Assembly (NCBI GenBank): GCA_963823335.1 | Contig: CAWGLD010000006.1 | Location: forward strand, 128,314 to 192,313 | Source: an uncultured delta proteobacterium | GTDB taxonomy: Bacteria > Desulfobacterota > Desulfobacteria > Desulfobacterales > B30-G6 | DNA: 64,000 bases | Direction of reading: 5' to 3' | Shown here: in pieces, positions 1 to 64,000 of the stretch | Layout: every line of letters begins with the position of its first letter | Position numbering within the stretch: the first letter of the stretch is position 1 | The notes under the pieces: model-generated | Database searches by the model: none | What the model saw: only the letters and a program-made list of their open reading frames with translations | What the model was told of the DNA's origin: nothing | Translations under genes and position numbers: made by a program

Positions 1-206
1 AGAAACACTTCGATGAACTCCAGCGAATTCATAAGCATCACGGCGACCCGGTCTCCCTTTTCTATTCCCAGAGACTGCAGCCATGAGGCGGTTCGGTTGG
101 ATCGACCATGCAGCTCACGGTAGGTAATGACACGGTTATTGAAAATGACAGCCGGTTTTTCAGGATGCAGTTCCCGCCATCGTTGCACCCAGAAGGCGAT
201 GTTCAT
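1..206 (-). CDS. AMP-dependent acyl-CoA synthetase/ligase, N-terminal fragment (gene continues beyond window start)
   Basis: Not in the ORF track because it is truncated. Reverse translation from the ATG at complement 206-204 reads MNIAFWVQRWRELHPEKPAVIFNNRVITYRELHGRSNRTASWLQSLGIEKGDRVAVMLMNSLEFIEVF. This is the standard N-terminal layout of adenylate-forming ligases (TYxEL ... GIxKGDRVA ... NSxEFIE). Confidence 0.6.
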   Translation of the reverse strand, partial: MNIAFWVQRWRELHPEKPAVIFNNRVITYRELHGRSNRTASWLQSLGIEKGDRVAVMLMNSLEFIEVF

Positions 207-231
207 TGATTTTATCATTTTGGCATAAATT

Positions 232-268
232 GGTGTTTGTGTTTGTGTTTGGTATTTTGTGTTTGGTG
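232..268. repeat. W5 solo G/T arm (GGTGTTTGTGTTTGG words)
   Basis: 37 nt with no C, built of GTGTTTG/GTATTTT words. It matches the arms at 14246. Confidence 0.6.
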
Positions 269-300
269 CAGGCGTTTGATTACTTGCAAAACACGAAACA

Positions 301-723
301 CTATTTATTTTCAAACCCTTCCCACTTGTCGTCAATCAGTTCGAGCAGTACACCATTCATTTTGTCCGGGTGGATAAAGGCAAATTCACAATCACGGAAG
401 GAACGGGCACCACCGACAAATGGATATGACCTGGGTTCAAGTTCGTCTATGGCCTCCCGGGTGTTGTCGACATTCAGGCTGATCAGCATAATGCCTTCCC
501 CTCTTTTTTCGATGAACTTCGCCACCTCTCCATCGGGGGATGTCGATTCCATCAGCTCAAACCCGACATTGCCAAGCCAGTAACGGGCCACACGTATTTT
601 CTCAGGCTCGTCTACGTAGGCATCATCGGGTTTATCCTTGCCCAGCACCGGCTCCCAAATTTTTCTGGCCGATTCCAGATTCCTGACAGCAATACAGATG
701 TGATCAATTTTGTTGATTTTCAT
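301..723 (-). CDS. methylmalonyl-CoA epimerase / VOC (glyoxalase-fold) family protein
   Basis: 140 aa. The N-terminus KIDHICIAVRNLE and the later GIMLISLNVDN / FAFIHP strands fit the tandem VOC module of small epimerases. It sits between two acyl-CoA ligase genes. Confidence 0.65.
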   Translation of the reverse strand: MKINKIDHICIAVRNLESARKIWEPVLGKDKPDDAYVDEPEKIRVARYWLGNVGFELMESTSPDGEVAKFIEKRGEGIMLISLNVDNTREAIDELEPRSYPFVGGARSFRDCEFAFIHPDKMNGVLLELIDDKWEGFENK

Positions 724-1068
724 AGGTGCCCCCTGTCTTCTTGATTAGAACCTATCTCAAAAATGTCTTTTATCCCAATCTCTGTTTGCATTAAGATGAT
801 GCACTGTACCCCAACCTTAAAAAGCAAGTCAAGTTAGAAGGCTGCGCACCACAGGACGTGTCATCAAATTGGTCTTTCCAGCTTGACATTCACCGGGTTA
901 TCTGTGAGTTATATAGCCTGTATCAAATGTACATTTTCAGATGGATCAATTCCTACAAACCTTATATTCCTGAAGCCAATTTTCTTAAAACATGAAACAG
1001 GCACTTTTAAGTGTCACTATTTCCAATCCGTCATATTATTAACCTGGCAACTAAATAGCTCACAATGC

Positions 1069-1152
1069 GTCATGCCGGACTCGATCCGGCATCCAGTGCC
1101 TTTCTGGATAGCGCTAAAGCTTCACTTCATGCCCCGCCTGCGCGGGAATGAC
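1069..1152. repeat. REP-like palindromic element pair (GTCATGCCGGACTCGATCCGGCAT and CCCGCCTGCGCGGGAATGAC)
   Basis: Two short hairpins. The second is related to the copy at 15838-15864 (GTCATTCCCGCCAAGACGGGAAT). The spurious ORF 883-1215 reads through it (..PRLRGND..). Confidence 0.6.
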
Positions 1153-1241
1153 AGCCTTAACACATTCAATTGCCGGAGTAACACGATCACTGGTGTTCGC
1201 TATACAATCTTCTAACCTACTGAACAGGGAGGGCGTTTACC

Positions 1242-2945
1242 ATGTACGAAGATAGATTCTGGAAAAAAAATTGGGATGAAGGTGTTGATGATTTAGATCC
1301 AAATCTGTTTGAAACGACTTTTGTCACTATTATCGAAAAAGCGTTTCAAGATGTTCCGGATAAAACAGCCATGGGGTTTTTAGGCATCGATATAACTTTC
1401 AGTAAATTGAATGATTATGCCAATCAATTTGCCAACATGCTGATGCTAAATGGTTTCAAAAAAGGGGATGTGGTTGGGATCAACCTGCCAAATATTCCCC
1501 AGTATGTTATCAGCGTTATCGGAACCTTACGGGCGGGTTGCATCGTATCCGGGGTTTCACCACTTCTCTCTGCAGAACAGATCAAGTATCAGCTCAATGA
1601 TCTTGGAAGCACAGGCAAAAAAGTCGCCCTTGTCACCCTCGATGCGATCTTTGCTGGTCATCTTGTAAAAATTGCATCCGACATACCCCAGTTGAAGCTC
1701 GTTGTTGCAACGAGTGTTGCGAGTTTCCTTCCAAAAATCAAACAGTTCATGGGAAAACTTCTAAAAAAAATCCCCAGCGGCAAAGTCACACCGTTGCCTG
1801 GAATCACCGTTCTGGACTACCACAAAGATGTCTTTGCCAGATATAACACCAGGTCGGTTTCCGTCGACTTGACACCGGATGATCTGGGATGGATTCAATA
1901 TACGGGTGGCACAACCGGTGATCCCAAAGGTGCCATGCTGACCCATAGAAACGGGTGTCACAACATTATGAGCATCGCTGCCTGGCTGGGCTGGGCTCGC
2001 AATGAGGGTGTTCTGCTTTCTGGCTTTCCTTTTTTCCATATAGCCGGGCTGACCGTTTGCGAGAGCGCCATCTATATGGGTTGGACACAGGTGCTGATCC
2101 CCAATCCTCGGGACACGGACCACATTTGCAATGAAATGCTGAAATACCACCCTACCAATATGGCCAATGTTCCCTCCCTTTATCAGATGCTGATCGAAAA
2201 CCCAAAATTCCAGGAAATGGACCATGCCAGTCTCGGAACGTGTATTTCTGCGGCAGCCCCCTTTCCAAAGGAGTCTCAAGTAGTTCTGGAGAATATCATC
2301 GGAAAGGGAAAGCTACTGGAACTTTACGGAATGACGGAGACATCACCGGTGTCTACCATGAACCCCTCCAGAGGAAAAAAGAAGCTTGGAACGGTAGGTA
2401 TGCCGTTTTTGAATACGCAAATCAAACTTGTGGACCCGGCTTCGGGGGAAAACGTTCCTCCAGGCGAGCCGGGTGAGGTATGTGTCAAGGGTCCTCTGGT
2501 CATGAAAGGGTATTTCAACAAACCCGAAGCCACGGCCCAGGCTATCGATGCTGATGGATACATGCACACCGGCGATGTGGGTATTATGGACGAAGAAGGT
2601 TACATCAAGATTGTTGACAGAACAAAGGACATGATTATCGTGGGAGGGTTCAAAGTTTTCTCCAGCAAAGTGGAAGACATACTGGCTCAACACCCAGCTA
2701 TTTCCGTACTGGCCCTGATAGGTGTCGAAAACCCCGATCGTCCTGGTTCAGAAATAGTGAAAGCCTATATTCAGTTGACACCTGAAGCCACAAAGGATAC
2801 TGGCGAGGACGCTCTGAAAGAAGACATCATCGAATTTGCCAAGGATAAGTGTTCACCCTATGAAGTTCCCAAGATTATCGAATTCATGGATGAAATACCC
2901 CTGACGGCAGTTGGCAAAATCGATAAGAAGGTGCTGAGGAAATAA
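1242..2945 (+). CDS. AMP-forming acyl-CoA synthetase (FadD-like)
   Basis: 567 aa. AMP-binding signature YTGGTTGDPKGAMLTH and the hinge motif GDVGIMDEEGYIKIVDRTKDMII are present. Confidence 0.85.
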   Translation: MYEDRFWKKNWDEGVDDLDPNLFETTFVTIIEKAFQDVPDKTAMGFLGIDITFSKLNDYANQFANMLMLNGFKKGDVVGINLPNIPQYVISVIGTLRAGCIVSGVSPLLSAEQIKYQLNDLGSTGKKVALVTLDAIFAGHLVKIASDIPQLKLVVATSVASFLPKIKQFMGKLLKKIPSGKVTPLPGITVLDYHKDVFARYNTRSVSVDLTPDDLGWIQYTGGTTGDPKGAMLTHRNGCHNIMSIAAWLGWARNEGVLLSGFPFFHIAGLTVCESAIYMGWTQVLIPNPRDTDHICNEMLKYHPTNMANVPSLYQMLIENPKFQEMDHASLGTCISAAAPFPKESQVVLENIIGKGKLLELYGMTETSPVSTMNPSRGKKKLGTVGMPFLNTQIKLVDPASGENVPPGEPGEVCVKGPLVMKGYFNKPEATAQAIDADGYMHTGDVGIMDEEGYIKIVDRTKDMIIVGGFKVFSSKVEDILAQHPAISVLALIGVENPDRPGSEIVKAYIQLTPEATKDTGEDALKEDIIEFAKDKCSPYEVPKIIEFMDEIPLTAVGKIDKKVLRK

Positions 2946-2950
2946 GGAAA

Positions 2951-2989
2951 GGGTTCGAGGATTCGAGGGGCCAAGGGATCGAGGGGTTG
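2951..2989. repeat. W1 G-rich arm
   Basis: GGGTTCGAGGATTCGAGGGGCCAAGGGATCGAGGGGTTG, starting 5 nt after the TAA of the 1242-2945 gene. Confidence 0.7.
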
Positions 2990-3006
2990 TTTTACCGATG
3001 GAGAAA

Positions 3007-3148
3007 GAATGAACATCCAACGTCCAACGTCCAACATCGAATTTTGAACCGCAACAGCGAGCGCATTCCCCGTAGCTTGTTGCGAGGTTCCTCAATGTTT
3101 CTTTTAATTCGACGTTGGGTGTTTAATGTTTGTTGTTCGACGTTCATC
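3007..3148. repeat. W2 hairpin element with a T13-derived hairpin in its loop
   Basis: The left arm is GAATGAACATCCAACGTCCAACGTCCAACATCGAA. The right arm is TTCGACGTTGGGTGTTTAATGTTTGTTGTTCGACGTTCATC. The loop carries GAACCGCAACAGCGAGCGCATTCCCCGTAGCTTGTTGCGAGGTTCCTCAAT. Confidence 0.75.
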
Positions 3149-3209
3149 TTTTAAAAAATATGACATTATAACAATTCTACCTTATGAATGGTAATAGGCC
3201 CCATTAAAC

Positions 3210-4634
3210 ATGATCAATAAAACCAAAATAGTCGCTACGCTGGGTCCTGCATCCAACAGCCGGTCGGTAATTCAAAAAATGATTGAGGCTGGAATGAATG
3301 TTGTCCGTCTCAACTTTTCACATGGGACTTATGAAACCCACACAGAGTCCATCAAGCTGATTCGTTCGCTTTCACGTACAATGAACCGGCATGTCGGTAT
3401 TCTTCTCGATCTGCAGGGGCCTAAAATCAGAACCGGTAAACTGAAAGACGGTGAACCGATCTACCTAGAAACCGGAAAAACGATTCAAATAACGACTCAG
3501 GATATCGTCGGTACAACGGATAAAATATCAGCAACCTACGCGGACCTGGCCAATGACACAAAAAAGGGCGACACCATTCTTCTGGACGATGGTCTGCTTG
3601 AACTTGTGGTTATGTCCAAGAGAAAGGATGTCATAACCTGCAGGATTCGCAATGGTGGCTGGCTCAAAGAAAACAAGGGCATCAACCTGCCCGGGGTCTC
3701 GATAAGCGCGCCTTCTCTGACGCCAAAAGACGTCAGGGACTTGAATTTCGGTATCAAGATGAGTGTCGATTTCTTCGCCCTTTCCTTTGTCCGAAGTGCC
3801 GACGACGTGATGGAGATCAAGAAGCACATCCGCAAACAAGGACAAGACACACCGGTTATCGCTAAGATCGAGAAACCAGAAGCTGTCGACAACCTGGACG
3901 CCATACTGAAAGTTGCCGATGGCATCATGGTGGCCAGGGGTGATCTCGGCGTCGAGATGAAGCCCGAGAAAGTACCCACAATTCAAAAAACAATCATCAA
4001 AGCCGCCATCCTGGCCAACAAACCTGTTATTACGGCGACACAAATGCTGGAAACCATGTCTGTCAACCCAATTCCCACCAGGGCTGAGGCATCCGATGTA
4101 GCCAATGCCATTTATGACGGCACAGATGCGGTCATGCTTTCCGGTGAGACCGCCACGGGTAAGTATCCTGTGGAATCAGTCGGTATGATGACAAGAATTG
4201 CTGCCCGAACCGAGTGTTCGGTGTTCATGAAATACAATCGCAAACATAAGTGTGTCCCGGACGACCCGGTAGCACATGCTGTTTCCCGGTCTGCGGTGAA
4301 AATTCTGCACGAGCTCAACGCAAAAGGAATTCTGGCCTTTTCCGTGTCAGGCAACACGGCCAGGCTGATTTCCAAAAACCGCCCTTCCGAACCTGTTTTT
4401 GCTTTTTCACCCAGTCTGCCGACCTGCAATCAACTGACCCTTGTCTGGGGTGTCACACCACTCTATTTGCCCAATATCAAGGATGCACAGCAACTCATTA
4501 AAGCCAGCGTGCGCATAATGATCCATAAGAAGCTGACCAAGGTCAATGATCTCATCGTGATTGTTATCGGACTTGGGTTTAAAAAAGGATCCACCAATGT
4601 GATAAAGATCCATCGAATCGGCCAGGACGACTAA
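3210..4634 (+). CDS. pyk: pyruvate kinase
   Basis: 474 aa. TKIVATLGPAS, MNVVRLNFSHG and MVARGDLGVE motifs are present, with typical length. Confidence 0.95.
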   Translation: MINKTKIVATLGPASNSRSVIQKMIEAGMNVVRLNFSHGTYETHTESIKLIRSLSRTMNRHVGILLDLQGPKIRTGKLKDGEPIYLETGKTIQITTQDIVGTTDKISATYADLANDTKKGDTILLDDGLLELVVMSKRKDVITCRIRNGGWLKENKGINLPGVSISAPSLTPKDVRDLNFGIKMSVDFFALSFVRSADDVMEIKKHIRKQGQDTPVIAKIEKPEAVDNLDAILKVADGIMVARGDLGVEMKPEKVPTIQKTIIKAAILANKPVITATQMLETMSVNPIPTRAEASDVANAIYDGTDAVMLSGETATGKYPVESVGMMTRIAARTECSVFMKYNRKHKCVPDDPVAHAVSRSAVKILHELNAKGILAFSVSGNTARLISKNRPSEPVFAFSPSLPTCNQLTLVWGVTPLYLPNIKDAQQLIKASVRIMIHKKLTKVNDLIVIVIGLGFKKGSTNVIKIHRIGQDD

Positions 4635-4671
4635 ATACTTTTTAGAAAAATTTTTTGCAGCAACATATCCA

Positions 4672-5007
4672 ATGGCTATCATGACACTGCACAAAAAACG
4701 AACAGCTTTTTTTCTGATTGCGGGAACACTCGCCATACTTATGCTGTCAGGGACCTTGTCTAGCGCCAAAGATATCACTGGAAACTGGCAGGCGGCAGAT
4801 CTGAAAGAGAACAAAAATTTTTTGTTCTCTTTTGGACCTGAGCATGATTTTTTTATCGAGCCGGAAGTCAATGCTGTGTTTATTGGTGTCGATACCGATC
4901 CATCTCATGCGGACAACGAGGATAACGAGGATAATGAGGATGTCGATTGGAATGTCTATGCAAGCTGCTTTATAACGGGACTGGCGGGTATTTTTGGTTC
5001 ACCATAA
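4672..5007 (+). CDS. hypothetical exported protein with DNE tripeptide repeat
   Basis: 111 aa. The N-terminus is signal-peptide-like (FFLIAGTLAILMLSGTLSSA). An internal DNEDNEDNED is encoded by a 9-nt tandem repeat at about 4912-4940. No recognisable family. Confidence 0.35.
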   Translation: MAIMTLHKKRTAFFLIAGTLAILMLSGTLSSAKDITGNWQAADLKENKNFLFSFGPEHDFFIEPEVNAVFIGVDTDPSHADNEDNEDNEDVDWNVYASCFITGLAGIFGSP

Positions 5008-5070
5008 ACCTGTGTCCGTTCGATGTTCATTCGTTTTTAGCACCCAGTTATCACCCCAGATATATGGACC

Positions 5071-8000
5071 TTAGACTCTCACCTCCAGACAGTCTTCAGC
5101 CAGTATGCTTCCCAGCGTCTCCACGACATCATCGGCATTCTGCTCTGAAAAAACCATGGGCGGTTTCAGTTTCAGAACATTGTGCAGCGGACCATCTGTG
5201 CTGATCAAAATACCGTGCTCCCGTAATCGGTTGATAATATAGCTCGCCTCTTCCGCGGCTGGTTCCAGGGTTTCACGATTTTTTACCAGTTCCACGCCGA
5301 CAAAAAGTCCCTGACCGCGAACATCACCGATCAACGAAAAGCGCTGCTTTAATTTCTTGAAACCCGCTATCAAGCGATGCCCGACAATTCGTGCATTTTC
5401 CTGCAAGTGTTCTTTTTCAATGACATCCAAGACGGCCATGCCGATGGCACATGAAACTGGGTTCCCTCCAAAGGTATTGAAATATTCCATGCCGTTATGA
5501 AACGCTGCTGCTATCTTCGGGGTCGTAACCACCACCGCCATGGGATGCCCATTGCCGATGGGTTTTCCCAGCGTGACAATATCCGGTACGACGTCCTGGG
5601 TTTCAAACGCCCAGAAATGACTTCCAACGCGCCCAAAACCGACTTGGACTTCATCGGCGATACAGACGCCCCCGGCATCCCTGACATGCTGGAAAGCCTC
5701 TTTAAGATAGTTGTCCGGGAGTACAACCTGGCCGCCGCATCCCAGAACGCTCTCACAGATAAAGGCTGCTACGCCATTGCCCTGGGAGGCCACACGGCCG
5801 ATGGCTTTTTTTACATCATGCGCGTATGCTGAACCTATATCGCCACCCTGGCCCTTGAAGGGCCCTCGGTATCCATCCGGCATCTTCACCGTATGTACCC
5901 AGGAGGGGGCTCCGCTACCACCGGGACCAGCATGCTTGTATGGACTGATATCCACAAGCAGATTGGTATTACCATGATAGGCGCCCTCCACCGTAATGAT
6001 ATCTCTTTGCCCTGTATAGGTGCGTGCCAATCGGAAGGCCAGTTCATTGGCTTCACTCCCGGTGCACACAAAAAAGCAGACACGCAACGGCTCGGGAAAT
6101 TTGGACAGCAGTTTTTGGGAGTACGTGATAATATGGTCATGCAGATATCGGGTATTGGTATTGAGTATTCCCATCTGACGTTGTCCGGCGGCAACCACCT
6201 CGGGATGGCAATGCCCCACATGCGTGACATTGTTGACACCGTCCAGATAGGCCTGACCGTTCTGGTCGATGAGGTATTGCCCCCTGCCCCTGACAATTTT
6301 CAGGGGTTCGCTATAGGAAATGCTGTAATTTTTACCGATGTGTTCATTTCGAAAGTCAAGGATTTCCTCCCGGCTCCTTCCCCGTACCGGGAACATACTG
6401 TCGGGTATCCTCAATATCAGGTTAGGATCCGGCGAAAGCGCCTTCCACAACCGTTTCTGGCTTGGGGGAGCCACTCCTTTGTAATTTCCTGTTTCACCCA
6501 GCATGTCCGTAATGATCTGAAAATGAAGATGGGGCGGCCAGCCGCCGTTGACAAGGGTGTCACCAATTTCCGCAAATTTCTTGCCGCAAGCAATCACCTG
6601 GCCGACACTGAGATTTTCCAGAGACGCCAGGCTCAAATGACCGTAAAGTGTGTAGAAGGTGAATCCGTCTTGGGTTTCATGTGAAAGGATGATGGTCGGT
6701 CCGAAGTCATACGCAGCGGCGTTATTGTTAAAACTGTGAACCTTTCCATCATAAAAGGCCCGGATGCTGGATCCGGGCGCCATATATAGGTCGATACCCA
6801 TATGAATCGTACGCATTTCAGACATCTGATCACGCAGTTGCCTGTATGCATCTGAAATATATATGGCTCTGGGCTCACCGTAACAGCCGATACCAATGAC
6901 GGCATCGTTCTTACGAAGCTGCCCGAAAATAGCCTGAGACATGTCCGAGACGTCGTTTTGGCTTGCGACACTATTGACCAGCGGGCTTTCAACACTCAGA
7001 TCGAGCACCATGGATGACCCTTTTCCAGCAGCCGGGTCCACCAGCGGTTCAAAGCGGTCCTTATTGTCCTCAAGCCATTCAATTATTTTTTGCGCGTGAG
7101 GTACCGGTGACATATTGCAGGCATCCCGGAAATGGTATTCAGCAAGTCGCGGGTGAACGTCACTGAGTTGCCTGAGCAGCGTCCAGGCCGGTTTTTCGGA
7201 TATTTGCAGATAGGCGTTGTCCGGTGCCAATCGGGATTGATGGGCGGAGTGGCACACACTCATGCATAATCGCATCAGAATCAGATCCAACAGGACAGAA
7301 AGCTCCATGTCCTCCAGGGGATGCGCCTGGTGATATCCGGCCACAACAGGTTTTACGGCGGAAAGCGGATCTTTTTTATCCATCATGGCATAAGCACATA
7401 CAATGGCCAGTTCATTTATCGTGTGTGTATAAACCATATCACCATAGTCGATGACACCGTCTACCCTGTTTTTCCAGGTGCGATGCGGTGCAACCAGGAT
7501 ATTGTTATCATTACCGTCGTTGTGGATAACGCTCTGTCGCAAGCGGCTTAGTTTTGGCTGGGTGTGCGACTGGTAGCGTGTCAGGAACTTACGGATCATG
7601 GCTTGATTCTCTTTGTCACAAACCATTTCAATCAGACTTTCGATGACCTGGGGTGCCTGCTTGAGATCCCAGTGAAATATCCGGTGAGCCCCAGGATGAT
7701 CAAAGCTGCTGAGGGCAGCATCCAGACATCCGAGGAAAAGACCCAAGCTTTTCAGAAGACCGGCATCATGCGGCTTTACCTTTGAAAATGGCTTTCCAGG
7801 CAGATAGGACAGCATGCGTACATAATGGCTGTCACCTGCAGCGCTGGTAACAGTGTCGATACGTTCCCCATTCCGGGTTGTGCATATCTCGGGACATACG
7901 CACACACCCTCGGGGAATGTATCTTTGTGACGATTCACGTGGATCATGGCCTGGTTTTGAAATTCCAGTGCCTGTTTTTCTTCTGTTTTATTGGCGATCT

Positions 8001-8160
8001 TGAGGACGTATTCATTCAGCTCTTTTGTCTGAACATGAAAATTCTGATCCCGTTCGCTGGGAAGCTGCCTGAATACGCCGCGAATCCCGAAAAGATCCTT
8101 TGCGATCTGCTCTGCTTCTGTCGCGGAGAATCGAGGAGCATAGGATACGACTGATGGCAT
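5071..8160 (-). CDS. tri-domain protein: aminoglycoside/homoserine-kinase-like phosphotransferase + M23 metallopeptidase domain + class-III PLP aminotransferase
   Basis: 1029 aa. The N-terminal kinase fold has HNDGNDNN and IDYGDM. The central M23 motifs are HMGID (HxxxD) and HLHFQI (HxH). The C-terminal aminotransferase has [22 protein letters not shown] and [11 protein letters not shown] (PLP lysine). Confidence 0.85.
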
Positions 8161-8387
8161 TGGGTTTTCCCTTTGTCCTTAATTATTGGAGATAATAGTT
8201 GAGCCCCGGGCGGCAAGAAATAAGCTGCTTGAATCTTAATTATTTACTGTTTAGGGTTTTTACCACAAACCATTACAAATAAAAACAGCAGGATTTTGCT
8301 GAGCAAAGAAACAATTAAATCTGTCAATTTTGCCATGAATACGATAGATAAGAACAAAAGAGACTTTTATTGACAGGGAGATGAATC

Positions 8388-9287
8388 ATGAATACGAAAA
8401 ATTCCACTGTATCACTTCTCGTTACCGAAAACAGGAATACCGGTGTCGGTCTCTGTATCGACGCTCTGGGTATTAATCCTGTAATAAACAAGAACGTGCT
8501 CATCAAACCCAATTTCAACACGGCAGACCCCGCTCCGGGGTCCACCCACAACGACACCCTTGTTTCGCTCATAAAAAAAGTTTGGGACATGGGGGCCAGA
8601 TCCATCAGAATCGGAGAACGTAGCTATCCATTGACCTCTCAAGTCATGGACCAGAAAGGTATCCGTCCGCTTCTTAAAGACCTGGATGTCGATGTTGTGG
8701 ATTTTGATACATTGGACAAAAAAGACTGGATAAAGATTGACCCGGTCGATACGCACTGGCGGGATGGATTCCGGGTGGCCAGACCTGTTCTGGAGGCGGA
8801 ATGCCTGATTTCCACCGGTTGCCTGAAGACACACCAGTTTGGTGGTGTGTTTACCTTATCCCTCAAACTCCACGTGGGGGTCGTTCCCACAACCCGTCAT
8901 GGGTTTGACTACATGACCGAACTTCACACATCTTCTCATCAGAACAAACTGATCGCTGAAATCAACCAGCCTTTTCAACCTGATCTGGTTTTGATCGATG
9001 GCATCGATGCTTTTGTGGATGGCGGTCCTGCCACAGGAAAACACGTCCAGGGAAACCTTCTGCTGGCATCAACTGATCGTGTCGCCATGGATGCAGCAGG
9101 TGTTGCCGCACTAAAAACGCTTGGCAGCAACCGGGCGATCATGCAAACCAGGATTTTCGATCACGAGCAGATCGCCAGGGCAGCTGAAATCGGTATTGGC
9201 GTGACTTCCGTTGAGCAGATTGAACTTGTCCCTGTCACAAAAGAAAGCCGTCCGATCCGGGACAAAGTTCTGGCCCAGTTAATTTAA
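8388..9287 (+). CDS. DUF362 domain protein
   Basis: 299 aa. VLIKPNFN, CLKTHQFGGVFTLSLK and ASTDRVAMDAAG match the recalled DUF362 pattern. Confidence 0.65.
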   Translation: MNTKNSTVSLLVTENRNTGVGLCIDALGINPVINKNVLIKPNFNTADPAPGSTHNDTLVSLIKKVWDMGARSIRIGERSYPLTSQVMDQKGIRPLLKDLDVDVVDFDTLDKKDWIKIDPVDTHWRDGFRVARPVLEAECLISTGCLKTHQFGGVFTLSLKLHVGVVPTTRHGFDYMTELHTSSHQNKLIAEINQPFQPDLVLIDGIDAFVDGGPATGKHVQGNLLLASTDRVAMDAAGVAALKTLGSNRAIMQTRIFDHEQIARAAEIGIGVTSVEQIELVPVTKESRPIRDKVLAQLI

Positions 9288-9432
9288 ACTTGACGCTTTC
9301 TCCATATCTCGTGTATGGTTTTTCAGTCATCCTAAATTACAACTATGTGTACAGGTCACGATTCGGACAGGCATTAACAACAATTAATTTGATCCACTCA
9401 CCCAGACTTGTCAAAAGACATGAGGGAGTGAA

Positions 9433-9990
9433 ATGAAAAAATTTATTGTCGCTGCCGCTTTAGTAGGTTTCGGCGTATTCGTTGCGTTTCCCCTGTTCAG
9501 CCTCAGTTATTACACCATGGTCCGGACCTCCACACCCCAATTTTGTGCATCTTGCCACGAAATCAAATTCGCTTACAATACCTGGAAAACATCCACTCAT
9601 GTCAACAATGCCCAGGGTTTTGTGGCGGACTGCATGGACTGCCACCTTCCTGCCCCGCATGATACATTCAATTTTTTTTATGCCAAGACAGTCCACGGTA
9701 TCAAAGATATTTACATCCATCTTACACAAGACATGAGTCAATATGATCATGCCCTTCAGAAAGAGAAAGCCTACGCTTCATTCAAGAATGAACAATGCCA
9801 GAAATGCCATCGCAATATTCTTTATATACCCGACAAACGCGGGGCCATGCTGGCGCATCGATCCGTTCTGTACGCAAGACCAGGGTATGAAAAAAAATGT
9901 GTGGATTGCCATAAAAATCTGGTTCACAATCAGAAACCTATTTATGAATACAAGCAATACAAAACAGTTTATCGAGGGTTGGGCATTTGA
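9433..9990 (+). CDS. membrane-anchored tetraheme cytochrome c, NapC/NirT/NrfH family
   Basis: 185 aa. There is an N-terminal TM helix and four CxxCH motifs (CASCH, CMDCH, CQKCH, CVDCH). It lies immediately upstream of the octaheme gene. Confidence 0.85.
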   Translation: MKKFIVAAALVGFGVFVAFPLFSLSYYTMVRTSTPQFCASCHEIKFAYNTWKTSTHVNNAQGFVADCMDCHLPAPHDTFNFFYAKTVHGIKDIYIHLTQDMSQYDHALQKEKAYASFKNEQCQKCHRNILYIPDKRGAMLAHRSVLYARPGYEKKCVDCHKNLVHNQKPIYEYKQYKTVYRGLGI

Positions 9991-10026
9991 CCCGCATATT
10001 TCAGAACAAATGAAAGGGGGAGGATT

Positions 10027-11415
10027 ATGAGACCAAGAGCATTTCTGATGATGCTGATCCTGGCCTGTGTCACGGTGATGTTCTGCATGTCCACCGCCAT
10101 GGCGCAGAACATTCCGAAAACCAAGGAGTTTCGGATCGAAAGAGCCATGCCAAAGGAAGCCGTTGCCTGCATTGAATGTCACAAACGGGAACACCCCGGA
10201 CTTTTTGCAGACTGGGCTCGCAGTCGTCATGCAAGCGCCAACATCACATGTCTTGACTGTCACCAGGCCGAAGAATCAGATATGGATCTTAGCCGTGAGC
10301 ACTTCAAGCAGTACCAGCGGTCTGACCAGCCCTTCGGTACCAAAGAATACAAAGTTCCCATCACTGCGGTGGTTACACCCAAGGACTGCTCGCGCTGTCA
10401 TCCTGATGAAGCCAAACAATACAGTGTTAGCAAACATGCCAATACCATGGAAATTATATGGAAAATAGATCCCTGGCTCAACAAAGGCATGAACAGCGAC
10501 TTTGAAAGAACCGCTGGATGCTATCATTGCCATGGAACCATTCTGAAGATGAAAGATGGGAATCTTGATCCTGAAACCTGGCCAAATGTCGGTGTCGGCA
10601 GAATCAATCTGGATGGAAGCAAGGGCAGCTGCACGAGTTGCCACACGCGCCATATGTTTTCGGTCATGGAAGCCCGCAAGCCTGAAGCATGTGGCCAATG
10701 TCACCTGGGACCGGATCATCCCCAGATTGAAATCTTCATGGAATCAAAACATGGTGACATTTACACCGCCCATGGTGATGATTACAACTGGAACGCCGCT
10801 CCTGGCACATGGTCACCGGGAGTCGATTTTCGTGGCCCCACCTGTGCATCCTGTCACATGTCCGGTGCCGGCACGACGTTGACGAGTCATGATGTGACGG
10901 AACGTTTGTCATGGGAAATACAGGCACCACTGACCATTCGACCATCCGACTTCAAACCCTTCCCTGCCAAGAACAACTGGGAGACCGAACGTGATAAAAT
11001 GAAAGTGGTCTGTACCCAGTGTCATGGAAAAACCTGGGTTGACGATCATTATGTCAAGCTGGACAGGGTGGTGGAAGAATACAACGAAGTATATTTCAAA
11101 CCGGCAAAGAGTATGCTGGATCAGTTATACGAGAAGGAGCTGCTGGACAAAACAAGGTTCTTTGACGAACGACTTGAGGTCGAATACTATGAGCTCTGGC
11201 ATCATGAAGGCAGAAGAGCCCGTATGGGTACAGCCATGATGGCACCGGACTATGCCTGGTGGCATGGGTTTTATGAATGTAAAAAGCGTTTCAGCAATTA
11301 CATGGAGGAAGCCCGCCACCTCATAGACCAGAACCAGAAAGCCTATGTCGCAAAAGATTTTCCGAATGCCACCGGTAGTACCACCAAGCCAAAAGAGGTG
11401 TTTCCGGATAATTAA
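10027..11415 (+). CDS. octaheme cytochrome c, hydroxylamine-oxidoreductase-like (HAO family)
   Basis: 462 aa with a signal peptide. Eight CxxCH motifs are present (CIECH, CLDCH, CSRCH, CYHCH, CTSCH, CGQCH, CASCH, CTQCH). The CGQCHLGPDHPQIEIFMESKHG block is typical of HAO-type proteins as I recall them. Confidence 0.75.
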   Translation: MRPRAFLMMLILACVTVMFCMSTAMAQNIPKTKEFRIERAMPKEAVACIECHKREHPGLFADWARSRHASANITCLDCHQAEESDMDLSREHFKQYQRSDQPFGTKEYKVPITAVVTPKDCSRCHPDEAKQYSVSKHANTMEIIWKIDPWLNKGMNSDFERTAGCYHCHGTILKMKDGNLDPETWPNVGVGRINLDGSKGSCTSCHTRHMFSVMEARKPEACGQCHLGPDHPQIEIFMESKHGDIYTAHGDDYNWNAAPGTWSPGVDFRGPTCASCHMSGAGTTLTSHDVTERLSWEIQAPLTIRPSDFKPFPAKNNWETERDKMKVVCTQCHGKTWVDDHYVKLDRVVEEYNEVYFKPAKSMLDQLYEKELLDKTRFFDERLEVEYYELWHHEGRRARMGTAMMAPDYAWWHGFYECKKRFSNYMEEARHLIDQNQKAYVAKDFPNATGSTTKPKEVFPDN

Positions 11416-11428
11416 CGATAAATATGAT

Positions 11429-11526
11429 AGGAAGCCTGGAAGCCATGAGGCTGGGAAGCCGCCTTCAGTGATTGGCTGAAAGCCGATACCAGTCTCATAG
11501 CATCCTCGCTTCTCAGCATCACAGCC
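11429..11526. repeat. W12 element (GGAAGCC words ... AGCATCCTCGCTTCTCAGCAT)
   Basis: The left side is the word array GGAAGCCTGGAAGCCATGAGGCTGGGAAGCC. The loop carries the core-like GGCTGAAAGCCGATACCAG. The right arm recurs at 18069 and 63441. Confidence 0.6.
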
Positions 11527-11569
11527 CATCCTTCATTCACCTTTAAACCCATCCGTACCCGTCAATGGC

Positions 11570-12235
11570 TTATGGTGTTACACCAAATCTGAGCCATTTA
11601 AATCTCTTCTGATTATCGATCGACACATATTTTCCAGTACGTGCCATAAATAGATTTTCCGGCTTAAGGCATATATTCGGTTCGTTGGTCTGAAGTTCTT
11701 GAAAGCCAAAAGGATCAAATAATCTGATGAGTATTTTTCGATAAGCCAGTGCAGATTTTGCTGTACCATCCAGATCCCATGTCCAAGAGTACCCCACCAT
11801 ATACACGATCAGTTTCTCCACAATTGAGGGGCGCATCAGCTGCCCCAGGATTCTACCTGCAATCCCGTGGGACCGAAACCGACGGCATATTTCTATGGCT
11901 TTTACCTCCATCATCAATCCGGGCGTCATTTCTTGCCAGCGGTCCCCTTCGTCTGGGGGGCTGAGAACACCAAAACCGATGATATTCTCACCTTCCAATG
12001 CTAAGGTAACATTCGCATTGGCTTGTGATGTATTGTTTTCAAGACTTTCTCTTTTGGTGTAAAGAGACTTGTATTGCGCATGCATGCCAAACTGTCTGTC
12101 AAACGTATAGCGTCGTATCTCTTCCGGTTTGCAGAAAGAGCGGATGCAGATCTTAGGGTTGGAGGGGGTAAGCGCAGGGTTGGAGGGTTGGAGGGGTCGA
12201 GGGTTCGAGGGGGTGTCTTTTGTAGAATATACCAT
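11570..12235 (-). CDS. GNAT acetyltransferase, AcuA-like (start uncertain)
   Basis: 221 aa. YSWTWDLDGTAKSALAYRK and NLFMARTGK resemble recalled B. subtilis AcuA blocks (YYWHWDLKG, NCLMARIGK). The first ~25 codons (PSNPRPLQPSNPALTPSNP) translate a W1 repeat arm, so the true start may be downstream (for example Met at 12085). Confidence 0.6.
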   Translation of the reverse strand: MVYSTKDTPSNPRPLQPSNPALTPSNPKICIRSFCKPEEIRRYTFDRQFGMHAQYKSLYTKRESLENNTSQANANVTLALEGENIIGFGVLSPPDEGDRWQEMTPGLMMEVKAIEICRRFRSHGIAGRILGQLMRPSIVEKLIVYMVGYSWTWDLDGTAKSALAYRKILIRLFDPFGFQELQTNEPNICLKPENLFMARTGKYVSIDNQKRFKWLRFGVTP

Positions 12236-12338
12236 GCAATGATAGCCTTTTAGGGAGTTAGACTGTAGGCTGTTAGGTGCGTATAGCTAAAAGCTCTCAG
12301 CCACCCTCGAACCCTCGAAACCTTGGACCCTCGAACCC
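12153..12338. repeat. W1 hairpin element (full, ~186 bp) with W6-type core
   Basis: The G-rich arm is 12153-12213 and the C-rich arm is 12301-12338 (CCACCCTCGAACCCTCGAAACCTTGGACCCTCGAACCC). The loop contains TTAGACTGTAGGCTGTTAGGTGC, shared with 27540 and 42620. Confidence 0.8.
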
Positions 12339-12343
12339 TTGTT

Positions 12344-12898
12344 TTAAAAATCTGTCCATGTTGAATGCAGTCGTTTGACCATTATCACCATGTCATGGGT
12401 GCCGCCATCCGGGCCGACGGCATAGTTTTGGAGTTCTGCACGTTGAAAAAAATCAAATTTTTTTACGGCCTCGATGGCTGCATCTTCGATGCCTCTGACA
12501 AGATCCGTTCTTAATGTTTCCAGACCTTTGTCCATAGCGGCCTGAATCAAGTCCAGCAATATCCATGTTCCCAGCCGCTTGTTGCGGAATTCCGGCATAA
12601 CGACGATACGGAAACGCCCAACATGCTTGGTAGCACCGAATTCCCTGAAATGTAAACTACCGTGCCCGATCATTTCACTGTTACAGAATGCGATAATGGA
12701 GAACACGGCGCCACTGTCCATGTTTGAAATCCATTTTCGGATAATATCTGGTTTGGTGGTATCATAGCGCATGCACCAACGATCGTTTTCGGGTATTTTT
12801 TTATAAAACCGATTCAGCAGTGATTCGTCCTCCGGTTTCAGTGGACGGATCACTGCTTCTTCACAATCCTTGAGGATACATTCTTTGGGATATCTCAC
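12344..12898 (-). CDS. GNAT family N-acetyltransferase
   Basis: 184 aa. Acetyl-CoA binding motif FRNKRLGTWILLDLIQAA is present. Confidence 0.75.
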   Translation of the reverse strand: MRYPKECILKDCEEAVIRPLKPEDESLLNRFYKKIPENDRWCMRYDTTKPDIIRKWISNMDSGAVFSIIAFCNSEMIGHGSLHFREFGATKHVGRFRIVVMPEFRNKRLGTWILLDLIQAAMDKGLETLRTDLVRGIEDAAIEAVKKFDFFQRAELQNYAVGPDGGTHDMVIMVKRLHSTWTDF

Positions 12899-12970
12899 CG
12901 CTCGGACACCTCCCTTTTATTGTCAATTAATGACAGATTTCATGCCTTTTGCGACAAACAAATAAATGCA

Positions 12971-13071
12971 ATCACGAAAACACGCACGAAGTATCCTTAA
13001 CGGATAAATCTGAAAAACACGAAATTTTTCATGGTCTTTTTCGTGTTTTCGTACTTTCGTGTTTTCGTGAT
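12971..13071. repeat. W3 element (CACGAAAA words), ~100 nt
   Basis: The outer 14-bp stem pairs ATCACGAAAACACG with CGTGTTTTCGTGAT. Inner stems are present. Near-identical reverse-complement copy at 18586-18670 and a shorter copy at 45105-45185. Confidence 0.8.
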
Positions 13072-13081
13072 AAAAGATCGT

Positions 13082-14215
13082 TTATTCTGGTTTCCCCATG
13101 ACCTCTGCAAACATATCCATGTCCCAGCTTCTGCACTCGGCGATGTTCTGTCGAAACTTGATAAAGTCGATGGTATCCTGTCCTGTGATTTTCTTGGTGT
13201 TGAAAGCCCCGAAACCGAGAAACGCCTCTCCGCCCATATTGGCTGCAAGCCAGTGTCTGTGAGAGTTTTTCATGGTATCCCAGAAATATTTTTTCTTCTG
13301 TCGAATACTGTCGATGGACTCCATCAGACAACCCGGAAAAAGATTGGCAAATGTCCACACAATTTTGTCGACTTCCTTGTCCAGAAGTTCAAAATTTGAA
13401 TTGGGTTGATGTTCCTTGACAAAAGCACGCGCCTCTTTCAACGCCTCACCGGTTTTGTATTCACCAAAGACAATCTCACCGTCTTCCACATATTTATCAA
13501 TAGTAATCATGGGGTTTCGGACCCATCCACCATCGATGTTCAGAACCGGGACCACTTTACTGATCAGATTTTTGGCCTTCATTTTATAGGCTGACCACAT
13601 TTCGCAGGAAATGCAGTTCCACATGGAGTCTTCCATACTTAGAAACCACGGCAAAAAGTCTGATGATCCTCCTACCGGAGCAGACCCGTGTTTGGGGCCG
13701 GCCTGCCCATAAATGGCAAGATCCGAAGAAATGGCAAGATCGCAGGCCATACCAATCTCCTGGCCACCTGCCACCCGCATCCCGTTCACACGACAGATAA
13801 CCGGCTTTTTGCAAGCCAGTATGGCATCGACCATATGATTGAACAATTCCATATACTGGCCGTATTCATCTGGGCGGCGGCTGTAATATTCACTGTATTC
13901 TTTTGTATTTCCACCCGTACAGAACGCATAGGGGCCTGTGCCGGTAAAAACAACCGCCACAACGCTGCGATCGAGAGAAGCATTTTCAAAGCCGGCAATC
14001 ACTCCTTTGACCATTTCCGTTGTGTAAGAATTGTACTGTCTGGGATTGTTCAAGCGAATCCATGCAGTGTACAGACCGTCGATCATCTTCCCCGAAGGGT
14101 CCTGCAAGGGCTTTTTCTCGAATACGACACAGGGATCTTTGCTCCCCCAGTGTCCTTCCTCATGTAATTGGTGATCTTTTTTTTCGTTGTCGCGCGGCAT
14201 CCAGTCTAAAGCCAT
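13082..14215 (-). CDS. oah: 6-oxocyclohex-1-ene-1-carbonyl-CoA hydrolase (ring-cleaving, Oah/BamA type), crotonase superfamily
   Basis: 377 aa, unusually long for a crotonase and the length expected for Oah/BamA. It has a crotonase core (FCTGGN, VAGGQEIGMACD). It lies directly downstream of a Zn-ADH-type had-like gene, as in benzoyl-CoA pathway clusters. Confidence 0.7.
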   Translation of the reverse strand: MALDWMPRDNEKKDHQLHEEGHWGSKDPCVVFEKKPLQDPSGKMIDGLYTAWIRLNNPRQYNSYTTEMVKGVIAGFENASLDRSVVAVVFTGTGPYAFCTGGNTKEYSEYYSRRPDEYGQYMELFNHMVDAILACKKPVICRVNGMRVAGGQEIGMACDLAISSDLAIYGQAGPKHGSAPVGGSSDFLPWFLSMEDSMWNCISCEMWSAYKMKAKNLISKVVPVLNIDGGWVRNPMITIDKYVEDGEIVFGEYKTGEALKEARAFVKEHQPNSNFELLDKEVDKIVWTFANLFPGCLMESIDSIRQKKKYFWDTMKNSHRHWLAANMGGEAFLGFGAFNTKKITGQDTIDFIKFRQNIAECRSWDMDMFAEVMGKPE

Positions 14216-14245
14216 GATATTCTCCTTTGTATAAATAATTGATTT

Positions 14246-14378
14246 TTTGTTTTTGTGTTTTGTATTTTGTGTTTGGTGCTCAGTGTTTGGTGCCTGGAGA
14301 TGTTATTGGGTGGTTCTATTTGACGGTAGACCAAACACCAAGGACTAATTACTAAACACCAAATACCAAACACTAAAT
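14246..14378. repeat. W5 hairpin element between oah and had
   Basis: The G/T arm is TTGTTTTTGTGTTTTGTATTTTGTGTTTGGTGCTCAGTGTTTGGTG. The C/A arm is ACCAAACACCAAGGACTAATTACTAAACACCAAATACCAAACACTAAAT. Confidence 0.8.
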
Positions 14379-14389
14379 ATGATCTCAAT

Positions 14390-15493
14390 CTAGAAATCGG
14401 GCACCAGCACGATTCTTTTGTCCGGCGACTTCGTGTGTGCTTCTTCAAAAGCAGCTGCAATCGTACTCATGGGACGGGTCTGAACAAAAGGTTTCATATC
14501 GATCTTTCCTGAAAGAACCATTCCGAGAACCTGTGGATAATATTCCGGCAGGCATCCCCAGGTGCCGATGATTTCAGCATCAAATGCCATAAGGCGACTG
14601 ATGGAATATTCGAGTTTTTGCATACCAAAGCCCACAATGATCAATTTTCCTGTAAAGCTGAGGAGCCCCAGAGCGGTTTCCTGCCCGGGCTTGCTGCCGG
14701 TGACCTCGAAGATCTTCCATCCATAAGCAGGGAGATGTTTCTGCTTTCTCAGGGCTTTGATTTCATCCGAGATGTCTCTGGGCCCTTTGCCGGTGGCATT
14801 GATAGCCACATCAGCGCCGTAGTTTTGAATTTGTTCCAAGCGTTTTTCATCGATATCCACGGCGATAACGCATCCAGCCCCAAGCGCCTTGGCTATCTGA
14901 ACCATATACTGCCCAACACCACCGATACCGATGACAATAACGTTGTCACCGATTTGGAGATCGGCTCTTTTGGCTGCCTGAAACGGGGTTGTTGCGGCGT
15001 CCGCCACAACGGCCAGATGGGCCAAGGGAATCTCTCCCCTGCCCTTGATTTCACACAGATCAATACTCGGCACGGGTATGTGGCTTGAAAAACCTCCATA
15101 AATTCCGATACTGTTGCCAGGCATTTTCTGACTCAAGCACCGGTTTCCCCTGCCGGTTTTACACAAATGGCAACGACGGCACGGCATGACGGCTGGTATC
15201 AGGACTTCCTTTCCTATCCAGGCATCATCACCGGCTACCACGGTACCGGATATTTCGTGCCCAAGTGTCAAGGGAGGTTTTGAGACAGTTGGAACGCCAT
15301 CATAAAAGTAACCAAGATCCGTGTGGCAGACACCACAACCGGCGACTTCCACCAGTACATCCTGAGGCATCAAATCGGGAATTGGAAGTACTTTTTTTTC
15401 AATTTTTCCCGGAATGATTTCATTGGTCTCTTTGTTTCGGGTTGTCGGTTTTACCATTTGCCAGGTCTGGATCTGCTCGGGCATTTTTGCCAT
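14390..15493 (-). CDS. had: 6-hydroxycyclohex-1-ene-1-carbonyl-CoA dehydrogenase-like Zn-dependent alcohol dehydrogenase
   Basis: 367 aa. Zn-ADH motifs GCGVCHTDL and GHEISGTVV and the Rossmann motif GIGGVGQY are present. The specific assignment rests on synteny with oah. Confidence 0.65.
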   Translation of the reverse strand: MAKMPEQIQTWQMVKPTTRNKETNEIIPGKIEKKVLPIPDLMPQDVLVEVAGCGVCHTDLGYFYDGVPTVSKPPLTLGHEISGTVVAGDDAWIGKEVLIPAVMPCRRCHLCKTGRGNRCLSQKMPGNSIGIYGGFSSHIPVPSIDLCEIKGRGEIPLAHLAVVADAATTPFQAAKRADLQIGDNVIVIGIGGVGQYMVQIAKALGAGCVIAVDIDEKRLEQIQNYGADVAINATGKGPRDISDEIKALRKQKHLPAYGWKIFEVTGSKPGQETALGLLSFTGKLIIVGFGMQKLEYSISRLMAFDAEIIGTWGCLPEYYPQVLGMVLSGKIDMKPFVQTRPMSTIAAAFEEAHTKSPDKRIVLVPDF

Positions 15494-15583
15494 GCTCTAC
15501 CTCCTTGTTTTGACAGAATAAATTGTTCTGTAAATTTATGAATGCAAACCTAGTTCTTCTGCAATGAGTTGAAGTTATAATTT

Positions 15584-15598
15584 AGCTATAATGTAACT
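15584..15598. promoter_or_regulatory. AGCT-N7-AACT candidate operator (one half degenerate)
   Basis: AGCTataatgtAACT, overlapping the candidate -10 of the had-oah promoter. Confidence 0.3.
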
Positions 15599-15619
15599 TT
15601 TAGAACCATTTAAAGTCAA
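15590..15619 (-). promoter_or_regulatory. candidate promoter for had-oah
   Basis: On the minus strand: TTGACT (15619-15614), 18-nt spacer, TACATT (15595-15590). It is preceded by the same 25-nt hairpin as the 20724 promoter. Confidence 0.35.
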
Positions 15620-15760
15620 TAATAAAATCGCTTCGCGTTTTTATCTGCGCGAAATGGGCTCGCTGTTGACGTTCAAAACCAAGACAAGCAGCGTCAGGGT
15701 AAAATGACATTCCAAGTCTAAATCCTGCCTCCTGGCATCGGTGTGGCCATCATTTTTCTC

Positions 15761-15788
15761 TTGACTATTTATGTAGCTAATATATAGC
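15761..15788 (+). promoter_or_regulatory. candidate promoter for the SDR-thiolase-DUF35-hydratase operon
   Basis: TTGACT (15761-15766), 16-nt spacer, TATAGC (15783-15788). The -10 is weak. Confidence 0.3.
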
Positions 15789-15789
15789 T
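15775..15789. promoter_or_regulatory. AGCT-N7-AGCT candidate operator
   Basis: AGCTaatatatAGCT, overlapping the candidate -10 of the SDR operon promoter. Confidence 0.35.
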
Positions 15790-15837
15790 GTTAATGATTT
15801 GAACACGTTATCACTCCGGAAATTAAAGAACACACGC

Positions 15838-15864
15838 TTGTCATTCCCGCCAAGACGGGAATCT
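15838..15864. repeat. REP-like hairpin GTCATTCCCGCCAAGACGGGAATC
   Basis: It belongs to the same family as the reverse complement of 1126-1152. Confidence 0.5.
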
Positions 15865-15907
15865 TGATAATTACGATGTGCCAGACAGTTTATAATAAGG
15901 AGTTCAT

Positions 15908-16660
15908 ATGAAATTAGAGGGAAAAATCGCATTGGTAACCGGAAGTAGCCGCGGTGTCGGCAAAGCCGTAGCGCTCGGTTTTGCAGCGAGTGGGGCGGAT
16001 GTGGTAATCAACTACACCTCCAATCAGACTGCCGCCGATGGCGTGGTCTCAGAAATTCAATCCATGGGTCGTTCGGCGGTGGCTGTAAAGGCAGATGTTG
16101 CCGTCAAGGCGGATGTGGAGCGTCTTGTTGACACCGCTGTGGAGAAGTTTGGGAAACTCGATATTCTGGTCAACAATGCCGGATTTACCCGGCCTGCCAT
16201 GATGGTAAAAATGAGTGAAGAACAGTGGGATCAGGTGGTGGATATCCATTTGAAAGGCGCTTTTATGTGTTCCCAGGCTGCAGGAAAGGTGATGAAGGAA
16301 CAAAACAGCGGAAAGATTATCAACGTGACCTCGGTAGCCGGAATTGTGGGAACCGTAGGTCAGATCAATTACAGCGCCGCCAAGGGCGGGATCATCAGCA
16401 TGACCAAATCCATTGCCCGGGAAATGGCAAGATACAATGTTTGTGCCAATGTTATCTCTTTGGGGATCGTGGCAACAGACATGACCGAAAAGATCAGGAC
16501 CGATGAAAAACTAAAAGAAATTTATATGAATCGTATCCTGCTCAAACGTTTTGCAGAACCAGATGACATATCGCCCGCTTTTGTCTTTTTTGCCTCTGAT
16601 GATAGTAATTACATCACCGGGCAGCTGGTGTGTGTAGATGGTGGGTACGGAATGATCTAA
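15908..16660 (+). CDS. short-chain dehydrogenase/reductase (FabG-like 3-oxo/3-hydroxyacyl reductase)
   Basis: 250 aa. TGSSRGVGKA, NNAG and YSAAKGG motifs are present. Confidence 0.85.
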   Translation: MKLEGKIALVTGSSRGVGKAVALGFAASGADVVINYTSNQTAADGVVSEIQSMGRSAVAVKADVAVKADVERLVDTAVEKFGKLDILVNNAGFTRPAMMVKMSEEQWDQVVDIHLKGAFMCSQAAGKVMKEQNSGKIINVTSVAGIVGTVGQINYSAAKGGIISMTKSIAREMARYNVCANVISLGIVATDMTEKIRTDEKLKEIYMNRILLKRFAEPDDISPAFVFFASDDSNYITGQLVCVDGGYGMI

Positions 16661-16662
16661 AA

Positions 16663-16703
16663 ATAAAATCGTTGCACGATTTTATCTGGCGCGACTTCGT
16701 CGC
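16663..16703. repeat. W8 bipartite hairpin
   Basis: ATAAAATCG-TTGCA-CGATTTTAT, then CTGGC, then GCGAC-TTC-GTCGC, starting 3 nt after the fabG-like stop. Copies are at 34596, 38598 (reverse complement), 54003 and 20680 (reverse complement). Confidence 0.75.
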
Positions 16704-16783
16704 TTTAAGAAGGTACCGTTCTTCAATTTGTTTGGCGTTTCGATAGTCGAATTTAAAGTTTATCAACAGAGGAGAATCTACGT

Positions 16784-17950
16784 ATGAGTAAAGTAGCTAT
16801 CATCGGCGTCGGTCAGAGCACATTTGTTCGATCGTACCCCGGCTCCATTCGGGAGCTTGTCTTCGAAGGATTTAAAGACTGCATGCAGGATGCCCAGATC
16901 GCTGCCAGCGACATCGACGCATCGATTGTCTGTTCGGCTCCCGAATATGACAAGCAACGATCTCCGGCAGGTGTTTTTGCAGAATACCTGGGCCTGAATC
17001 CACAACCGACATTCTATGTCGAAAGTCTCTGTTCCTCCAGCACAACAGGGTTGAAACTGGCTTATTCCCTTGTCAAATCAGGACTTCACGACGTTGTGGC
17101 CGTTCTCGGCTTTCAAAAAATGTCCGAGATCTCCTCTTCGGAATCCCAGGAAAGGATGGGACGTGGGGCGGATATTCAATGGGAAAGCCCGTTTGGCACC
17201 ATGATGCCGGCGTATTATGCCATGTACGCCAGGGCATACCTGGAACGTTATGGCGCCAGTCTGGATGACCTTGCCCTGATACGAGTAAAAGCCGCAACCT
17301 ACGGCCAGATCAATGAAAAGGCCGTGTATCGAAAACCGGTTACATTTGAAATGTTCCAGGATCCCGAAAATATCATGGGAAGACCCGTATCGACACCCCT
17401 TCGGGTTGGCGATTGCTGCGCAAATGCGGATGGCAGTTCGTGCATCATCGTGGCTAGCGAGGAAAGAGCCAAATCCTTGTGTTCCAAACCCGTCTGGATT
17501 ATGGGTTTGGGTTCAGCTACCACCAGTGTGAACCTGGCCGGCAGAGATCTTTTTTCGGGTCTTTCGGTCGCACAGCACGCTGCCAGTCAAGCTTATAACA
17601 TGGCCGGGATTACACCCAAACATGTGGATGTTGCTGAGGTGCACGACTGTTTTACCATCGCTGAAATGATGGCATATGAAAATCTCGGCTTTGCCGAGCC
17701 AGGAGAAGGAAAAGATCTCATTAAAGGAAAGGAAACCTACAAAGAGGGAAGTATTCCTGTTAATGTTGATGGGGGGCTGCTCTCGAAAGGACATCCCATA
17801 GGGGCAACCGGTGGATCCCAGGTGCGAACCATTGTTTTACAGCTCAGGGACGAGGCCGGTGATATTCAGGTAAAAAATCCCGAAATCGGTCTGATCCATA
17901 ATATTGGCGGTGTCGGACTCTACGGGAATGTGACCATACTCGGACGTTAA
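16784..17950 (+). CDS. SCPx-type thiolase (thiolase domain protein)
   Basis: 388 aa. It has the active-site region SLCSSSTTG and the C-terminal HPIGATGG. It is followed by a DUF35 partner gene. Confidence 0.8.
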   Translation: MSKVAIIGVGQSTFVRSYPGSIRELVFEGFKDCMQDAQIAASDIDASIVCSAPEYDKQRSPAGVFAEYLGLNPQPTFYVESLCSSSTTGLKLAYSLVKSGLHDVVAVLGFQKMSEISSSESQERMGRGADIQWESPFGTMMPAYYAMYARAYLERYGASLDDLALIRVKAATYGQINEKAVYRKPVTFEMFQDPENIMGRPVSTPLRVGDCCANADGSSCIIVASEERAKSLCSKPVWIMGLGSATTSVNLAGRDLFSGLSVAQHAASQAYNMAGITPKHVDVAEVHDCFTIAEMMAYENLGFAEPGEGKDLIKGKETYKEGSIPVNVDGGLLSKGHPIGATGGSQVRTIVLQLRDEAGDIQVKNPEIGLIHNIGGVGLYGNVTILGR

Positions 17951-18006
17951 TTTATATATCATATCAGATTCTTAACAATATCAGATTTGTCAATAATCTT
18001 GTAAAT

Positions 18007-18103
18007 GGGTTCGAGGGATCAAGGATTCAAGGGTTCAAGTGTGGCTGAGGGCTAAAAGCAGACAGCGGCATCCAGGCCTTCAAGCATCCTCGCTTCCCAG
18101 CAT
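18007..18103. repeat. chimeric element: W1-type G arm + core + W12 right arm
   Basis: GGGTTCGAGGGATCAAGGATTCAAGGGTTCAAG, then GTGGCTGAGGGCTAAAAGCAGACAGCGG, then CATCCAGGCCTTCAAGCATCCTCGCTTCCCAGCAT. The two arms belong to different word families. Confidence 0.65.
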
Positions 18104-18116
18104 ACATGGAGGTAAC

Positions 18117-18551
18117 ATGGGAAAAAAAAATGAAATAGATGCTCGTTTTAATAAATTCGGAACAGTCAGTTTTACTGCGACCACCAAAACAAATGACTTT
18201 ATCGACTTCCTGGAGGAGGGAAAGGTCATGGGGTCTCGTTGCACGAGTTGCGGTCTTGTGTTTTTCCCTCCCAGAGCAGATTGCCACCATTGTTTGGGAA
18301 ACGAAATGGAGTGGTTCGAGGTAACAGGTACCGGCAAACTTGTCACCTACAGTAAGCTGACATTTGCGCCCATCGGCTTTGAAGACGACGTGCCCTACTG
18401 TATCGCACTTCTGGACTATGGTGCATTTAAAATTTTTGGGAGAATAGCATCCGGGTTTCCGGACGAAGAGTTACAGATCGGTATGGACATGAAAACAAGC
18501 GCCAACACACTTTCAAACGGCCAGTTGAATTATGTGTTTGGCCGGGCATAA
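18117..18551 (+). CDS. DUF35 OB-fold / Zn-ribbon protein (thiolase partner, BbsA-like)
   Basis: Zn ribbon CTSCGLVFFPPRADCHHC followed by an OB-fold region. I moved the start from the ORF-track 18039 to the ATG at 18117, which is preceded by GGAGG at 18109-18113. Upstream codons translate repeat DNA. Confidence 0.75.
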   Translation: MGKKNEIDARFNKFGTVSFTATTKTNDFIDFLEEGKVMGSRCTSCGLVFFPPRADCHHCLGNEMEWFEVTGTGKLVTYSKLTFAPIGFEDDVPYCIALLDYGAFKIFGRIASGFPDEELQIGMDMKTSANTLSNGQLNYVFGRA

Positions 18552-18585
18552 CACGAATAAGCCGGCTAAGAATATGTTTTATTTA

Positions 18586-18670
18586 ACACGAAATCACGAA
18601 AAAGACCGTGAACAATTTCGTGTTTTTCAGATTTATCCTTTACGGATACTTCGTGCGTGTTTTCGTGATT
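18586..18670. repeat. W3 element, reverse-complement copy
   Basis: CACGAAAAAGACCGTGAACAATTTCGTGTTTTTCAGATTTATCCTTTACGGATACTTCGTGCGTGTTTTCGTGATT aligns nearly base-for-base with the reverse complement of 12971-13071. Confidence 0.8.
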
Positions 18671-18756
18671 GTTTTCTATTACTGTTGCCAGAAAATCATT
18701 TTTTTCAGTTGTGTGACTAAAACAGTATAAAACCATCAAACCCAAGGATTTTAAAC

Positions 18757-19524
18757 ATGACCGACAAAACGATTGTCATCGAAAAATCAGACAGTGTTGC
18801 AACCGTTTATTTTGCAAGACCCAAGCACAACGTGTTCAACATCGACATGATGAATCTTTTCTGCGAGACCCTGGAGGACCTGTCCAAAGATCCTGATATT
18901 AAATGCCTGGTAATAAGGGGTCAAGGTTCGAGCTGGTGTGCCGGCGTCGATGTGGGCGACCACAAACCGGAGATGGCCGATCAGATGATTACAACCTTTA
19001 ACCGTTCCCTGCTGCTTTTGGAATCTCTCGATGTGCCCACCGTGGCGGCCGTACACGGTGCCTGTCTGGGCGGCGGCATGGAATACGCCATTGCGTGCGA
19101 CGTAATCATCGCCGGAGAAAGAGCGAAATTCGGGCAGCCTGAGGTGAAACTAGGATTTCTGCCGCCCTACGCAGCCATTCGTCTGCCTAAGCTGGTAGGA
19201 CCGGCCAAAGCTATTGAAATCTGCTGCTCCGGCAAAGTCTACAGCGCCGATGCAGCCAAATCCATGGGTTTTGTCAGCCTGACCGTTCCGGATGATCAAT
19301 TTGATGCGGCCGTTGATGACTGGCTTGAAGACATTCAGGCAAGCAGTCCGTTAATTCTTCGCCTCAACAAACAGGCCGTGACGCAACATCTCGGCATGAG
19401 AACACCAGAATCATTGCAAAGTGTCGGCAACCTGTTTCTCAACACCCTCATGCAAACAGAGGACACGCTGGAAGGTATTGCCAGTTTTTACGAAAAGAGA
19501 AGACCGAACTGGAAGAATAAATAG
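18757..19524 (+). CDS. enoyl-CoA hydratase/isomerase family protein (possible dienoyl-CoA hydratase)
   Basis: 255 aa. Crotonase fold with SWCAGVDVG and GACLGGGMEYAIACD. The Dch-like role is only a contextual guess. Confidence 0.75.
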   Translation: MTDKTIVIEKSDSVATVYFARPKHNVFNIDMMNLFCETLEDLSKDPDIKCLVIRGQGSSWCAGVDVGDHKPEMADQMITTFNRSLLLLESLDVPTVAAVHGACLGGGMEYAIACDVIIAGERAKFGQPEVKLGFLPPYAAIRLPKLVGPAKAIEICCSGKVYSADAAKSMGFVSLTVPDDQFDAAVDDWLEDIQASSPLILRLNKQAVTQHLGMRTPESLQSVGNLFLNTLMQTEDTLEGIASFYEKRRPNWKNK

Positions 19525-19548
19525 ATAGGCTGTAGGCTTCTATCCTGA

Positions 19549-19773
19549 ATGAAGATGACTCGCGAACAAATACTCAAAAACGAAGGCTGGACAAAACAAT
19601 CCTCCCACGATGAACCCCGCCTGTCCGATATTGTAGAAATGTACGAAGAGATCGGGCTAGAAGTTCTTCTTGAGCCCTTTAACCCGGATGAAGAACCCGG
19701 ATGTACAGATTGCATGCGGGGGTCCGCCCGTAATTACAAGACGATTTACACACGTGATAAACTCAGAATTTAG
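19549..19773 (+). CDS. hypothetical small protein
   Basis: 74 aa ORF tightly spaced after the hydratase gene. It contains a CTDC motif. No family recognised. Confidence 0.4.
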   Translation: MKMTREQILKNEGWTKQSSHDEPRLSDIVEMYEEIGLEVLLEPFNPDEEPGCTDCMRGSARNYKTIYTRDKLRI

Positions 19774-19854
19774 GGGTGGAGGTTTGAAGGGTTGACTGAA
19801 AGCCATCAGCGTTTAGTCACCCTCCACCCCTTCAAACCTCCGACCCTCAAACCC
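19773..19854. repeat. W1 compact hairpin element
   Basis: GGGGTGGAGGTTTGAAGGGTTGAC, loop TGAAAGCCATCAGCGTTTAG, then TCACCCTCCACCCCTTCAAACCTCCGACCCTCAAACCC. It begins on the last base of the TAG stop at 19771-19773. Confidence 0.85.
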
Positions 19855-19879
19855 ATTTCTGTATACCGGGAGCAACACA

Positions 19880-20494
19880 ATGAACTCAATAAACACAAAG
19901 AACCCAAAAAACGCCGCAGCTGAATCTCCCGCCCTTCTCATTATCGACATGGTTAAAGACAACTTCAAGAAAGAAAGAAACCTTCCCATCACACCTCTGG
20001 CGATAAAAACCATCGATCCTTTGAATCAGATCATCCGTTTTTTCCGTTCCCATGCATGGCCGGTTGTTTTTTCAACAGACGCATTCAATAAAAACGACTT
20101 TATCTTTACCGGTAGAATGCTGCCCCATTCGCTGGCCGGAACCGAAGGTGCAGAAGTGGTTGACGCGCTGGATTTTCAGGATACAGATACCTGGCTCCCC
20201 AAACCGCGGTTTTCAGCATTTTTCAAAACCGGACTCGAGAAGATGTTACATGATCGGGGAATTACACTTTGCGCGGTCGCTGGTATCGCCACACCCTTTT
20301 GTGTACTGACAACTGCCATGGATGCCCTGTGCCATGACTTCAAGGCCGTCATTCTAGAAAACTGCTCTACGGCATTTTCAGATGACTTGCACCAGCAAAC
20401 GCTGAGCCTCTATCGGCGCAATCCCCTTTATCCCCTCTTTCGTATCATGACATCCTCTGAACTGATGAATGAACTCAGCCCTGGCATTTCATAG
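19880..20494 (+). CDS. isochorismatase-family cysteine hydrolase
   Basis: 204 aa. ALLIIDMVKDNF and the catalytic Cys context GIATPFCVLTTAMDA are present. Confidence 0.8.
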   Translation: MNSINTKNPKNAAAESPALLIIDMVKDNFKKERNLPITPLAIKTIDPLNQIIRFFRSHAWPVVFSTDAFNKNDFIFTGRMLPHSLAGTEGAEVVDALDFQDTDTWLPKPRFSAFFKTGLEKMLHDRGITLCAVAGIATPFCVLTTAMDALCHDFKAVILENCSTAFSDDLHQQTLSLYRRNPLYPLFRIMTSSELMNELSPGIS

Positions 20495-20723
20495 ATACCC
20501 GGATCTGTTTTTATCCTGTAAGGGGTTTGACTACCGAATAACATCTCCTTTGATATAGAATTATACCGTTTGTCCTAATATTATTCCGAAAATAGGATGG
20601 CGGCATACGGGGTTGTAGCAGAAAAAGGCCCTCAATCGGAACGTTTATCTGACAACCCCTTATACGCTCTTGATGTTACTTGCGGCAAAGCCGCCTAAGA
20701 TAAAAACGCGCAGCGATTTTATC

Positions 20724-20752
20724 TTGACTTAACCGTTTTGTAGCTGTAATGT
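20724..20752 (+). promoter_or_regulatory. candidate sigma70-type promoter upstream of the ior cluster
   Basis: TTGACT (20724-20729), 17-nt spacer, TAATGT (20747-20752). It lies directly after a W8-type hairpin. Confidence 0.45.
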
Positions 20753-20756
20753 AGCT
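20742..20756. promoter_or_regulatory. AGCT-N7-AGCT candidate operator overlapping the -10
   Basis: AGCTgtaatgtAGCT. The same AT-spacer design occurs at 15775-15789, 15584-15598 and 38445-38470. Confidence 0.35.
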
Positions 20757-20839
20757 TCAATTAAATGTATAATCGAAGAGCACCCAGGATCAGATACAAG
20801 GGCCTCTTCCCGGCAAGAAATCGATCTGATTGATTCTTT

Positions 20840-21118
20840 TGCATTCCCCTTAGGTTCTGCCTTGCGGCAATACTTCGCATGCTGCGGGGTTAGCGAGCGA
20901 GTCAACTACCACCCGTGAAACGGGTGGCTTGGATTTCCCCCAAAATGGGGGAAAAACAAAGGAGACGGCACGTCTCCGCAAGTTCAGGTTCGGAGCCGCG
21001 TGCCAAGCACGCGGTTTGTAGAACAATCAAAATTAGACAGAATTCCTTACGGTCGCTGCGAAGCACTTCCGGACGGCAGAACATTCCTCGTAGCTTGCTG
21101 CGAGGTTCTTCAATCGTT
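20840..21118 (+). repeat. T13 twin-hairpin element interrupted by Q125 insertion
   Basis: 20840-20900 (..CATGCTGCGGGGTTAGCGAGCGA) and 21029-21118 (AAAATTAGACAGAATTCCTTACGGTCG..ATTCCTCGTAGCTTGCTGCGAGGTTCTTCAAT) are contiguous in the uninterrupted copy at 27615-27733 (reverse complement). Confidence 0.7.
20901..21028 (+). mobile_element. Q125 four-hairpin element, copy A
   Basis: 128 nt with four consecutive stems: CCACCCG/CGGGTGG, TTCCCCC/GGGGGAA, GGAGACG/CGTCTCC and CCGCGTG/CACGCGG. It matches the reverse complement of 23250-23375 except for 2 substitutions and 2 one-base indels. Confidence 0.7.
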
Positions 21119-21173
21119 ATCCAAATATGTTCGTAAAACACTTTTATTCCCCATAAATCTTAAGGAAACGACC

Positions 21174-23023
21174 ATGCACAAATTACTCACTGATGAGCCG
21201 GGCAAGAAAATGCTTCTTCTCGGAAATGAGGCCATCGCCAGAGGTGCCATCGAAGCAGGTGTCGCCTTTGCCACAACCTATCCAGGAACGCCGTCTTCTG
21301 AAATATCCCTTGCTCTTTTCCAGATGTCTCAGCAGTGCGACCTCTACTTCGAGTACAGCACAAATGAAAAAGTGGCCCTTGAAGTTGCTGCTGGAGCTGC
21401 CAATTCAGGTGTCAAAACCATGTGCATGATGAAACATGTGGGCTTGAATGTTGCAGCAGATCCACTCATGACCCTTGCTTACGTGGGTGTCAAAAGTGGT
21501 CTCGTCATCTTGACTGCAGATGACCCCTTTATGTTTTCGAGCCAGAATGAGCAGGACAACCGCTATTACGGAAAACTTTCGGGTTTGTCGATCATTGAGC
21601 CGTCTTCGGTGGAAGAAGCCAAGGAAATGATCCCTTATGCCTTTGATCTTTCACTAAAACTAAAGGAACCTGTCCTCTTCCGCACCACCACCCGCATTAA
21701 TCACTCCACAGGAATTGTCACCCTTGGTCCCATAGAGGAACGTATTACCAAGGGTACTTTTACAAAAGACCCGTTCAACTTGGTAACAGTGCCTGCTGTT
21801 TCACGAAAACTTCATGTCAAACTCCTGGATAACATTCAGAAAGCCCAGGAAATATCTGAGACATCAGAATACAATTTTTCTTCTGGTAATGGCCCTTGGG
21901 GTGTTGTCTGTAACGGAGTTAGTTACAATTACGTATGCGATGCCATCAAGGATCTGGGGATCGAAGATAAAACCAAACTCCTGCGAATCGGTTTTTCCCA
22001 TCCCTTGCCGGAAAAACGTATCCAGGAATTTATTTCCAGCTGTGAAAAAATACTCGTGGTCGAAGAAGGCGAACCCTTTATGGAAGAGGCCATCAGGTCA
22101 TTTGCACAGGAAATCCAGAGCACCATTCCCATCCAGGGAAAAGGTGAAGGGCTTTTCAGCCAACTTTATGAATTTGACCCCGCCCTGGTCAGGAGGGTTA
22201 TGGGCAAGTTCTTTGGGGTTCCCGTTTCAACGGCTGTGATTCCTGATCTGACCGATGTGCCGGAAATTCCCCAACGGCCGCCCAATCTGTGTGCGGGATG
22301 CTCCCACCGTGCCACTTTTTATGCTGTGGGAAAGGCGCTTGAAGGCCAAGAAACCATTTATCCAACCGATATCGGTTGTTACACACTCGGCTTTCTCCCC
22401 CCCTGTCCAAGGGTGATTTTCTCATTTGCATGGGTTCCTCAGTAAGCACATCCTGCGGGTTCTCAAAAACAACCGATAAAAAAGTCATTTCCTTTATCGG
22501 AGATTCTACATTCTTTCACTCCGGAATAACGGGGCTTGTCAATGCTGTCTTCAACAACCATAACTTCACTTTGATCATTCTCGACAACGGTACTACGGCC
22601 ATGACCGGGCATCAGCCCAACCCAGGTGTGGACATGGGCAATTTTAATCTGACCGATTTTGGCCGTATATCCATTGAAGAACTTGTCAAAGGAATCGGTG
22701 TAAAACATATCTCGAAAATCAAACCCTTCAGATTAAAAAAGAGCATACAGGCGATTAAAGACGCTGTAGCCTACGAGGGTGTCTCAGTAATCATAGCAGA
22801 AGAAATCTGTACCTTATACGCCAAGGGTTTGAAACAGTTAAAGGCCCGCCCCTTCCATGTAACCGACAAATGCAAGGACCATAAGGATTGTATCAGCAGT
22901 TTGGGATGCCCTGCATTTTTTATTGACGAGGGCCGTGTCAAAATTGATCCCGAGATATGTGTGGGATGTGCTGTCTGTGCTCAGATATGCCCTGAAAATG
23001 CAATATTGCCCATGAAATCATAG
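21174..23023 (+). pseudogene. iorA: indolepyruvate:ferredoxin oxidoreductase alpha subunit, interrupted by a frameshift in a C7 run (22397-22403)
   Basis: ORF 21174-22445 ends ...TDIGCYTLGFLPPCPRVIFSFAWVPQ*. The frame shifted by -1 continues LSPPLSKGDFLICMGSSVSTSCGF ... GDSTFFHSG ... CVGCAVCAQICP to 23023. Joined at the C run they give a contiguous ~616-aa IorA with TPP and 2x[4Fe-4S] regions. The start was moved to the ATG at 21174 (MHKLLTDEPGKKMLLLGNEA). Confidence 0.8.
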
Positions 23024-23193
23024 GGACGATTTCATGGAATGCGACCTTGTCGCTCCAACACAAAAGGCTATTAATCACGTATAGTTAGGACGATATGAAA
23101 TATGGATCATCTCCCAAAGAGTTGACCCAAATTAAGGATTCAAGGATTCCAGGGATCCAGGGTTCGAGTGAGATGACGTGAGGCGCCAGCTAA

Positions 23194-23489
23194 ATGCTTA
23201 AGAATTATAAAGAGTTAAAGGTTTGGAAACGCAGACGATGATATCCGGTGATTGTTCTACAAACCGCGTGCTTGGCACGCGGTTCCGAACCTGAACTTAC
23301 GGAGACGTGCCGTCTCCTTTGTTTTCCCCATTTTGGGGGAAATCCAAGCCACCCGTTTCACGGGTGGTAGTTGACTTGGATTATATGAACAAGGAAATGC
23401 TTGAGGAATTAAGAGAGGATCTTGGGGATGTAGAGAGAATGCTAAAAGCGATGATCAACTCCCTGGAAAACAAACACTTGAATCCTTGA
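23194..23489 (+). pseudogene. remnant of a four-helix-bundle (23S rRNA IVS-type) protein gene, middle replaced by Q125 insertion
   Basis: 23194-23241 reads MLKNYKELKVWKRRR*, which is family-typical (YKxLxVW). 23376-23489 reads LDYMNKEMLEELREDLGDVERMLKAMINSLENKHLNP*, which parallels the C-terminus of the intact copy at 55542 (YIDNETFNKLYSQAETVSRLTSGFIKYL). The Q125 element lies between the two pieces. Confidence 0.55.
23250..23375 (-). mobile_element. Q125 four-hairpin element, copy B (inverted relative to copy A)
   Basis: It is the reverse complement of copy A. It lies inside the four-helix-bundle pseudogene, splitting the N- and C-terminal remnants. Confidence 0.7.
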
Positions 23490-23611
23490 ATCCTGGACTC
23501 CTTGAACCCTTTCTCCCAACTGATTGGGAGAAGATCCTGAAATATTAACAAATTTTCTTTTTCGCGCTGCGCAAGCAGCGTGGAAAAAGAAAATTAAAGA
23601 TTGGACACATC

Positions 23612-24217
23612 ATGGAAACAAAAAGACTGATAATTGTAGCGGTGGGTGGCCAGGGAAACCTTCTGGCTTCGAAAGTTCTCGGCGAGGCGGCATTGATTTC
23701 CGACATACCAGTTAAAATGAGTGAAATTCATGGTATGGCTCAGAGGGGCGGCGTTGTTGAGTCCGCTATTGTTTTCGGAGATGCTAAAAGTACCATCATA
23801 TCTGACGGAGAGGCAGATATTCTGGTTGGGTTTGAACCTTCTGAAACCTTGCGTGCCCTGAACAAATGCAGCAAGGAGACAGTGGTTATTACCAACACAT
23901 CACCCCTGCCGCCATTTACCGTTGGCATTGGCATCGGAACATACCCTGACATGGATGAGCTCCAGCGCCTGATCAAGGAGAAAACGAGTCAATTGATTGC
24001 CTTTGATGCGTCTTCTCTGGCAAATCAGGCCGGCAACCCCATGTCTTTAAACATCGTTCTGCTGGGTGCGCTGATTCAGACAGGAATCCTGCCGTTGTCC
24101 GCCGAAAATATAAAGCATGCCATACGTACCACCACAAAACAGGCTTTTGTAGAGACCAATATCAAAGCCTTTGAGCTGGGTTTTTCTGCAGCAGAAAATG
24201 CTATGGAAAAGGAATGA
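23612..24217 (+). CDS. iorB: indolepyruvate:ferredoxin oxidoreductase beta subunit
   Basis: 201 aa. IIVAVGGQGNLLASKVLGEAA and HGMAQRGG motifs are present. It lies downstream of iorA. Confidence 0.85.
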   Translation: METKRLIIVAVGGQGNLLASKVLGEAALISDIPVKMSEIHGMAQRGGVVESAIVFGDAKSTIISDGEADILVGFEPSETLRALNKCSKETVVITNTSPLPPFTVGIGIGTYPDMDELQRLIKEKTSQLIAFDASSLANQAGNPMSLNIVLLGALIQTGILPLSAENIKHAIRTTTKQAFVETNIKAFELGFSAAENAMEKE

Positions 24218-24335
24218 ACATCGAACATTCAACATCGAATTTTGAATGAACAGATGAAGAAACAGATGTGTGACCTGGGGTTGAACTTTTTTCATTCATC
24301 ATTGGACGTTCGATGTTCGATGTTGGACGTTCATC
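24212..24335. repeat. W2 hairpin element between iorB and paaK
   Basis: The left arm is GAATGAACATCGAACATTCAACATCGAATTTTGAATGAAC and includes the iorB TGA stop at 24215-24217. The right arm is TTCATTCATCATTGGACGTTCGATGTTCGATGTTGGACGTTCATC. Confidence 0.8.
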
Positions 24336-24363
24336 TTTTAAAAAATCATCAAGGAGGTATCAA

Positions 24364-25671
24364 ATGCCCTGGAATAAAGAATTCGAGTGCATGCCGGCCG
24401 CAAAACTCAAAGCCTTGCAACTGGAAAAGCTGAAAGAAACGGTTGCGTGGGTATCCAAAAAAGTTCCTTTCTACCAAAAAAAATTCAAGGAAATGGGGGT
24501 TAGACCGGGTGACATTAAACGTCTGGAAGATATCGCCAAATTCCCTGTTACCGTTAAAGAGGATTTGCGCGACAATTACCCCTTTGGCTTGTGTGCAGTG
24601 CCTCTGAAGGAGGTTGTCAGGGTGCACGCCTCCTCAGGAACCACTGGTAAGCCGATTACCGGTCCTTATACCCAAGAAGACCTGGATCAGTGGACAGAAT
24701 GTATGGTCCGGAATTTCTGGGCCGCAGGTGTTCGGCCCGAAGATATCGTTCAGAATGCCTACGGTCATGGACTCTTCACCGGTGGTCTCGGTTTTCATCA
24801 AGGATCGACCGCCCTCAAGTGCACAACGGTTCCAACAAGCGCCGGGCTGACGGAACGTCAGATTACATTGATGAAGGACTTTGGTGCCGATGTGCTCTGC
24901 TGCACACCCTCATATGCATTGACAATTGCGGAACGCGCTGAAGAATTAAAAGTCGATATCCGCAAACTGCCCTTAAGGGTTGGCTTGTTCGGTGCCGAGC
25001 CCTGGACGACTCAAATGCGCATAGAAATTGAAGAACGTATGGGCATCAAGGCGCATGAAGCCTATGGTTTGACGGAACTCGGCGGACCTGGTGTTTCATT
25101 TGACTGCGAGGCTCAGGATGGCCTGCATATCAACGAGGACCACTTTCTGGCCGAAATTGTCGATCCGGTGACCATGGAACCGCTGCCTCTCGGTGAAAAA
25201 GGCGAACTTCTTTTCACATCTTTGCAGCGCAGGGCCATGCCCATGATTCGATATCGTACCAAAGATATCACCAGTCTCAGGCGGGAAAAATGTGCCTGCG
25301 GCCGCACCTTGATCAAAATGAAGAAGGTGTTTGGACGCACTGACGACATGCTGATCATCAGCGGTGTCAACGTGTTCCCATCCCAGATAGAATCCTTGCT
25401 GCTCGACATCGATGAAGTCGAACCGCAGTATCGCATGATTGTACGTAAAAAAGGCTATCTCGACCAGCTCGTGGTTCAGGTTGAAGGCAAAAAAGAAATA
25501 TATGATGCGGGGCCGGACAAGCGTTCAGAAATCGAAGGCAAGATCATGGGGCATATCAAGGGCAATATGGGCATCGGGGTCGAAGTCAATCTTGTAGAGC
25601 CCAAGTTTATCGCCAGAAGCGAAGGCAAGGCCCTGCGTGTTGTGGATGAACGGCCCAAACAATTAAGATAA
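24364..25671 (+). CDS. paaK: phenylacetate-CoA ligase family protein
   Basis: SSGTTGKPITGPYTQEDLDQW is PaaK-typical. The start was moved to the ATG at 24364, which follows AAGGAGG. Upstream codons translate a W2 repeat arm. Confidence 0.85.
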   Translation: MPWNKEFECMPAAKLKALQLEKLKETVAWVSKKVPFYQKKFKEMGVRPGDIKRLEDIAKFPVTVKEDLRDNYPFGLCAVPLKEVVRVHASSGTTGKPITGPYTQEDLDQWTECMVRNFWAAGVRPEDIVQNAYGHGLFTGGLGFHQGSTALKCTTVPTSAGLTERQITLMKDFGADVLCCTPSYALTIAERAEELKVDIRKLPLRVGLFGAEPWTTQMRIEIEERMGIKAHEAYGLTELGGPGVSFDCEAQDGLHINEDHFLAEIVDPVTMEPLPLGEKGELLFTSLQRRAMPMIRYRTKDITSLRREKCACGRTLIKMKKVFGRTDDMLIISGVNVFPSQIESLLLDIDEVEPQYRMIVRKKGYLDQLVVQVEGKKEIYDAGPDKRSEIEGKIMGHIKGNMGIGVEVNLVEPKFIARSEGKALRVVDERPKQLR

Positions 25672-25760
25672 AATACACCCGAGCTAAGGTAAGCGATACT
25701 GATCAAAGATTATATGGATTTTTGCAGATTTTATGCTTCGGATTTAAAGGGGGTATTTAT

Positions 25761-26705
25761 ATGAAAGAAAAATCGTCATTTAGTCCCCGGAAATTCGCTG
25801 TTATCGGTGCTGGCCCTGTGGGATGCATCGTTGCTGCTTTCCTCGCAAAGCACGGCTATGATGTCACCCTTTGCGATATCATGCCTGAATTGCTGAAACC
25901 GGCCCTGGACCCCGGTATCACCCTCGAAGGGGCTGAAAACCTCCTGCAACCGGTAAGCCGTACTTGCCTGACGGTTGACGAACTGGCAGACCACAAACCA
26001 GATGTCATTTTTATTACAGTCAAAGCCAATGCGCTCCCCTTGATCGTATCGGCCATTGAAGGCTTTTATCATGAGGGAATGTTTGTCGTCAGCTGGCAGA
26101 ACGGTATCGACACAGAGCTTGTAATTTCCAAGACCCTTGGAGACAAAGCTTCCCTGCGTGCCGTCGTAAATTACGGTTGTGCTTTAACATCACCCTGTCA
26201 CGTCTCCATGCCATTTCACCACCCACCGCACTTTATTCAGGAGCTCAATCCCGAGTCAAAAGATGCCGCCGTTGCCATTGCCAAGTCCCTAAGCCAGAGC
26301 GGTCTTGAGACAGAGCGCACCGACCAGATTATCTCGATGGTATGGCGCAAAGGGGTTTTGAATGCCTGCATGAATCCTGTATGTGCTGTAACCGGACTCA
26401 CCATGGCTCAGGCCATGAATGATCCTATTGTCTTCAACATTGTCGACAACCTTGTCAAGGAGTGCATCAAGGTTGCACGGGCTAATGAAATCAACTTGGG
26501 GTGGGACTTCTACCCCAATGCCATTGCCTACATGCGTAATGCCGGCAATCATAAACCTTCCATGTTGATGGATATCGAAAATAAACGACGAACGGAGATT
26601 GACTATATCAATGGGAAATTCGTCGAGTATGGCCAGCGGGCTGGCATTGAAACGCCCTACAACATCTCATTGCGTTCCCTGGTTAAAGGGTTAGAATCCA
26701 AATAA
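25761..26705 (+). CDS. 2-dehydropantoate 2-reductase family oxidoreductase (possible 2-oxoacid/arylpyruvate reductase)
   Basis: The Rossmann motif VIGAGPVGC and the family block KPSMLMDIENKRRTEIDYINGKFVEYG are present. The start was moved to the ATG at 25761. Confidence 0.75.
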   Translation: MKEKSSFSPRKFAVIGAGPVGCIVAAFLAKHGYDVTLCDIMPELLKPALDPGITLEGAENLLQPVSRTCLTVDELADHKPDVIFITVKANALPLIVSAIEGFYHEGMFVVSWQNGIDTELVISKTLGDKASLRAVVNYGCALTSPCHVSMPFHHPPHFIQELNPESKDAAVAIAKSLSQSGLETERTDQIISMVWRKGVLNACMNPVCAVTGLTMAQAMNDPIVFNIVDNLVKECIKVARANEINLGWDFYPNAIAYMRNAGNHKPSMLMDIENKRRTEIDYINGKFVEYGQRAGIETPYNISLRSLVKGLESK

Positions 26706-27523
26706 TGGCAGCATCGAAACCCATCTTTGTCGGCGTCGATGTGGGGGCATCCCGAACCAAGCTGGCTATTTTAGACTCAGGGCATCGGCTTCTCGGTCAT
26801 GCTGTCCAAAAATCAGGAACTGATTTTTCTGCAACAGCCGACCTCTGCCTTGAAACATCCCTCAAAATGGCCAACGCGGATAGATCCGATATCAAACGCG
26901 TGGTCTCTACGGGCTATGGCCGAAAAAATGTCACCTACTCTGACGAAACCAAAACCGAAATTGGGTGTCATGCAAAGGGCTGCTACCTGTATTTTCCTTT
27001 TGCGACCACCATTATCGATATCGGCGGACAGGACAACAAGGTAATCAAGCTGGACGACAGGGGTCACAGAACCAGTTTTAAAATGAACCGCAAATGCGCC
27101 GCTGGAACAGGCGCTTTTCTGGAGGAAATGTCCCCACGTTTGGACATCCCTCTCGAAGCAATGGATGGGCTGGCCAGGAAATCTGAGAACATGATTAAAC
27201 TGGGTAGCTTCTGTACTGTATTTTCCGGCACTGAAGTGCTTGAAAACATACGCAAGGGTAAAAAAGTCAGCGATATTATCAAGGGCTTGTTTTATTCGGT
27301 CATTAAGCGGGTCATCGAAATGGATGCATTTACAGATTCCGTGGTGATGACGGGTGGTGTGGTTGCTCATAATCCTTATCTCGTAACCATGATGGAAGAA
27401 ATCATTAATAAACAGATTCTCGTGCCCGAGTTTCCCCAATTGACCGGAGCCATCGGGGCGGCACTGTATGCACATGAAGGGTTTGAGGGTTCGAGGGGTG
27501 GAGGTTTGGAGGGGGGTAGCTGA
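26705..27523 (+). CDS. BadF/BadG/BcrA/BcrD-type ATPase, 2-hydroxyacyl-CoA dehydratase activase (HgdC-like)
   Basis: 272 aa. VGVDVGASRTK, IIDIGGQDNK and CAAGTGAFLE are present. The last ~15 codons (EGFEGSRGGGLEGGS) and the stop codon lie inside a W1 repeat. Confidence 0.85.
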   Translation: MAASKPIFVGVDVGASRTKLAILDSGHRLLGHAVQKSGTDFSATADLCLETSLKMANADRSDIKRVVSTGYGRKNVTYSDETKTEIGCHAKGCYLYFPFATTIIDIGGQDNKVIKLDDRGHRTSFKMNRKCAAGTGAFLEEMSPRLDIPLEAMDGLARKSENMIKLGSFCTVFSGTEVLENIRKGKKVSDIIKGLFYSVIKRVIEMDAFTDSVVMTGGVVAHNPYLVTMMEEIINKQILVPEFPQLTGAIGAALYAHEGFEGSRGGGLEGGS

Positions 27524-27567
27524 ACGCCTACAGCTGTAAGCACCTAACAGCCTACAGTCTAATCCCC
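27476..27567 (+). repeat. W1 G arm + conserved core, overlapping the 3' end of the activase gene
   Basis: GAAGGGTTTGAGGGTTCGAGGGGTGGAGGTTTGGAGGGGGG followed by TAGCTGAACGCCTACAGCTGTAAGCACCTAACAGCCTACAGTCTAATCCCC. The gene's TGA (27521-27523) lies in the core. Confidence 0.8.
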
Positions 27568-27614
27568 TGAAAAACGAATGCTATTGGTAAAGAAATAAAA
27601 AATCAAAACTCATA

Positions 27615-27733
27615 ATTGAAGAACCTCGCAGCAAGCTACGAGGAATCTTCGACCGTAAGGAATTCTTTCTAATTTAGATGCGCTCGCTAACCCCGCAGCA
27701 AGCTACGGGGAATGCGCTCGCTGTTGCGGTTCA
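27615..27733 (-). repeat. T13 twin-hairpin element, full-length copy
   Basis: The reverse complement reads GAACCGCAACAGCGAGCGCATTCCCCGTAGCTTGCTGCGGGGTTAGCGAGCGCATCTAAATTAGAAAGAATTCCTTACGGTCGAAGATTCCTCGTAGCTTGCTGCGAGGTTCTTCAAT. Confidence 0.75.
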
Positions 27734-27757
27734 ACATTAAACTAGTGAGGTAAACCG

Positions 27758-29005
27758 ATGAACGACGAAAAAAAGATCAATATTCGACGATTGAAAACAG
27801 CCCGGGATATGGGGAAATTCATGGCAGACTACTACTATGAATTGGATGATGCATCAAAAAGCGGCAAGCAGAAAATCGCCTGGTGCACCAGTGTGGGGCC
27901 TGCTGAAATCCTCAGGGGCATGGGGTTCCTGACGTACTTTCCGGAAACCCACTCTGCCATGCTCGGCACGACCCGAATGGCTGTGGATCTTATACCCAAA
28001 GCCAATGCAATGGGATATTCTCCGGAAATTTGTTCTTATCTGACTGCCGATATCGGGGCTTTTTTAGAGGGTGTCTCACCTCTATCCAGGGCATTTAAAG
28101 GAATCGAAGGGGTCCCCAAGCCGGACGTGCTGGTATTCAACACCAATCAGTGCCGGGATGTACAGGACTGGTTTGCATGGTATGGTGAAAAATTTAATGT
28201 ACCGGTTGTGGGTGTCCACACCTATCGGGGCGTGAAAGATGTAACACCTTCACACATTACCTCCATTGCCAGGCAGATGGAAAACATTGTCGAGCCGCTG
28301 GAAGAAGTTGCCGGACGAAAACTGGATATGGACGAGTTCAAGCACGCCGTTGGTTTATCCAGGGAGTGCTCAGACCTGTGGGAAAAATGTCTTGCTGCAG
28401 CAGCGGCTAAACCTTCTCCCCTTTCTTTTTTTGATGCCACCACCCTTATGGGCCCGGCTGTCGTTGGTCGCGGAACCCAGAAAGCACTCGATGCATACAA
28501 GCTCCTCCTGGAAGAACTGGAAGAGCGTGTTAGCGATGGAATCGGCACTATAGACAATGAGCGGCACCGCATTTACTGGGACGGCATGCCGGTCTGGGGC
28601 CGTTTGAGCATGCATTCCAAACTGTTTGCAGGCTTGAATGCCAACGTCATTGCATCCACCTACTGCAGTTCCTGGATATTCTCTGCCCTTGAAGCCGAGG
28701 ATCCTTTTAACAGCATGGCCCGGGCCTATACAGAGCTCTTTATCGTCAGGTCCGACGAATATAAAGAACAATATATTAAGGACAAACTCAGCTTGTTCGG
28801 TATCGATGGGGTTGTCTACCATGACGCCAAAACCTGCCCCAACAACTCCAACTGCAGATATGGTATGCCGCAACGACTTGAGGATGAAACTCACATACCA
28901 AGCCTGACCATCAACGGGGACTTAAATGATCTGCGACTTCTATCCGACGAACAGACCAAGACCAATGTGGAAGCGTTTATCGAACAACTGGAAGAAAATA
29001 GTTAA
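27758..29005 (+). CDS. 2-hydroxyacyl-CoA dehydratase family protein (single HgdB/BcrB-like subunit)
   Basis: 415 aa. IAWCTSVGPAEILRGMG is present, with conserved Cys contexts NQCRDVQDW and HDAKTCPNNSN. Confidence 0.8.
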   Translation: MNDEKKINIRRLKTARDMGKFMADYYYELDDASKSGKQKIAWCTSVGPAEILRGMGFLTYFPETHSAMLGTTRMAVDLIPKANAMGYSPEICSYLTADIGAFLEGVSPLSRAFKGIEGVPKPDVLVFNTNQCRDVQDWFAWYGEKFNVPVVGVHTYRGVKDVTPSHITSIARQMENIVEPLEEVAGRKLDMDEFKHAVGLSRECSDLWEKCLAAAAAKPSPLSFFDATTLMGPAVVGRGTQKALDAYKLLLEELEERVSDGIGTIDNERHRIYWDGMPVWGRLSMHSKLFAGLNANVIASTYCSSWIFSALEAEDPFNSMARAYTELFIVRSDEYKEQYIKDKLSLFGIDGVVYHDAKTCPNNSNCRYGMPQRLEDETHIPSLTINGDLNDLRLLSDEQTKTNVEAFIEQLEENS

Positions 29006-29087
29006 CCCAGGGAATCAAAAAGCCGGTTAGAAATTGAAATCCAGAGAAATTGGAAATAATCGTTAATGATAAACTTTAAATCCGAAT

Positions 29088-29239
29088 ATCGAAATACGAG
29101 ACAAATTTTACTATCGAATGTTCAAAGAATCAAAACAACGCAAGGGCTTGGAGTTAAGTTCTTGTTTTAATCATTTGAATTTGGGTATTTTTGTATTGTT
29201 TAGGATTTCGATATTCGTGCTTCGTATTTGATGGAGGAT
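29088..29239. repeat. W11 element (CGAATATCGAAATACGA words)
   Basis: The left arm is AAATCCGAATATCGAAATACGAGACAAA. The right arm is TTTAGGATTTCGATATTCGTGCTTCGTATTT. The same word family occurs at 36949-37032. Confidence 0.6.
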
Positions 29240-29242
29240 ACC

Positions 29243-31321
29243 ATGTTAGACACCCTATTCAGACCCAAATCCGTCGCCATTATCGGCGCATCGACCAAAG
29301 AGCTGTCCATCGGTAACCGCATCATTCGAAACCTTGTGGATTTTGGCTTCAAGGGACCCATTTTCCCTATCAATCCCAAAGCGGATGAGGTCAGGGGCAT
29401 CAAGGCCTACAAGTCCATATTGGATGCGCCGGACAATATCGATGTTGTCCACATGGTCATTCCAGCAAAATTCGTACCCATGGCTGTGGAAGACTGCGGC
29501 AAAAAAGGTGTCAAAAACATCATTATCAACTCGGGTGGTTTTTCCGAAATCGGCCCCGAAGGCGCTGTCTATGAAAAGGCGTTTCTTAAAAAAGCCAGAC
29601 AATACAATATTCGCGTTTTAGGCCCCAATTGCCAGGGAATCATCAATTCAGATCCCGAAGTAAGAGCCTACTGCAATTTTACATTTACCAAGCCCGATAC
29701 TGGTCATATCTCCATCGTGGCCCTCAGCGGTGGGGTAGCTGAAGTTATTCACCAGGGCTTTTCCGCCATGGGCGTAGGCACACGCATCTATGCTTCAAAC
29801 GGTAACGCCTGCGACATCACAATTCCGGAAATCATTCAATACCTCGGTGATGATGACGGGACGCGGGTAATCGTCACATACGTCGAAGGGTTGAGGGATC
29901 CGGCGACCTTCATGAAAGTCGCCCGGGAAGTTGCAGCAAAAAAACCGATCTTGGCTATGAAGGCCGGCAGAACCATGCAGGGGGCCAAAGCTGCAGCTTC
30001 TCATACCGGTGGTTTGGCCAAAGAAGATCTTGCAACAGACCTGATATTTAAAAAAGCCGGCGTACTGACTTTCATGGACGAGGGTGAGTTGATCCAGGCA
30101 GCCGCTGCCTTTGCATCCCAGCCTGTTCCAAAAGGTAATCGTGTGGGTATTATCACCAACACAGGGGGTCCGGCCGTCATCGCTACCGACATACTGGTGG
30201 GTGCCGGTGCGGAAATACCCCCGCTGTCAAAAAAAACAGAAACCCTCCTGAAAGACAGTCTCTTTCCGGAAGCATCTGTCAACAATCCGGTAGATGTGCT
30301 TGCCACGGGGAATGCCGCGCATTACCGAACATGTATGGATGCCATGATAGCAGACGATAGTTTTGATGCCCTCTATATCAATTTCGTAACACCCTTTTTT
30401 GTTGACACGGACAGCATCGCCAAGGAGATTGCCGCGGTCAATCAACAGGGGCGAAAGCCAATGGTCTGCAACCTGATGACGGACAAAAAACAGTGGGCGG
30501 AAACTACAAACATTCTGATGCAGGCGCAAGTTCCGACATATGCCCTGCCGGGCGAGGCTGCACGTGCCATGACTGCGCTGGTACGTTACCAGGGTATTCT
30601 GGCCCGTGACATAGGAGACGCTGCTGTTTTCAACGATGTAGACAAAGACAACGTCAGTGGAATTCTTAGCCGTGCCAAAGAGGCTGGGCTCACGTTTCTG
30701 ACGGCTGCGGACGCATACGATATACTGGGGGCATATGGCATTCCTTCGGCAAAATGGTCCATGGTGAACACGGCCGAACAGGGAGCCGCTGCCGCCGAAG
30801 ACATGGGGTATCCTGTTGTTGTCAAGGCAGACGCAGCTTCCATTGTACACAAAAGCGACATGGGTGCTGTGGCTGTGAATCTCAAGACTGCCGCCGAGGT
30901 TCAAAAAACCATCTCTGGAATGCGTGAACGTCTTAAAACGGACGATCTCAAGTTCTTTGTCCAGAAATATCTTCCAGGAGGACTTGAAATTATTCTGGGC
31001 GCCAAGGCGGAACCCGGTCTGGGTCATTTGATCATGTTCGGGATGGGAGGTATCTACGTCGAAGTACTCAAAGATGTGGTGTTCAACCTGACACCGGTAA
31101 CTTCATTTGAGGCTAGAGAAATGCTCGATGCCATTCAGCTGTCACCTATTTTAAAGGGTGTCCGGGGTCAGAAAGGGATATGTCGAGACGGCGTCACGGA
31201 CATCATTCAACGTTTGTCACAGCTCGTTTTGGATCACCCCATGATCCAGGAGCTGGACTTGAATCCCACATTGGCGTTTGAAGACAGGGTGGTAGTGGTG
31301 GATGCGAGGATCAGCATTTAG
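29243..31321 (+). CDS. ADP-forming acyl-CoA synthetase (fused alpha/beta, ACS-II-like)
   Basis: The CoA-binding N-terminus SVAIIGAS, the succinyl-CoA-synthetase-like flavodoxin domain (HTGGLA phosphohistidine loop) and a C-terminal ATP-grasp are present. The start was chosen at the ATG at 29243 after GGAGGA (29233-29238). Confidence 0.85.
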   Translation: MLDTLFRPKSVAIIGASTKELSIGNRIIRNLVDFGFKGPIFPINPKADEVRGIKAYKSILDAPDNIDVVHMVIPAKFVPMAVEDCGKKGVKNIIINSGGFSEIGPEGAVYEKAFLKKARQYNIRVLGPNCQGIINSDPEVRAYCNFTFTKPDTGHISIVALSGGVAEVIHQGFSAMGVGTRIYASNGNACDITIPEIIQYLGDDDGTRVIVTYVEGLRDPATFMKVAREVAAKKPILAMKAGRTMQGAKAAASHTGGLAKEDLATDLIFKKAGVLTFMDEGELIQAAAAFASQPVPKGNRVGIITNTGGPAVIATDILVGAGAEIPPLSKKTETLLKDSLFPEASVNNPVDVLATGNAAHYRTCMDAMIADDSFDALYINFVTPFFVDTDSIAKEIAAVNQQGRKPMVCNLMTDKKQWAETTNILMQAQVPTYALPGEAARAMTALVRYQGILARDIGDAAVFNDVDKDNVSGILSRAKEAGLTFLTAADAYDILGAYGIPSAKWSMVNTAEQGAAAAEDMGYPVVVKADAASIVHKSDMGAVAVNLKTAAEVQKTISGMRERLKTDDLKFFVQKYLPGGLEIILGAKAEPGLGHLIMFGMGGIYVEVLKDVVFNLTPVTSFEAREMLDAIQLSPILKGVRGQKGICRDGVTDIIQRLSQLVLDHPMIQELDLNPTLAFEDRVVVVDARISI

Positions 31322-31376
31322 CTCATAGCCTTTAGCTGTTAGATAGCTATCAGCTAAGGGCTAACAGCTATGAGCT
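31320..31376. repeat. W6 hairpin (AGCTCATAGC..GCTATGAGCT)
   Basis: AGCTCATAGCCTTTAGCTGTTAG, loop ATAGCTATCAGCTAAGGG, then CTAACAGCTATGAGCT. It starts inside the TAG stop (31319-31321). Confidence 0.8.
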
Positions 31377-31463
31377 GCGTCGTGTTGATAGATTCAGAAT
31401 AGTTTTAACTTCTCTTACTTACATAACAAGCAACGCTTTAATAAGACGCATAAGGAGACGCCC

Positions 31464-33029
31464 ATGACCGCCTGGATGAATTTGGGTCAGCAGTTAAAAA
31501 TAAATGCATCCAAGTACCCCGACACCATCGCACTGGCAGATAAAGACCGTAAATTTACCTATCCCGAGACCAACCAGCGGGTAAACAGAGTGTGCCATAG
31601 CCTACTGTCGTTGGGTTTGCGTAAGGGCGACAAGATAGCGGTGTTCATGGAAAACAGCATCGAGATCGTGGAAATTTTTCTGGCGACAGCCAAAACAGGC
31701 CTTGTGATCGTGCCCATCAATTTCCGTCTCGTGGGAAAAGAGGTCACCTACATCGTCAACAATTCAGATGCAAAAGCGTTCATTATTGATGCTGAGTTCA
31801 CACCCATGCTGGATGGTATCAAAGCGGACCTGGAGAATATCCCATCTGAAAATTACATCGTAGTCGGGAAAGCTGTTGATGGGTATCAAGCCTACGAGCT
31901 TTTCATGGGAAAAAGTCAGAGTCATGAACCTGAATGTCCTGTGGCGCCCGAAGATACCTGGATTTTGATCTACACCTCCGGCACAACCGGCAAACCGAAA
32001 GGGGTGGTTCGTTCCCACGAGTCTCATATTGCCTTTTTCCTTATCAATGCCATCGATTTCGGATTTAACGATCATGATGTCTGCCTGAATGTCATGCCCT
32101 TGTGTCATATCAACTCAACCTTTTTTACATTTACCTTCACCTATATCGGAGCAAGCGTATATATTCATCCGGCCCGTTCATTCAAACCCGAACAAATTCT
32201 CGATATTATTCAGAAGGAAAAAATCACGTTTATATCATTGATCCCAACCCACTATAACCTGATTCTGAACATTTCGGAAAAAGCCAAAAAATACAATGTC
32301 ACGTCTATCCGGAAACTACTCTGTTCTTCTGCACCGGTTCACAAAAAAATGAAACTTGCCATTATGGCGTTTTTCACGGACGTAGAACTTTTTGAAGCTT
32401 ATGGCTCCACAGAAGCCGGCATTGTCACGGTTCTGAAACCTGAAAATCAACTTCGAAAATTGGGTTCCATTGGACAAGAATCCCTTGGCACTGATTTTAT
32501 CAAAATTCTTGATGAAAACGGAAAAGAAGTCGCTCCCGGAGAGGTGGGCGAATTGTACTCCCGGGGTCCCATGTTGTTCGATGAATATTACAAACTGCCC
32601 GACAAAACAAAAGAGGCTTTTCAAGGGGAATGGTTCAGTGCCGGCGACATGGCCCGTAAAGATGCAGACGGTTTTTATCAGATCGTCGACAGAAAGGACA
32701 ACATGATCATCACCGGGGGGGAAAATGTCTACCCCAGTGAAATCGAAGAAGTTGTCGGCAGCAACGATTGCGTATTCGACTGCGCGGTTATCGGCATCCC
32801 CGACGACAAATGGGGCGAGAAAGTTGTCGCAGTGGTCATTCCCAAGGGCAGTGAGGAGATTCAAATCACCGAGAAAATGATCATGGATTGCTGCAAGGAT
32901 CAGATGGCAGGTTACAAACGACCAAAGGAAATCCTGTTTATCAAAGAGGATGAAATGCCCCGTACACCCACGGGGAAGATTCTGCACAGGAAATTGCGGG
33001 AGCATTTTAGAAATAGGGTTCCAGAATAA
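31464..33029 (+). CDS. AMP-forming acyl/aryl-CoA ligase
   Basis: 521 aa. YTSGTTGKPKGVVRSH and GDMARKDADGFYQIVDRKDNMII are present. Confidence 0.85.
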   Translation: MTAWMNLGQQLKINASKYPDTIALADKDRKFTYPETNQRVNRVCHSLLSLGLRKGDKIAVFMENSIEIVEIFLATAKTGLVIVPINFRLVGKEVTYIVNNSDAKAFIIDAEFTPMLDGIKADLENIPSENYIVVGKAVDGYQAYELFMGKSQSHEPECPVAPEDTWILIYTSGTTGKPKGVVRSHESHIAFFLINAIDFGFNDHDVCLNVMPLCHINSTFFTFTFTYIGASVYIHPARSFKPEQILDIIQKEKITFISLIPTHYNLILNISEKAKKYNVTSIRKLLCSSAPVHKKMKLAIMAFFTDVELFEAYGSTEAGIVTVLKPENQLRKLGSIGQESLGTDFIKILDENGKEVAPGEVGELYSRGPMLFDEYYKLPDKTKEAFQGEWFSAGDMARKDADGFYQIVDRKDNMIITGGENVYPSEIEEVVGSNDCVFDCAVIGIPDDKWGEKVVAVVIPKGSEEIQITEKMIMDCCKDQMAGYKRPKEILFIKEDEMPRTPTGKILHRKLREHFRNRVPE

Positions 33030-33038
33030 TTTCATAAA

Positions 33039-33268
33039 GATGAACGTCCAACATCGAACGCTGAACATCGAACATCGAATGAAAACAAATATTAAAGAGC
33101 ACACTGTAACAAGACTTGTCGACGAGGAGTTTGGCTGAGGCTCACTCGAAGACCTATAGTCAAGTCGCTACGGGAAATGTGCTCAGTATTGCCGTTCAAT
33201 ACTGACGTCTGTTTCTTCATATTTCAAATTCAACATTCGATGTTGGACGTTCGATGTTCGAAGTTCAT
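33039..33268. repeat. W2 hairpin element with degenerate T13 in loop
   Basis: The left arm is GATGAACGTCCAACATCGAACGCTGAACATCGAACATCGAATG. The right arm is TTCAACATTCGATGTTGGACGTTCGATGTTCGAAGTTCAT. The loop contains GCTACGGGAAATGTGCTCAGTATTGCCGTTCAA. Confidence 0.75.
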
Positions 33269-33408
33269 TTGTTTTTGGACACCAGGTTATTGTGTCGACA
33301 CCATAGGGTGGGATGCGAACCTTATTCGCAAATTCGTACTTTCGTAATAAAAGATTTTTATTGTGACGTAACAAGTTAAAACTAGTATTTACCGAAAGGA
33401 GACCGACA

Positions 33409-34599
33409 ATGTTAACCAAAGCCTTTATCCCCTACGGCGGTTATTACAGCTCACCGTTTTGCCGCTGGCAGGGAAGTCTGCAGAACGAAAATTCCATTGT
33501 ACTGGGTGCTGAAACCTCTAAACGGTGGCTTGCCGAAAAGGGCTACGATGCCGGTATGTTCGATTATCTTTACCTCGGTGTCACCATCAGTCAGATTCAT
33601 CAGTTCTACGCCGCTCCCTGGGCCGCAGCCTTGATGGGGGCCGGTCATGTACCCGGTATTGCCTTGAGTCAGGCCTGCACCACCGGTACCACCTGCGTTT
33701 TTCAGGCAGCCGTCGGCGTGGAAACAGGACTCTATAAAAATGCATACGTTCTGACGACGGACCGTACGTCCAACGGGCCACATACGATTTGGCCGAACCC
33801 CAAAGGACCCGGTGGTGAAGTTATTTCGGAGAACTGGCTCATGGACAACTTCAACGGTGACCCAAATGTTGGCCTGAGGATGATTGAAACGGCAGAAAAT
33901 GTTGCCAAAGAGGAAGGCATAACAAAGGAAGCCTGTGATGCCGCCTCATTGAAACGCTACGAGCAATATCTCATGGCGCTGGAAAACGACCGCGAGTTTC
34001 AGAAAAAATACATGTTTCCGGCGGAAATTCAACTATCCAGAAAAAAAAGTATTCTCGTGGAAGAAGATGAAGGCATTACACCCGCCACGGCCGAAGGATT
34101 GGCTTCCCTCAGGCCGTTGATACCCAACGGTGTTCTCAGTTTCGGTGCCCAGACCCATCCAGCCGACGGCAATTCGAGTATGATCGTCACCACCCAGGAG
34201 AAAGCCAAAGAACTGAGTGCCGATCCTTCCCTGCCGATTCAAGTGATCGCCTACGGTTTCTCCAGGGAGAGAAAGGGCTACATGGCAGCCGCCCCGGTTC
34301 CGGCGACCAAAATGGCGCTGGCTAATGCAGGTCTCGCTATCAACGACATGAAAGTCATCAAATCACACAACCCGTTTATCGTGAATGACATCAACTTTGC
34401 CAAACAATTCAATATCGATGTCGACAAAATGAATAACTATGGGTGTTCCATGATCTATGGACATCCCCAGGGATCTACGGCAACACGTCTGATTATAGAG
34501 GGTATCGAAGAAACCGTCATTAACGGCGGTGGCTATTTTCTCTGGACCGGCTGTGCCGCAGGAGACTGCGGGGCCGCTTTAATCCTCAAAATCGGATAA
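33409..34599 (+). CDS. thiolase-like protein (divergent acetyl-CoA acyltransferase family)
   Basis: 396 aa. The Cys region SQACTTG and the C-terminal GCAAGDCGAALILK are present. It is divergent from classical thiolases. Confidence 0.65.
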   Translation: MLTKAFIPYGGYYSSPFCRWQGSLQNENSIVLGAETSKRWLAEKGYDAGMFDYLYLGVTISQIHQFYAAPWAAALMGAGHVPGIALSQACTTGTTCVFQAAVGVETGLYKNAYVLTTDRTSNGPHTIWPNPKGPGGEVISENWLMDNFNGDPNVGLRMIETAENVAKEEGITKEACDAASLKRYEQYLMALENDREFQKKYMFPAEIQLSRKKSILVEEDEGITPATAEGLASLRPLIPNGVLSFGAQTHPADGNSSMIVTTQEKAKELSADPSLPIQVIAYGFSRERKGYMAAAPVPATKMALANAGLAINDMKVIKSHNPFIVNDINFAKQFNIDVDKMNNYGCSMIYGHPQGSTATRLIIEGIEETVINGGGYFLWTGCAAGDCGAALILKIG

Positions 34600-34636
34600 A
34601 TTCATTTCACGAATTTATATGACGCGACTTCGTCGC
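34596..34636. repeat. W8 bipartite hairpin
   Basis: ATAAATTC-ATTTCAC-GAATTTAT overlaps the TAA stop at 34597-34599. It is followed by ATGAC and then GCGAC-TTC-GTCGC. Confidence 0.7.
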
Positions 34637-34642
34637 TTATCT

Positions 34643-34687
34643 AACGCCCTGATAAAAAAAGACTTTTTATCAGGGCGTTTTTTTTCG
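34643..34687. terminator. bidirectional rho-independent terminator
   Basis: There is a perfect 16-bp stem, AACGCCCTGATAAAAA / TTTTTATCAGGGCGTT, followed by a T run. It lies between convergent genes (thiolase-like on + and histidine phosphatase on -). Confidence 0.8.
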
Positions 34688-34791
34688 TTTCGAACTATAT
34701 AGCATTTGGTACGAGTAGATCCGCTGATATATAATTCTTATATCGTAGCACAGGTCTTTAGACCTGTAAGAAAAGTGTACAGCCCATAATG

Positions 34792-35409
34792 CTAAAAGGC
34801 TGATCTTGGGGGCGTTTGGTTTAAGGACAACACATGGAGACTACCCTTCTGGTATTCAATCAGATTGAGCGCCGCGTAGTCCTGTGGAATGCTGAACAGT
34901 TCCTGGATCGGTTTTTTTAAAAGGTGGCATAAAATTATGCGATTTACACCGGCATGTGCCACCACCAGAACGTTTCCGAGCGTTTTTAAAGCTATGTTTA
35001 AAAATATCGGAATGACCCGTGCATGAAGATCCTGAAAGCTCTCGCCATTGGGTGGCCGAAAACGCTCCATACACCTGCCCCGTTCTTCCCAGGCATCCGG
35101 GAACCGCGTCTTGATATTTTCCATGCCTTTGCCGTCCCAGTCACCAAGATTGATTTCGCGCAATTGTGACATCGTTTCAACATCTGAAACAGGAAGATCG
35201 GACACGATCAGGGCGGTATCAAGCGCACGGCTCAAATCACTGGAATATACTTTTTCAAAGTCGATCTGGGCCAGTTCCGCTCTCCACAACGTTGCCTGGC
35301 GCCTGCCTTTTGAACTTAAAGAAACATTCGTCTGGCCGATATAGCGGTTTTTTTCACTACCGGCAATCTCGCCATGACGGAGCAGGTATATTTGTTTTTT
35401 ATTTTTCAT
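34792..35409 (-). CDS. histidine phosphatase family protein (phosphoglycerate mutase / CobC-like)
   Basis: 205 aa. The RHGE motif (LLRHGEIAG) and the downstream H in VVAHAGV are present. Confidence 0.8.
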   Translation of the reverse strand: MKNKKQIYLLRHGEIAGSEKNRYIGQTNVSLSSKGRRQATLWRAELAQIDFEKVYSSDLSRALDTALIVSDLPVSDVETMSQLREINLGDWDGKGMENIKTRFPDAWEERGRCMERFRPPNGESFQDLHARVIPIFLNIALKTLGNVLVVAHAGVNRIILCHLLKKPIQELFSIPQDYAALNLIEYQKGSLHVLSLNQTPPRSAF

Positions 35410-35636
35410 GTATCCAGTTATGATGATGTTTATTCTGTTTCAGAAATGGAACATAATCAATAGAAATCATCAGCGTATTGTGTTAACTGTGTATTTCATC
35501 ATCAATCCGGTGGGCACAAGACAGGGCTTTGTTTGATATGTCCTTTTGAAAAAAACAGGGTATCCCCTTTTCGGAGTAACCGGAACGTTATTTTGACAAA
35601 TGCTATAGACGTATAAATTATTTTAAACGTGCCACA

Positions 35637-36728
35637 ATGACCCAGAATCACTTAAAAAATATCCATATCCCCTTACTAAAATGGTACGACCACAACTGCC
35701 GGAATCTGCCCTGGAGAGAAACAAGCGACCCATATGCCATATGGGTTTCGGAAGTCATGCTGCAACAGACGCAGGTCAAAACGGTTATTCCCTATTACCA
35801 GCGATTTTTGGACGCCTTCCCAACCATACAGGATCTGGCGGCTTCAGACCTTCAAACCGTGTTAAAGATCTGGGAAGGTCTGGGATACTACGGGCGCGCC
35901 CGCAATATGCATCGTGCGGCCCATATCGTTGTGCAAGACTGTCATGGAACCTTTCCTGGCACATGGGAGCATATCCGCAACCTGCCGGGTATCGGTGATT
36001 ACATTGCCGCTGCTGTAATGAGCATCGTCTTCAACGGACAGCATGCCGTCGTGGATGGCAATGTCAAACGGGTTCTGGCACGTCTTCTCAGGGTCGACAC
36101 GCCGGTGAATCAGGCTTCTGCGGGCAACACGTTTAAGAAGTATGCCGATAAATTGCTCTATAAACCAGAACCCGGAAAATACAACCAGGCGATTATGGAA
36201 CTGGGTGCCCTGATCTGTACACCCTACGCTCCGCTTTGCGACACGTGTCCGATTCAACCGGTATGCCAGGCATACCAAACGTCTACGGTGGACATTTATC
36301 CCAAGCGCGTTAAGAAACAACAGACGCCTCTTTACAACATCGCCATCGGTGTCGTTATTAACCATGATAGGGTACTGATTACCCAGCGTCGTAACGATGG
36401 TCTGTTGGGGGGATTGTGGGAATTTCCGGGCGGTAAAATTAAAAAGGACGAAACATCTGCGAAAGCATGTATCCGTGAAATCAAGGAAGAAACCGGTCTG
36501 ACGGTTGCAGTTCATCAGTACTTGACTCAGGTCAAGCATGCCTATACCCATTTCAAGATCAGTGCGGATGTGTATATTTGTGACATTGTTTCTGGTATGG
36601 TTGCCCTGAATGGCCCGGTGGACTATCGATGGATCACACTGGAACAGATTGATGATTATCCATTTCCCAAGGCAAATCATAAGTTTATTCCTCGCCTCAG
36701 AGAGGCGATGGACGGAATGCAGGGGTGA
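35637..36728 (+). CDS. mutY: A/G-specific adenine DNA glycosylase
   Basis: 363 aa. It has LPWRETSDPYAIWVSEVMLQQTQV, an Fe-S cluster loop (CTPYAPLCDTCPIQPVC) and a NUDIX-like C-terminal domain. Confidence 0.9.
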   Translation: MTQNHLKNIHIPLLKWYDHNCRNLPWRETSDPYAIWVSEVMLQQTQVKTVIPYYQRFLDAFPTIQDLAASDLQTVLKIWEGLGYYGRARNMHRAAHIVVQDCHGTFPGTWEHIRNLPGIGDYIAAAVMSIVFNGQHAVVDGNVKRVLARLLRVDTPVNQASAGNTFKKYADKLLYKPEPGKYNQAIMELGALICTPYAPLCDTCPIQPVCQAYQTSTVDIYPKRVKKQQTPLYNIAIGVVINHDRVLITQRRNDGLLGGLWEFPGGKIKKDETSAKACIREIKEETGLTVAVHQYLTQVKHAYTHFKISADVYICDIVSGMVALNGPVDYRWITLEQIDDYPFPKANHKFIPRLREAMDGMQG

Positions 36729-36905
36729 AGGGGCGAAGGGTGATACAAGGGTTGGAGGGTAGCTAACAGCTATCAGCGATAAACCACTAAACGGGATAAA
36801 CCGGAAAAGGTAAAAGGCTTTTAAGAAATACGAGGGTCGAAAGGACGAAAAGGTTCTAAGGGTCTTAGGGTTGCTATGAGCTTGTAGTCGTGAGCTTTAA
36901 CTGTT
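36719..36905 (+). repeat. W1 G arm + core + interior module, no matching C arm
   Basis: The arm overlaps the mutY TGA (36726-36728). The core is GGTAGCTAACAGCTATCAGCGATAAACC. The interior ATAAACCGGAAAAGGTAAAAGGCTTTTAAG is homologous to 40108-40132. Confidence 0.7.
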
Positions 36906-36948
36906 GACACCCAATGCCATTAACGTTAAGTATTTTAGATGAACTGCA

Positions 36949-37032
36949 GAATATCGAACAAGAAATATCGAATTTCGAAGTGTTTTCTTTGACTTCTGCG
37001 GTTCGAAATTTATTGTTCAATATTCGATATTT
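36949..37032. repeat. W11 hairpin element
   Basis: GAATATCGAACAAGAAATATCGAATTTCGAAG, a loop, then CGGTTCGAAATTTATTGTTCAATATTCGATATTT. Confidence 0.7.
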
Positions 37033-37054
37033 ATTTTCAACCAACAGGTTTTAC

Positions 37055-37945
37055 ATGATAATCAAAGAACGTCACTTCGGCCCCATATGGTTCATTCCTG
37101 GGGATAACAAGGGTAAATATCCATTCTGTCACTCCATCTATATCGAAGGACCCGGCATCCTGATCGACCCGGCATCCAACCGTGAAAGACTGATGGAGCT
37201 TAAAAAAGATCCTGGTGTAAAGAGCATATGGCTGAGTCACTGGCATGAAGATCATTTCATGCATCTCGACCTTTTCGATGAATTGCCGTTCATGGTGTCC
37301 CGGGAAGACGCCCCTCCCCTTTCCGGTATTGAGAACTTTCTCGATGCTTATGGCATTGAGCCGCAGGCGCGTGATGAATGGCGATCTTTGGCCACTGATT
37401 TTTTTCATTTTCATTCCAGGAAACCACATGCATTTCTTCCGGTTGGTTCATCACTCTCCTTTGGGTCCATTCATGTAGAACTCCTGGCCGTGCCAGGTCA
37501 TACCCCCGGAAGTATTGCCTTGCATTTTCCTGACAACGGTATTCTGTTCATGGCCGATTATGACCTGACCCCTTTCGGGCCCTGGTATGGTGATGTGGAA
37601 TCGAGTATCGAACAAACCATAGCATCCATCAAAAAGCTGAGCCAGATACCGGCATCCACCTGGCTGACGTCCCATGAACAAGGTGTATTTGAGCAACCGC
37701 CCGGCCCATTGTGGCAACGCTATCTGGATGTTATCCATGAACGTGAAGCAAAACTATTGGCCCTCCTTGAAAGGCCTTGTTCCATCCAAGATATCGTCAA
37801 CGCTTGGATCGTCTATCGTAAGCCGAGAGAACCACTCTCTTTCTATGTTTTTACTGAAAAAGCTTTGATGACAAAACACCTGGAGCTATTGATGCGCAAG
37901 GGTCTTGTTAAACAGGATAACGGTAACTACACGAGGATTGCATGA
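37055..37945 (+). CDS. MBL-fold metallo-hydrolase
   Basis: The HWHEDH metal motif is present. The start was moved to the ATG at 37055, because upstream ORF-track codons translate a W11 repeat. Confidence 0.75.
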   Translation: MIIKERHFGPIWFIPGDNKGKYPFCHSIYIEGPGILIDPASNRERLMELKKDPGVKSIWLSHWHEDHFMHLDLFDELPFMVSREDAPPLSGIENFLDAYGIEPQARDEWRSLATDFFHFHSRKPHAFLPVGSSLSFGSIHVELLAVPGHTPGSIALHFPDNGILFMADYDLTPFGPWYGDVESSIEQTIASIKKLSQIPASTWLTSHEQGVFEQPPGPLWQRYLDVIHEREAKLLALLERPCSIQDIVNAWIVYRKPREPLSFYVFTEKALMTKHLELLMRKGLVKQDNGNYTRIA

Positions 37946-38349
37946 GCACAGATACAGATGTCATTGGCTACATGAAAAAAATCACAGTCGCTCTGGAGGC
38001 AGGTACATCTCCGGACAACATGGATTTAAGTAAACACCCCTTCTCATTTCAGTTCATTTATGGCGTGGGTACCGAGGGTGTCTGTCTGTTTGAAAAGGCT
38101 CTTTATGAAAAACGGTCAGGTGAAAAAATCCTCTTGCAGGTAAATCCGCGCCAGGCAGGAGAGATCTTTGGTCATCTCAGGCAAGCCTTGATGGGCTTTC
38201 TGCCCAAGACCGCTCCCTTTTATTTGAAAACAACGGTAACCGTCATCGAAACCGCGGATAATCGTGAAATAGTGCGGGCCATATCCAAAGGAGCTGGGTC
38301 AAGTGATTGCGGTGGAGGCTGTGATTGTGGTTGCGACTGTGATTGTTGA
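37942..38349 (+). CDS. hypothetical protein with Cys/Asp-rich C-terminal tail
   Basis: 135 aa. Its start overlaps the MBL stop (ATGA). The tail is SSDCGGGCDCGCDCDC. The body loosely recalls SlyD/FKBP-type chaperones. Confidence 0.5.
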   Translation: MSTDTDVIGYMKKITVALEAGTSPDNMDLSKHPFSFQFIYGVGTEGVCLFEKALYEKRSGEKILLQVNPRQAGEIFGHLRQALMGFLPKTAPFYLKTTVTVIETADNREIVRAISKGAGSSDCGGGCDCGCDCDC

Positions 38350-38386
38350 ACCACGGGAACTTTTGTTAACCCTTCGGAATTCTGAA

Positions 38387-38409
38387 ATAAAATCGTGCAA
38401 CGATTTTAT
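38387..38409. repeat. W8 hairpin A only
   Basis: ATAAAATCG-TGCAA-CGATTTTAT. Confidence 0.6.
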
Positions 38410-38444
38410 TTGCATTCGATCTTAAAAAATAGTATTTCACATAC

Positions 38445-38470
38445 AGCTATTTTAAAGCTATAATAAAGCT
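38445..38470. promoter_or_regulatory. triple AGCT-N7-AGCT-N7-AGCT candidate operator upstream of the Mo enzyme genes
   Basis: AGCTattttaaAGCTataataaAGCT. Confidence 0.35.
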
Positions 38471-38597
38471 ATAAAACCGCATCAAAAAACCTCGAACATG
38501 AAAGCAGTGCTGTATATCAGGTTTTCTGACGAGTGAGCACGTCTTTCTCCTGCGGTTTTATCAATCGCAAAATGGGATACCCCATTTCGCTCTAAGA

Positions 38598-38638
38598 GCG
38601 ACGAAGTCGCGTATGATAAATTCGTAGAACGAATTTAT
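38598..38638. repeat. W8 bipartite hairpin, reverse orientation
   Basis: GCGAC-GAA-GTCGC, then GTATG, then ATAAATTCG-TAGAA-CGAATTTAT. It ends 15 nt before the ATG at 38654. Confidence 0.7.
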
Positions 38639-38653
38639 AGGGGGTAACGACGC

Positions 38654-39151
38654 ATGAAACATGAAATCACATTGAAGGTCAACAATGACACTTATTCTCT
38701 GGCCATTGACCCCTGGCGTACCTTGAACGAGGTTTTGCGGGAAGATTTAAATCTTACCGGAACGAAACTTGGATGTGGTTCCGGAGATTGTGGTGCCTGT
38801 ACCGTGATTGTGGACGGGCGCTCCATCAGTTCATGTCTCACGCTGGCTGTGGAAATGGACCAGAAGGATATTATGACCATCGAAGGTTTGGCCCCTTCCG
38901 GTGAAAAATTGCATCCCATCCAGGAGGCGTTTATTGAAAAAGGCGCCATCCAGTGCGGTTTTTGCACACCCGGCATGGAACTGTCTGCTTACAATCTGCT
39001 CTCGCAGAATCCACAACCAAGCGAGATAGAAATCAGGGAATCCCTTTCTGGTAATTTGTGTCGCTGTACCGGATACACCAAAATCGTGGAGGCTATCGCG
39101 GAGTCTGCCGATAAAATGAAGCCCAAAAAGAGTAAAGGAAGAAAGAAATGA
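38654..39151 (+). CDS. xanthine-dehydrogenase-family enzyme, [2Fe-2S] small subunit
   Basis: 165 aa. CGSGDCGACTV and CGFCTPG ... CRCTGY cluster motifs are present. Confidence 0.9.
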   Translation: MKHEITLKVNNDTYSLAIDPWRTLNEVLREDLNLTGTKLGCGSGDCGACTVIVDGRSISSCLTLAVEMDQKDIMTIEGLAPSGEKLHPIQEAFIEKGAIQCGFCTPGMELSAYNLLSQNPQPSEIEIRESLSGNLCRCTGYTKIVEAIAESADKMKPKKSKGRKK

Positions 39152-40026
39152 CCCTTTCCAGGTTCGAATTGTTTTCACCTCAAGATTTAAATGAGGCTGT
39201 CGCCCTGCTGAAAGAAAAAGGGAAAGACACATTTGTCATGGCCGGGGGAACCGATCTGCTGATCAAACGACGTCACCAGATTCTCCATCCAAAAACGATT
39301 GTCAGTCTTAAGAAAATCGGTGGATTGAATCGTATTTCATTCAGTGCCAACAAAGGTCTTACCATCGGTGCGACGGCATTATTAGGAGATGTCGCCAGGC
39401 ATCCGACTATTCTTGAGATATATCCTGCTATTGCAAAAGCAGCCGCAAATACAGCAAATGTTCAAATCAGAAACATGGGCACCCTTGTAGGAAATCTCTG
39501 CAATGCATCACCTGCGGCTGACAATGCACCCACGCTTTTGGCCATGAACGCTGAGTTGACTATTTTGGGACCCCAGGGCGAAAGAACGATCGCCCTGGAA
39601 GATTTTTTCCTAGGACCTGGTTCTACAGCTCTTCAGTCTGCTGAAATCGTTACATCTGTTTTTGTGCCCACACCACTTCCCGGATCTGGAACCACGTACC
39701 TTCACCTGTCCGCAAGGGGGCGTATCGATTGTTCTGCTGCCAGTACGGGTGTCTCTTTATCTCTGAAAGGTTCCAGGGTCGACAATGTCAGGATTTTTGT
39801 GGGCGCCTGCGGTCCCACGCCTTTGCGAATGCCCAGAACAGAAGAACAACTGATTAATCAAAACATCACCAAAACCATAGCGGAAAAGGCCGGCCTGCAG
39901 GCTTCAAAAGAATCCAAACCCATCTCGGATGTTCGGGCCAATGAGGATTATCGCTCTAAAATGGTAGCGGTTTTGGTAAAGAGGGCCATACTGGAGGCGT
40001 ATGGGCTGGCGCGGGAAAACAAATGA
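39148..40026 (+). CDS. xanthine-dehydrogenase-family enzyme, FAD-binding medium subunit
   Basis: 292 aa. AGGTDL and the CoxM-like layout are present. Its start overlaps the small-subunit stop. Confidence 0.85.
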   Translation: MTLSRFELFSPQDLNEAVALLKEKGKDTFVMAGGTDLLIKRRHQILHPKTIVSLKKIGGLNRISFSANKGLTIGATALLGDVARHPTILEIYPAIAKAAANTANVQIRNMGTLVGNLCNASPAADNAPTLLAMNAELTILGPQGERTIALEDFFLGPGSTALQSAEIVTSVFVPTPLPGSGTTYLHLSARGRIDCSAASTGVSLSLKGSRVDNVRIFVGACGPTPLRMPRTEEQLINQNITKTIAEKAGLQASKESKPISDVRANEDYRSKMVAVLVKRAILEAYGLARENK

Positions 40027-40239
40027 GGGTTCGAGGGTTGGAGGGTGGCTTAAAGCTTTTGGCGATAAGCAGTGAATAAACTGTGGCCTAAACCCTAAAA
40101 TGTATAAACCGGAAAAGATAAAAATCTTTTATCACGAAAGTACGAAAACACGAAAAAGACCATAGAGGGGTTCGAAAGTGGATTTCTACTATCAGCGAAA
40201 AACCCACTCGAACCCTCGACCCCTTGAATCCTTGAACCC
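40025..40239. repeat. W1 hairpin element (215 bp) inside the Mo-enzyme operon, containing a W3 half-element
   Basis: The G arm GAGGGTTCGAGGGTTGGAGGGTGG starts inside the TGA at 40024-40026. The C arm is CCACTCGAACCCTCGACCCCTTGAATCCTTGAACCC (40203-40239). The interior holds ATCACGAAAGTACGAAAACACGAAAAAGACCAT. Confidence 0.8.
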
Positions 40240-40296
40240 TTTTGATTATTAAACATAGTTAGTGAATCTAAGATAAACTGAATTAGAGGTCCCCAT

Positions 40297-42573
40297 ATGA
40301 GTAAAGCCTACACAGTAATTGGCCACGATATTCCCCGAACCGATGGTCGTGAAAAAGCCACCGGCAGCGCAGTTTATACCGATGACATGAAATTGCCGGG
40401 CATGCTGCATGGCAAGCTTTTGAGAAGCCCGGTAGCCCACGCCCGTATTGCTCATATCGATGTGAGCAAGGCTGCTGCCCTACCCGGTGTCAAATGTGTC
40501 ATTACCGGGGAAGATACGCCTAAAATTAAATATGGCAACTGGCGTCTGTTCCCGGCGACCCAGGACGAGTACCCCCTGGCTATCGACAAGGTACGTTTTA
40601 TCGGCGATGAGGTTGCCGCTGTCGCTGCGGTTGACAAGGACATTGCAGCGGAAGCCCTTGAATTGATACGGGTGGAGTATGAGGAGCTGCCGGCTGTTTT
40701 CGATATCGAAAATTCCCTGGCCAAGGGGGCTCCGATTATTCACGAGACATCCCCCAGCAACATCAGCATCGATCGAAAAATTCAATATGGGAGCATTCAA
40801 AAAGGCTTTGCCGAAGCCGATTATGTCAGGGAGGACGTTTTTTCCGTCCACGCTGTCAGTCCGGCCTATCTCGAACCCTGCTCCTCCCTTGCCCAGTGCG
40901 AGATCGATGGAAGAATAACTCTCTGGACATCGACCCAGGTTCCTTATATTGTCCAGTGCCTGCTCGCATCCACACTCAACATGCGCGAAAATGACATCCG
41001 CGTTATCAAACCTGCTGTTGGCGGAGGCTTTGGCGGCAAAATGGAGTTACGTCCCTGGGAATTCTGTGCGGCGTTCATGGCCATCAAAACGGGCAAGCCG
41101 GTCAAATTTACCCTGACCCGCGAGGAAGAGCTCACAACCGGCCGCAGACGTCATCCCATGAAACTGCGCTCCAAAGTAGGCTTCAAGAAAGACGGTACCC
41201 TTCTGGCAAAAGACCTGCATATCTATCTGGATGGTGGCGCCTACAATGCCATGGGACCCACGGCGACTTTTCTGTGCGGAAACTTCGGCGCCATGCTCTA
41301 CCGCTATCCCAATTACCGGTTTGTGGGCGAACATGTGTATACCAACAAGCCACCGGCAAGTGCCATGAGAGGATTTGGTGCGCCACAATCCCTGTTCGCG
41401 GCAGAGTCCCAGATGAATATCGCCGCCCAGGAACTGGGTATCGATCCCATCGATCTGAGGATCAAGAATGCCATGGTCACCGGTGATAAAATCCCGGATG
41501 TCGCCACCGTATCGAGCTGCGGATTCATTGAATCTCTGGAAGCGGTCAGGGAAATGTCAAACTGGAAGAAAAACCGCCGTCGAAAAAAGAAGGGCTATGG
41601 CATCGGTATCGGCTGCTACAGTTTTATTTCCGGGGGCGTGTTCAACTGGTTCAACACCCAGTACCCCTTTTCAGCCGCAGAGGTCAAAGTATTTTCAGAT
41701 GGTACCGCCCATCTGTTGACCATGGCTTCAGATATCGGCCAGGGTGCCAACACGGTTCTCAAACAGATCCTGGCCGAGGAGCTTGGGCTCCGGATGGAGG
41801 ACATCCGTCTCACCGCGGCGGACACCGCCATGACGCCCCAGGCTGATCTGGGAACCTGGGGTAGTCGGGTCACACTTATGGCGGGCAATGCCATCCTGCA
41901 GGCCGCCCGTCAGATAAAAGACGAAATTTTCGGTGCCGTCTCGGCCCGTTTTAACCTGAATGTCATTTTCGACATGGTGTGCAAAGATGGCCAGGTGTAT
42001 GCCGAAGGAAAACCCGACCGGGGAATGTCCTTTGGTGAAGCCGTTGCCATGGTCCAAAAAGCCAATCGAGGGGAGCCGCTCATTGCCAGAGGATATTACA
42101 CACCACGTGGCAAAGGTCTGGTAACGCCCGCTTTCAGTTTTGGTGCACAGGTCGCCGAAGTTGCGGTGGACACGGAAACCGGTATCGTCAAGGTCGAAAA
42201 AATGTATACCGCCCACGACTGCGGAACCGTCATCAACCCCATGGCTGTCGAAGGACAACTGGAGGGCTCTATTCACATGGGTCTCGGGTATGCATTGTCG
42301 GAGGAATTGATTGTGGAGCAAGGCCGCACCCTCAACAACACCTTTCTCGATTATAAAATGCCCACGGCCCTGGATATGCCACCCGGTGAATCCGTCTGCA
42401 TCGAAACCTACGAACCCGAAGGTCCCATGGGTGCCAAAGAAGCCGGTGAAGGCCTGGCCTCCCCCACGGCCCCGGCCATCGCTGAAGCTGTCTATCATGC
42501 CACCGGGTATCGCTGTATGGATCTTCCCATTACAGCGGATAAGGTGCTGAAGGGGCAGAAAAAAAGGGTTTGA
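40297..42573 (+). CDS. xanthine-dehydrogenase-family enzyme, molybdopterin-binding large subunit
   Basis: 758 aa. GGGFGGK, MRGFGAPQ and GAKEAGEG blocks are present. Confidence 0.9.
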   Translation: MSKAYTVIGHDIPRTDGREKATGSAVYTDDMKLPGMLHGKLLRSPVAHARIAHIDVSKAAALPGVKCVITGEDTPKIKYGNWRLFPATQDEYPLAIDKVRFIGDEVAAVAAVDKDIAAEALELIRVEYEELPAVFDIENSLAKGAPIIHETSPSNISIDRKIQYGSIQKGFAEADYVREDVFSVHAVSPAYLEPCSSLAQCEIDGRITLWTSTQVPYIVQCLLASTLNMRENDIRVIKPAVGGGFGGKMELRPWEFCAAFMAIKTGKPVKFTLTREEELTTGRRRHPMKLRSKVGFKKDGTLLAKDLHIYLDGGAYNAMGPTATFLCGNFGAMLYRYPNYRFVGEHVYTNKPPASAMRGFGAPQSLFAAESQMNIAAQELGIDPIDLRIKNAMVTGDKIPDVATVSSCGFIESLEAVREMSNWKKNRRRKKKGYGIGIGCYSFISGGVFNWFNTQYPFSAAEVKVFSDGTAHLLTMASDIGQGANTVLKQILAEELGLRMEDIRLTAADTAMTPQADLGTWGSRVTLMAGNAILQAARQIKDEIFGAVSARFNLNVIFDMVCKDGQVYAEGKPDRGMSFGEAVAMVQKANRGEPLIARGYYTPRGKGLVTPAFSFGAQVAEVAVDTETGIVKVEKMYTAHDCGTVINPMAVEGQLEGSIHMGLGYALSEELIVEQGRTLNNTFLDYKMPTALDMPPGESVCIETYEPEGPMGAKEAGEGLASPTAPAIAEAVYHATGYRCMDLPITADKVLKGQKKRV

Positions 42574-42686
42574 GGGGCTGAGGTTTGGAGGGTTGAAGGG
42601 TGACTGAAAGCTATCAGCGGTAAGCACCTGACAGCCTACAGTCTATTCCAATTTAAAACTCAAAATTAAAAATTAAAAATTGAACT
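42565..42686 (+). repeat. W1 G arm + conserved core + W10 A/T word array
   Basis: AGGGTTTGAGGGGCTGAGGTTTGGAGGGTTGAAGGGTGA contains the TGA at 42571-42573. It is followed by CTGAAAGCTATCAGCGGTAAGCACCTGACAGCCTACAGTCTA and then AAAACTCAAAATTAAAAATTAAAAATTGAAC. Confidence 0.8.
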
Positions 42687-42689
42687 TTC

Positions 42690-43466
42690 ATGCATACAGA
42701 CAACGTCATCCAACACATCGTAAAAGAGTTGAACGCCTATTGTGACAAAGCAGGGTTAAAGGGATTTGTGGTCGGGGTTTCCGGCGGGATCGACTCTGCC
42801 GTCACATCCACACTCAGCGCCAAAACAGGCAGGAAAACCATTGCCCTCAACATGCCTATCCTTCAGGCAAAAAGCCAGGACTCGCTTTCATCCAGTCATA
42901 TTGCCTGGCTTGAAAAAGCTTACCCGAACGTACAGGGAATCCGCGTCGATCTTTCCGAGGCGTTCCTGACTCTATGCAGGACCCTCCCCTCCGATATCCA
43001 GGATGAACTCAGCATGGCCAACACGCGTTCACGACTGCGCATGCTGACCCTGTATGCCTATGCAACCCACTACCGGTTTTTGGTAGTGGGCACCGGCAAC
43101 AAGGTTGAAGATTTCGGGGTGGGGTTTTTTACAAAATACGGCGACGGTGGCGTGGACATTTCACCTATTGCAGATCTTTTAAAATCAGAGGTCTTTTTAC
43201 TAGGTCAAACCCTTGGTGTCATCGAGGACATCATTCATGCCGCTCCCACGGACGGCCTATGGGAAGACAACCGGACCGATGAAAGCCAGATCGGTGCGAG
43301 CTATGCCGAACTGGAATGGGCCATGGCAGCGGCGACCCAGGAGAATACGGACAGCTTCACAGCACGTCAAAAAGAAGTGCTGTCGATTTATCGCCGTTTT
43401 CACGCCCGGAACCGGCATAAAATGGATCCGATACCGGTGATAAAGATACCGGAGAAATTTCGCTGA
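42690..43466 (+). CDS. nadE: NH3-dependent NAD+ synthetase
   Basis: 258 aa. The PP-loop SGGIDSAV and GTGNKVEDFGVGFFTKYGDGG are present. Confidence 0.9.
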   Translation: MHTDNVIQHIVKELNAYCDKAGLKGFVVGVSGGIDSAVTSTLSAKTGRKTIALNMPILQAKSQDSLSSSHIAWLEKAYPNVQGIRVDLSEAFLTLCRTLPSDIQDELSMANTRSRLRMLTLYAYATHYRFLVVGTGNKVEDFGVGFFTKYGDGGVDISPIADLLKSEVFLLGQTLGVIEDIIHAAPTDGLWEDNRTDESQIGASYAELEWAMAAATQENTDSFTARQKEVLSIYRRFHARNRHKMDPIPVIKIPEKFR

Positions 43467-43503
43467 AGTGAAGTTCAATTGAGAGAGTGCTTATGGTTAA
43501 CCG

Positions 43504-43804
43504 TTTTTTATTTTCGCCACAGACTCACACAGACAATCTTCGGCCGACATAGCCGAAGATCAATCTCAATGCCCTTCGGGCATTAAATTTTTGCTTATTT
43601 TATCAAAAACCGCTTCGCAACTTATTTGAGTAAATCTAATTTATGTAAATTTTTTTTGAAAATAAGAGATCATACCTCGCGATAGCCATAATTGGTTATC
43701 TTCGATCAAGTCGATCGAAGATAAAAATAAAATGTCTGTGATTGTCTGCGTACCCCTCAAGGGGGTATTAAACAGAATGTGTCTGCGGCTACATAAAAAG
43801 GATC
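43504..43804. mobile_element. W4 MITE-like element with long terminal inverted repeats
   Basis: The left end is TTTTTTATTTTCGCCACAGACTCACACAGACAATC. The right end is ATGTCTGTGATTGTCTGCG..GTGTCTGCGGCTACATAAAAAGGATC. Internal hairpins are CTTCGGCC-GACAT-AGCCGAAG, ATGCCC-TTCG-GGCAT and ATCTTCGATC-AAGTC-GATCGAAGAT. Confidence 0.7.
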
Positions 43805-43816
43805 TACACCGTTCAC

Positions 43817-43910
43817 GAAACACCAAATACAAAACACCAAACACTAGACCCAACGAACGCAACAAACCCAACAAACTCAATGAACGCAACAAACCCAATA
43901 AACATAACTG
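43817..43910. repeat. solo C/A arms: W5 followed by W7
   Basis: GAAACACCAAATACAAAACACCAAACACTA followed by GACCCAACGAACGCAACAAACCCAACAAACTCAATGAACGCAACAAACCCAATAAAC. It contains the ATG used by the GNAT gene at 43880. Confidence 0.7.
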
Positions 43911-44377
43911 GCTATACCCCCGGCGCCATCGGTCGTATAACCGAACTTCATGGCAGGTATTACAATCAATCGTGGGGGTTTGGACCGTTCTTCGAGGCCA
44001 AAGTGGCCACCGAGTTATCCGAATTCATCGGCCGATTCGATGACCAGAAGGATGGCTTCTGGACGGCCTGCCTCGACAACCGCGTTCAGGGTTCAATTGT
44101 CATTGATGCTAAAAACGCCGATTCAGAAGGAGTCCATTTACGATGGTATATCGTTTCAGAAAGTCTTCACGGTCAAGGCATCGGTGGTCTTCTTCTATCA
44201 GTGGCCATGCACTTTTGCCGTGAGCGGCACTATAAACAGGTGTTTCTCTGGACATTCAAGGGTCTCGATCCTGCCAGACATCTGTATGATAAAAATGGGT
44301 TCAAGTTGGTACATGAGCAACAAGGATCTCAGTGGGGCACAACCGTCAAAGAACAGAAATATATCTGTGAGCTCTGA
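43880..44377 (+). CDS. GNAT family N-acetyltransferase
   Basis: 165 aa. LHGQGIGGLLLSVAMHF is present. The start codon and first codons (MNATNPIN) lie in a W7 C/A arm. Confidence 0.7.
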   Translation: MNATNPINITGYTPGAIGRITELHGRYYNQSWGFGPFFEAKVATELSEFIGRFDDQKDGFWTACLDNRVQGSIVIDAKNADSEGVHLRWYIVSESLHGQGIGGLLLSVAMHFCRERHYKQVFLWTFKGLDPARHLYDKNGFKLVHEQQGSQWGTTVKEQKYICEL

Positions 44378-44427
44378 GCCTGACGGATCATCGCCCAATT
44401 TTAATTTATTTGGCTTATAGCTCCGTA

Positions 44428-44467
44428 TTAAAAACTCAAAACTAAAAATTAAGAATTAAAAATTGAT
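44428..44467. repeat. W10 A/T word array
   Basis: TTAAAAACTCAAAACTAAAAATTAAGAATTAAAAATTGATC, similar to 42650-42686. Confidence 0.55.
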
Positions 44468-45077
44468 CTTCTTAAAAGGTTTCATCATCGGCATATCCAT
44501 CGCGGCGCCCGTCGGTCCCATCGGTGTGCTCTGCATTCAACGAACCATCAGCCATGGCAAGTTGAGCGGTCTGGCAACGGGTCTCGGTGCTGCCAGTGCA
44601 GATGCCGTATACGGTTTTGTGGCTGCCTTCGGTTTGACATTTATTTCCAACTTTCTTGTTGCCCAGCAAACCTGGTTCCGTCTTATCGGCGGCGGATTCC
44701 TCATCTATTTGGGCGTGCGGGCCTATTTTTCAAACCTGGACAATAGAACAGTAAACACAAACAACCCGAGCCTTGCCGGCGCTTACGGCACCACGTTTCT
44801 GCTGACCCTTTCCAATCCCATGACCATCCTCTCATTTGCAGCAATTTTTTCCGGTTTCGGTCTCGTGGATGCATCAATTCATTATGGTTCGGCAGCACTG
44901 ATGGTTATCGGTGTCTTTTGGGGATCCGCCTCCTGGTGGCTTTTCCTCTCCAGCGGCACCAACCTTTTACGTGGGAGACTGAATCAGAGACTGGTATGGG
45001 TCAACAAGTTATCCGGGATTGTCATTGCCGTCTTTGGTGTTGTAGCGATTGGCAGTCTATTGATAACAAGATACTAG
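44463..45077 (+). CDS. LysE family amino-acid exporter
   Basis: 204 aa with about 6 hydrophobic helices. The N-terminus FLKGFIIGISIAAPVGPIG is LysE-typical. The start is TTG. Confidence 0.75.
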   Translation: MIFLKGFIIGISIAAPVGPIGVLCIQRTISHGKLSGLATGLGAASADAVYGFVAAFGLTFISNFLVAQQTWFRLIGGGFLIYLGVRAYFSNLDNRTVNTNNPSLAGAYGTTFLLTLSNPMTILSFAAIFSGFGLVDASIHYGSAALMVIGVFWGSASWWLFLSSGTNLLRGRLNQRLVWVNKLSGIVIAVFGVVAIGSLLITRY

Positions 45078-45104
45078 ATTTCGGCCATGTTTTGAAATAA
45101 AAGC

Positions 45105-45185
45105 AATCACGAAAACACGAAAATTTAAAAACACGAAAATCTTCATGGTCTATTTCGTGGTTTCGTACTTTCGTGATTTCGTGAT
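45105..45185. repeat. W3 element, short copy
   Basis: AATCACGAAAACACGAAAATTTAAAAACACGAAAATCTTCATGGTCTATTTCGTGGTTTCGTACTTTCGTGATTTCGTGAT. It matches 12971-13071 minus an internal ~30-nt hairpin. Confidence 0.75.
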
Positions 45186-45231
45186 AAATGATCTTTTTCT
45201 TTTCTCGTTTATCCAAACTGGAAAGTAAAAA

Positions 45232-45930
45232 ATGCATTTTCAGAAATTTATGCAGGGGATCTTGCGGTTTTTTCGTGGCTGGGGATTTTCCATCGTTGCG
45301 GCTGTTCTGATTGCCACGTCTTTCAAATCCGCCATTGCCGATTGGAACGATGTCCCGACAGGTTCCATGAAACCGACCATACTCGTGGGAGACAGGGTCT
45401 TTATCAACAAACTGTCGTACGGTCTCAAAATCCCATACACAACCTGGCATGTCACCCGTTGGGGATCCCCCGCGCATGGCGATATCGTTGTCTTCTATTC
45501 TCCCGCAGACGGCAAACGTCTGATCAAGCGAGTGATCGGCCTACCCGGGGATGAAATAGCTCTGCGCAACAACAAACTGACTATCAATGGGAAAGCACTC
45601 GATTACAAAATAATTGACAAAACATCCCCCGGTCCCACAAACACAATAACGGAAGATGACTACGTCTACCTGCTTGAGGATCTTTTAGGTAAGCGTCATT
45701 CCATCATGATATCAGATACTGGAACTCCTTTCGATTCTTTTGATCCTGTTATAGTACCAGAAGGCAGGATTTTTTTAATGGGAGATAACCGGGATAATTC
45801 AGCCGATTCCCGGTTTTTTGGTTTTGTCGAATTAAACCAGGTGCTGGGACATGCAACTAACATTGTTCTCAGTCGTGATGGATCGTTCCTGAATCCGAGA
45901 TGGGAGCGGTTCTTCAAAAAGCTTTTATAG
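45232..45930 (+). CDS. lepB: signal peptidase I
   Basis: 232 aa. GSMKPTI (Ser box), RVIGLPGD (Lys box region) and GDNRDNSADSR are present. Confidence 0.9.
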   Translation: MHFQKFMQGILRFFRGWGFSIVAAVLIATSFKSAIADWNDVPTGSMKPTILVGDRVFINKLSYGLKIPYTTWHVTRWGSPAHGDIVVFYSPADGKRLIKRVIGLPGDEIALRNNKLTINGKALDYKIIDKTSPGPTNTITEDDYVYLLEDLLGKRHSIMISDTGTPFDSFDPVIVPEGRIFLMGDNRDNSADSRFFGFVELNQVLGHATNIVLSRDGSFLNPRWERFFKKLL

Positions 45931-46066
45931 TTTTCAACGCAGTGTTGATAGCGCACGATTGTAAGGCTGGAATGATGGTGGTGAGAGATTAAAATATGCA
46001 TGGTGTCTGAGTTTAACGATATATAGATCTCCTATGAGTCTCTACGCTGAAATATAAGGAGTTAAC

Positions 46067-46732
46067 ATGGAATTACGAGAAGCCATCCTGAATCGACGCA
46101 GTGTCCGAAAATTTTTAAAGAAAGATGTTCCTGAGGAACTGATCAAGGAGGTTCTGATGGATTCCCAGTGGGCGCCGTCCTGGGGAAACACACAACCATG
46201 GGAGGTCATGGTCATCACAGGGGCCCCTCTGGAAGAATTCAAACAGAAAAACAAAGAGGCTCTCTTCAGCGGTATAAAGCCGAAGCCTGAAATTCAGATG
46301 CCGGAAGTTTTTCCTTCCCGTTTAAAACATCGCTATGTCGATGTAGGCAAGAGAGTTCTGAAATCTCTTTCCATCGACCGGGAAGATCTCGACGCTCGAC
46401 TCAAGTATTATGGTGATATGTTTTATCTCTTCGATGCGCCTGTCTTGGTCCTGTTTCTACTGAGAAAGGATGTTTTGCTGGAATATGCAATGTTGGATGT
46501 TGGTTTATACCTTCAGACATTGCTGCTGTCAGCCCATGACAAGGCGCTCGGTGGTATCGTGTTGGCGGCATCGGTCAACTATCCGGACATCCTCCGTTCC
46601 CTCTTCCCCATCGATGCAGAAAAAACCATTGTTATGGGAACCGCTCTCGGCTGGCCGGACCACAAGGCGCCGGTGAATTGTTTTGAACGACAACGGGCCA
46701 GCCTGGACGATACGGTTACCTGGATCAAATGA
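46067..46732 (+). CDS. nitroreductase family protein
   Basis: 221 aa. RRSVRKF and the QPW motif are present. Confidence 0.8.
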   Translation: MELREAILNRRSVRKFLKKDVPEELIKEVLMDSQWAPSWGNTQPWEVMVITGAPLEEFKQKNKEALFSGIKPKPEIQMPEVFPSRLKHRYVDVGKRVLKSLSIDREDLDARLKYYGDMFYLFDAPVLVLFLLRKDVLLEYAMLDVGLYLQTLLLSAHDKALGGIVLAASVNYPDILRSLFPIDAEKTIVMGTALGWPDHKAPVNCFERQRASLDDTVTWIK

Positions 46733-46797
46733 ATAGAATCCTTTGAAAATATTTCTAAAATCATCATTCTTGAAATTTGAAACACTCACTTTAGATC

Positions 46798-46826
46798 TTG
46801 ACAATTTCACCCTATCCTCTTAATGT
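46798..46826 (+). promoter_or_regulatory. candidate sigma70-type promoter for the Liv-type ABC operon
   Basis: TTGACA (46798-46803), 17-nt spacer, TAATGT (46821-46826), 133 nt upstream of the ATG at 46959. Confidence 0.5.
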
Positions 46827-46958
46827 TATTTTTAATTTAAACCCTGCCATATTCTATGAATGCTTTTTATTTCGGGCAAGCTACCATACGGTACTGCTTT
46901 GGGTCGTTTGCCTAATGTCAGAACGAATTGTTTTAATTTTTTAACCAAGGAGGGGATC

Positions 46959-48152
46959 ATGCTTTCAAGAAGTTTTATAGTGTTCGTCTTGGCGTCTTTT
47001 CTTCTTATGCCCTGCACTGTTTTTGCCAACGACCCTGGGATTACCGACGATGAAATCGTTCTCGGCGTGACACAACCGTTGACGGGCCCGGCTGCCGGAT
47101 GGGGTGTTGCCATTACCGGTGGTATGCAGGCATGGGCAGACCACATCAACAACCAGGGGGGTATCCATGGCCGCAAAATCAAACTCATCATTAAGGACGA
47201 CGGCTACAACCCGGCCAGAGCGATGGCAAACCTGCAGGAAATGAAAGACAAAATATTTGCAGTCGTGGCCCAGCTGGGCTCCGCCCCCTGCAACGCCGCA
47301 AAAGACTTTTATCCTGAAAACAAGATACCCTTGATAACCGCTTACGGAAGCCTGGGTATATATCAACACCAGCCCAAGGAAGCCCAGAAATACTACTTTA
47401 TCTCCTACCCGGATTACGGAGACGAAACCGAATTTATGGCCACGTATGCCATAAAGAATCTCGGGGCCAAAAAAATTGCCCATTTCTACCAAAACGACGA
47501 ATATGGCTTGGGAGCCAATGCCGGTATTAAAAAAGCACTGAAAGCCAACCCCGGTGCGGCGACACTGGTGGCGGAAATTCCCTATGAAGTCACCGAAAGA
47601 GCTTTGGGGACCCACGCGCTCAAACTGAAAGAATCCGGGGCAGATCTACTCATCATGACAACCATGATGTCGAGTGGCGCCATTATGACCAAAGAACTCG
47701 CAAAAATTGCCTATCACCCCACAGTCATGGGAAACTTCCCCATTGGCATGCCCGTCATGTATAAAATTGCCGGCGAAACATGGGAAGGCACCTACACCAA
47801 TGCGTCTGCTCACATGGGTCTGCCGGGTTTTCATCCCCCTGCAGACAGAGTTGCCGATATCATCAACGAGATCAATCCAAAACTCAAAGGGCAGGAAGTT
47901 CTCGCTCTGTTTGGCGCTGCCTCGATGATGCACTTTGCCGAAGGAGCTAAAAACGCCGGCCGAAACCTTACAAGGGAATCCTTGATCAAGGGAATGGAAA
48001 TGATCAAAGACTGGAAACCGGAAGGAATGGGGGCACCGGTTACATACGGACCCGATCGGCATAACGGTGTCAATGCCATCTACCTCCAGATTGCCAAAGA
48101 CGGCCAACACGTGCCCGTTGGAGACTACGTTGTCTTTCCGCCAAAATTTTAA
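46959..48152 (+). CDS. ABC transporter substrate-binding protein, branched-chain-amino-acid (LivK/type I PBP) family
   Basis: Signal peptide MLSRSFIVFVLASFLLMPCTVFA. ITDDEIVLGVTQPLTGPAAGWG is typical of the family. The start was moved to the ATG at 46959 after AAGGAGGGG. Confidence 0.85.
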   Translation: MLSRSFIVFVLASFLLMPCTVFANDPGITDDEIVLGVTQPLTGPAAGWGVAITGGMQAWADHINNQGGIHGRKIKLIIKDDGYNPARAMANLQEMKDKIFAVVAQLGSAPCNAAKDFYPENKIPLITAYGSLGIYQHQPKEAQKYYFISYPDYGDETEFMATYAIKNLGAKKIAHFYQNDEYGLGANAGIKKALKANPGAATLVAEIPYEVTERALGTHALKLKESGADLLIMTTMMSSGAIMTKELAKIAYHPTVMGNFPIGMPVMYKIAGETWEGTYTNASAHMGLPGFHPPADRVADIINEINPKLKGQEVLALFGAASMMHFAEGAKNAGRNLTRESLIKGMEMIKDWKPEGMGAPVTYGPDRHNGVNAIYLQIAKDGQHVPVGDYVVFPPKF

Positions 48153-48162
48153 TCTCGTACGG

Positions 48163-48238
48163 GTTAATTCCCCGCAGCTTGCTGCGATAAGATTGGTATA
48201 ATCTATTTTTAGCTACCTCGTGGCTTGCCGCGAGGTAG
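48163..48238. repeat. T13-related hairpins
   Basis: ATTCCCCGCAGCTTGCTGCG followed by CTACCTCGTGGCTTGCCGCGAGGTAG. Same hairpin design as T13, with different stem bases. Confidence 0.5.
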
Positions 48239-48289
48239 TTCATTCCTTGACTTTTCGGATCTTTGGAACCTGTTTGAAGTCACTTCTAT

Positions 48290-49045
48290 ATGTCTTTACT
48301 GAACATACATAATCTCAGCATCAGTTTCGGCGGCATCCAGGCCTTGTCGAACATCGATATCTCAGTCGAACCCGAGCAGATCATGGCCGTCATCGGCCCC
48401 AACGGTTCAGGAAAAACTACGCTTTTCAACTGCATCTCGGGGTCCTATCGCCCACAGGAAGGTACGATAAATTTCAATGGCGAAAGTCTCTTGGGGCTGT
48501 CTCCGGACAAGGTCGCACGAAGAGGTATCGCACGCACTTTCCAGAACCTGAGACTGTTCCTGCACATGACGGTCCTCGACAACCTCCTCCTGGGAAGGCA
48601 TGTCAAGTTCAAAAAGAACCCGTTTCATGCCGTTTTTAGAATCCGTCGGGAAGAGATGAAACACCGGCAGAAAGTCGAAGAACTCATCGATTTTCTGCAA
48701 CTCGAAGCCTACCGTGCAGTGAGAATTTCCGACTGTCCCTATGGGGTGCAAAAAAGAGCGGAAATCGGTCGTGCGCTTGCAACGGAACCCCGGATGCTGA
48801 TGCTGGACGAACCGATCTCCGGACTGACCGCAGAAGAAAAGCAGGAAACCGCATATTTGATCAATGAAATCCGGGGACGCTTCAAACCAACTATATTGCT
48901 GGTGGAACATGATTTGAGGCTGGCTTCGTCCCTGTCCGACCGAATGGTGGCGCTCGACACCGGTATTAAAATAGCCGAAGGTACCCCTGAAGAAGTCCAG
49001 CGAAATTCCGCGGTCATCAAGGCATATCTGGGAGATGACGACTGA
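48290..49045 (+). CDS. livG: ABC transporter ATP-binding protein (LivG-like)
   Basis: 251 aa. Walker A GPNGSGKTT, signature SGLTAEEK region and Walker B LMLDEP are present. Confidence 0.85.
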   Translation: MSLLNIHNLSISFGGIQALSNIDISVEPEQIMAVIGPNGSGKTTLFNCISGSYRPQEGTINFNGESLLGLSPDKVARRGIARTFQNLRLFLHMTVLDNLLLGRHVKFKKNPFHAVFRIRREEMKHRQKVEELIDFLQLEAYRAVRISDCPYGVQKRAEIGRALATEPRMLMLDEPISGLTAEEKQETAYLINEIRGRFKPTILLVEHDLRLASSLSDRMVALDTGIKIAEGTPEEVQRNSAVIKAYLGDDD

Positions 49046-49052
49046 GAAAGAG

Positions 49053-49266
49053 CAATTTTGAATTATGAATTTTGATTATGAATTAGATAGCTGATGACTG
49101 ATAGCTCATAGGTTATAGGCAAGCGCTAGCATGCTGGATGCATTGTCAAAAACTCATCGTCGATCAAGTCGATCGATGATTGTCAGTGTGTGTCTGTGGC
49201 TAAATAAAAAAGATTTACACCTTTAGCGAAACACCAAACACTAAACACAAAATACCAAACACAAAT
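49053..49266. repeat. composite of W10 (reverse), W6, W4 right end and W5 C/A arm
   Basis: CAATTTTGAATTATGAATTTTGATTATGAATT; AGATAGCTGATGACTGATAGCTCATAGG; TCATCGTCGATC-AAGTC-GATCGATGATTGTCAGTGTGTGTCTGTGGCTAAATAAAAAAGAT; GAAACACCAAACACTAAACACAAAATACCAAACAC. Confidence 0.7.
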
Positions 49267-49272
49267 TACACA

Positions 49273-50061
49273 ATGAACCCAACAAACACACCGCTACTGC
49301 GCATCGCCAACATCGAAACACTCTATTTCGACAGGATCTATGCGCTGCATGGGCTTTCTCTCGAGATTCAGGAGGGCGAAATATTTGCGGTGCTGGGCCC
49401 GAATGGTGCCGGCAAAACCACCCTTCTTAAAACCATTGCCGGCCTCCTGAAAGACCAGCCCAAAAAAGGTGTCATCGAATTCATGGGCAAACGCATTCAC
49501 CGCCACCCGCCTGAACGTGTGGCCAATCTCGGCATCGTATATGTTCCCGAAGATCGCGGACTTTTCAGGGAATTGACCGTACGGGAAAACTTGGATATCG
49601 GATGCTGGGGCAGAAAAGGAAAGGAAGTTCAGGAAGACTTGGAGTTTGTCTACACGCTGTTTCCCATATTAAAGGAGAGAGGCAAGCAGCAGGCAGAAAC
49701 CCTGTCAGGTGGTCAACAGCAGATGCTGGCAGTTGCAAGGGCCATGCTCCGCCGACCCAAGCTTCTCATGCTGGACGAGCCATCCCTGGGACTGGCTCCG
49801 CTGGTAGCAAAAGATGTTTATGGAGCACTCGTCAAGATCAGCGAAACCGGGACGACCATTCTCCTTGTAGAACAGAATGCAAAACTGGCGCTTGGAATTG
49901 CCGACTATGGTTATATCATGGAATCCGGACGCATTGTCCTCGAGGGCACTTCCCAGGATCTCAAGGAAAATGAAGATGTTCAGGAACTCTATTTGGGCAT
50001 TGGCCAGGAAGATGCCGCATCTAAAGGATTCAGATTGTACAAGAAAAGGAGAACCTGGTAA
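49273..50061 (+). CDS. livF: ABC transporter ATP-binding protein (LivF-like)
   Basis: 262 aa. GPNGAGKTT, LSGGQQQML and LLMLDEPS are present. The start codon lies in repeat-derived sequence. Confidence 0.85.
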   Translation: MNPTNTPLLRIANIETLYFDRIYALHGLSLEIQEGEIFAVLGPNGAGKTTLLKTIAGLLKDQPKKGVIEFMGKRIHRHPPERVANLGIVYVPEDRGLFRELTVRENLDIGCWGRKGKEVQEDLEFVYTLFPILKERGKQQAETLSGGQQQMLAVARAMLRRPKLLMLDEPSLGLAPLVAKDVYGALVKISETGTTILLVEQNAKLALGIADYGYIMESGRIVLEGTSQDLKENEDVQELYLGIGQEDAASKGFRLYKKRRTW

Positions 50062-51854
50062 TGACCTTTCAGGCTGACCATTTTCCAGATCTCTTCTTTC
50101 ATCAGACCAAGCGCCTGGGGGATAAAGTGGCACTTCGCCACAAAGATTACGGCATCTGGAATCGAATTTCCTGGAAAGAATATGGGAAAAATGTTCGTAC
50201 GGCTGCCGCCGGATTCCTGGCCGCTGGTATCGACCTGGGCGACCGCATTGCCATTTTGGGCGACAACCGACCGGAATGGCTCATCTGTCACCTGGGTGCC
50301 ATGACGGCCGGAGGTGTTACCTGCGGCATCTACCCCACCTCTTCTCCCGAAGAAATTGAATATGTCGTAGAACATTCCGAGTCCAAAATACTGTTTGTGG
50401 AAAATGAAGAGCAGATTGACAAAATACTTCAAATTATCGACCGTCTCAATGTCTCAAAAGTCATCATCTGGGACAAACAGGGACTCTGGGGGTTCTCACA
50501 TCCACGGGTGGTTTTTTACGAGGAATTTATGGCCGGCGGCCAAGCATACCTCGATGCCCATCCAATGGGAATTGAAGATAGATTGGCTGCCATCCAGCGG
50601 GACGATGTTGCCATGATGATCTACACGTCAGGCACCACTGGAAGACCCAAAGGCGCCATGATATCGCATGAGAATATTCTCTCTTTGACCGAGTCGCTCG
50701 TGAGCGTGATCGGAGAAAAAGAAAACGACGAACTTCTCTCATACCTCCCTTTGGCGCATATTTATGAAAACCTGATATCGGTATTTCAGGCAGTCTGGAC
50801 CGGGGCCACTGTCAGTTTTGTCGAAAGTATCGATACCCTGTCCATCAACCTGAGAGAGATCTCTCCCACCATCTTCGCAAGTGTTCCCAGACTGTGGGAA
50901 AAATTCGTATCCATGGTCGAAATCAAAATATCGGATTCCACCATCGTGAAAAGGGCATTTTACCGTCTGGCTATCAACGTCGGCCTGCAACGGATTCGGA
51001 CACCGGAAGACTCCCCCCGACGAAAGTGGCTGAATATTGCCTACTTGCCCTTGTACTGGACTGTATTGTACCACCTCAAACGACAAATCGGACTGGAAAG
51101 AATCCGATATTCCATCTGTGGTGCGGCACCAGCCAGCCCTGAGCTGTTTGAGTGGTTTAACGCCATCGGTGTCCCCCTGAGGGAAGGCTACGGACAAACA
51201 GAATCGACAGGTGTTATTGCCATTCAGCGCCTGGATCGCTCACGATCCGGTTATGTGGGTGAAGCCTTGCCCGGGGTTGAGATAAAAATTGCCGAAGACG
51301 GTGAAATTCTTTCCAGGGGAAAAGGTGTCTTCAAGGGCTATTACAAGCAGCCGGAGCTGACTGCCGAAACCATTCAAAACGGGTGGCTTCATACGGGAGA
51401 TGTGGGCAAACTCGAGGACGGTTTTCTTAAAATTCTGGACAGAAAAAAAGATATCATCATCACCCGGGGCGGTAAAAACATTACCCCGGCTTTCATCGAA
51501 AACAAACTGAAATTCAGTTTTTACATCCAGGACGCCGTTGTCATCGGCGACAACCGCAAATACCTGACGGCCCTTATCCTCATCGACGAGGACACTGTCA
51601 ACAAATATGCCCAGGATCATGCCATACCCTTTACGACGTTTGCCGATCTGACCAAAAATGAGGAAATCAATAAATTGATCGACAAAGAGATTGACACTGT
51701 CAACAAGACGCTTGCCCGGGTGGAAACCATAAAAAAATTCAAACTTCTGCCCAGACGTTTCTATGCCGAAGACGGGGATGTCACCCCCACCCAGAAGGTC
51801 AAGCGACGGGCATTGGAAAAGACCTATGGAGAACTGATCGAATCAATGTACTAA
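50061..51854 (+). CDS. long-chain/aromatic acyl-CoA synthetase (AMP-forming) embedded in ABC transporter operon
   Basis: 597 aa. YTSGTTGRPKGAMISH and GDVGKLEDGFLKILDRKKDII are present. The start overlaps the livF stop. Confidence 0.85.
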   Translation: MTFQADHFPDLFFHQTKRLGDKVALRHKDYGIWNRISWKEYGKNVRTAAAGFLAAGIDLGDRIAILGDNRPEWLICHLGAMTAGGVTCGIYPTSSPEEIEYVVEHSESKILFVENEEQIDKILQIIDRLNVSKVIIWDKQGLWGFSHPRVVFYEEFMAGGQAYLDAHPMGIEDRLAAIQRDDVAMMIYTSGTTGRPKGAMISHENILSLTESLVSVIGEKENDELLSYLPLAHIYENLISVFQAVWTGATVSFVESIDTLSINLREISPTIFASVPRLWEKFVSMVEIKISDSTIVKRAFYRLAINVGLQRIRTPEDSPRRKWLNIAYLPLYWTVLYHLKRQIGLERIRYSICGAAPASPELFEWFNAIGVPLREGYGQTESTGVIAIQRLDRSRSGYVGEALPGVEIKIAEDGEILSRGKGVFKGYYKQPELTAETIQNGWLHTGDVGKLEDGFLKILDRKKDIIITRGGKNITPAFIENKLKFSFYIQDAVVIGDNRKYLTALILIDEDTVNKYAQDHAIPFTTFADLTKNEEINKLIDKEIDTVNKTLARVETIKKFKLLPRRFYAEDGDVTPTQKVKRRALEKTYGELIESMY

Positions 51855-51865
51855 AGGCTTTTTGT

Positions 51866-51931
51866 AGATCGGTATCTCCCGATCGGTGTTAAAAAAAGGC
51901 ACTCTCTGTGACCTCTGTGTCTCTGTGGTGG
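51866..51931. repeat. W4-like half element (CTCTGTG words)
   Basis: The GATCGG-TATCTC-CCGATC hairpin is followed by GGCACTCTCTGTGACCTCTGTGTCTCTGTGGTGG. Confidence 0.5.
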
Positions 51932-51992
51932 AAAAAAAGAACCCTTTACCGATGCATTCTTAAACCTAAAGCCATTTAATTAGGATACTACG

Positions 51993-52973
51993 TTGGACTT
52001 AGTTGAAAGTTACGCCGAAGAACTGAAGCTCATCCGCAAAACCGGCACCAAAGCCTGGGTGTTTGCAGTGGTAATTGCCATATTTCTTTTGCCCCTCTAT
52101 GCGCCCGAACACTTGGTATATGTGACCACGATCATCGCCATCTATGCCATCGGCATCATGGGGCAAAATCTCTTGATCGGGTACACCGGTCAGATCTCTT
52201 TTGCCCAGGCCGGGTTTTTCTGTATCGGGGCTTTTGCCTTCGGGCACTTGTATCGTGCCGGCATCCCATGGCCTGTGAGCGTTCTTGGGGCAGGTCTCAT
52301 CACCGGACTGGTGGGTATACCCGTCGGGATTCCTTCCTTGCGGCTGAAGGGCCCTTACCTCGCCATCGCCACCATGGGCTTCGGGATTGCCGTCTACCAG
52401 GTCTTTGTCAATTCTCCCCTCCTCTCAGGCGGCCGCATGGGACTCATGATAACCAAGCTTGAACCCATGTTCGGCCTCTCCAGGGTCAATACCTATTTCT
52501 ACATCAATCTGATCATCGCGGTTCTTTTCACCCTGATTGCCTACAACATCGTTTCTTCCTACATGGGCCGCGCATTCATCGCAATCCGTGACAATGACAT
52601 TGCCGCCGAAGTCCTCGGTGTAAACCTGTTACAGTACAAACTGTTGTCCTTTGCCATCAGTTCCTTTTACGTGGGGGTCCAGGGCGGTCTCTACGCCCTC
52701 TTTCTGGGCTACCTGGAACCGAACATGTTCACCTTCATGGAAACCATCACCTTCCTTGTAGCAGTCATTGTAGGGGGATTGGCATCCGTGGAAGGCGCCA
52801 TCATGGGGGCGGCTTTTGTGATACTCGTTCCCCATTTTTTCAGTGATCTGAAAGAATTTATACCGGTCATCTATGGTGTGGTCATTATCGTCATCCTCAT
52901 CTTCGAGCCGGGCGGTATCGCCGGCCGCTGGATGAAGATAAGGCTCTATTTCCGTAACTGGCCATTCAGATAG
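51993..52973 (+). CDS. livM: branched-chain-amino-acid-type ABC permease (LivM-like)
   Basis: 326 aa polytopic membrane protein. GYTGQISFAQAGFF is typical of LivM. The start is TTG and uncertain. Confidence 0.8.
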   Translation: MDLVESYAEELKLIRKTGTKAWVFAVVIAIFLLPLYAPEHLVYVTTIIAIYAIGIMGQNLLIGYTGQISFAQAGFFCIGAFAFGHLYRAGIPWPVSVLGAGLITGLVGIPVGIPSLRLKGPYLAIATMGFGIAVYQVFVNSPLLSGGRMGLMITKLEPMFGLSRVNTYFYINLIIAVLFTLIAYNIVSSYMGRAFIAIRDNDIAAEVLGVNLLQYKLLSFAISSFYVGVQGGLYALFLGYLEPNMFTFMETITFLVAVIVGGLASVEGAIMGAAFVILVPHFFSDLKEFIPVIYGVVIIVILIFEPGGIAGRWMKIRLYFRNWPFR

Positions 52974-52976
52974 TTA

Positions 52977-53102
52977 GATGAGTTTATTGGGTTCGTTGAG
53001 TTCGTTGGGTTGGTTGACAGTTATCGGGCTCCCTAATTTCCTGTCCGCCTGTTTACAGTTAACAACTCAATGAACACAATAAACACAACAAGCTCAAGAA
53101 AC
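52977..53102. repeat. W7 hairpin element without ORF, between livM and livH
   Basis: The G/T arm is GATGAGTTTATTGGGTTCGTTGAGTTCGTTGGGTTGGTTGAC. The loop is 39 nt. The C/A arm is GTTAACAACTCAATGAACACAATAAACACAACAAGCTCAAGAAAC. Confidence 0.8.
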
Positions 53103-53115
53103 AAAGAAGGTTAAT

Positions 53116-54000
53116 ATGGAACGTATTCTTCAGTATACCGTATCAGGTCTCAGCCAGGGAAGTCTCTACGCCCTGGTAGCCTTGGGCGTCGTCCTCATCT
53201 ACCGTTCGAACAGGGTGCTCAACTTTGCTCACGGAGACGTCACGACAGCCGGTACCTTCATCGCACTTTCTTTCATGCTGATGAATTTTAACTGGTGGCT
53301 GGCCGCCTCCCTGTCCCTAATTATGGGAGCCGTGATATCCATTCTGTTCTATTTTGTTATCCTCCTACCTGCACAACGACGTGAAGCCACCCCGCTGGGG
53401 CAGGTGATCTTGACCCTGGGCTTTGGCCTCATTCTCCAGGGATTGATACTCAAATTCTGTAACACCGCCGAACCCCAGAACTTCCCCTTCCCGCTTTCGG
53501 ACACCAAGGTGTTCATGTTCGGAAATATCATCGTCAGTCATCTCAGCCTTGGGACTCTCGTGGTGGGAATTGTGGGCAGTCTTCTTTTCTATCTTCTCAT
53601 CCAAAAAACCCGCATCGGTCTGGCCATGCGAGCCACATCGGAAAACCTGCAGGCAGCCCAGACGCTTGGCATCCCTACCCGTGGCATCCTGGCCCTTTCC
53701 TGGGGGATGGCAGCGTTTATCGGTGTACTGGCGGGACTTTTTTTGGCTGCCCAACTTCTCATCGACCCTTTTTTCATGCTGGAACCCTTTTTAAAAGGAT
53801 TTGCTGCTGCCATTCTGGGCGGACTCAACAGTCTGCCCGGTGCCATTGTCGGCGGTTTGACATTAGGTGTGGTCGAAGCATTATTTGGCGGGTTCATCTC
53901 TGTCGCCTTTAAAAACACCCTGGCATTTCTGATCATCATCATTGTGCTCGTTTTCAGGCCCGAGGGGCTGTTGGGTAAAGAGTTCATCGAACGTATATAA
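53116..54000 (+). CDS. livH: branched-chain-amino-acid-type ABC permease (LivH-like)
   Basis: 294 aa. The N-terminus LSQGSLYALVALGVVLIYRSNRVLNFAHGD is typical of LivH. Confidence 0.85.
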   Translation: MERILQYTVSGLSQGSLYALVALGVVLIYRSNRVLNFAHGDVTTAGTFIALSFMLMNFNWWLAASLSLIMGAVISILFYFVILLPAQRREATPLGQVILTLGFGLILQGLILKFCNTAEPQNFPFPLSDTKVFMFGNIIVSHLSLGTLVVGIVGSLLFYLLIQKTRIGLAMRATSENLQAAQTLGIPTRGILALSWGMAAFIGVLAGLFLAAQLLIDPFFMLEPFLKGFAAAILGGLNSLPGAIVGGLTLGVVEALFGGFISVAFKNTLAFLIIIIVLVFRPEGLLGKEFIERI

Positions 54001-54002
54001 GA

Positions 54003-54043
54003 ATAAATTCGTATTGCGAATTTATCATACGCGACGCTGTCGC
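54003..54043. repeat. W8 bipartite hairpin
   Basis: ATAAATTCG-TATTG-CGAATTTAT, then CATAC, then GCGAC-GCT-GTCGC, starting 3 nt after the livH stop. Confidence 0.75.
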
Positions 54044-54188
54044 TCTACGCTTCGCTTGATTTGGGATAAAAACGTTTCTTACGTTTAAACCATGATCAGC
54101 GATTAATTACGCGCGCAGCGCAAATGTCGCCCGTAGGGCTAATGACATACCGGCAGAGCCACAACTCTTTTTTTATGGAGATAATCGT

Positions 54189-55463
54189 ATGACTGACGAT
54201 CTGCTCAAGAAGGCCAAAAAATATCGCTGGTACATTTTCTGGATCCTCGCTCTTGGATATGTTCTGGTATACTTCCATCGACTCTGCCCGGCGGTCGTTG
54301 CGGTGGAAATGATGAAGGACCTCAATGCCACCGGCGCTTTGACCGGATTTCTGGGCGCCGCCTATTTCTACCCGTATGCAGCCATGCAGTTGCCGGCCGG
54401 ACTCCTGTCGGACTCCTGGGGACCCCGGAACACCATTACCCTCTTTTTCATCATCGCCTTTTTCGGATCCGTCATTCTCGGTCTGGCACCCTCTGTTTCT
54501 ATCGCAATCGTGGGACGGACTTTGGTGGGGCTTGGCGTTGCCATGCTTTTTGTGCCCACCATGAAGATCCTGGCAGAGTGGTTTCATATCAAAGAATTCG
54601 CCACCATGACCGGTATTCTCATGGCACTGGGCGGTGTGGGCTCTCTGATAGCCGCAACACCACTGGTTTGGGTCAGCAGCTGGATAGGTTGGCGACAGTC
54701 ATTCATTCTGGTGGGTGTCATCACTGTGGTTCTGGCAATTCTCGTGTACTTGATTGTTCGGGATCGACCCGCAATAATGGGCTGGCCTTCCCCGGCCGGG
54801 ACACCCCAGGCACCACCAAAACCCATTGCCCTCATGGCGGGTGTCAAGAAAGTGCTCACTACCCCATTTTTCTGGCCCGTGGCGATTTGGTTTTTCTTTG
54901 ACTGTGCTATTTTTTTCTCATTCGGTGGTCTTTGGGGCGGCCCTTATCTCATGCAGGTCTATGGCTACAGCAAAGCCCAGTCCGGACATATTCTCTCCAT
55001 GCTGGCCATCGGCATGATCGTCGGCAGTCCTCTGCTGAGCTATTTTTCGAACACAGTGCTCAGATCCAGAAAAATTGCCGTTATGATTTCGAGTGTGATG
55101 GTTCTCTGTCTGGTTTTCCCGCTTGCTTTTTTTACGGCAGAAATTCCCCTCATGGGGCATTACATCATCTGTCTGGGGCTGGGAATGTTTTCCAGCGCCA
55201 TCGTGGTTATCGGTTTCACCACCAACAAGGAACTCTTTCCGGTTCAAATGGCCGGAACTGCCACCGGCATGATCAATCTGTTCCCTTTTTCAGGTGGTGC
55301 TGTGTTTCAACCGGTTCTGGGTTATGTGTTGGAAAAACAAGGCCGCATAGAGGGCGCATTTACTCTGGGTGGCTATCAGCAGGCGTTTCTGGTTCTGTTT
55401 GCCTGCAGTGTCATTGCCTTGATCGCCAGTTTTTTCTTCAAGGAAACACTTCAAAAAGGCTGA
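54189..55463 (+). CDS. MFS transporter
   Basis: 424 aa with about 12 predicted TM helices and the MFS loop motif GLLSDSWGPR. Confidence 0.8.
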   Translation: MTDDLLKKAKKYRWYIFWILALGYVLVYFHRLCPAVVAVEMMKDLNATGALTGFLGAAYFYPYAAMQLPAGLLSDSWGPRNTITLFFIIAFFGSVILGLAPSVSIAIVGRTLVGLGVAMLFVPTMKILAEWFHIKEFATMTGILMALGGVGSLIAATPLVWVSSWIGWRQSFILVGVITVVLAILVYLIVRDRPAIMGWPSPAGTPQAPPKPIALMAGVKKVLTTPFFWPVAIWFFFDCAIFFSFGGLWGGPYLMQVYGYSKAQSGHILSMLAIGMIVGSPLLSYFSNTVLRSRKIAVMISSVMVLCLVFPLAFFTAEIPLMGHYIICLGLGMFSSAIVVIGFTTNKELFPVQMAGTATGMINLFPFSGGAVFQPVLGYVLEKQGRIEGAFTLGGYQQAFLVLFACSVIALIASFFFKETLQKG

Positions 55464-55473
55464 AAGCCTTTTT
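55453..55473 (+). terminator. possible terminator hairpin overlapping the MFS stop codon
   Basis: AAAAAGGC-TGAAA-GCCTTTTT. The T run is short and lies inside the stem. Confidence 0.35.
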
Positions 55474-56011
55474 GGGTTATTGAGTTTGTTGGGTTTATTG
55501 AGTTCGTTGGGTTCGTTGCGTTTATTATTTGGGTGCAGTAAATGCCGATTAGAAGGTTTGAAGATATTGATGCATGGAAAGAGGCCAGAAAACTTGTTAT
55601 TTTGGTCTATCAGGCGATTGATTCCAATGATTTTTTCAGAAAAGATTACAGACTTGTCAATCAAATTCAAGGTGCGGCAGTTTCTGCAATGTCAAATATT
55701 GCAGAGGGTTTTTCAAGAAGAAGCAACAAAGAATTCATCCAGTTTCTTTTTATTTCGAAAAGTTCAGCTGCAGAGGTTCAAAGTCAACTATACGTCGCCC
55801 TCGACCAGAAATATATCGACAATGAAACATTTAATAAACTTTATTCACAAGCCGAAACAGTTTCAAGACTTACTTCCGGCTTCATCAAATACCTAAGATC
55901 TCAACTCAACAAACCAAGGCAACCAGGTTAACTCAATGGCACTCCCATATGCCCCAGAGCATTCAACAACTCGACGAACTCAATAAACCCAACGAACCCA
56001 ACGAACACGAC
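55474..56011 (+). mobile_element. IVS-like element: W7 inverted-repeat arms enclosing an intact four-helix-bundle gene
   Basis: The left G/T arm is 55474-55533. The right C/A arm is 55964-56011 (CAACAACTCGACGAACTCAATAAACCCAACGAACCCAACGAACACGAC). The ORF 55542-55931 lies in the loop. Confidence 0.7.
55542..55931 (+). CDS. four-helix-bundle protein (23S rRNA intervening-sequence protein / S23p family, Avd-related)
   Basis: 129 aa. FEDIDAWKEARKLVILVY, QIQGAAVSAMSNIAEGFSRRSNKEFIQFL and ISKSSAAEVQSQL are the family hallmarks as I recall them. The gene lies in the loop of a W7 inverted repeat. Confidence 0.8.
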   Translation: MPIRRFEDIDAWKEARKLVILVYQAIDSNDFFRKDYRLVNQIQGAAVSAMSNIAEGFSRRSNKEFIQFLFISKSSAAEVQSQLYVALDQKYIDNETFNKLYSQAETVSRLTSGFIKYLRSQLNKPRQPG

Positions 56012-56085
56012 AATCCTCTCTTGAAAATCATTCAAAACAGTTTATAGTTAGAATATCATTATCCAATTTAATTTGGGGGTATCGT

Positions 56086-56535
56086 ATGAAACTCAAACAA
56101 ATCACCATTTCAATTGAAAATGAGCCCGGTCGACTACTGGAAGTAACGGAGGCCCTGGGCAATGCCGGGATCAACCTCCGGGCACTCAATCTGGTGGACA
56201 CCGGCGCCTTTGGTCAGCTGCGATTGCTTGTCTCCGATGTCAGAAAAACCCGTCACATCCTGATGGGTTTGCAAGCGGCAGCTCATGTCGAAGAAGTCGT
56301 TGCAGCAGAAATCGAAGACAAATCCGGCAGTTTGGCGGCCATCTTAAAACCACTCAAGGCTGCAAACATCAATGTTGTTTTCATGTACGCCTTTATTGGC
56401 TTGTCATCCGACAAGGCCGTCATGATCTTCAAATTCAGCGACAACGACAGGGCAATAGAACTCCTTCAAAGCATTCATGTCCGTATACTGGATGCCAAAG
56501 CCTTTGGCATCCTGGAGTCGGGGAACAACCATTAG
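56086..56535 (+). CDS. ACT domain-containing protein (tandem ACT)
   Basis: 149 aa. Two beta-alpha-beta-beta-alpha-beta-like halves begin ITISIENEPGRLLEVTEAL and VAAEIEDKSGSLAAILKPL. Confidence 0.7.
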   Translation: MKLKQITISIENEPGRLLEVTEALGNAGINLRALNLVDTGAFGQLRLLVSDVRKTRHILMGLQAAAHVEEVVAAEIEDKSGSLAAILKPLKAANINVVFMYAFIGLSSDKAVMIFKFSDNDRAIELLQSIHVRILDAKAFGILESGNNH

Positions 56536-56572
56536 GCTGTTAGGCTGTAGACTATGAGGGTTTGAGGGTAGC
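56533..56572. repeat. W6 words followed by short W1 words
   Basis: TAGGCTGTTAGGCTGTAGACTATGAGGGTTTGAGGGTAGC, starting on the TAG stop (56533-56535) of the ACT gene. Confidence 0.6.
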
Positions 56573-56629
56573 GTTCATTAATCAGATCGCTTTTTCGTAA
56601 AGCGCTAAATTGTTTTGACGTTGAGAAAC

Positions 56630-56947
56630 GAGTGAACATCGAACGTCCAACATCGAACATCGAATTTTGAACCGCAACAGCGTGCGCATTCCCGTAGGTT
56701 CTGCCGCACGGCAGAACATTCCTCGTAGCTTGCTGCGAGGTTCTTCAATTTAAAAAGAAGAAGAAACAGGCAAATCGTTGAAGGGCTTCCAAATATCAGA
56801 GCAAGTAAACATGTTGTGGCCAATTGTTAAGATTGAAAGCGTTGCCATACCCAAGGCATCAAACAAATTGAAAAGAAACAGATATAATTCGATATTGATA
56901 TTTGTTTTCATTCGATGTTGGACGTTGGACGTTCGATGTTCGACGTT
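56630..56947. repeat. W2 hairpin element (318 bp) with T13 variant in loop
   Basis: The left arm is GAGTGAACATCGAACGTCCAACATCGAACATCGAATTTTG. T13 lies at 56668-56749. The right arm is TTCATTCGATGTTGGACGTTGGACGTTCGATGTTCGACGTT. Confidence 0.75.
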
Positions 56948-56977
56948 ATTCTTTTAAATAGTAACTCGGTAAATAAA

Positions 56978-59302
56978 ATGAACAAACAACCATCTAGTGA
57001 CTCCCACGGCCTGGAGGATGCCGGAAGCTTAGAAGCCTGTGACATACCTCAGGACCGCTATCGTGTTTTCATTCAGGACGTTGCCGATGCATTTTTTGAA
57101 ACAAACATTCAGGGAGATTTTATATTCTTCAACGACGCGCTGTGCCGTATATTCGGATATTCCAGAGAGGAGATCGAACATCAGAATTTCAGGCTTTTTA
57201 TGGACGGTGCCACTGCTGAATATGCCTTTGACAGCTTCAACAAGATGTTCGAAACGGGAAAAGGTGTCAACAACATCCTATGGGAAATATCCAGAAAAGA
57301 TGGTGGAACCCGAATACTCGAAATAAATGCCAACCTCTTAGAAGATACAAACGGTGTCAAGGTAGGATTTCAGGGTATCGCCAGGGATGTTACCGACAAG
57401 ATCAAAGCCGAGCAGGCATTGAAAGCATCGGACAAGCAAATCCAGGAGCAGTATCTGGCCAGCCGCATGGCAGAGCAGCGCTATCGCTCATTTATGGAAT
57501 TCATGCCGGTTCCGGTGTTTGTCTTCAATATGGATGGCACCGTCTCTTATCTTAACCCGGCATTTGAAAAAACATTTGGATGGACACTGGGCGAGCTCGA
57601 GGGCCGACATATCTCTTTTGTACCGGAGGATCAGAAGGCAAAAACCCGTCAGGGTATTCAGCAGCTCTTTGAAAAGAAAAGAATAACGGGCTTCAAAACC
57701 CAGCGTCTTACCAAGGACGGAAAAATTCTCGATATTGTTTTGGATGGCGCTATTTTTTATGACGAGAACAACCAGCCCGCCGGTCAGGTAGTCACACTCC
57801 AGGACGTCACACAGGAAAACCGCGGCGCCCGCATCAACCAGGCCCTCTTCAGGATCGCCCAGGCACTCTATCAATTCAGGGGACTGGACGAACGGCTGGA
57901 ATTTATTGCCAAGGAAGTCAAGGAGCTCATCGACGGCAGCGGCGCCATGGTCATTCTGGTGGATCATAAAACAAACGAATTCTTTTTTCGCGAAGCCGCT
58001 TTTGAAAGCGAAATCACCGGCCAGAAAATAAAAGAACTTCGCTTTCCCCTGGACAAGGGTGTCGCCGGAGAAGTCTATCGTACCGGCAAACCCATGATCG
58101 TCAACGACACCTCTAAAAACCCTCATATCTTCAGAAAAGTAGATGACCAGGCCGGGATGCAGACCCACAGCATGCTGGATGTCCCCATCCATATCGAAAA
58201 CCGGATGATCGGGGTTTTGTGCATTGTCAACAAGCGCAGCGGCCCCTTTGACCAGGCAGACACCGACCTGGTGAGTACCATCGCCAACATGGTGGCACTT
58301 CCCATCGAAAATGCCCGTATCAACGAAGCCCTCCGAAAGTCCTATGAAAATGTCACAAACCTGAACAGGGCCAAAGACCGGGTGATTCACCATCTGTCCC
58401 ACGAACTCAAAACACCCGTGTCTGTTTTATCAGCCTCATTGAATCTTTTAAAGAAACGATATCAGGGGCCCGACGCAGCAGGTCTTTCGAAAATCCTGGA
58501 TCGTGCCGAACGGAATCTCGATCGGATCCTGGACATGCAGTATGAAATCGAAGATATCATGGATCGACGTGACTATCGGAGTCATCGTATGCTCTCTTCC
58601 CTGCTGGATGTCTGTCAAGACGAACTCGAGGTCATGGTTGCCGATGAAACTGGTTCGGAACGATTTACAGATCGTTTGCGGCATCGTATCGACAGCCTTT
58701 TTGGTCCACGCAATATCATATCTGAGGAAATCAAACCCGCTTCTCTTTTATCGAATCTTTTTGAATCGTTGCGCCCTCGTTTCGCACATCGTTCTTTTGA
58801 CATCGAAACACGCTTTGATCCTACCGAAGCGATATTGATTCCCCCGGAAGTCCTGACTAAAATTGCGGAAGGGCTTATTCGTAATGCCATTGAAAACACA
58901 CCGGATGGCGGGCGCATTGTCATATCGTTGACCCAGGGATCCAAGGGGCCTGAGTTGGTTGTCCAGGATTTTGGCGTGGGGATATCGGAAGAGAACCAGC
59001 GCTTGATTTTCGAAAACTATTTCACGGCATATGAGACAGCCCAATACGCATCACGCAAACAATATGACTTCAACGCCGGCGGCAAGGGGTTCGATCTTAT
59101 TCGGATACGAATATTTTCCGAAAGATACCACTTTAAATTGAAGATGACATCCAAACGATGCCCTCATCTTACAAACGATAAGGATTCAGGCCCCGGCAGC
59201 ATCGCTGCTTGTGAGCATTGCAGAAAAGATGCAGATTGTTTATCATCCGGAACCACCATGACAGTACTGTTTTTACCGGCTAAGACGGTAGCGGTTCAAT
59301 GA
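56978..59302 (+). CDS. sensor histidine kinase with two PAS domains and a GAF domain
   Basis: The H-box is HHLSHELKTPVS. PAS-like repeats and a GAF region (GVAGEVYRTGKPMIVND) are present, with a divergent HATPase. The C-terminus is Cys-rich (CPH..CEHC..C). The start was moved to the ATG at 56978, because upstream codons translate a W2 arm. Confidence 0.8.
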   Translation: MNKQPSSDSHGLEDAGSLEACDIPQDRYRVFIQDVADAFFETNIQGDFIFFNDALCRIFGYSREEIEHQNFRLFMDGATAEYAFDSFNKMFETGKGVNNILWEISRKDGGTRILEINANLLEDTNGVKVGFQGIARDVTDKIKAEQALKASDKQIQEQYLASRMAEQRYRSFMEFMPVPVFVFNMDGTVSYLNPAFEKTFGWTLGELEGRHISFVPEDQKAKTRQGIQQLFEKKRITGFKTQRLTKDGKILDIVLDGAIFYDENNQPAGQVVTLQDVTQENRGARINQALFRIAQALYQFRGLDERLEFIAKEVKELIDGSGAMVILVDHKTNEFFFREAAFESEITGQKIKELRFPLDKGVAGEVYRTGKPMIVNDTSKNPHIFRKVDDQAGMQTHSMLDVPIHIENRMIGVLCIVNKRSGPFDQADTDLVSTIANMVALPIENARINEALRKSYENVTNLNRAKDRVIHHLSHELKTPVSVLSASLNLLKKRYQGPDAAGLSKILDRAERNLDRILDMQYEIEDIMDRRDYRSHRMLSSLLDVCQDELEVMVADETGSERFTDRLRHRIDSLFGPRNIISEEIKPASLLSNLFESLRPRFAHRSFDIETRFDPTEAILIPPEVLTKIAEGLIRNAIENTPDGGRIVISLTQGSKGPELVVQDFGVGISEENQRLIFENYFTAYETAQYASRKQYDFNAGGKGFDLIRIRIFSERYHFKLKMTSKRCPHLTNDKDSGPGSIAACEHCRKDADCLSSGTTMTVLFLPAKTVAVQ

Positions 59303-59383
59303 TAAATATCATTAACAGAATGTGTTTGGAGCAAATAAAAAAGCATTCGGACTTGTTTAAATTCTTATTATTGATGTAATACA

Positions 59384-59472
59384 CATTGGAATGCTGAACG
59401 ACCGGAATATTGGAATGATGGAAGGTTGGAATAGCGTTACACACTTAGACCAACCCAACATTCCATTATTCC
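59384..59472. repeat. W9 hairpin element (GGAATRWT words)
   Basis: CATTGGAATGCTGAACGACCGGAATATTGGAATGATGGAAGGTTGGAATAGC, a loop, then CCAACCCAACATTCCATTATTCC. Confidence 0.65.
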
Positions 59473-59481
59473 TTTCAAGTA

Positions 59482-60282
59482 ATGGAATTCAACATGAACG
59501 AAAAAGAACAATTCCCAAAAAATGATTCCTTCTTTCAAGAACTGTCCGTAGAGTTCCTCATTCACGAGCTCAAAGATCCCATTGCGGTGATCGAAACAGG
59601 TGCACGTACCCTGCTTGAAAAACAGGACAAATTCGGATCCCTGTCATCTCGCCAAGAAAAGACCATGAGCCGGATCATACGTAATGCCGGCAAGGCACGG
59701 GAAATGTTGTACAGCCTGCTGGAGGTGGGACGATCCGAAGCCGGCAGCTTTGCCTGTGATCAGTTTAAACCCGTAGAAACGACTTTTGACGTGCTGGCAA
59801 ACTGCCTGGAAGTGCATGACCCTTCTATTACCGATGAAATGCACCAGAATCCGGACATGGCTCAAGTTTTGACCACTCTCATTTCATACGGTATTTCAGT
59901 ATCTTCTGAACCGGACCTGCTTCAGATGGACATGCATCAGGATCAGGTTAAGTATCGCCAAATTGTCGGGAATCTTGTAAAAAATGCCCTGCATTTCCGG
60001 CGTGAACGCATTGACATCAAAATGGAAAAACACAAAGGCTGCCTGATGGTTACAGTGACGGATGACGGCCCAGGTGTTGAGCCTGAGCAGTGTGAATCTA
60101 TTTTTCAGCGCTATTCTCAAGCAAATGATTGTACTATTACCCAGCGCCAGGGACACGGTTTGGGACTGGCCGGTGCCCGTATCATGGCTCGCTGTTTGGG
60201 TGGTGATATTGAACTGACATGCAGCAAAACCGAAGGCACAAGATTTCAATTGACACTGCCGATAAACTTTACAACGATGTAA
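59482..60282 (+). CDS. histidine kinase without recognisable sensor domain
   Basis: 266 aa. The H-box is IHELKDPIAVI. The HATPase region has DDGPGV and GHGLGLAGARI. Confidence 0.8.
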   Translation: MEFNMNEKEQFPKNDSFFQELSVEFLIHELKDPIAVIETGARTLLEKQDKFGSLSSRQEKTMSRIIRNAGKAREMLYSLLEVGRSEAGSFACDQFKPVETTFDVLANCLEVHDPSITDEMHQNPDMAQVLTTLISYGISVSSEPDLLQMDMHQDQVKYRQIVGNLVKNALHFRRERIDIKMEKHKGCLMVTVTDDGPGVEPEQCESIFQRYSQANDCTITQRQGHGLGLAGARIMARCLGGDIELTCSKTEGTRFQLTLPINFTTM

Positions 60283-60341
60283 ATAATCCTGTCAAATAAA
60301 TCTAATATCGGATTTGTTATTCAAATCGAGGGGGTAATTAA

Positions 60342-60893
60342 ATGACTGGGCATACATTTCTCGCGGGCAAATCGATTTTGGCGGTAGATGATGAAGCGGA
60401 TATCCTGGAGACCATCGAAGATATCCTGGAAGAAGCGAACGTGGACACGGCACGGGACTATGAAAGTGCTTCTGAAAAAATAAGAAAACAGACCTATGAT
60501 CTGGTGATTCTCGATATTATGGGCGTCAACGGCCTGCAACTGTTGGAAGAATCTGTTGCAAAAGGCTTCCCGACCGTCATGCTGACAGCCCATGCCGTCA
60601 ACCCGGAGTCTCTCATGGCCTCCATTCGCAAGGGTGCCATCTCTTATCTCCCTAAAGAGTCCCTGTCAGACCTGGATGAACTTCTGAATGATCTGCTGGG
60701 TGCCTATGAAAGAGGTGAAGCACCCTGGAAACTGCTTTTCAGTAAACTGGGCGCCTATTTTGATGAACGCTTTGGTGCCGACTGGAAAAAGAGCGACAAG
60801 ACATTCTGGTCTGATTTCGACCGCACCTATGAAATCGGCAAAGGCATCCAGGAGCGTTTGAAAAAAGATTCGCGTATCGTCGGTAAATTTTAG
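60342..60893 (+). CDS. response regulator, receiver domain with uncharacterised C-terminal extension
   Basis: 183 aa. LAVDDE, the phospho-acceptor context LVILDIMG and the conserved K in YLPKE are present. No DNA-binding domain is seen. Confidence 0.8.
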   Translation: MTGHTFLAGKSILAVDDEADILETIEDILEEANVDTARDYESASEKIRKQTYDLVILDIMGVNGLQLLEESVAKGFPTVMLTAHAVNPESLMASIRKGAISYLPKESLSDLDELLNDLLGAYERGEAPWKLLFSKLGAYFDERFGADWKKSDKTFWSDFDRTYEIGKGIQERLKKDSRIVGKF

Positions 60894-60912
60894 AAAGTTA
60901 TACCGCTGGGTA

Positions 60913-61244
60913 GATCTTTTTTATTAGCCACAGACACACACAGACCTACACAGACAACCATCGATCGACTTGATCGATGAATACCTATCAATGCCCTGCG
61001 GGCATACTCAAGTATTCCGAGGAGTTGAAGCAAGGGACCAACACAGAAATTGGGCTAAAAAACTTTTTTGAGATAGCTTCTATTCTTTGTCTTAGAAAAT
61101 ATGATGGATTTGTTCGGCCAAGTCGGCCAAACAAATGTCTGTGTTCGTCTGCGAGTGTCTGCGGTAAATAAATAAAACACCTTTCAACTCGTAAACTGTA
61201 ACAACCGTCCGTGCAAGTCCGTGTGTGTCTGTGGCAAAATATAA
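60913..61244. mobile_element. W4 MITE-like element
   Basis: The left TIR is GATCTTTTTTATTAGCCACAGACACACACAGAC. The right end is GTCCGTGTGTGTCTGTGGCAAAATATAATT. Internal hairpins are CATCGATC-GACTT-GATCGATG, ATGCCC-TGCG-GGCAT and TTTGTTCGGCC-AAGTC-GGCCAAACAAA. Confidence 0.7.
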
Positions 61245-62090
61245 TTAAAAACCGTCAGCTAAGAGCATCTTGTCTGCAAGCTCCTTCAACAGTTTCGCCG
61301 CCACCATGGCTGTCATACCATTGATATCTCGCAAGGGATTATACTCCACAATATCCGCGCCTACGATGGGCGCTTTGATCTGCTGAATTACCGAAATGAT
61401 ATCCCGCGTTCTCAAACCACCCGGTTCAAGATGCGATACCCCCGGGGCATAGGCCGGGTCCAGTGCGTCCAGATCGAGAGAGATATAGACCGGCCCGTTA
61501 AGTTTAAGTCTGGAAAGACCTTTTGGCCATGATTTCATATCGATAACCGTAACATTGAACCGATCGGCCTGCTCTTGCAGGTGGGGCGTCATGGTTCGGA
61601 TGCCCACCTGCACCAATTTATGTATGAGCCCCTCTTCCATGATCCGGGCAAACGGGCAGGCATGTGAATATCGATTCCCTTGGAATTCGTCGTAAAGATC
61701 CGGGTGCGCATCAAATTGCAGAATATTCAGATGCGGAAAATGCTTTTCGTAGGCTCGAATAATAGGCAGCGTCACGGCATGGTCTCCCCCCAGAGACAGG
61801 ACCCTTGCCTGGTTATCGAGTAGTTCCTGATAAACATGCTCGATGTGTCCCAGTACATTCATGCTCTTTTTCAGCTCCAGATCGCCCACATCGAAGAAAC
61901 TTTTTTGTTTGACCAGATCAAGCCCACTCTCCGTACATTTATTGGTGGCATCAGAGTTAAATGCTTCCCTGATTTTAGGGGGAGCTTTGGCCGGTCCCTT
62001 CATAAACGAAGAGTTTTCGTCGTAAGGAACCCCTACAACCGCCACGGATTTTCTATCAAGCTTGTTGTCTATTATGTCATTTAAATTCAT
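61245..62090 (-). CDS. speB: agmatinase / ureohydrolase family
   Basis: 281 aa. Mn-binding motifs GGDHAVT, DAHPD and SLDLDALDPAYAPG are present. Confidence 0.85.
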   Translation of the reverse strand: MNLNDIIDNKLDRKSVAVVGVPYDENSSFMKGPAKAPPKIREAFNSDATNKCTESGLDLVKQKSFFDVGDLELKKSMNVLGHIEHVYQELLDNQARVLSLGGDHAVTLPIIRAYEKHFPHLNILQFDAHPDLYDEFQGNRYSHACPFARIMEEGLIHKLVQVGIRTMTPHLQEQADRFNVTVIDMKSWPKGLSRLKLNGPVYISLDLDALDPAYAPGVSHLEPGGLRTRDIISVIQQIKAPIVGADIVEYNPLRDINGMTAMVAAKLLKELADKMLLADGF

Positions 62091-62139
62091 ATTGTTATAT
62101 CTTTATATTAACAATTAAGAACTCATAATTGCCCATATT

Positions 62140-63222
62140 TCATTTTTCTGTTTTCCCCCCGAACATCGCCTCCATCTTCAGCACCAGTTCAAACTCCCCC
62201 TCAACCGTATATTTCTCCTGAAAGAACATCGCCTGGCCATCGGCCTTGCCGGTCATGATGTCCATCCACACGTCAAATGGTGTTTTGATGGTAACAGATG
62301 GGGTGGCATGCTTGCCCATTTCCGCCCCTATCAACCCGTTTTCAATCGAAATAAAACAATCACCCTGCACGGAACCACTGAAACAGAACTGCATGATGGC
62401 CTGTATATCTCTTGCCCCTTCAGGGTTGAACCCCAGTTTGAGGATGGCCATATAACTCTCCAGGGAATCGGGTCTCGGGATCATGCCTTTTTTTTCAAAT
62501 TCTTTGGGGGTCACCCCCTCTGCGATGCAGGTCTTCCAGAAGAGGTTTATCAGCCCCTTGAACGAACCAGATTCACTAGAGATCGGCTGCTGAATCTGGG
62601 CCATTGTGTTTTCGGATACCGATTTGCTCTCTACAATTTCCCGACCGGCCTCCTTTACCGCTTCAGCAATACGGGTTTTGATGTCTTCCGTTCCGGGGTT
62701 CAGCATACTTTCTGCCCCGGGTCGATAAATCTCCGCGAGAAGCCTGTTTTTATACAAATAGCTAATATACTGTGATAATTGATCAAAAACCCCAAGTTCT
62801 GAGAACCCGGCCACGGATATGCAGACCACATCCGGGTGCTGGTACCTAAGAGGGTGACTCGACCGGCCATCCTCTCGCTTGATCACAAAAGGCTCGAGAA
62901 TGGGCAGGGTCCTTTCAATAAAGGCTTTTAACTGTGCGTTAATTGTAAAGTGATATAGCGGTGTTGCATAGACCACCAGATCCGCCGCTATAAATTTTGG
63001 AAATAGCTCTGCACTCATGTCATCCTTGTGAATGCATTGACCCGGTGTTTTTGTCCAGCAGGTAAAGCAGCCGATGCAATAGTTGATTTTCTTTTTGCGC
63101 AGGTCGACCTTTTCCACGGTTGCCCCGGCAGCTTGCATACCCGACACCAGATGATCGAGCATCCATTCCGTCTTGCTCTGTCCCCCGCCCCGCGGACTCG
63201 AATTCAGCGCTAAAACTTTCAT
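62140..63222 (-). CDS. iron-sulfur flavoprotein-like (flavodoxin-fold FMN reductase) fused to a C-terminal SCP2 domain
   Basis: 360 aa. The N-terminus is MKVLALNSSPR, with the compact Cys motif CIGCFTCWTKTPGQC. The C-terminal ~100 aa match the SCP2 pattern (TIKTPFDVWMDIMTGKADGQAMFFQEKYTVEGEFELVLKMEAMFGG). Confidence 0.7.
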   Translation of the reverse strand: MKVLALNSSPRGGGQSKTEWMLDHLVSGMQAAGATVEKVDLRKKKINYCIGCFTCWTKTPGQCIHKDDMSAELFPKFIAADLVVYATPLYHFTINAQLKAFIERTLPILEPFVIKREDGRSSHPLRYQHPDVVCISVAGFSELGVFDQLSQYISYLYKNRLLAEIYRPGAESMLNPGTEDIKTRIAEAVKEAGREIVESKSVSENTMAQIQQPISSESGSFKGLINLFWKTCIAEGVTPKEFEKKGMIPRPDSLESYMAILKLGFNPEGARDIQAIMQFCFSGSVQGDCFISIENGLIGAEMGKHATPSVTIKTPFDVWMDIMTGKADGQAMFFQEKYTVEGEFELVLKMEAMFGGKTEK

Positions 63223-63257
63223 GTGTAGGTCCCTTTTTAGACAGTAGAGGTTTAAAA

Positions 63258-63440
63258 GATCTTTTATTTAGCCACGGACACACACAGACAATCACAGACA
63301 TTTCTCTCTTTCGACTTGAAAGAGAGAAAAAATGCATTCACTTCGTGTCAGTATGATATGCCCAAAGGGCATTGAGATTGATCTTCGACCATGTCGGTCG
63401 AAGATTGTCTATGTGTGTCCGTGGCTAAAATAGAAATAAA
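63258..63440. mobile_element. W4 MITE-like element, compact copy
   Basis: The left end is GATCTTTTATTTAGCCACGGACACACACAGACAATC. The right end is GATTGTCTATGTGTGTCCGTGGCTAAAATAGAAATAAA. Internal hairpins are TTTCTCTCTTTC-GACTT-GAAAGAGAGAAA, ATGCCC-AAAG-GGCAT and CTTCGACC-ATGTC-GGTCGAAG. Confidence 0.75.
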
Positions 63441-63500
63441 CGGATGACGGATAGCAGCCTCCAAACATACCAGCTTCCCAGCATCAACCAGCCGTCTCGC
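63441..63500. repeat. W12-type arm
   Basis: GCAGCCTCCAAACATACCAGCTTCCCAGCATCAACCAGCC, related to 11493-11526 and 18069-18103. Confidence 0.5.
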
Positions 63501-64000
63501 TTACAAGCGCCAAAAACGAACATGGTGCCTTTCCACGGCATCTGGATCGAACATGGACTTAACATCAATCAAACATCCACCGGGAATCAGCTTATTTACA
63601 ATTTTATCAAGTGGCTGCTCGACATAAAACGAATGTGCCACGGCAACCACCAGGGCATCCAGATCTTTCAGTTCTTCGAATGACACCAGACTAACTCCGT
63701 AAAATGCTTTGGCCTCATCTGGATCAGCCATCGGATCGTGCATCAAAACCTCAATGCCGTAGGTTGCCAGTTCCGCTGCAATGTCCGGCACCCGCGAGTT
63801 TCTCAGATCCGGGCAGTTCTCCTTGAAAGTCAACCCCAAGACGCCCACCCTGCTTTCCTTGATGTGAGATCCGGCTGCGATCATCATCTTGACCGTTTTC
63901 TCGGCAATAAACTTGCCCATGTTGTCATTGATGCGCCGCCCTGCCAGGATGATTTCCGGATGATAGCCCACCAGTTCGGCCTTGTGGGTCAGATAATACG
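63501..64000 (-). CDS. nucleotide-sugar (UDP-glucose/GDP-mannose) dehydrogenase family, C-terminal part (gene continues beyond window end)
   Basis: The frame stays open to the window edge (..YYLTHKAELVGYHPEIILAGRRINDNMGKF..). GLTFKENCPDLRNSRV is the family UDP-binding domain signature. Confidence 0.8.
   Translation of the reverse strand, partial: YYLTHKAELVGYHPEIILAGRRINDNMGKFIAEKTVKMMIAAGSHIKESRVGVLGLTFKENCPDLRNSRVPDIAAELATYGIEVLMHDPMADPDEAKAFYGVSLVSFEELKDLDALVVAVAHSFYVEQPLDKIVNKLIPGGCLIDVKSMFDPDAVERHHVRFWRL

Follow-up and report, generated by a model that had tools for sequence, protein, structure and literature searches.

The closest described counterparts of the element analysed here are found among the IS200/IS605 single-strand transposons. 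Two well-known examples, IS608 of Helicobacter pylori and ISDra2 of Deinococcus radiodurans, have lengths of 1.3-1.8 kb, encode tnpA and tnpB and carry imperfect hairpins, the ends of IS608 being similar imperfect palindromes. In IS608, the guide GL AAAG belongs to the cleavage site CL TTAC and the guide GR GAAT to CR TCAA, and the stated pairs include C-3:G-35 and T-4:A-34 (PMC3201880, PMC3597680). From these pairs it follows that guide base 1 pairs with site position -3, base 2 with -4 and base 4 with -1. The left linker is normally the longer one in IS200/IS605 elements, the right one measuring about 8 nt (PMC3597680), and both IS608 and ISDra2 prefer the lagging-strand template (PMC6006769). 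The TAM and TEM of IS605-type elements differ only slightly, and gene-less PATE-like copies have also been reported (Meers et al., PMC10055086). PATEs (palindrome-associated transposable elements), e.g. the PATE-like ISGst copies of Geobacillus stearothermophilus (PMC10055086), derive from IS200/IS605 insertion sequences, are short, gene-less and present in many copies, have neither inverted repeats nor duplications, possess subterminal hairpins of about 20-25 nt at both ends, and show a 4-5 nt motif 5′ of the insertion together with a near-copy of this motif at the right end.

Two other groups of small repeats are relevant for comparison. REPs are 21-65 nt long, have GTAG or GTGG 0-2 nt 5′ of the hairpin and mostly occur as pairs of a REP and an inverted REP (PMC3333891, PMC6006769). 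Classical bacterial MITEs (Correia, ERIC, RUP, Nezha) are small, non-coding, structured, dispersed and strain-polymorphic; their terminal inverted repeats and target duplications are the work of DDE transposases.

Almost nothing is known about the mobile DNA of uncultured relatives of sulfate reducers. In the present work, a 125-nt element, termed Q125, was characterized in the window, i.e. the complete 64-kb stretch of DNA under analysis, and in further genomes of uncultured Desulfobacterales, which are hosts different from those of the PATEs. Q125 shares all of the above-mentioned characteristics of PATEs, and it resembles classical MITEs in general appearance but has neither their terminal inverted repeats nor their target duplications. 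It is probably a non-autonomous mobile element behaving as a gene-less IS200/IS605-type "peel-and-paste" derivative (PATE/MITE). Its membership in IS200/IS605 stays a candidate assignment since no transposase partner was found in the window and about 0.49 Mb of loci.

Two copies of Q125 in the window

The window contains two inverted copies of Q125 with about 97% identity and four perfect hairpins. Inverted arms were detected by repeat search at 20949-21029/23249-23329 (81 nt, 96%) and 20900-20954/23322-23376 (55 nt, 98%), and the pairwise alignment of copy A and copy B showed 2 substitutions and a 2-column gap. A preceding sequence-only reading had described this near-identical inverted pair and its four hairpins; both were borne out, the latter by folding, while the element limits given there (20901-21028 and 23250-23375) were corrected to 20900-21024 and 23254-23376. 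Both gapped bases of copy B are located inside homopolymer runs of hairpin 2. As these runs are full-length in copy B of a sibling contig, the gapped bases may be assembly errors. Searching the window for parts of the element yielded only these two sites, with 0 expected by chance, and the covariance model search returned the same two sites only, copy A being the best match with 169 bits. The following features were assigned:

20900..21024, minus strand: Q125 copy A, exactly 125 nt; its top strand is the window minus strand, 5′-GTTCTACAAACC...GGTAGTTGACT-3′
21025..21029, minus strand: target motif TGATT (TAM-like), directly 5′ of copy A, AATCA on the plus strand; retained in the empty site of sibling contig L001
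20900..20904, minus strand: end motif TGACT (TEM-like), element-borne 3′ end of copy A, one base off the target motif
20909..20927, minus strand: right-end hairpin H1 of copy A, CCACCCG/CGGGTGG; the variant CCGCACG/CGTGCGG in locus L064 is compensatory
20928..20931, minus strand: candidate right guide tetranucleotide CAAG, just 5′ of the H1 foot on the top strand
20934..20954, minus strand: hairpin H2 of copy A, TTTCCCCC/GGGGGAAA; double changes between subfamilies in 6/8 pairs
20961..20977, minus strand: hairpin H3 of copy A, GGAGACG/CGTCTCC; double changes in 7/7 pairs
20988..21024, minus strand: outer stem P0, which encloses H4; GTTC (21021-21024) pairs with GAAC (20988-20991)
20996..21014, minus strand: left-end hairpin H4 of copy A, CCGCGTGC/GCACGCGG; double changes in 5/10 pairs
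21015..21018, minus strand: candidate left guide tetranucleotide CAAA, just 5′ of the H4 foot on the top strand
23249..23253, plus strand: target motif TGATT, directly 5′ of copy B
23254..23376, plus strand: Q125 copy B, 123 nt as assembled; its top strand is the window plus strand; also present in the sibling contig

For copy A, an RNA minimum free energy of -67.8 kcal/mol (z -7.5) was calculated for the window plus strand and of -59.9 (z -5.9) for the reverse complement. The value for single-stranded DNA was -38.2 (z -7.2), and folding with DNA energy parameters likewise yielded all four hairpins. On the top strand of copy A, H3 is followed by TTTGTTTTTC, a terminator-like arrangement which was flagged by the terminator scan.

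A dispersed family with covarying stems

A pattern scan gave 55 matches in 53 loci of 14 Desulfobacterales MAGs, 9 further loci were found in metagenomes, and 51 full-length copies were recovered with the covariance model (R1), whose left half extends from TGATT to P0/H4 and whose right half comprises CAAG-H1-TAGTTGACT. Numerous copies occur in the assemblies CAYZHB01, CAVUUM01, CAVZUV01, JAHEIB01 and ENA ERZ25039603. Q125 is thus dispersed in many Desulfobacterales genomes and no local curiosity. The unit is mostly 125-126 nt long, with 150-nt variants. Compensatory differences in the stems distinguish at least three subfamilies, and each genome is dominated by a subfamily of its own.

Alignment of the mixed subfamilies with MAFFT and RNAalifold lost H3 through register shifts, and a model-guided alignment was used instead. 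Because such an alignment leans towards the given structure, controls with slid partners were included: 96.4% of the cells were paired in the true register in comparison to 33-47% with slid partners, and the observed values were reached by 0 of 500 shuffles. Double changes occurred in 23 of 40 pairs. A fifth covarying stem, P0, is formed by the first 4-6 nt of the element and the bases just 3′ of hairpin 4; in the three subfamilies it reads GTTC/GAAC, GGTTGT/ACAACC and CTTGC/GCAAG, respectively. All five stems are kept by compensatory change.

Very stable folding and covariation in all stems would also be expected if Q125 were in the main a structured RNA, whether a small RNA present in many copies or the scaffold of a guide RNA, with hairpins kept for RNA function, and the right ends of IS605-type elements are known to encode guide RNAs (PMC10055086). 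The RNA-encoding alternative had been put forward in the sequence-only reading. It did not hold up well: Rfam 15 gave no match at gathering score in the whole window and only chance-level matches of E 3.6-9 at a cut-off of E up to 10, no promoter was detected, and the orientation of the copies relative to the immediately adjacent genes showed no bias. Furthermore, loops vary between subfamilies, some single copies carry stem-breaking changes without compensation, and sharp boundaries as well as a target motif are characteristic of a DNA insertion. An RNA as the main identity is therefore regarded as quite improbable. The wobble pairs gave no strand signal, with 17 G:T pairs on the top strand versus 30 A:C pairs, which correspond to G:T on the bottom strand.

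Target motif, end motif and candidate guides

The insertion of copy A could be examined at an empty site. Sibling contig L001 is collinear with the window at 98-99.4% identity and lacks copy A to the base (exactly 125 nt); the empty site, ...TTTTGATT/CGCTCGC..., keeps TGATT and has no target duplication. The assumption of the sequence-only reading that both copies are insertions of a small, highly structured mobile element was supported, and the further copies and the covariation which it had proposed as checks were both found. Among all loci, no further pair of filled and empty sites was found besides that of the window and L001. Copy A was either gained in the strain of the window or precisely lost from the sibling, the single empty site being compatible with both directions.

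TGATT is located directly 5′ of 39 of the 49 copies, and the remaining copies are one base off with the exception of one TTTTT. At positions -5 to -1 the counts were T47, G42, A47, T49 and T49 (n = 49). Beyond this motif the flanks are random, save for T at -6 (28/49) and C or T at +1 (39/49). The end TTGACT was present in all 51 aligned copies, including 4 copies outside the exact search pattern; the search patterns themselves prescribed H1 and the end motif, so that part of the constancy seen in both is due to ascertainment. Neither of the ends, GTTCTAC... and ...GTAGTTGACT, repeats the other in inverted form, and all palindromes belong to internal hairpins. The earlier failure to identify terminal inverted repeats or target duplications was correct, given that the family has neither.

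Each of the subterminal hairpins H4 and H1 has a length of 19 nt, and compensatory changes support both. At their feet, the candidate guides are highly conserved in the 51 copies, with C48 A51 A49 A49 for CAAA on the left and C51 A49 A49 G49 for CAAG on the right. When the guide rule of IS608 was applied, CAAA predicted TGnT, with TGAT being observed, and CAAG predicted TGnC, with TGAC being observed; A at site -2 is a further likeness to IS608. The rule fits both motifs and thereby accounts for the one position, T or C, at which target and end motif differ. This applies only to cleavage after TGAT and TGAC. The position of the cleavage point has an ambiguity of one base (TGAT/T or TGATT/), and the guide rule fits only TGAT/T. 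With cleavage placed after TGATT and TGACT, the fit was inconsistent across subfamilies, and this placement was rejected. With TGAT/T, every target must have a T at +1. There is a resemblance between the target (T)TGAT and TTGAT, the target of ISDra2.

The right linker of Q125 has 8-9 nt and the left one, with 10-13 nt, is longer, as in IS608 and ISDra2, although the left linker of IS608 is 19 nt. Several characteristics set Q125 apart from PATEs, namely two extra internal hairpins kept by covariation, an outer stem around the left hairpin, and the lack of a cognate IS or TnpA in the window and about 0.49 Mb of loci. In addition, H4 and H1 are perfect palindromes and dissimilar to each other, which was counted against the IS200/IS605 reading.

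The lack of inverted repeats and duplications in combination with site-specific insertion could also result from a different duplication-free system, i.e. an IS110/IS1111-type recombinase with a short shared core or an IS91/rolling-circle HUH enzyme, and TGAYT at both junctions is readable as a recombination core. A shared core fails to account for the consistent T versus C difference between left and right in all copies, which the guide rule explains. The subterminal hairpins covary, the strand bias described below would point to a single-strand mechanism, and no such gene was present in the partial annotation, with tblastn covering TnpA, TnpB and RAYT only. Such a system is considered a poor candidate.

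Based on the preferred IS200/IS605-type reading, a Y1 HUH transposase encoded elsewhere would bind the end hairpins H4 (left) and H1 (right) on the top strand, from TGATT to TGACT, and the cleavage points would be set by pairing of CAAA with TGAT in the target and of CAAG with TGAC at the element end. The top strand would leave as a circle and re-enter 3′ of a different TGAT(T) within the single-stranded DNA of a replication fork, with excision resealing the donor exactly. The insertion pattern matches that of the known IS200/IS605 single-strand transposons, and Q125 represents a cleanly bounded, apparently recently active family of the single-strand type in uncultured relatives of sulfate reducers. 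The covariance model and the clear target motif help to annotate their very repeat-rich intergenic DNA and to separate strains.

Strand orientation

As judged from local skew in 8-kb pieces, not from known replication origins, the top strand of Q125 coincides with the G-rich strand in 33 of 40 loci (p 4e-5), some of the loci sharing a contig and hence not being independent. It runs with 60.5% of the coding bases and with the coding majority in 29 of 40 loci, all of them short and some of them linked. Once genes are separated by orientation, a replication-like skew of about +0.014 is left. Such an orientation bias would be consistent with a preference for the lagging-strand template, as described for IS608 and ISDra2.

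Search for a mobilising gene

Genes for a Y1 transposase, TnpB or RAYT were not detected by tblastn, either in the window or across some 0.49 Mb of loci, with approximate sequences of IS200 TnpA, E. coli RAYT and a TnpB consensus as queries. None was present in the partial Pfam annotation of the window and the loci either. The lone weak tblastn match (L032, E 0.05) is a CbiQ-type transporter and was rejected as mobilising gene. A JGI metagenome scan for the left end of subfamily sub1 without the element body, i.e. with something other than H3 behind it, gave 0 matches, so that no parent element of greater length is known. No matches were obtained by blastn against plasmid and phage collections or in a viral-contig scan, and a full-text literature search for the end sequence returned unrelated primer matches only.

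High copy number without a detectable autonomous parent is reminiscent of REP/BIME sequences, i.e. host-resident hairpin repeats which owe their dispersal to one domesticated Y1 enzyme (RAYT/TnpA-REP) instead of an IS-borne transposase. Like Q125, these are abundant intergenic hairpins, occur as solo units and are probably mobilised in trans by a Y1 HUH enzyme; RAYTs are HUH Y1 enzymes too, and the hairpins on which they act have a guide tetranucleotide on the 5′ side (PMC6006769). Solo H1 units and a palindromic "double-foot" unit exist in the Q family as well (L007 4670-4699, L010 3499-3540), and the dominance of an own subfamily in each genome points in the same direction. However, the Q unit has 125 nt, four different hairpins and one orientation, in contrast to the 21-65-nt REPs paired with inverted REPs. 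CAAA and CAAG are positioned 5′ of the Q feet in place of GTAG or GTGG, with GTAG situated 3′ of H1 and overlapping its 3′ side. Moreover, the target motif of Q125 is strict and is matched by the end motif, and no RAYT was found in the window and the roughly 0.49 Mb of loci with the approximate queries. A REP/BIME-like origin of Q125 is thus unlikely.

A more far-reaching proposal, to which we assign a small probability, is that Q represents an orphan family without an autonomous parent, moved in trans by a single-copy Y1 enzyme, which has the full IS605-style target, end and guide logic and is intermediate between IS200/IS605 PATEs and REP/RAYT. In addition, the right three hairpins and TGACT, about 78 nt in total, might form a very compact scaffold of a guide RNA. 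With its help, a TnpB- or IscB-type nuclease could cut empty sites flanked by TGATT, whereby the element would be retained. A true absence of the transposase partner, or a guide RNA encoded in the right end, would make the family informative on the kinship of IS200/IS605 elements, REPs and RNA-guided nucleases.

Surroundings of the copies and iorA

Three features surround the two copies in the window:

20843..21114, no strand: T13-like composite intergenic repeat, host of copy A; paralogues align across the insertion point
21174..23023, plus strand: iorA, bracketed by copies A and B, outside the element
23194..23489, plus strand: remnant of a four-helix-bundle gene (23S rRNA IVP-type) around copy B

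The T13 paralogues aligning over the junction of copy A are located at 27615-27703 in the window and at 5488-5610 in L034. The proposed insertion of copy A into a T13 element was confirmed by the former paralogue and by the empty orthologous site of the sibling strain. Copy B had been described as splitting a four-helix-bundle gene. It does lie within a remnant of such a gene, consisting of about 12 N-terminal codons upstream and about 37 C-terminal codons downstream with a weak match to TIGR02436 (E 0.005), but a simple split does not apply, since about 75 central codons are absent in comparison to the intact paralogue at 55542-55931. The counterpart of this paralogue in L065 is annotated as PF05635.

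The distances of the copies to iorA, 146 nt and 227 nt, were given correctly in the earlier description. There it was also suggested that recombination between the copies could invert the 2.2-kb iorA segment relative to a candidate promoter at 20724. Two inverted arms of about 125 nt with 97% identity would suit a functional switch of this kind. However, the promoter scan revealed no sigma-70-like site anywhere in 20500-23700, position 20724 included, the sibling strain as closest relative has one copy only with the same gene order and orientation, and no recombinase or invertase gene was found in the partial annotation. An inversion would also part iorA from iorB and from upstream signals. 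Copies A and B are inferred to be independent insertions of a dispersed element, copy B being the older one because it is common to the window and the sibling relative, and their pairing around iorA to be incidental; a switch function is highly unlikely. Another inverted Q pair, in L030, flanks a higA-like gene and a Fic gene, with no transposase.

A frameshift in a C-run near 22395 makes iorA appear as two ORFs. As only one of the two strains carries copy A at its position 146 nt upstream of iorA, the pair constitutes a natural test for an effect of such insertions on the expression of an aromatic amino-acid catabolic operon.

The two Q125 copies of the window

The 125-nt four-hairpin repeat Q125 is read here on the strand that runs from TGATT, the target motif 5′ of the element, to its end motif TGACT. 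H4 denotes the left-end hairpin, H3 and H2 the inner hairpins, H1 the right-end hairpin and P0 an outer stem enclosing H4. Two copies were analyzed:

20900-21024, minus strand: copy A, upstream of iorA, within the intergenic repeat T13
23254-23376, plus strand: copy B, downstream of iorA

The near-identical inverted repeats reported from the sequence alone are real, as a repeat search of the window recovered their arms at 96% (20949-21029/23249-23329) and 98% (20900-20954/23322-23376). Pairwise alignment of the copies gave 2 substitutions and a 2-column gap. Both gapped bases lie within homopolymer runs and may be assembly errors in copy B of the window, since the full runs are present in copy B of the sibling-strain contig L001. 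Only these two copies were found in the window by a covariance model, and fragment searches detected no Q125 fragments elsewhere in the 64 kb, the chance expectation being none. The four consecutive hairpins fold as described before: copy A RNA reached -67.8 kcal/mol (z -7.5) on the window plus strand and -59.9 kcal/mol (z -5.9) as reverse complement, and the Q125 ssDNA fold reached -38.2 kcal/mol (z -7.2). Another inverted pair about 2.1 kb apart, with right ends inward, was seen in locus L030 (98-232 and 2324-2462), where a higA-like antitoxin gene lies between the copies together with one encoding a Fic domain.

An empty site in a sibling strain

L001, a 364-kb ENA metagenome contig reached via an IorB look-up, is collinear with the window from 13.3 to 34.3 kb at 98.0-99.4% identity. 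Copy B is present and copy A absent in this contig, which is shorter at the copy A site by exactly 125 nt. Read along the strand of the element (junctions marked by /), the sites are:

window, filled site: ...TTTTGATT/GTTCTACAAACC...GGTAGTTGACT/CGCTCGC...
L001, empty site: ...TTTTGATT/CGCTCGC...

There is no target duplication at the copy A site, and the junction is ambiguous by one base only (T). From the exact 125-nt difference without duplication it follows that copy A was inserted, or exactly excised, after the two strains diverged; copy B is older than this split. The interruption of T13 by copy A was confirmed by paralogues at 27615-27703 and in L034, which align across the junction. The former has CATCT on the window plus strand where the copy A site has AATCA, the complement of TGATT.

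For copy B, said to split a four-helix-bundle gene, coding remnants were indeed found on both sides: about 37 codons 3′ of it weakly match the C-terminus (TIGR02436, E 0.005, profile positions 76-109 of 109) and about 12 codons 5′ of it resemble the N-terminus. About 75 codons are missing relative to the intact paralogue at 55542-55931; a simple insertion therefore does not account for the whole history of this site.

The two strains differ a second time at 220 nt from copy A: a 120-nt block (20557-20676) is present in the window and missing from L001, without duplication, with TTGATAT at the end of its left flank and TTGATGT at its own end. The core of this block (TTATACCG...CCCCTATA) occurs also in L053 (twice), L013 and L037 with differing boundaries, and the block may represent a further small mobile element or reflect a deletion between short imperfect repeats. 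At the intergenic stretch of the uninterrupted T13 copy (27560-27702), L001 (13946-14023) has unrelated sequence of different length. Turnover of intergenic repeats in this lineage is quick.

Distribution, boundaries and subfamilies

Scanning species-representative genomes with a right-end pattern yielded 55 matches at 53 loci in 14 Desulfobacterales MAGs, including the Olavius symbiont Delta 1, with 17 of the 53 loci in a single fragmented MAG. A looser pattern with all hairpins free added 9 loci in JGI metagenomes. The copies are intergenic and oriented either way relative to neighbouring genes. This dispersed family and the exact empty site in L001 strongly support the small structured mobile element proposed in the sequence-only reading.

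Flanks were analyzed for 49 complete copies; most of these have 125 or 126 nt, and five are 150-nt variants. Positions -5 to -1 of the 5′ flank were T47 G42 A47 T49 T49 (exact TGATT in 39 copies), position -6 was T in 28 and the first base 3′ of the element was C or T in 39, the flanks being random outside these positions. TTGACT ends all 51 aligned copies, and a GACT end was found also in four copies outside the exact search pattern. Terminal inverted repeats are lacking throughout the family, as are duplications at the empty site, in agreement with what had been read from the window.

At least three subfamilies were distinguished, each dominant in different genomes.

Stems of the Q125 subfamilies
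Window type: start GTTC; H4 CCGCGTGC/GCACGCGG; P0 partner GAAC; H3 GGAGACG/CGTCTCC; H2 TTCCCCC/GGGGGAA
Second: start GGTTGT; H4 CCGGGGGC/GCCCCCGG; P0 partner ACAACC; H3 GAAACAC/GTGTTTC; H2 TTCCGGCC/GGCCGGAA
Third: start CTTGC; H4 CCGGGTGC/GCACCCGG; P0 partner GCAAG; H3 AAAGCAC/GTGCTTT; H2 TTTTCGGCC/GGCCGAAAA

The 150-nt variants (L008, L025, L027, L040 and L048) belong to the second subfamily and carry about 24 extra bases in place of the H2 3′ arm. In L004 (4419-4709) a T13-like module seems to split one copy, which would reverse the nesting seen at copy A. Solo H1 hairpins with a TAGTTGACT tail, the rest of the element missing, were observed in L010 (3499-3540), L007 (4670-4699) and L009 (7917-7946); the L010 unit is fully palindromic (AGTCAACTGCCACCCG...CGGGTGGTAGTTGACT) and resembles a 'double-foot' REP.

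Covariation of the hairpins

A covariance model with a five-stem structure was built from 15 window-type copies, and 51 full copies were aligned to it. In this alignment, which is fitted to the structure and in which pair changes trace to few subfamily splits, 96.4% of cells were paired versus 33-47% with partners slid by 1-3 columns, double-sided changes affected 23 of 40 pairs, and none of 500 shuffles reached the observed pairing values. The initial search pattern fixed H1; among the unconstrained metagenome loci, L064 has a compensated H1 variant (CCGCACG/CGTGCGG). Single copies contain uncompensated stem changes, as expected if selection acts on active source copies only. The stems covary, and the hairpins are under selection.

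Comparison with IS200/IS605 elements and other systems

Q125 probably, though by no means certainly, works like a PATE of the IS200/IS605 type, membership itself being unproven. The single-strand signature of this type is recognized because inverted repeats and duplication are absent and the empty site is exact, and also because the left end is preceded by a conserved motif, the right end closes with a near-copy of it, and each end has a hairpin close by on the inside. For IS608, whose insertions lie 3′ of TTAC and whose excision neither adds nor removes DNA, the subterminal hairpins serve as recognition sites, and cleavage sites are chosen via pairing with a tetranucleotide on the 5′ side of each foot (PMC3201880). 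Two motifs that differ only slightly, TAM and TEM, as well as gene-less PATE-like copies were reported by Meers et al. (PMC10055086).

The most conserved unpaired bases of Q125 form two tetranucleotides immediately 5′ of the end hairpins, namely CAAA before H4 (C48 A51 A49 A49 of 51 copies) and CAAG before H1 (C51 A49 A49 G49). In IS608, GL AAAG goes with CL TTAC and GR GAAT with CR TCAA, the stated pairs being C-3:G-35 and T-4:A-34 (PMC3201880, PMC3597680). These sequences suggest a pattern in which guide base 1 would pair with site position -3, base 2 with -4 and base 4 with -1. Applied to Q125, CAAA predicts TGnT (target TGAT(T)) and CAAG predicts TGnC (end TGAC(T)). Target and end motif differ at one base, and the one base that distinguishes the guides corresponds to it. 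As in IS608, the cleavage points would be set by the putative guides CAAA (TGAT) and CAAG (TGAC). The linkers of 10-13 nt (left) and 8-9 nt (right) fit the family norm of a longer left and a right linker of about 8 nt (PMC3597680). The end hairpins of Q125 are perfect and unlike each other, those of IS608 similar and imperfect. Other duplication-free systems (IS110-like or IS91-like) leave both the consistent T/C difference between the end motifs and the hairpin covariation unexplained.

Searching the window and 0.49 Mb of loci by tblastn with approximate TnpA, RAYT and TnpB queries detected no transposase, and Pfam annotation of about half the window showed catabolic and transport genes only. 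In a metagenome scan no window-type left end occurred without the element body after it; Q125 therefore gives no sign of being the terminus of a longer known IS, an origin considered in the sequence-only reading. The main rival is a REP/RAYT system, with which the high copy number, the failure to find a parent and the existence of solo H1 units agree, but the defining REP features (5′ GTAG or GTGG, a unit of 21-65 nt, REP/inverted-REP pairing) are not seen in Q125. The suggested RNA gene is not supported, as there is neither promoter nor orientation bias nor a match to any Rfam family, and H3 on the top strand is terminator-like. Q125 is new and from a poorly studied clade; the kind of element is already known, and interest would be higher only if an orphan-family or guide-RNA reading were true.

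Strand bias

Flanks of 40 loci, some sharing a contig, were oriented by the element itself. GC skew was positive in 33 of them (p 4e-5). On the element's strand it was +0.050 in same-orientation and -0.022 in opposite genes, leaving about +0.014 after genes were split by orientation, and much of the bias is a coding-strand effect. The element runs with 60.5% of the coding bases and with the coding majority in 29 of 40 loci. Indirectly, replication origins not being known, this bias is the expectation for insertion into the lagging-strand template (PMC6006769).

The iorA region and other repeats

Inversion of the iorA segment between the two copies found no support: the pair represents two separate insertions, L001 has the same order with one copy, and a flip would uncouple iorA from iorB. 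Upstream of iorA, the extended -10-like TGTATAAT (20764-20773) seems more promising as a promoter than the TTGACT proposed at 20724, and a simple promoter scan reported neither. In copy B, H3 is followed by TTTGTTTTCC on the strand transcribed for iorA/iorB (23301-23327, plus strand); this terminator-like site lies in the 588-nt spacer of the operon and might lower iorB expression. iorA reads as two overlapping ORFs (to 22445; 22376-23023), a six-C run at about 22395-22401 being apparently one base short. The same split exists in L001 (423 and 197 aa); both assemblies may carry the homopolymer error, or the frameshift is real.

Modular repeats are unusually dense in the window. Short intergenic arrays with a 9-nt period (e.g. 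CAACAAAC and TTGAATCC types) recur at 19864-19921, 23455-23512, 40185-40242, 43837-43912, 49248-49305, 53054-53111 and 55967-56015, two of them directly 3′ of four-helix-bundle coding sequence, one at the gene 55542-55931 and one at the remnant around copy B. A further family of intergenic repeats, at 3003-3159, 24208-24346, 33026-33280 and 56610-56962, is made up of inverted GTTCGATGTT-like units and often adjoins T13-like hairpin modules (CCCCGTAGCTTGCTGCGGGG).

Follow-up and report, generated by a model that had tools for sequence, protein, structure and literature searches.

Described systems for comparison are the fld and had clusters, in which a FldA/HadA CoA-transferase is found together with an enoyl-CoA/acyl-CoA reductase or Etf, the reductase FldH is of the D-2-hydroxyacid dehydrogenase type and the dehydratase FldBC is a heterodimer, and, for phenylacetate, the Pad route (PadBCD/PadEFGHI), which proceeds by alpha-oxidation. 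To our knowledge, every 2-hydroxyacyl-CoA dehydratase characterised so far is an alpha-beta heterodimer. Their subunits have been divided into catalytic and supporting classes (PMC7317905, PMC11971306). Proteomics of Desulfococcus multivorans, which is without padB and padEFGHI, gave a set comparable to the one described here and formed specifically on phenylacetate and phenylpyruvate: IorA3B3 and CoA ligases along with a hydratase, a dehydrogenase and a thiolase; these proteins were assigned to one catabolic module, also with “phenyllactate to phenylpyruvate” genes, and phenyllactate supported growth, but the authors did not complete the route and termed IOR formation on phenylacetate “gratuitous” (PMC5109826).

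The cluster described here was found in a window of 64 kb (the whole stretch of DNA that was analysed). Unlike fld and had, it carried a single HGD-D gene, a KPR/ApbA-family reductase, an AMP-ligase as candidate substitute for the CoA-transferase, and neither an enoyl-CoA/acyl-CoA reductase nor an Etf; orthology with the fld genes, as suggested by the first-pass annotation, was not borne out for either the reductase or the dehydratase. We propose, with about even confidence, that the cluster is a catabolic funnel leading from C6-C3 2-oxo or 2-hydroxy acids, with C6-C2 arylacetates as probable further substrates, to benzoyl-CoA (or ring-substituted aroyl-CoA) and acetyl-CoA. Phenylpyruvate and phenyllactate would most likely be converted to benzoyl-CoA, and phenylacetate probably too, every substrate assignment being a prediction.

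Gene order and conservation

All nine gene families named in the first-pass annotation were found on the + strand in the order given there (ORF list; Pfam and NCBIfam profiles): iorA-iorB-paaK-KPR-activase-HGD-D-ADP-forming synthetase-AMP-ligase-thiolase (21174-34599). Gene content and coordinates also agreed, apart from the split iorA and the single HGD-D. An intrinsic-terminator-like hairpin (34643..34679, + strand; 16-bp stem, then a T-run) closed the cluster 44 nt past the thiolase stop, and the next gene was on the opposite strand.

At least 547 HGD-D relatives were confirmed in the collection scan; the best 80 of these, from 80 species-level genomes, were 70-96% identical and belonged to Desulfobacterales, Syntrophobacteraceae, Desulfobulbales and Anaerolineae. 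The order KPR-activase-HGD-D-(ACD)-ligase-thiolase, preceded by iorA-iorB-paaK and SCP2-thiolase-DUF35-ECH, recurred in all four groups at a protein identity of about 70% throughout. With its order repeated in dozens of species-level genomes, the arrangement goes far beyond what chance would give. The cluster is real, not rare, and conserved among many sulfate-reducing and related anaerobes.

Full flanks were available for 43 related loci. Of these, 100% had the activase beside HGD-D, 93% had the KPR-family reductase, 91% the AMP-ligase and 67% IorAB; a frequency of 53% was found for PaaK, for the ADP-forming synthetase and for the thiolase, and the complete nine-gene set was found in 18. KPR, activase and HGD-D were almost inseparable between genomes, which supports the proposed logic of a 2-oxoacid reductase, an activase and a 2-hydroxyacyl-CoA dehydratase acting together. 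One third of the full-flank loci carried KPR-activase-HGD-D-ligase with no IorAB in the vicinity, so the dehydratase module is independent of IOR.

Reductase, dehydratase and CoA-forming enzymes

The KPR/ApbA-family NAD(P)H 2-oxoacid reductase (25761..26705; PF02558, PF08546) matched TIGR00745 at subfamily level (188.5 bits vs. 141.35) without reaching the equivalog models, and is a candidate arylpyruvate reductase yielding aryllactate; the orthologous position in Desulfonema magnum is annotated “putative phenylpyruvate reductase”. Its stop overlapped the start of the HgdC/FldI-type ATP-dependent activase (26705..27523; PF01869, 163.7 bits; TIGR00241, 207.6 bits vs. 125.4), in which C131 and C170 were invariant among 68 orthologues and which was adjacent to HGD-D in 77 loci.

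HGD-D (27758..29005; PF06050, 211 bits), a single 2-hydroxyacyl-CoA dehydratase alpha-like protein, had HadB alpha as its best solved relative (3o3m_A, E=1.9e-50, 29% identity), followed by MbdO and BzdO, with DCCP marginal; no beta or N-type subunit was matched among the solved relatives. C92, C132 and C360 aligned with the cluster ligands and were invariant, as were four further cysteines. This 3-Cys motif and the proximity to HadB alpha identify HGD-D as the catalytic type, and it is a candidate aryllactyl-CoA dehydratase, an assignment against which the low identity to HadB and the four additional cysteines weigh. The heterodimeric nature of every characterised enzyme of this kind speaks against a one-subunit dehydratase, and a partner gene may lie elsewhere in the genome; HGD-D was the only such gene in the 64-kb window, where no partner or beta subunit gene was found, and we presume that HGD-D is homomeric.

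Three CoA-forming enzymes were encoded. The PaaK-like AMP-forming arylacetate-CoA ligase (24313..25671, likely true start M18 at 24364; PF14535) scored 543.5 bits on TIGR02155, below the cut-off of 646.3, and was adjacent to iorB in 35 loci and to KPR in 37. The AMP-forming acyl-CoA ligase (31464..33029; PF00501, 288.6 bits; PF13193) had FadD5, FadD13 and a feruloyl-CoA synthetase as its nearest structures. The scores for PaaK, HadB, KPR and the ligases were all below the equivalog cut-offs, and sequence by itself does not give their substrate specificities. The third enzyme, a fused alpha-beta NDP(ADP)-forming acyl-CoA synthetase (29228..31321; PF13380, PF13607, PF13549), resembled most closely the ADP-forming 4-hydroxybutyrate-CoA ligase (8wzu, E=6e-129) and was a facultative member, invariably located between HGD-D (49 adjacencies) and the AMP-ligase (40 adjacencies).

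No CoA-transferase was found among the scanned ORFs of the window, which covered those of 130 aa or longer, as had been noted earlier, nor were a CoA-transferase, acyl-CoA dehydrogenase or Etf present inside the cluster in five Pfam-annotated neighbourhoods or in the window. With the AMP-ligase so widely conserved, the suggestion that a ligase replaces the FldA-type transferase is supported, and this enzyme is a candidate aryllactate-CoA ligase in the place of FldA/HadA. One locus (L088) had an acyl-CoA dehydrogenase on the opposite strand, outside the cluster and 8 kb away from it.

Beta-oxidation neighbours and the proposed route

A beta-oxidation set was always near the cluster, either as a 677-aa 3HCDH+ECH fusion (20 loci) or as ECH with a Had-like Zn-ADH or SDR, plus thiolases. 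In the window these were, on the + strand, a FabG-like SDR (15908..16660; PF13561, PF00106), a candidate 3-hydroxy-3-arylpropionyl-CoA dehydrogenase; an SCP2-type thiolase (16784..17950; PF22691, PF00108; BbsB-like, 168 bits, below cut-off), a candidate 3-oxo-3-arylpropionyl-CoA (benzoylacetyl-CoA) thiolase; its DUF35/ChsH2-type Zn-ribbon OB-fold partner (18039..18551; PF12172, PF01796); and a crotonase-family ECH (18757..19524; PF00378, 173 bits; 141 bits on the Dch model, below the cut-off of 292), a candidate cinnamoyl-CoA hydratase. SCP2 and DUF35 were adjacent in 11 loci, DUF35 and ECH in 17, and ECH was immediately upstream of iorA in 19; the SCP2-type thiolase was upstream of iorA in 9 of the 43 full-flank loci, many of which stop short of that position. 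The divergent thiolase (33409..34599; PF00108, PF02803) followed the AMP-ligase in 34 loci, and its catalytic C90, GHP His and second cysteine C382 aligned with solved thiolases and were invariant in 28 orthologues; it is a further candidate benzoylacetyl-CoA thiolase.

Two genes of the benzoyl-CoA lower pathway were adjacent on the - strand: Oah, 6-oxocyclohex-1-ene-1-carbonyl-CoA hydrolase (13082..14215; TIGR03200, 538.9 bits vs. a cut-off of 464.45), and Had (14390..15493; TIGR03201, 480.2 bits vs. 338.65). HGD-D of Anaerolineae abutted true orthologues of Oah and Had, with Oah directly beside it in L078 and L080. These observations support the suggested link to aromatic metabolism, and the conserved beta-oxidation genes point to a cinnamoyl-CoA product that would be oxidised to benzoyl-CoA.

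In the proposed route, the KPR-family reductase would convert arylpyruvate to (R)-aryllactate, and the AMP-forming ligase would give aryllactyl-CoA; in loci that have it, the ADP-forming synthetase may perform the same activation more cheaply or activate a second acid. This step would call for a ligase, not for an FldA-type CoA-transferase, because the product remains a CoA ester. The activase would pass one low-potential electron to HGD-D, presumably a homodimer, which would remove water via a ketyl radical to form (E)-cinnamoyl-CoA. ECH (or the ECH/3HCDH fusion of other genomes), a 3-hydroxyacyl-CoA dehydrogenase (SDR, Had-like Zn-ADH or fusion) and the divergent and/or SCP2-thiolase with DUF35 could then yield acetyl-CoA and benzoyl-CoA, the latter entering the benzoyl-CoA pathway.

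An isochorismatase-family hydrolase (19880..20494, + strand; PF00857) was found in the closest relatives only, with an 88-aa remnant in L090, and is a lineage-specific passenger outside the core.

Role and structure of the IOR genes

The first-pass annotation had coupled IOR to the ADP-forming synthetase as an ATP-yielding oxidative half, and the dehydratase to a reductive aryl-lactate end, which would amount to a Stickland-like branch with IOR running forward. The synthetase was never beside IOR and was missing in about half of the loci, some of which retained IorAB; on grounds of parsimony, a forward IOR would leave phenylacetyl-CoA without an outlet among these genes and make PaaK and the ADP-forming synthetase a futile pair. 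No enoyl-CoA reductase belonged to the cluster, which is accompanied by hydratase, 3-hydroxyacyl-CoA dehydrogenase and thiolase genes instead of a reductase or Etf. The Stickland-like branch is not supported.

We tentatively suggest the reverse direction, in which PaaK would activate phenylacetate and IorAB would reductively carboxylate phenylacetyl-CoA with CO2 and reduced ferredoxin to phenylpyruvate, feeding the reductase; we consider this feed possible but rather doubtful. It would replace the Pad alpha-oxidation route, absent from these strict anaerobes, and, if true, could explain phenylacetate degradation by strict anaerobes without the known phenylacetate pathway. In D. magnum (dnm_055550-055680), the order SDR-thiolase-DUF35-ECH-iorAB-paaK was the same, with KPR and HGD-D elsewhere; such a link of beta-oxidation genes to iorAB-paaK is intelligible only if IOR and PaaK lead into a pathway ending in beta-oxidation. 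The D. multivorans genes Dmul_C24850-70 may be the counterparts of KPR, activase and HGD-D. In this species, IOR reached a higher abundance on phenylpyruvate than on phenylacetate (PMC5109826), whereas one would most simply expect the reverse of a carboxylating IOR. The homologous D. magnum proteins were listed among “constitutive” proteins over 11 substrates, which a housekeeping role of the cluster would fit as well as the catabolic one.

The alpha subunit gene of indolepyruvate/arylpyruvate:ferredoxin oxidoreductase, iorA (21174..23023), matched TIGR03336 (IOR_alpha) in two overlapping ORFs (model 2-397, 502 bits; 393-595, 228 bits). Its frame was broken at a C-run (22397-22403) with one base fewer than in L005, L006, L007 and L062; IorA is unbroken in close relatives (615-616 aa), and the loss is probably a sequencing error. 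The beta subunit gene iorB (23612..24217) reached 208.2 bits on TIGR03334 (cut-off 205.8) and 132.6 bits on PF01558. Between the two, comparison with relatives revealed a repeat-laden insertion of 515 bp (23024..23538) that the relative L005 (96% identical) lacks. The insertion contained the remnant of a four-helix-bundle gene of the 23S-IVS type, accompanied by inverted heptamer-like repeats, and nested in it was a four-hairpin element of 130 nt (23249-23376); pieces of the insertion matched a different site in L007.

Gene content of the cluster

Nine genes, all on the + strand, occupied positions 21174-34599; ORF listing and profile searches bore out the gene list and coordinates of the first-pass annotation. 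iorA (21174-23023; ORF and profile search) and iorB (23612-24217; TIGR03334), together encoding IOR, were followed by genes for a PaaK-like ligase (ORF 24313-25671; TIGR02155, PF14535), an oxidoreductase of the ketopantoate-reductase (KPR/ApbA) family (25761-26705; PF02558/PF08546, TIGR00745), an HgdC-type activase whose start was overlapped by the KPR stop (26705-27523; PF01869, TIGR00241), a PF06050 protein here called HGD-D (27758-29005), a fused ADP-forming acyl-CoA synthetase or ACD (29228-31321; PF13380, PF13607, PF13549), an AMP-forming ligase (31464-33029; ORF and profile search) and a thiolase (33409-34599; ORF and profile search). A terminator with a 16-bp stem, 44 nt past the thiolase gene, was the sole feature to stand out in the promoter/terminator scan. 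The promoter scan of the cluster was uninformative (27 sites vs. 25.3 expected), and no structured RNA or riboswitch was found in 15000-36000 (Rfam, E up to 0.1).

Directly upstream, on the same strand, were genes for an SDR, an SCP2-type thiolase with its DUF35 partner, a crotonase (ECH) and an isochorismatase-family protein. Divergent from these were the genes for Had and Oah, both of which exceeded their NCBIfam cut-offs; the benzoyl-CoA lower-pathway genes expected nearby were thus present. The upstream ECH, considered as a dienoyl-CoA hydratase (Dch), fell below the cut-off for that function and was treated as a generic crotonase. The isochorismatase-family gene (19880-20494, between ECH and iorA) was found only in the closest relatives and was cut to an 88-aa remnant in a 93%-related contig (L090, 3327-3593); at this position, most other genomes had a Had-like Zn-ADH or a 3HCDH/ECH fusion.

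The lack of a CoA-transferase, also proposed in the first-pass annotation, was borne out: no such domain was present in the scanned window ORFs of at least 130 aa, nor in five related neighbourhoods with precomputed Pfam annotation; the AMP-ligase was conserved instead, in 91% of the full-flank loci described below. No enoyl-CoA/acyl-CoA reductase or Etf belonging to the cluster was found in the window or in the neighbourhoods of its relatives.

The reductase carried PF02558/PF08546, not PF00389/PF02826, and was recognized by the subfamily model TIGR00745 (188.5 bits vs. 141.35), every equivalog model being far under its cut-off. Genomic context argues for its action on a 2-oxoacid other than ketopantoate, and the Desulfonema magnum gene in the same position has been annotated as a “putative phenylpyruvate reductase” (PMC11887813). 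The iorB product reached the IOR_beta equivalog model (TIGR03334, 208.2 bits vs. 205.8). The product of 24313-25671 matched TIGR02155 over its full length with 543.5 bits, under the 646.3 cut-off, and had the C-terminal domain PF14535; on these scores it is PaaK-like, not a certified PaaK equivalog. ACD was a single fused protein of 697 aa, not separate alpha and beta subunits, with the SHTGG phosphohistidine loop visible in its translation; its nearest structure was the acid-activating, ADP-forming 4-hydroxybutyrate-CoA ligase (8wzu_A, E=6e-129). In the thiolase, C90, the GHP motif and C382 aligned with the Cys-His-Cys residues of a solved thiolase (9bwk_A), and both cysteines were invariant in 28 orthologues; with 168.9 bits against a TIGR01930 cut-off of 240.55, the protein is a divergent member of its family.

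A putative single-subunit dehydratase and its activase

HGD-D matched PF06050 with 211 bits. Its closest solved relative was HadB alpha, the catalytic subunit of 2-hydroxyisocaproyl-CoA dehydratase (3o3m_A, E=1.9e-50, 29% identity, 175 bits), followed by MbdO (102 bits) and BzdO (81 bits), the catalytic O subunits of class I benzoyl-CoA reductases; the match to DCCP was marginal (21 bits, E about 1e-3), and no beta or N-type supporting subunit was matched among the solved relatives. Against the HadB equivalog model it scored 216 bits (cut-off, 750). C92, C132 and C360 aligned with the ligand cysteines of HadB and BzdO (Cys95/128/380 in BzdO; PMC11971306) and were invariant in 78 orthologues, as expected for a 3-Cys [4Fe-4S] motif. 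C43, C204, C303 and C366, without counterpart in HadB, were also invariant in these orthologues, and W42, just before C43, aligned with BzdO Trp46, a residue that fills the site of a lost sub-cluster. The four extra cysteines may bind an additional Fe-S cluster in a partner-less enzyme.

Only one PF06050 gene was present among the scanned window ORFs and in each of the five Pfam-annotated neighbourhoods, and no second conserved gene family of a size suitable for a beta subunit was found in 78 loci. The most plausible view is thus that HGD-D, a subunit of the catalytic type, functions on its own and is presumably homodimeric; a beta-type partner may be encoded elsewhere in the genome, outside the window. 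The activase belonged to the BcrAD/BadFG/HgdC family (PF01869, 163.7 bits; TIGR00241, 207.6 bits vs. 125.4), and its C131 (KCAAGTG) and C170 (FCTVF) were invariant in 68 orthologues. As in HgdC, these two residues are taken to be the ligands of the bridging [4Fe-4S] cluster.

Class I benzoyl-CoA reductases (BzdNO, MbdNO) and DCCP share both the superfamily and the activase type with this pair, and HGD-D and its activase might form an ATP-driven low-potential reductase of one of these types, acting on an aryl-CoA or another difficult substrate. The catalytic component of DCCP is likewise a homodimer encoded by one gene, unlike the heterodimeric dehydratases (PMC7317905); MbdO and BzdO were the second and third best solved relatives of HGD-D; and four of its seven invariant cysteines lay beyond the 3-Cys motif. 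A reductase is nevertheless highly improbable, since the HadB alpha score was clearly above those of MbdO, BzdO and DCCP, and since a tightly linked 2-oxoacid reductase and acid-CoA ligase would supply just what a 2-hydroxyacyl-CoA dehydratase requires. HGD-D resembled the catalytic O/alpha subunits, without the N-type partner of BzdNO and MbdNO. A double-cubane enzyme was rejected as the main reading because the DCCP match was marginal and the spacing of the invariant cysteines (43, 92, 132, 204, 303, 360, 366) did not fit the 7-Cys motif of DCCP, CX19CX18-19CX29CX166-170CX32-34CX32C (PMC7317905).

Conservation and a proposed route to benzoyl-CoA

A scan of the HGD-D protein against one genome per GTDB species gave at least 547 confirmed relatives. 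The best 80 were 70-96% identical and came from Desulfobacterales (including D. magnum, Desulfosarcina and Olavius symbionts), Syntrophobacteraceae, Desulfobulbales (Desulfoprunum benzoelyticum) and Anaerolineae. Further carriers were Desulfocastanea catecholica and Desulforhabdus, and the complete genomes with the cluster included CP070746, CP070697, OY771548, NZ_CP061800 and OY970341. The cluster members were about 70% identical across orders, so that they behave like a single unit passed on by inheritance or transfer. The cluster points to a one-subunit radical dehydratase widespread in sediment bacteria.

Three recurrent layouts were obtained by tblastn and ORF clustering over the HGD-D loci. 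Type A, that of the window, began with SCP2-thiolase, DUF35, ECH and then a 3HCDH/ECH fusion or a Had-like Zn-ADH, and continued with iorA, iorB, paaK, KPR, activase, HGD-D, ACD, ligase and thiolase. Type B ran from IclR through iorAB, (paaK), an ACT-domain protein, KPR, activase, HGD-D, ligase and a second ligase to a YaaH-type transporter, 3HCDH, a 3HCDH/ECH fusion and thiolase. Type C, from Anaerolineae, consisted of Oah, Had, the fusion, HGD-D, ACD, ligase, a KPR-like gene, activase and thiolase. In the 43 loci whose flanks extended at least 7 kb upstream and 6 kb downstream (full-flank loci), the activase was present in 100%, KPR in 93%, the AMP-ligase in 91%, IorAB in 67%, and PaaK, ACD and thiolase in 53% each; all nine genes appeared in the order of the window in 18 of them. 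IorAB and PaaK were the constant upstream neighbours, with the beta-oxidation genes attached on their side, and a hydratase, a 3-hydroxyacyl-CoA dehydrogenase and a thiolase always accompanied the cluster. In D. magnum the beta-oxidation genes stayed with iorAB-paaK, and KPR and HGD-D were located elsewhere.

The dehydratase part of the cluster resembled FldAIBC/FldH of Clostridium sporogenes and HadAIBC/LdhA of Clostridioides difficile in its HgdC-type activase, its catalytic subunit with a 3-Cys [4Fe-4S] motif and its dedicated upstream 2-oxoacid reductase. By analogy, the chemistry expected would be the conversion of an (R)-2-hydroxyacyl-CoA to an (E)-2-enoyl-CoA via a ketyl radical. Three features that define Fld and Had were lacking. 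A single gene, 29% identical to HadB, stood without a beta subunit; the reductase was of the ketopantoate-reductase family instead of the D-2-hydroxyacid dehydrogenase family of FldH, LdhA and HgdH; and the AMP-ligase, often with ACD, took the place of a family III CoA-transferase (FldA, HadA) or GctAB. The latter agrees with the earlier suggestion that ligases substitute for FldA, given the frequency of the AMP-ligase in the loci and the absence of a CoA-transferase. Unlike in Fld and Had, no acyl-CoA dehydrogenase/Etf for enoyl-CoA reduction was present and beta-oxidation genes followed; the hosts were respiring Desulfobacterota and Chloroflexi, not amino-acid-fermenting Firmicutes. The absence of both a CoA-transferase and an enoyl-CoA reductase/Etf, together with the constant beta-oxidation set, indicates an oxidative route and not the clostridial reductive branch to arylpropionate.

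In the route proposed here, PaaK would activate phenylacetate and IOR, running in reverse, would convert the activated arylacetate and CO2 to arylpyruvate. KPR would reduce arylpyruvate to (R)-aryllactate, the AMP-ligase, perhaps with ACD, would convert this to aryllactyl-CoA, and HGD-D with its activase would dehydrate aryllactyl-CoA to cinnamoyl-CoA. Activation by a ligase would be required, as CoA is not recycled through the release of a free enoate. Beta-oxidation of cinnamoyl-CoA through 3-hydroxy-3-arylpropionyl-CoA and 3-oxo-3-arylpropionyl-CoA would then yield benzoyl-CoA and acetyl-CoA, the former being handled by the adjacent Had and Oah. For the core of this scheme, from arylpyruvate to benzoyl-CoA and acetyl-CoA via a radical dehydratase, we consider the chances evenly balanced. 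The carboxylating direction of IOR, to which pathway logic points, is put forward tentatively, at less than even probability. An oxidative IOR would leave phenylacetyl-CoA as a dead end in this gene set and make PaaK and ACD a futile pair; a carboxylating IOR would place every gene on a single linear path from phenylacetate to benzoyl-CoA. Carboxylating IOR is physiologically established in amino-acid synthesis from arylacetates by rumen bacteria and methanogens. Three observations weigh against the proposal: the IOR of Desulfococcus multivorans was more abundant on phenylpyruvate than on phenylacetate (PMC5109826), the D. magnum homologues are listed as constitutive (PMC11887813), and one third of the full-flank loci had no IorAB nearby.

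The complete “carboxylate-then-cleave” route for phenylacetate in strict anaerobes without Pad enzymes, including a homomeric dehydratase encoded by one gene, is somewhat unlikely to hold in all its parts, and its extension by analogy to 4-hydroxyphenylacetate and indoleacetate is doubtful to the same degree. Like the Pad pathway of Thauera and Aromatoleum (PadJ, PadBCD, PadEFGHI), it would lead from phenylacetate to benzoyl-CoA under anoxic conditions and start with a PaaK/PadJ-type ligase. In the Pad route, the alpha-carbon is oxidised by a membrane Mo-enzyme and phenylglyoxylate is decarboxylated; in the proposed one, CO2 would be added and C2 then removed as acetyl-CoA. With one CO2 and two reducing equivalents entering and one acetyl-CoA leaving, the stoichiometry balances with that of the Pad route. 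No Pad-type genes were found in the 64-kb window.

The first-pass annotation had instead proposed a branched arylpyruvate metabolism, here read as a Stickland-like scheme in which IOR and ACD would form arylacetate and ATP, and the reductase, ligase and dehydratase would form arylpropionate as an electron sink. Every enzyme family that it names is present, and IOR with an NDP-forming synthetase is an established archaeal route (PMC5109826); the co-occurrence of both families in one cluster recalls IorAB and ACS II of Pyrococcus furiosus. The IOR of Desulfococcus multivorans was also most abundant on phenylpyruvate, more so than on phenylacetate (PMC5109826). Against this picture of two halves, ACD never adjoined IOR, always followed HGD-D and was missing from 47% of the full-flank loci; it is a fused alpha-beta synthetase, apart from IOR and dispensable in half of the loci, unlike ACS II. 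The constant partner of IOR was the AMP-forming PaaK, an irreversible activator of the same acid; the enoyl-CoA/acyl-CoA reductase, Etf and CoA-transferase that the reductive half calls for were missing from cluster, window and relatives; the conserved neighbours were beta-oxidation and benzoyl-CoA-pathway genes; and the carriers are mostly respiring complete oxidisers, which do not need an organic electron sink. The branched scheme is thus very unlikely.

Two unrelated modules may also have come to adjoin: an anabolic salvage module, in which IorAB-PaaK, with an ACT protein in other genomes, would make aromatic amino acids from external arylacetates, and a KPR-activase-HGD-D-ligase-thiolase module degrading another acid, e.g. 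2-oxoisocaproate from leucine or another aliphatic acid. We regard this arrangement, in both its parts, as unlikely. IorAB-PaaK-ACT is a common stand-alone trio in anaerobes. One third of the full-flank loci had the dehydratase module without IorAB nearby, D. magnum keeps the modules apart, and the best characterised relative of HGD-D is the alpha subunit of 2-hydroxyisocaproyl-CoA dehydratase; this relationship, however, amounts to just 29% identity and a score far under the equivalog cut-off. The modules were contiguous and co-oriented in 67% of the full-flank loci, from several orders; the beta-oxidation genes on the IOR-PaaK side are not explained by an anabolic role; and Oah and Had adjoined the cluster both in the window and in Anaerolineae. 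The proteins are listed as constitutive in D. magnum (PMC11887813), as separate modules would allow, but a comparable module of D. multivorans was formed specifically on phenylacetate and phenylpyruvate.

Neither padB nor padEFGHI is present in D. multivorans, which grows on phenyllactate as well as on phenylacetate and phenylpyruvate (Dörries et al., PMC5109826). Proteins formed specifically on the last two substrates are a TRAP transporter, CoA ligases, a hydratase, a dehydrogenase, a thiolase and IorA3B3 (PMC5109826). The corresponding module (Dmul_C24740-C24870), beside bam and ring-cleavage genes, holds IorAB, CoA ligases, hydratase, dehydrogenase and thiolase genes as well as “phenyllactate to phenylpyruvate” genes (PMC5109826); the D. 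magnum genes dnm_025890-025920 and dnm_055550-055680 (PMC11887813) represent the same kind of gene set, also with “phenyllactate/phenylpyruvate” genes. For D. multivorans the match is one of gene kinds, not of established orthologues, and the D. magnum locus (L082) has an HGD-D 70% identical to that of the window in the same ACT-KPR-activase-HGD-D-ACD order. In both papers the assignments were made by proteogenomics alone, phenylacetyl-CoA being led to phenylglyoxylate via hydratase, dehydrogenase and thiolase with the last step left open; unlike the route proposed here, their schemes contain no radical dehydratase or carboxylating IOR. Dörries et al. could not complete the pathway and termed the formation of IOR on phenylacetate gratuitous (PMC5109826). 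The proposed route would account for each of the D. multivorans proteins so formed, with Dmul_C24850-70 as putative counterparts of KPR, activase and HGD-D.

The cluster had already been noticed at the proteogenomic level, and the mechanism and biochemistry given here are a proposal made from sequence. The literature search yielded no paper in which phenylacetate degradation is proposed to involve a carboxylating IOR or a radical dehydratase; a 2026 study of the benzene degrader BzS1 merely speculates on a phenyllactyl-CoA dehydratase linking phenylpyruvate to cinnamoyl-CoA. The Pad enzymes are missing in the genomes of Desulfobacula toluolica and D. multivorans, and the route from phenylacetate and phenylalanine-derived acids to benzoyl-CoA has been open since (PMC5109826). 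With a candidate gene for each step of a complete and chemically coherent route, this long-standing gap becomes directly testable. If the proposal is true, radical dehydratases would belong to the standard equipment of respiring degraders of aromatic compounds in marine and freshwater sediments, and ATP-activated 2-hydroxyacyl-CoA dehydratases would leave the niche of amino-acid-fermenting clostridia for abundant sediment Desulfobacterota and Chloroflexi. It would also define a one-subunit, ligase-fed variant of this enzyme class, and the HGD-D gene, given its identity across orders among the best 80 of at least 547 relatives, could serve to mark the turnover of aromatic amino acids and phenylacetate where oxygen is absent.

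Disruption of iorA, repeats and further genes of the window

iorA was read in two overlapping frames (502.2 and 227.8 bits vs. an IOR_alpha cut-off of 650.9), which jointly covered model positions 2-595; IorA was intact in relatives (615-616 aa). The window was one base short in a run of seven C (22397-22403), where four close relatives (L005, L006, L007 and L062) aligned with CTN CCN CCC CTG. The simplest explanation is probably a homopolymer sequencing miscall, and the gene may alternatively be a recent pseudogene. A programmed frameshift or selenocysteine was ruled out by the single missing base in this run compared with the four relatives.

An insertion of 515 bp (23024-23538), built from repeat elements and missing in the 96%-identical relative L005, separated iorA from iorB. 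It consisted of a decayed four-helix-bundle gene of the 23S rRNA intervening-sequence type, with N- and C-terminal peptide remnants visible, flanked by inverted heptamer-like repeats (GGATTCAAGGATTCCAGGGATCCAGGG... / ...CTTGAATCCTTGAATCCTGGACTCC); a copy 91-95% identical was present at a different site in L007 (1239-1579). A 130-nt element of four consecutive perfect hairpins occurred on either side of iorA in inverted orientation (20900-21029, − strand; 23249-23376, + strand), the two copies being 97% identical, with RNA folding z-scores of -6.3 and -7.2 and no Rfam match. Exact-core copies with unrelated flanks on four metagenome contigs (L084-L087) indicate that it is either a MITE/REP-like element that has dispersed or a small structured RNA not described before.

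The tandem heptamer GTTCGAT/GTTGGAC was found as inverted pairs in intergenic gaps (3010-3146, 24216-24338, 33036-33268 and 56640-56949), with 12 matches at up to 3 mismatches vs. 0.04 expected; the iorB-paaK and ligase-thiolase gaps are unusually long because they are filled by this motif. Inverted repeats of 23-55 nt with 85-96% complementarity, containing the hairpin CCTCGTAGCTTGCTGCGAGG, were common to the region upstream of iorA (20877-21114) and the activase/HGD-D gap (27615-27714), and are either a further family of intergenic repeats or a regulatory site common to both places.

Further from the cluster, a 1029-aa fusion of unusual architecture (5071-8160, − strand) joined APH-type kinase and peptidase M23 domains to a class III aminotransferase; no link to the cluster was evident. 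A 221-aa protein beside a GNAT acetyltransferase (11570-12898, − strand) had no Pfam match; its family recurred next to the cluster in five other genomes (L030, L043, L052, L056 and L083), and it may be a regulator or modifier of CoA ligases. The genes at 38654-42573 encoded a molybdenum hydroxylase of three subunits (2Fe-2S, FAD and Mo). Its large subunit scored best against the 4-hydroxybenzoyl-CoA reductase alpha model (752 bits; cut-off, 994) and its FAD subunit matched the beta model in two separate stretches only (144 bits; cut-off, 404); the enzyme possibly dehydroxylates aroyl-CoA, to serve those substrates of the cluster that carry hydroxyl groups. An operon for a Liv-type ABC transporter (46860-54000) encoded two ATPases, two permeases and a solute-binding protein; the gene for an AMP-binding protein of 597 aa lay between those for the ATPases and the permeases. 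Another Liv-type transporter of this kind flanked the cluster in L088, and the operon is a candidate aromatic-acid uptake system.

Follow-up and report, generated by a model that had tools for sequence, protein, structure and literature searches.

Repeat elements in the window

The window, the whole 64-kb stretch of DNA analysed here, contains no rRNA; AGC-anchored words are plentiful in it, and a series of word-based repeat elements lies between its protein-coding genes. Three of these elements carry a 22-nt block, and others share a shorter core of AGC words or surround a four-helix-bundle (4HB) gene. The features are as follows, with z giving the predicted folding relative to shuffled sequence and L numbers denoting loci outside the window.

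42565-42601, + strand: G arm, about 4.6 degenerate 8-nt words (AGGGTTSG)
42604-42619, + strand: short core CTGAAAGCTATCAGCG, a near-palindromic pair of AGC-anchored 7-nt words; junction or apex sequence after G arms
42624-42645, + strand: 22-nt block, G variant GCACCTGACAGCCTACAGTCTA; probably an orphan 3′-arm array of an h-type 4HB cassette
42650-42681, + strand: AATTAAA heptamer array, the nadE leader; partly conserved in L038
27477-27519, + strand: G arm of the second block-bearing element
27520-27561, + strand: core variant CTGAACGCCTACAGC, TGTAA, then the block (27540-27561); L017 is the orthologous copy
12153-12340, − strand: complete G/C hairpin (G arm 12340-12303, core variant 12300-12286, block 12280-12259, tail, C arm about 12213-12153)
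19772-19856, + strand: short G/C hairpin whose apex carries the exact core (19796-19811), without the block; z −6.2
36721-36778, + strand: G arm, then core variant CTAACAGCTATCAGCG, without the block
11430-11530, + strand: GGAAGC/GCTTCC-type hairpin with core-like GGCTGAAAGCC in the apex region; z −3.8
23104-23537, + strand: G/C-type 4HB element with terminal inverted repeats (TIRs) GGATCATCTCCC...GGGAGAAGATCC and an 8-bp target-site duplication (TSD) TGAAATAT (23096-23103, 23538-23545)
43808-43903, + strand: orphan 3′-type arrays (ACCAAAC and ACCCAACAA words) before a GNAT gene
55472-56006, + strand: intact 4HB (PF05635) gene at 55542-55931 with 9-nt word arms (TTGGGTTCG.../...ACGAACCCA) and a predicted stem of about 35 bp

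The G arms reach into the neighbouring reading frames: the first word of the G arm at 42565 provides the TGA with which the upstream aldehyde oxidoreductase gene (40297-42573) ends, and the upstream BcrAD_BadFG ATPase ORF runs through the G arm at 27477 to stop at the TGA of the core (27521-27523). Among the block-bearing elements only 12140-12350 (−) forms a complete hairpin (z −5.3), with the block inside a loop of about 95 nt; those at 42565 and 27477 lack a C arm, and their folding is no better than that of shuffles (z −1.2 and +0.2, respectively). The A/T-rich stretch at 42650-42681 was considered as a partner arm of the 42565 element and rejected, as it is the nadE leader and is partly kept in L038. 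A 4HB ORF is absent from all three block-bearing elements (12153-12340, 27477-27561 and 42565-42645), as are outer TIRs, and no TSDs were recognised at them by eye.

The 22-nt block and its composite module

The block GCACCTRACAGCCTACAGTCTA occurs in three exact copies in the window, at 12259-12280 (−), 27540-27561 (+) and 42624-42645 (+), displaced by 1-2 nt from the positions first assigned to it; no fourth site is found in the window even when up to three mismatches are allowed, and 100 dinucleotide shuffles yield no match. In 3/3 window copies the block lies directly 3′ of a G-rich word arm, as originally predicted. Beyond the window it recurs exactly about 100 times across Desulfobacterales MAGs and metagenomes, and an exact 21-mer spans loci of GC 0.31 to 0.63; the block is a compact marker of one cassette family across loci of 31% to 63% GC.

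These counts argue against chance assembly from AGCT-rich words, which belongs to a very improbable group of readings, the others being a promoter, an intrinsic terminator and a known structured RNA. The intergenic position and the abundance of AGC-anchored words in the window would suit this group; however, none of the three copies has a sigma-70-like promoter or a terminator, while a conserved promoter of the sigma-70 type can be recognised at 20715-20750. Rfam 15 covariance models give nothing at gathering score in the window and nothing at E ≤ 1 in 42540-42700, and a conserved RNA structure of the module was rejected on an RNAalifold consensus of −8 kcal/mol with no covariation. A possible GGGUGGCU/AGCACCU pairing is invariant, and contexts that lack a G arm do not contain it. 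Sigma-54, ECF-type, IHF and integron attC core motifs were compared by eye and discarded for misfits of spacing or conservation; peptide coding by the block is made unlikely by its exact nucleotide conservation and by stops in all frames, and a phage origin was set aside, viral contigs being without a match.

In composition the block is a three-word array of the CAGCCTAA word family, and with its CTAA-word tail it makes up five NNNNCTAA words. Most block copies come from exact-match searches, which inflates their apparent invariance; among 24 module copies not chosen by exact match the consensus frequency is 0.91 in the block versus 0.72 and 0.71 in the flanks, which bears out the claim that the block is better conserved than all its surroundings, and GCACCTAA is without variation. 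Between the window copy at 27540 and its orthologue in L017 the block is 22/22 identical and the remaining spacer is rebuilt; the chance of such identity is about 4e-4, assuming 30% divergence. This extra conservation, for which no structure, promoter or known RNA family accounts, hints at continued recognition; the array may still be read by machinery of the cassette itself or by a partner RNA arm.

One form of such recognition, considered unlikely, would make the block and tail a functional single-stranded RNA site in 3′UTRs and intercistronic spacers, on which a pentameric 4HB ring would bind one subunit per word in the manner of TRAP on GAG repeats; binding would act on the flanking cistrons through their stability, processing or translation, and orphan arrays would be regulatory or decoy sites. 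The conservation of the block above its flanks, the invariant GCACCTAA, the identical orthologous copy within a diverged spacer, the count of five words and the persistence of the 21-mer across GC 0.31 to 0.63 all favour this RNA site. Avd relatives are known from the literature on diversity-generating retroelements (DGRs) to bind nucleic acid, which also counts in its favour, and S23p homologues are homopentamers (2gsc; PMC4990558). However, the words per arm range from 4 to 9 and are not fixed at five, and the window shows no h-type 4HB gene.

A composite module consisting of the G-rich arm, a 15-16-nt AGC-word core and the block recurs with the same junctions at more than 50 unrelated intergenic sites. 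The 24 genome-derived copies share these junctions and have unrelated flanking genes except in one orthologous pair; the junctions recur in about 40 metagenome contexts. Distinct non-MITE contexts number 82 in total, and no transposase lies inside the copies. Judged from these shared junctions, the module is copied as a unit. It is found mostly downstream of a gene, with the upstream gene co-oriented in 57/67 cases (p = 4e-9); for the downstream gene the figure is 45/63. Orientation was judged from the asymmetric block and module alone, and the argument that the G arm always comes before the C arm was dropped because an inverted repeat reads alike on both strands. The sense bias to the upstream gene speaks for an RNA site, although promoter-less cassettes, which have to insert in the sense direction, could have passed it on. 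Words complementary to the block, which would form a partner arm, are absent within 700 nt in 23/24 block copies; the three window blocks are orphans whose partner arm is missing.

The short core

Exact matches to the 16-nt core CTGAAAGCYATCAGCG lie at 19796-19811 and 42604-42619, and one with two mismatches lies at 36763-36778; at up to three mismatches there are five matches in the window versus 0.86 expected. The further sites where the core had been proposed bear a looser likeness, with five mismatches at 11476, four at 18052, and four at 31340, the last with an 11-nt shared stretch. The core occupies the apex of the G/C hairpin 19765-19860 (z −6.2), lies near the apex of the GGAAGC/GCTTCC-type hairpin 11420-11540 (z −3.8) and falls within the AGC-word hairpin 31305-31385 (z −6.1). 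In L038, from a related genome, the orthologous Ald_Xan_dh/nadE spacer has CTGAAAGCCATCAGC as a hairpin apex (z −4.9); 14/15 core positions are kept between this spacer and that of the window, and the arms are wholly different. The proposed conserved centre with variable arms is found in the short core, whose 15-16 nt of AGC words recur at the apices of hairpins with different arms; the proposed independence from arm type does not extend to the 22-nt block, which has the same G arm in 3/3 copies. A homology between the short core and the leader or start region of G/C-type 4HB genes (GGCATCAGCTGAATGC versus GCTATCAGCGGAAAGC) is suggestive by eye and was rejected as too short.

Action at the DNA level is a distinctly unlikely alternative, in which the core would be a hinge or crossover for arm exchange between hairpins and the block a recognition sequence for copying or transposition machinery. 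The core shared by window and L038 between unlike arms is consistent with this, as are the near-palindromic form of the core (the L016 and L019 version, GCTAATAGCTATTAGC, is a perfect palindrome) and the joining of modules in both orders, depending on the locus. The orthologous site is, however, explained equally well by two independent core-bearing insertions at one hot spot.

4HB cassettes and their arms

The 4HB gene at 55542 matches PF05635 with 110 bits, and arms pairing around the ORF appear in the predicted folds of both this cassette (55462-56016, z −4.2) and L020 (z −3.35). In L020, ACACCTAACAGCCTACAGTCTA[CAGTCTA]AAC comes after the 4HB gene (6508-6864), and complementary words are located 5′ of the gene. 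L087, which shares its permease/ABC-ATPase site with L020 and L023, contains the exact 22-mer as ..AGC ACC TAA CAGCCTACAGTCTA, closing an internally deleted 4HB gene; the TAA of 'ACCTAA' in h-type cassettes is the 4HB stop codon. At these other loci the block array is the 3′ arm of hairpin-flanked 4HB gene cassettes (L020, L087), in agreement with the suggested link to a 4HB protein. It is not a loop-specific recognised core, as had been proposed; the block is itself an arm, namely the 3′ terminal repeat of a 4HB cassette family (L020, L022-L037, L087).

The h-type arms are kept in six independent cassettes of Thermodesulfobacteriota and Verrucomicrobiota, and in P0046 the ORF continues into the arm (..LPNSLQPTA). 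The h-type protein also matches PF22296 bAvd, with a score under its cut-off. Other cassettes are built with 9-nt words (window 55542, L038, L039, L040) or with G/C words (window 23104-23537, L135-L139); h-type and 9-mer-type 4HB proteins are 28.6% identical (L020 versus window 55542). Arm type matches the 4HB subfamily in 15/15 cassettes, which would suit an RNA site read by its own protein and is explained equally by co-inheritance. Complementarity within a cassette's own arms is in no clear excess over that between cassettes, giving no clear sign of selection for pairing; the only hint of arm covariation is the GAAG/CTTC word variants in both arms of L022 and L025. The called-gene tables place no reverse transcriptase gene next to any cassette. 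Cassettes and block copies all lie between protein-coding genes and none is in 23S rRNA; an architecture like that of intervening sequences (IVS) is common between ordinary genes, in families that have word-array arms of their own.

Transposon hallmarks of related elements

The original prediction described the elements as the opposite of typical MITE structure. Their relatives have conserved ends, with TIRs and 8-bp TSDs, so that the family does resemble MITEs. For the G/C-type element, TIRs and a perfect 8-bp TSD are present at 23104-23537 and likewise in L135 and L138; within the window the pair GGATCATCTCC.../...GGAGAAGATCC is present at 23104-23537 only. This copy holds a deleted 4HB mini-ORF, the stop codon of which lies within the first C-arm word, and the mini-ORF is broken by a four-hairpin element of about 125 nt (23253-23376). 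A 133-nt h-armed MITE also has TIRs, with 8-bp TSDs in 4/6 copies and no strand bias. Internal-deletion derivatives of longer elements exist (e.g., L087), and at least two cassette forms combine the transposon hallmarks of TIRs and 8-bp TSDs with deletion derivatives. By these marks the relatives act like transposons, both within the window and at other loci. Such relatives would support action at the DNA level; however, block and core are internal, not terminal, in the TIR-bearing elements, and the module is strand-biased while the MITE is unbiased, which argues for a transcript-level constraint.

Comparison with known systems

IVS with S23p ORFs, which encode four-helix-bundle, Avd-like proteins, have been known since the early 1990s. 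In the 23S rRNA IVS, tandem heptamers accompany a 28-bp stem and an S23p ORF in decay, and RNase III cleaves the element; excision by RNase III is known for Coxiella, Leptospira and Salmonella IVS. The origin and function of IVS are unexplained and their mobility is hypothesised only (PMC4990558). The elements described here share with the 23S IVS of Leptospira, Coxiella, Brucella and Haemophilus a PF05635 ORF inside a hairpin of terminal inverted repeats, tandem heptamers of varying number and an ORF prone to reductive evolution, and IVS are likewise regarded as selfish (PMC4990558). They differ in lying between protein-coding genes rather than in 23S helix 25 or 45, and in forming several families with their own word types, some with outer TIRs and 8-bp TSDs; moreover, the block-bearing copies have lost both ORF and partner arm, and the stems here are predicted only.

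MITEs (Correia/NEMIS, RUP, ERIC and Nezha) are similarly short, non-autonomous, multi-copy, intergenic and co-transcribed; TIRs and TSDs in the G/C-type and 133-nt h-armed elements and internal-deletion derivatives extend the likeness. Unlike MITEs, the longer parent here encodes a 4HB protein and no recognisable transposase, and the conspicuous repeats are internal tandem-word arms instead of termini; the three block elements of the window also lack a TIR, and no TSD is apparent by eye. REP/BIME with RAYT in Enterobacteria and Pseudomonas are likewise intergenic mosaics of a few short modules, often right after stop codons, with each repeat family tied to one small protein-gene family. However, REP are 20-40-nt imperfect palindromes with a 5′ GTAG, whereas the arms here are tandem 7-9-nt words with no GTAG-type REP, no Y1 (HUH) transposase and no RAYT among the annotated neighbours, and the module has a strong sense-strand bias. 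A further likeness is offered by RIP/RIB elements, which have an IHF site as a conserved central motif between palindromic units. Cyanobacterial STRR are tandem heptanucleotide words, intergenic, with several families per genome; they belong to another taxon and consist of other words, and we know of no established link between STRR and 4HB genes. The Avd protein of DGRs belongs to the same superfamily as the 4HB proteins, and PF05635 is treated as Avd-like (PMC10053308); the cassettes differ from DGRs in having no reverse transcriptase gene beside them in the called-gene tables. In the literature nothing was found on 4HB cassettes outside rRNA, nor on these word arrays.

Origin of the block

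The block is probably the orphaned 3′ terminal word array of an h-type S23p/Avd-like 4HB (PF05635) cassette. Full cassettes are promoter-less and lie in sense orientation between co-directional genes, in the order 5′ arm (TAGGCTGT/TAGACTGT words), 4HB ORF and 3′ arm, the last opening with the final sense codon and stop (..ACC TAA | CAGCCTA | CAGTCTA ...). Both arms are predicted to pair into a long stem around the ORF, as in the RNase III-excised IVS of 23S rRNA, and the cassettes here may be processed by RNase III as well. They decay through internal deletion and would nest or recombine with other families, each with its own word type; in the window the block has outlived its partner arm and is joined to what is probably the 5′ half of an element of the G/C type (G arm and AGC-word core), directly behind it. 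The resulting chimeric module, a G/C-type 5′ half with an h-type 3′ arm, may then have been copied to many Desulfobacterales intergenic sites, and the short core would be an apex or leader remnant left in hairpins after loss of the ORF. The block in G-arm loops is best read as cargo or a mosaic from nesting, recombination and deletion; on this reading the local repeats form a mosaic of mobile cassettes that have broken down, and not a new kind of signal. A precedent for the orphaning of an arm is found at the site syntenic with 43808-43903, where L038 has a complete 9-mer-arm 4HB cassette versus the 3′ arrays alone in the window.

The higher conservation of the block relative to its flanks, and its 22/22 identity between window 27540 and L017 in a rebuilt spacer, count against a pure relic. 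Points against the cassette origin itself are the absence of an h-type 4HB gene from the 64-kb window, the three block-bearing elements without outer TIRs or, by eye, TSDs, the lack of a clear excess in own-arm complementarity, and the inflated invariance of copies found by exact match; the chimeric origin of the module is inferred from sequence, with no intermediate observed. A broader proposal, rather unlikely, is that tandem-word arrays form a recognition code for S23p/Avd-like pentamer rings, with each 4HB subfamily reading its own 7-9-nt word by analogy with TRAP and its GAG repeats; orphan arrays such as the five NNNNCTAA words would be retained as protein sites in operon transcripts, and the cassettes would owe their spread to this very recognition. 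If true, the IVS/S23p elements would be a large class of mobile, protein-guided RNA/DNA modules across phyla.

The intergenic architecture, the arm families and the transposon hallmarks together make IVS mobility directly testable, and they indicate that much of the word-based intergenic repeat content in these Desulfobacterales is cassette debris. For binding work with the 4HB pentamer the block is the obvious first oligonucleotide. Annotation of such regions calls for care, as artificial starts and ends of ORFs arise from G arms and 9-mer arrays.

The Block and Core in the Window

The 22-nt block GCACCTRACAGCCTACAGTCTA is present in exactly three copies, with nothing further found in the window at up to 3 mismatches and 0 matches in shuffled sequence; the original prediction of a block common to three elements is thereby borne out, with its coordinates shifted by 1-2 nt.

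12259-12280, minus strand, block copy, exact match
27540-27561, plus strand, block copy, exact match
42624-42645, plus strand, block copy, exact match

Exact copies of the 16-nt core, an AGC-word sequence, lie at 19796 and 42604, and a copy with 2 mismatches at 36763; the remaining sites proposed for it are loose, with 4-5 mismatches. The window has a GC content of ~48%, and its intergenic spacers contain dense arrays of degenerate 7-9-nt words, frequently as inverted repeats. Every block is preceded by an arm of G-rich AGGGTTSG words, then a 15-nt core and then a 5-nt linker; among the three block-bearing elements a C arm occurs only in the minus-strand element (12140-12350), which is predicted to fold into a long hairpin whose loop contains the block (z -5.3) and is surrounded by minus-strand genes. 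A partner arm is lacking at 27477 and 42565, where the elements show no better predicted folding than shuffles. The nadE leader accounts for the A/T-rich stretch at 42650-42681 and is part-conserved in a relative.

Two upstream ORFs take their TGA from an element: the BcrAD_BadFG ATPase ORF enters the G arm (27477-27523) and gains ..EGFEGSRGGGLEGGS*, and the aldehyde oxidoreductase ORF stops in the first G word (42565-42573); the elements thus remodel the 3' ends of genes. Arrays of 3'-type 9-nt words (..AATGAACCC..) at 19873-19912, 43848-43903 and 49248-49290, also seen in comparison locus L038 (1580-1650), overlap the annotated downstream gene starts 19880, 43880 and 49273, and provide ATGs in frame as well as N-terminal extensions that vary (MN(P/S/A)(T/I)N..). 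The 4HB proteins, for their part, vary at the C-terminus in steps of 3 aa.

Distribution and Conservation of the Module

The exact block was found at 21 loci from about eight Desulfobacterales or "delta proteobacterium" MAGs and one Spartobacteria-labelled MAG, assignments for which binning may be imperfect; the 21-mer lacking the first G was found in 90 metagenome stretches, and the block was not found in the viral contigs searched. Host loci range in GC from 0.31 to 0.63. The copies have a module of ~60 nt in common, 3' of which G words often start again:

Part 1, end of G arm, ..GGGTTGGAGGGTGG
Part 2, core, CTGAnAGCTnnnAGC
Part 3, linker, 5 nt
Part 4, block, GCACCTAACAGCCTACAGTCTAAAC
Part 5, tail, nGCTAAAAGGCTAA

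Apart from one orthologous pair, the proteins flanking module copies are unrelated between loci, and the module was therefore copied as a unit. In 82 distinct non-MITE contexts, counted by crude ORF calling, the upstream gene is co-oriented with the module in 57/67 (p = 4e-9) and the downstream gene in 45/63. An AT-rich organism (L106 and L116, GC 0.31-0.34) has the exact 21-mer adjoining word arrays of its own, built of CGTAATT heptamers and ATATATAATCCCTACGGGATAA units; word arrays are thus not confined to Desulfobacterales.

Apparent block invariance is inflated by exact-match ascertainment; in 24 module copies chosen without that criterion, consensus frequency is 0.91 for the block, 0.72 for core plus linker and 0.71 for the tail, GCACCTAA is invariant, and within the block only three C/T positions vary. 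The orthologous copies at 27540 and in L017 are identical at 22/22 positions within a rebuilt spacer (chance ~4e-4 at an assumed 30% divergence). Structural covariation was looked for and not found, no promoter or terminator was found at the block, and no Rfam family matches it. Judged from sequence, the block may, given its excess conservation, still be recognised, the candidates being the cognate pentameric 4HB protein (2gsc) or a partner arm; the core may be a DNA-level hinge.

The Block as a Probable Cassette Arm

Words of a single family (GCACCTAA, CAGCCTA, CAGTCTAA) make up the block as a short array; similar arrays in L021, L017 and L013 form hairpins by pairing with arrays of TTAGGCTG/TAGACTGT. 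In L020, block-type arrays lie on both sides (left arm ATAGACTGTCAGACTGTAGGCTGTAGG, right arm ACACCTAACAGCCTACAGTCTACAGTCTAAAC) of a 118 aa four-helix-bundle (4HB, PF05635) gene whose stop codon is the TAA within ACCTAA. Close relatives of this protein number in the thousands, and the same arms occur in every retrieved context of its type (L022, L023/24, L025-27, L028-37); these h-type cassettes are tightly inserted between co-directional genes, such as permease-4HB-ABC ATPase, kinase-4HB-response regulator and KaiB-4HB-kinase. In L087 the exact block, as ..AGC ACC TAA CAGCCTACAGTCTA, terminates a 4HB gene shrunk to ~30 codons by internal deletion, at an insertion site identical to that of L020 and L023. 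In the rRNA intervening sequence (IVS) of Coxiella, which is excised by RNase III, a decaying S23p ORF is found together with a 28-bp stem and a variable number of tandem heptamers (PMC4990558); in predicted folds the cassette arms likewise pair around the ORF, giving the same architecture.

Complementary words are absent within 700 nt of the block in 23/24 copies. L038 contains a full cassette with 9-mer arms between nadE and a GNAT gene, where the window has only 3' arrays (43808-43903), and L017 has a collapsed GGGGTTCCTTGAACCC at the site of the window's 434-nt G/C element; these syntenic pairs show how the orphan-arm state arises. The L038 spacer orthologous to that of the 42565-42645 element contains a hairpin whose arms are quite unlike those in the window (GGAGGCTAGGATGC.../...GCTTCCCAGCATC) and whose apex, CTGAAAGCCATCAGC, is the short core. 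The proposal of a conserved centre with variable arms is thus true for the core but not for the 22-nt block, which is an arm of another cassette family, probably carried as cargo. The block is probably a 3' arm orphaned from an h-type IVS-like 4HB cassette, joined to a G/C-type element's 5' half and propagated as a chimeric module; we infer, rather than observe, this origin and the copying mechanism. The strand bias of the module would be inherited from promoter-less cassettes obliged to sit in sense orientation.

Cassette Families and Mobility

Arm type matches 4HB subfamily in 15/15 cassettes examined, and identity between the h-type (the block's own family) and 9-mer-type subfamilies is only 28.6%. 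The 9-nt-word arms of the window's intact 4HB gene (55542-55931) are kept in L038, L040 and L039, the last a Methanosarcinales MAG, and protein length in this type shifts by 3-aa steps, equal to whole 9-nt words. Almost only deletion derivatives of 34-88 aa remain of the G/C-word type, all terminating ..KSLENKHLNP* with the stop within the first C-arm word. Where complete, the G/C element is bounded by TIRs (GGATCATCTCC...GGAGAAGATCC) and flanked by perfect TSDs of 8 bp:

Window 23096-23103 and 23538-23545, TSD, TGAAATAT
L135, TSD, GCCTATCT
L138, TSD, ATATCTCA

The exact 21-mer also lies in an h-armed element of 133 nt, found in one metagenome; this element has TIRs, with 8-bp TSDs in 4/6 copies and no strand bias relative to genes. 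In L136 and L137 (~800-1368) a G/C-type element is cut off at its right-end hairpin, where an IS110-family transposase gene (DEDD_Tnp_IS110/Transposase_20) starts; this suggests hairpin-targeted IS insertion.

Other Repeats and a Promoter

An element of ~130 nt, composed of four small, perfect hairpins that each have a 3-nt loop, is found at 20898-21032 (plus) and, inverted, at 23247-23378 (folding z -7.1 and -6.3); the two copies are 96-98% complementary and match those of other MAGs (L003, L014, L015) at 95-98% identity. One copy sits within the 4HB mini-ORF of the G/C element, and Rfam gives only a sub-threshold CRISPR-DR15 match (E 0.65). The ~100 nt at 20561-20660 have 87-91% identity with four unrelated loci (L003, L005, L007, L008) and modest folding (z -2.4 and -3.7), and are probably another dispersed element. 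Two more repeat kinds occur (15620, 16661, 20698, 34594, 38385, 38614 and 54003; L003, L012, L019, L056 and others): the first comprises ATAAAATCG..CGATTTTAT plus GCGACnnnGTCGC double hairpins; the second, at related loci, comprises tandem mini-hairpin arrays with GNA-type loops (GCCCGCAGGGC TAAT GTCCGAAGGAC ..), which sometimes stand 5' of the block. Hairpins of CACGAAAA/TTTTCGTG words with a common centre (12969-13083, 18588-18671, 40101-40160, 45095-45214) are 82-94% alike in the window and ~90% alike to those of L003, L004, L015 and L016, and occur in both orientations relative to genes. A sigma-70-like promoter (TTGACT, 17 nt, TAATGT) lies 5' of the 21000-23023 genes at 20715-20750 and is conserved in L017 (1540-1575); promoters of the ordinary kind can therefore be recognised in this organism.
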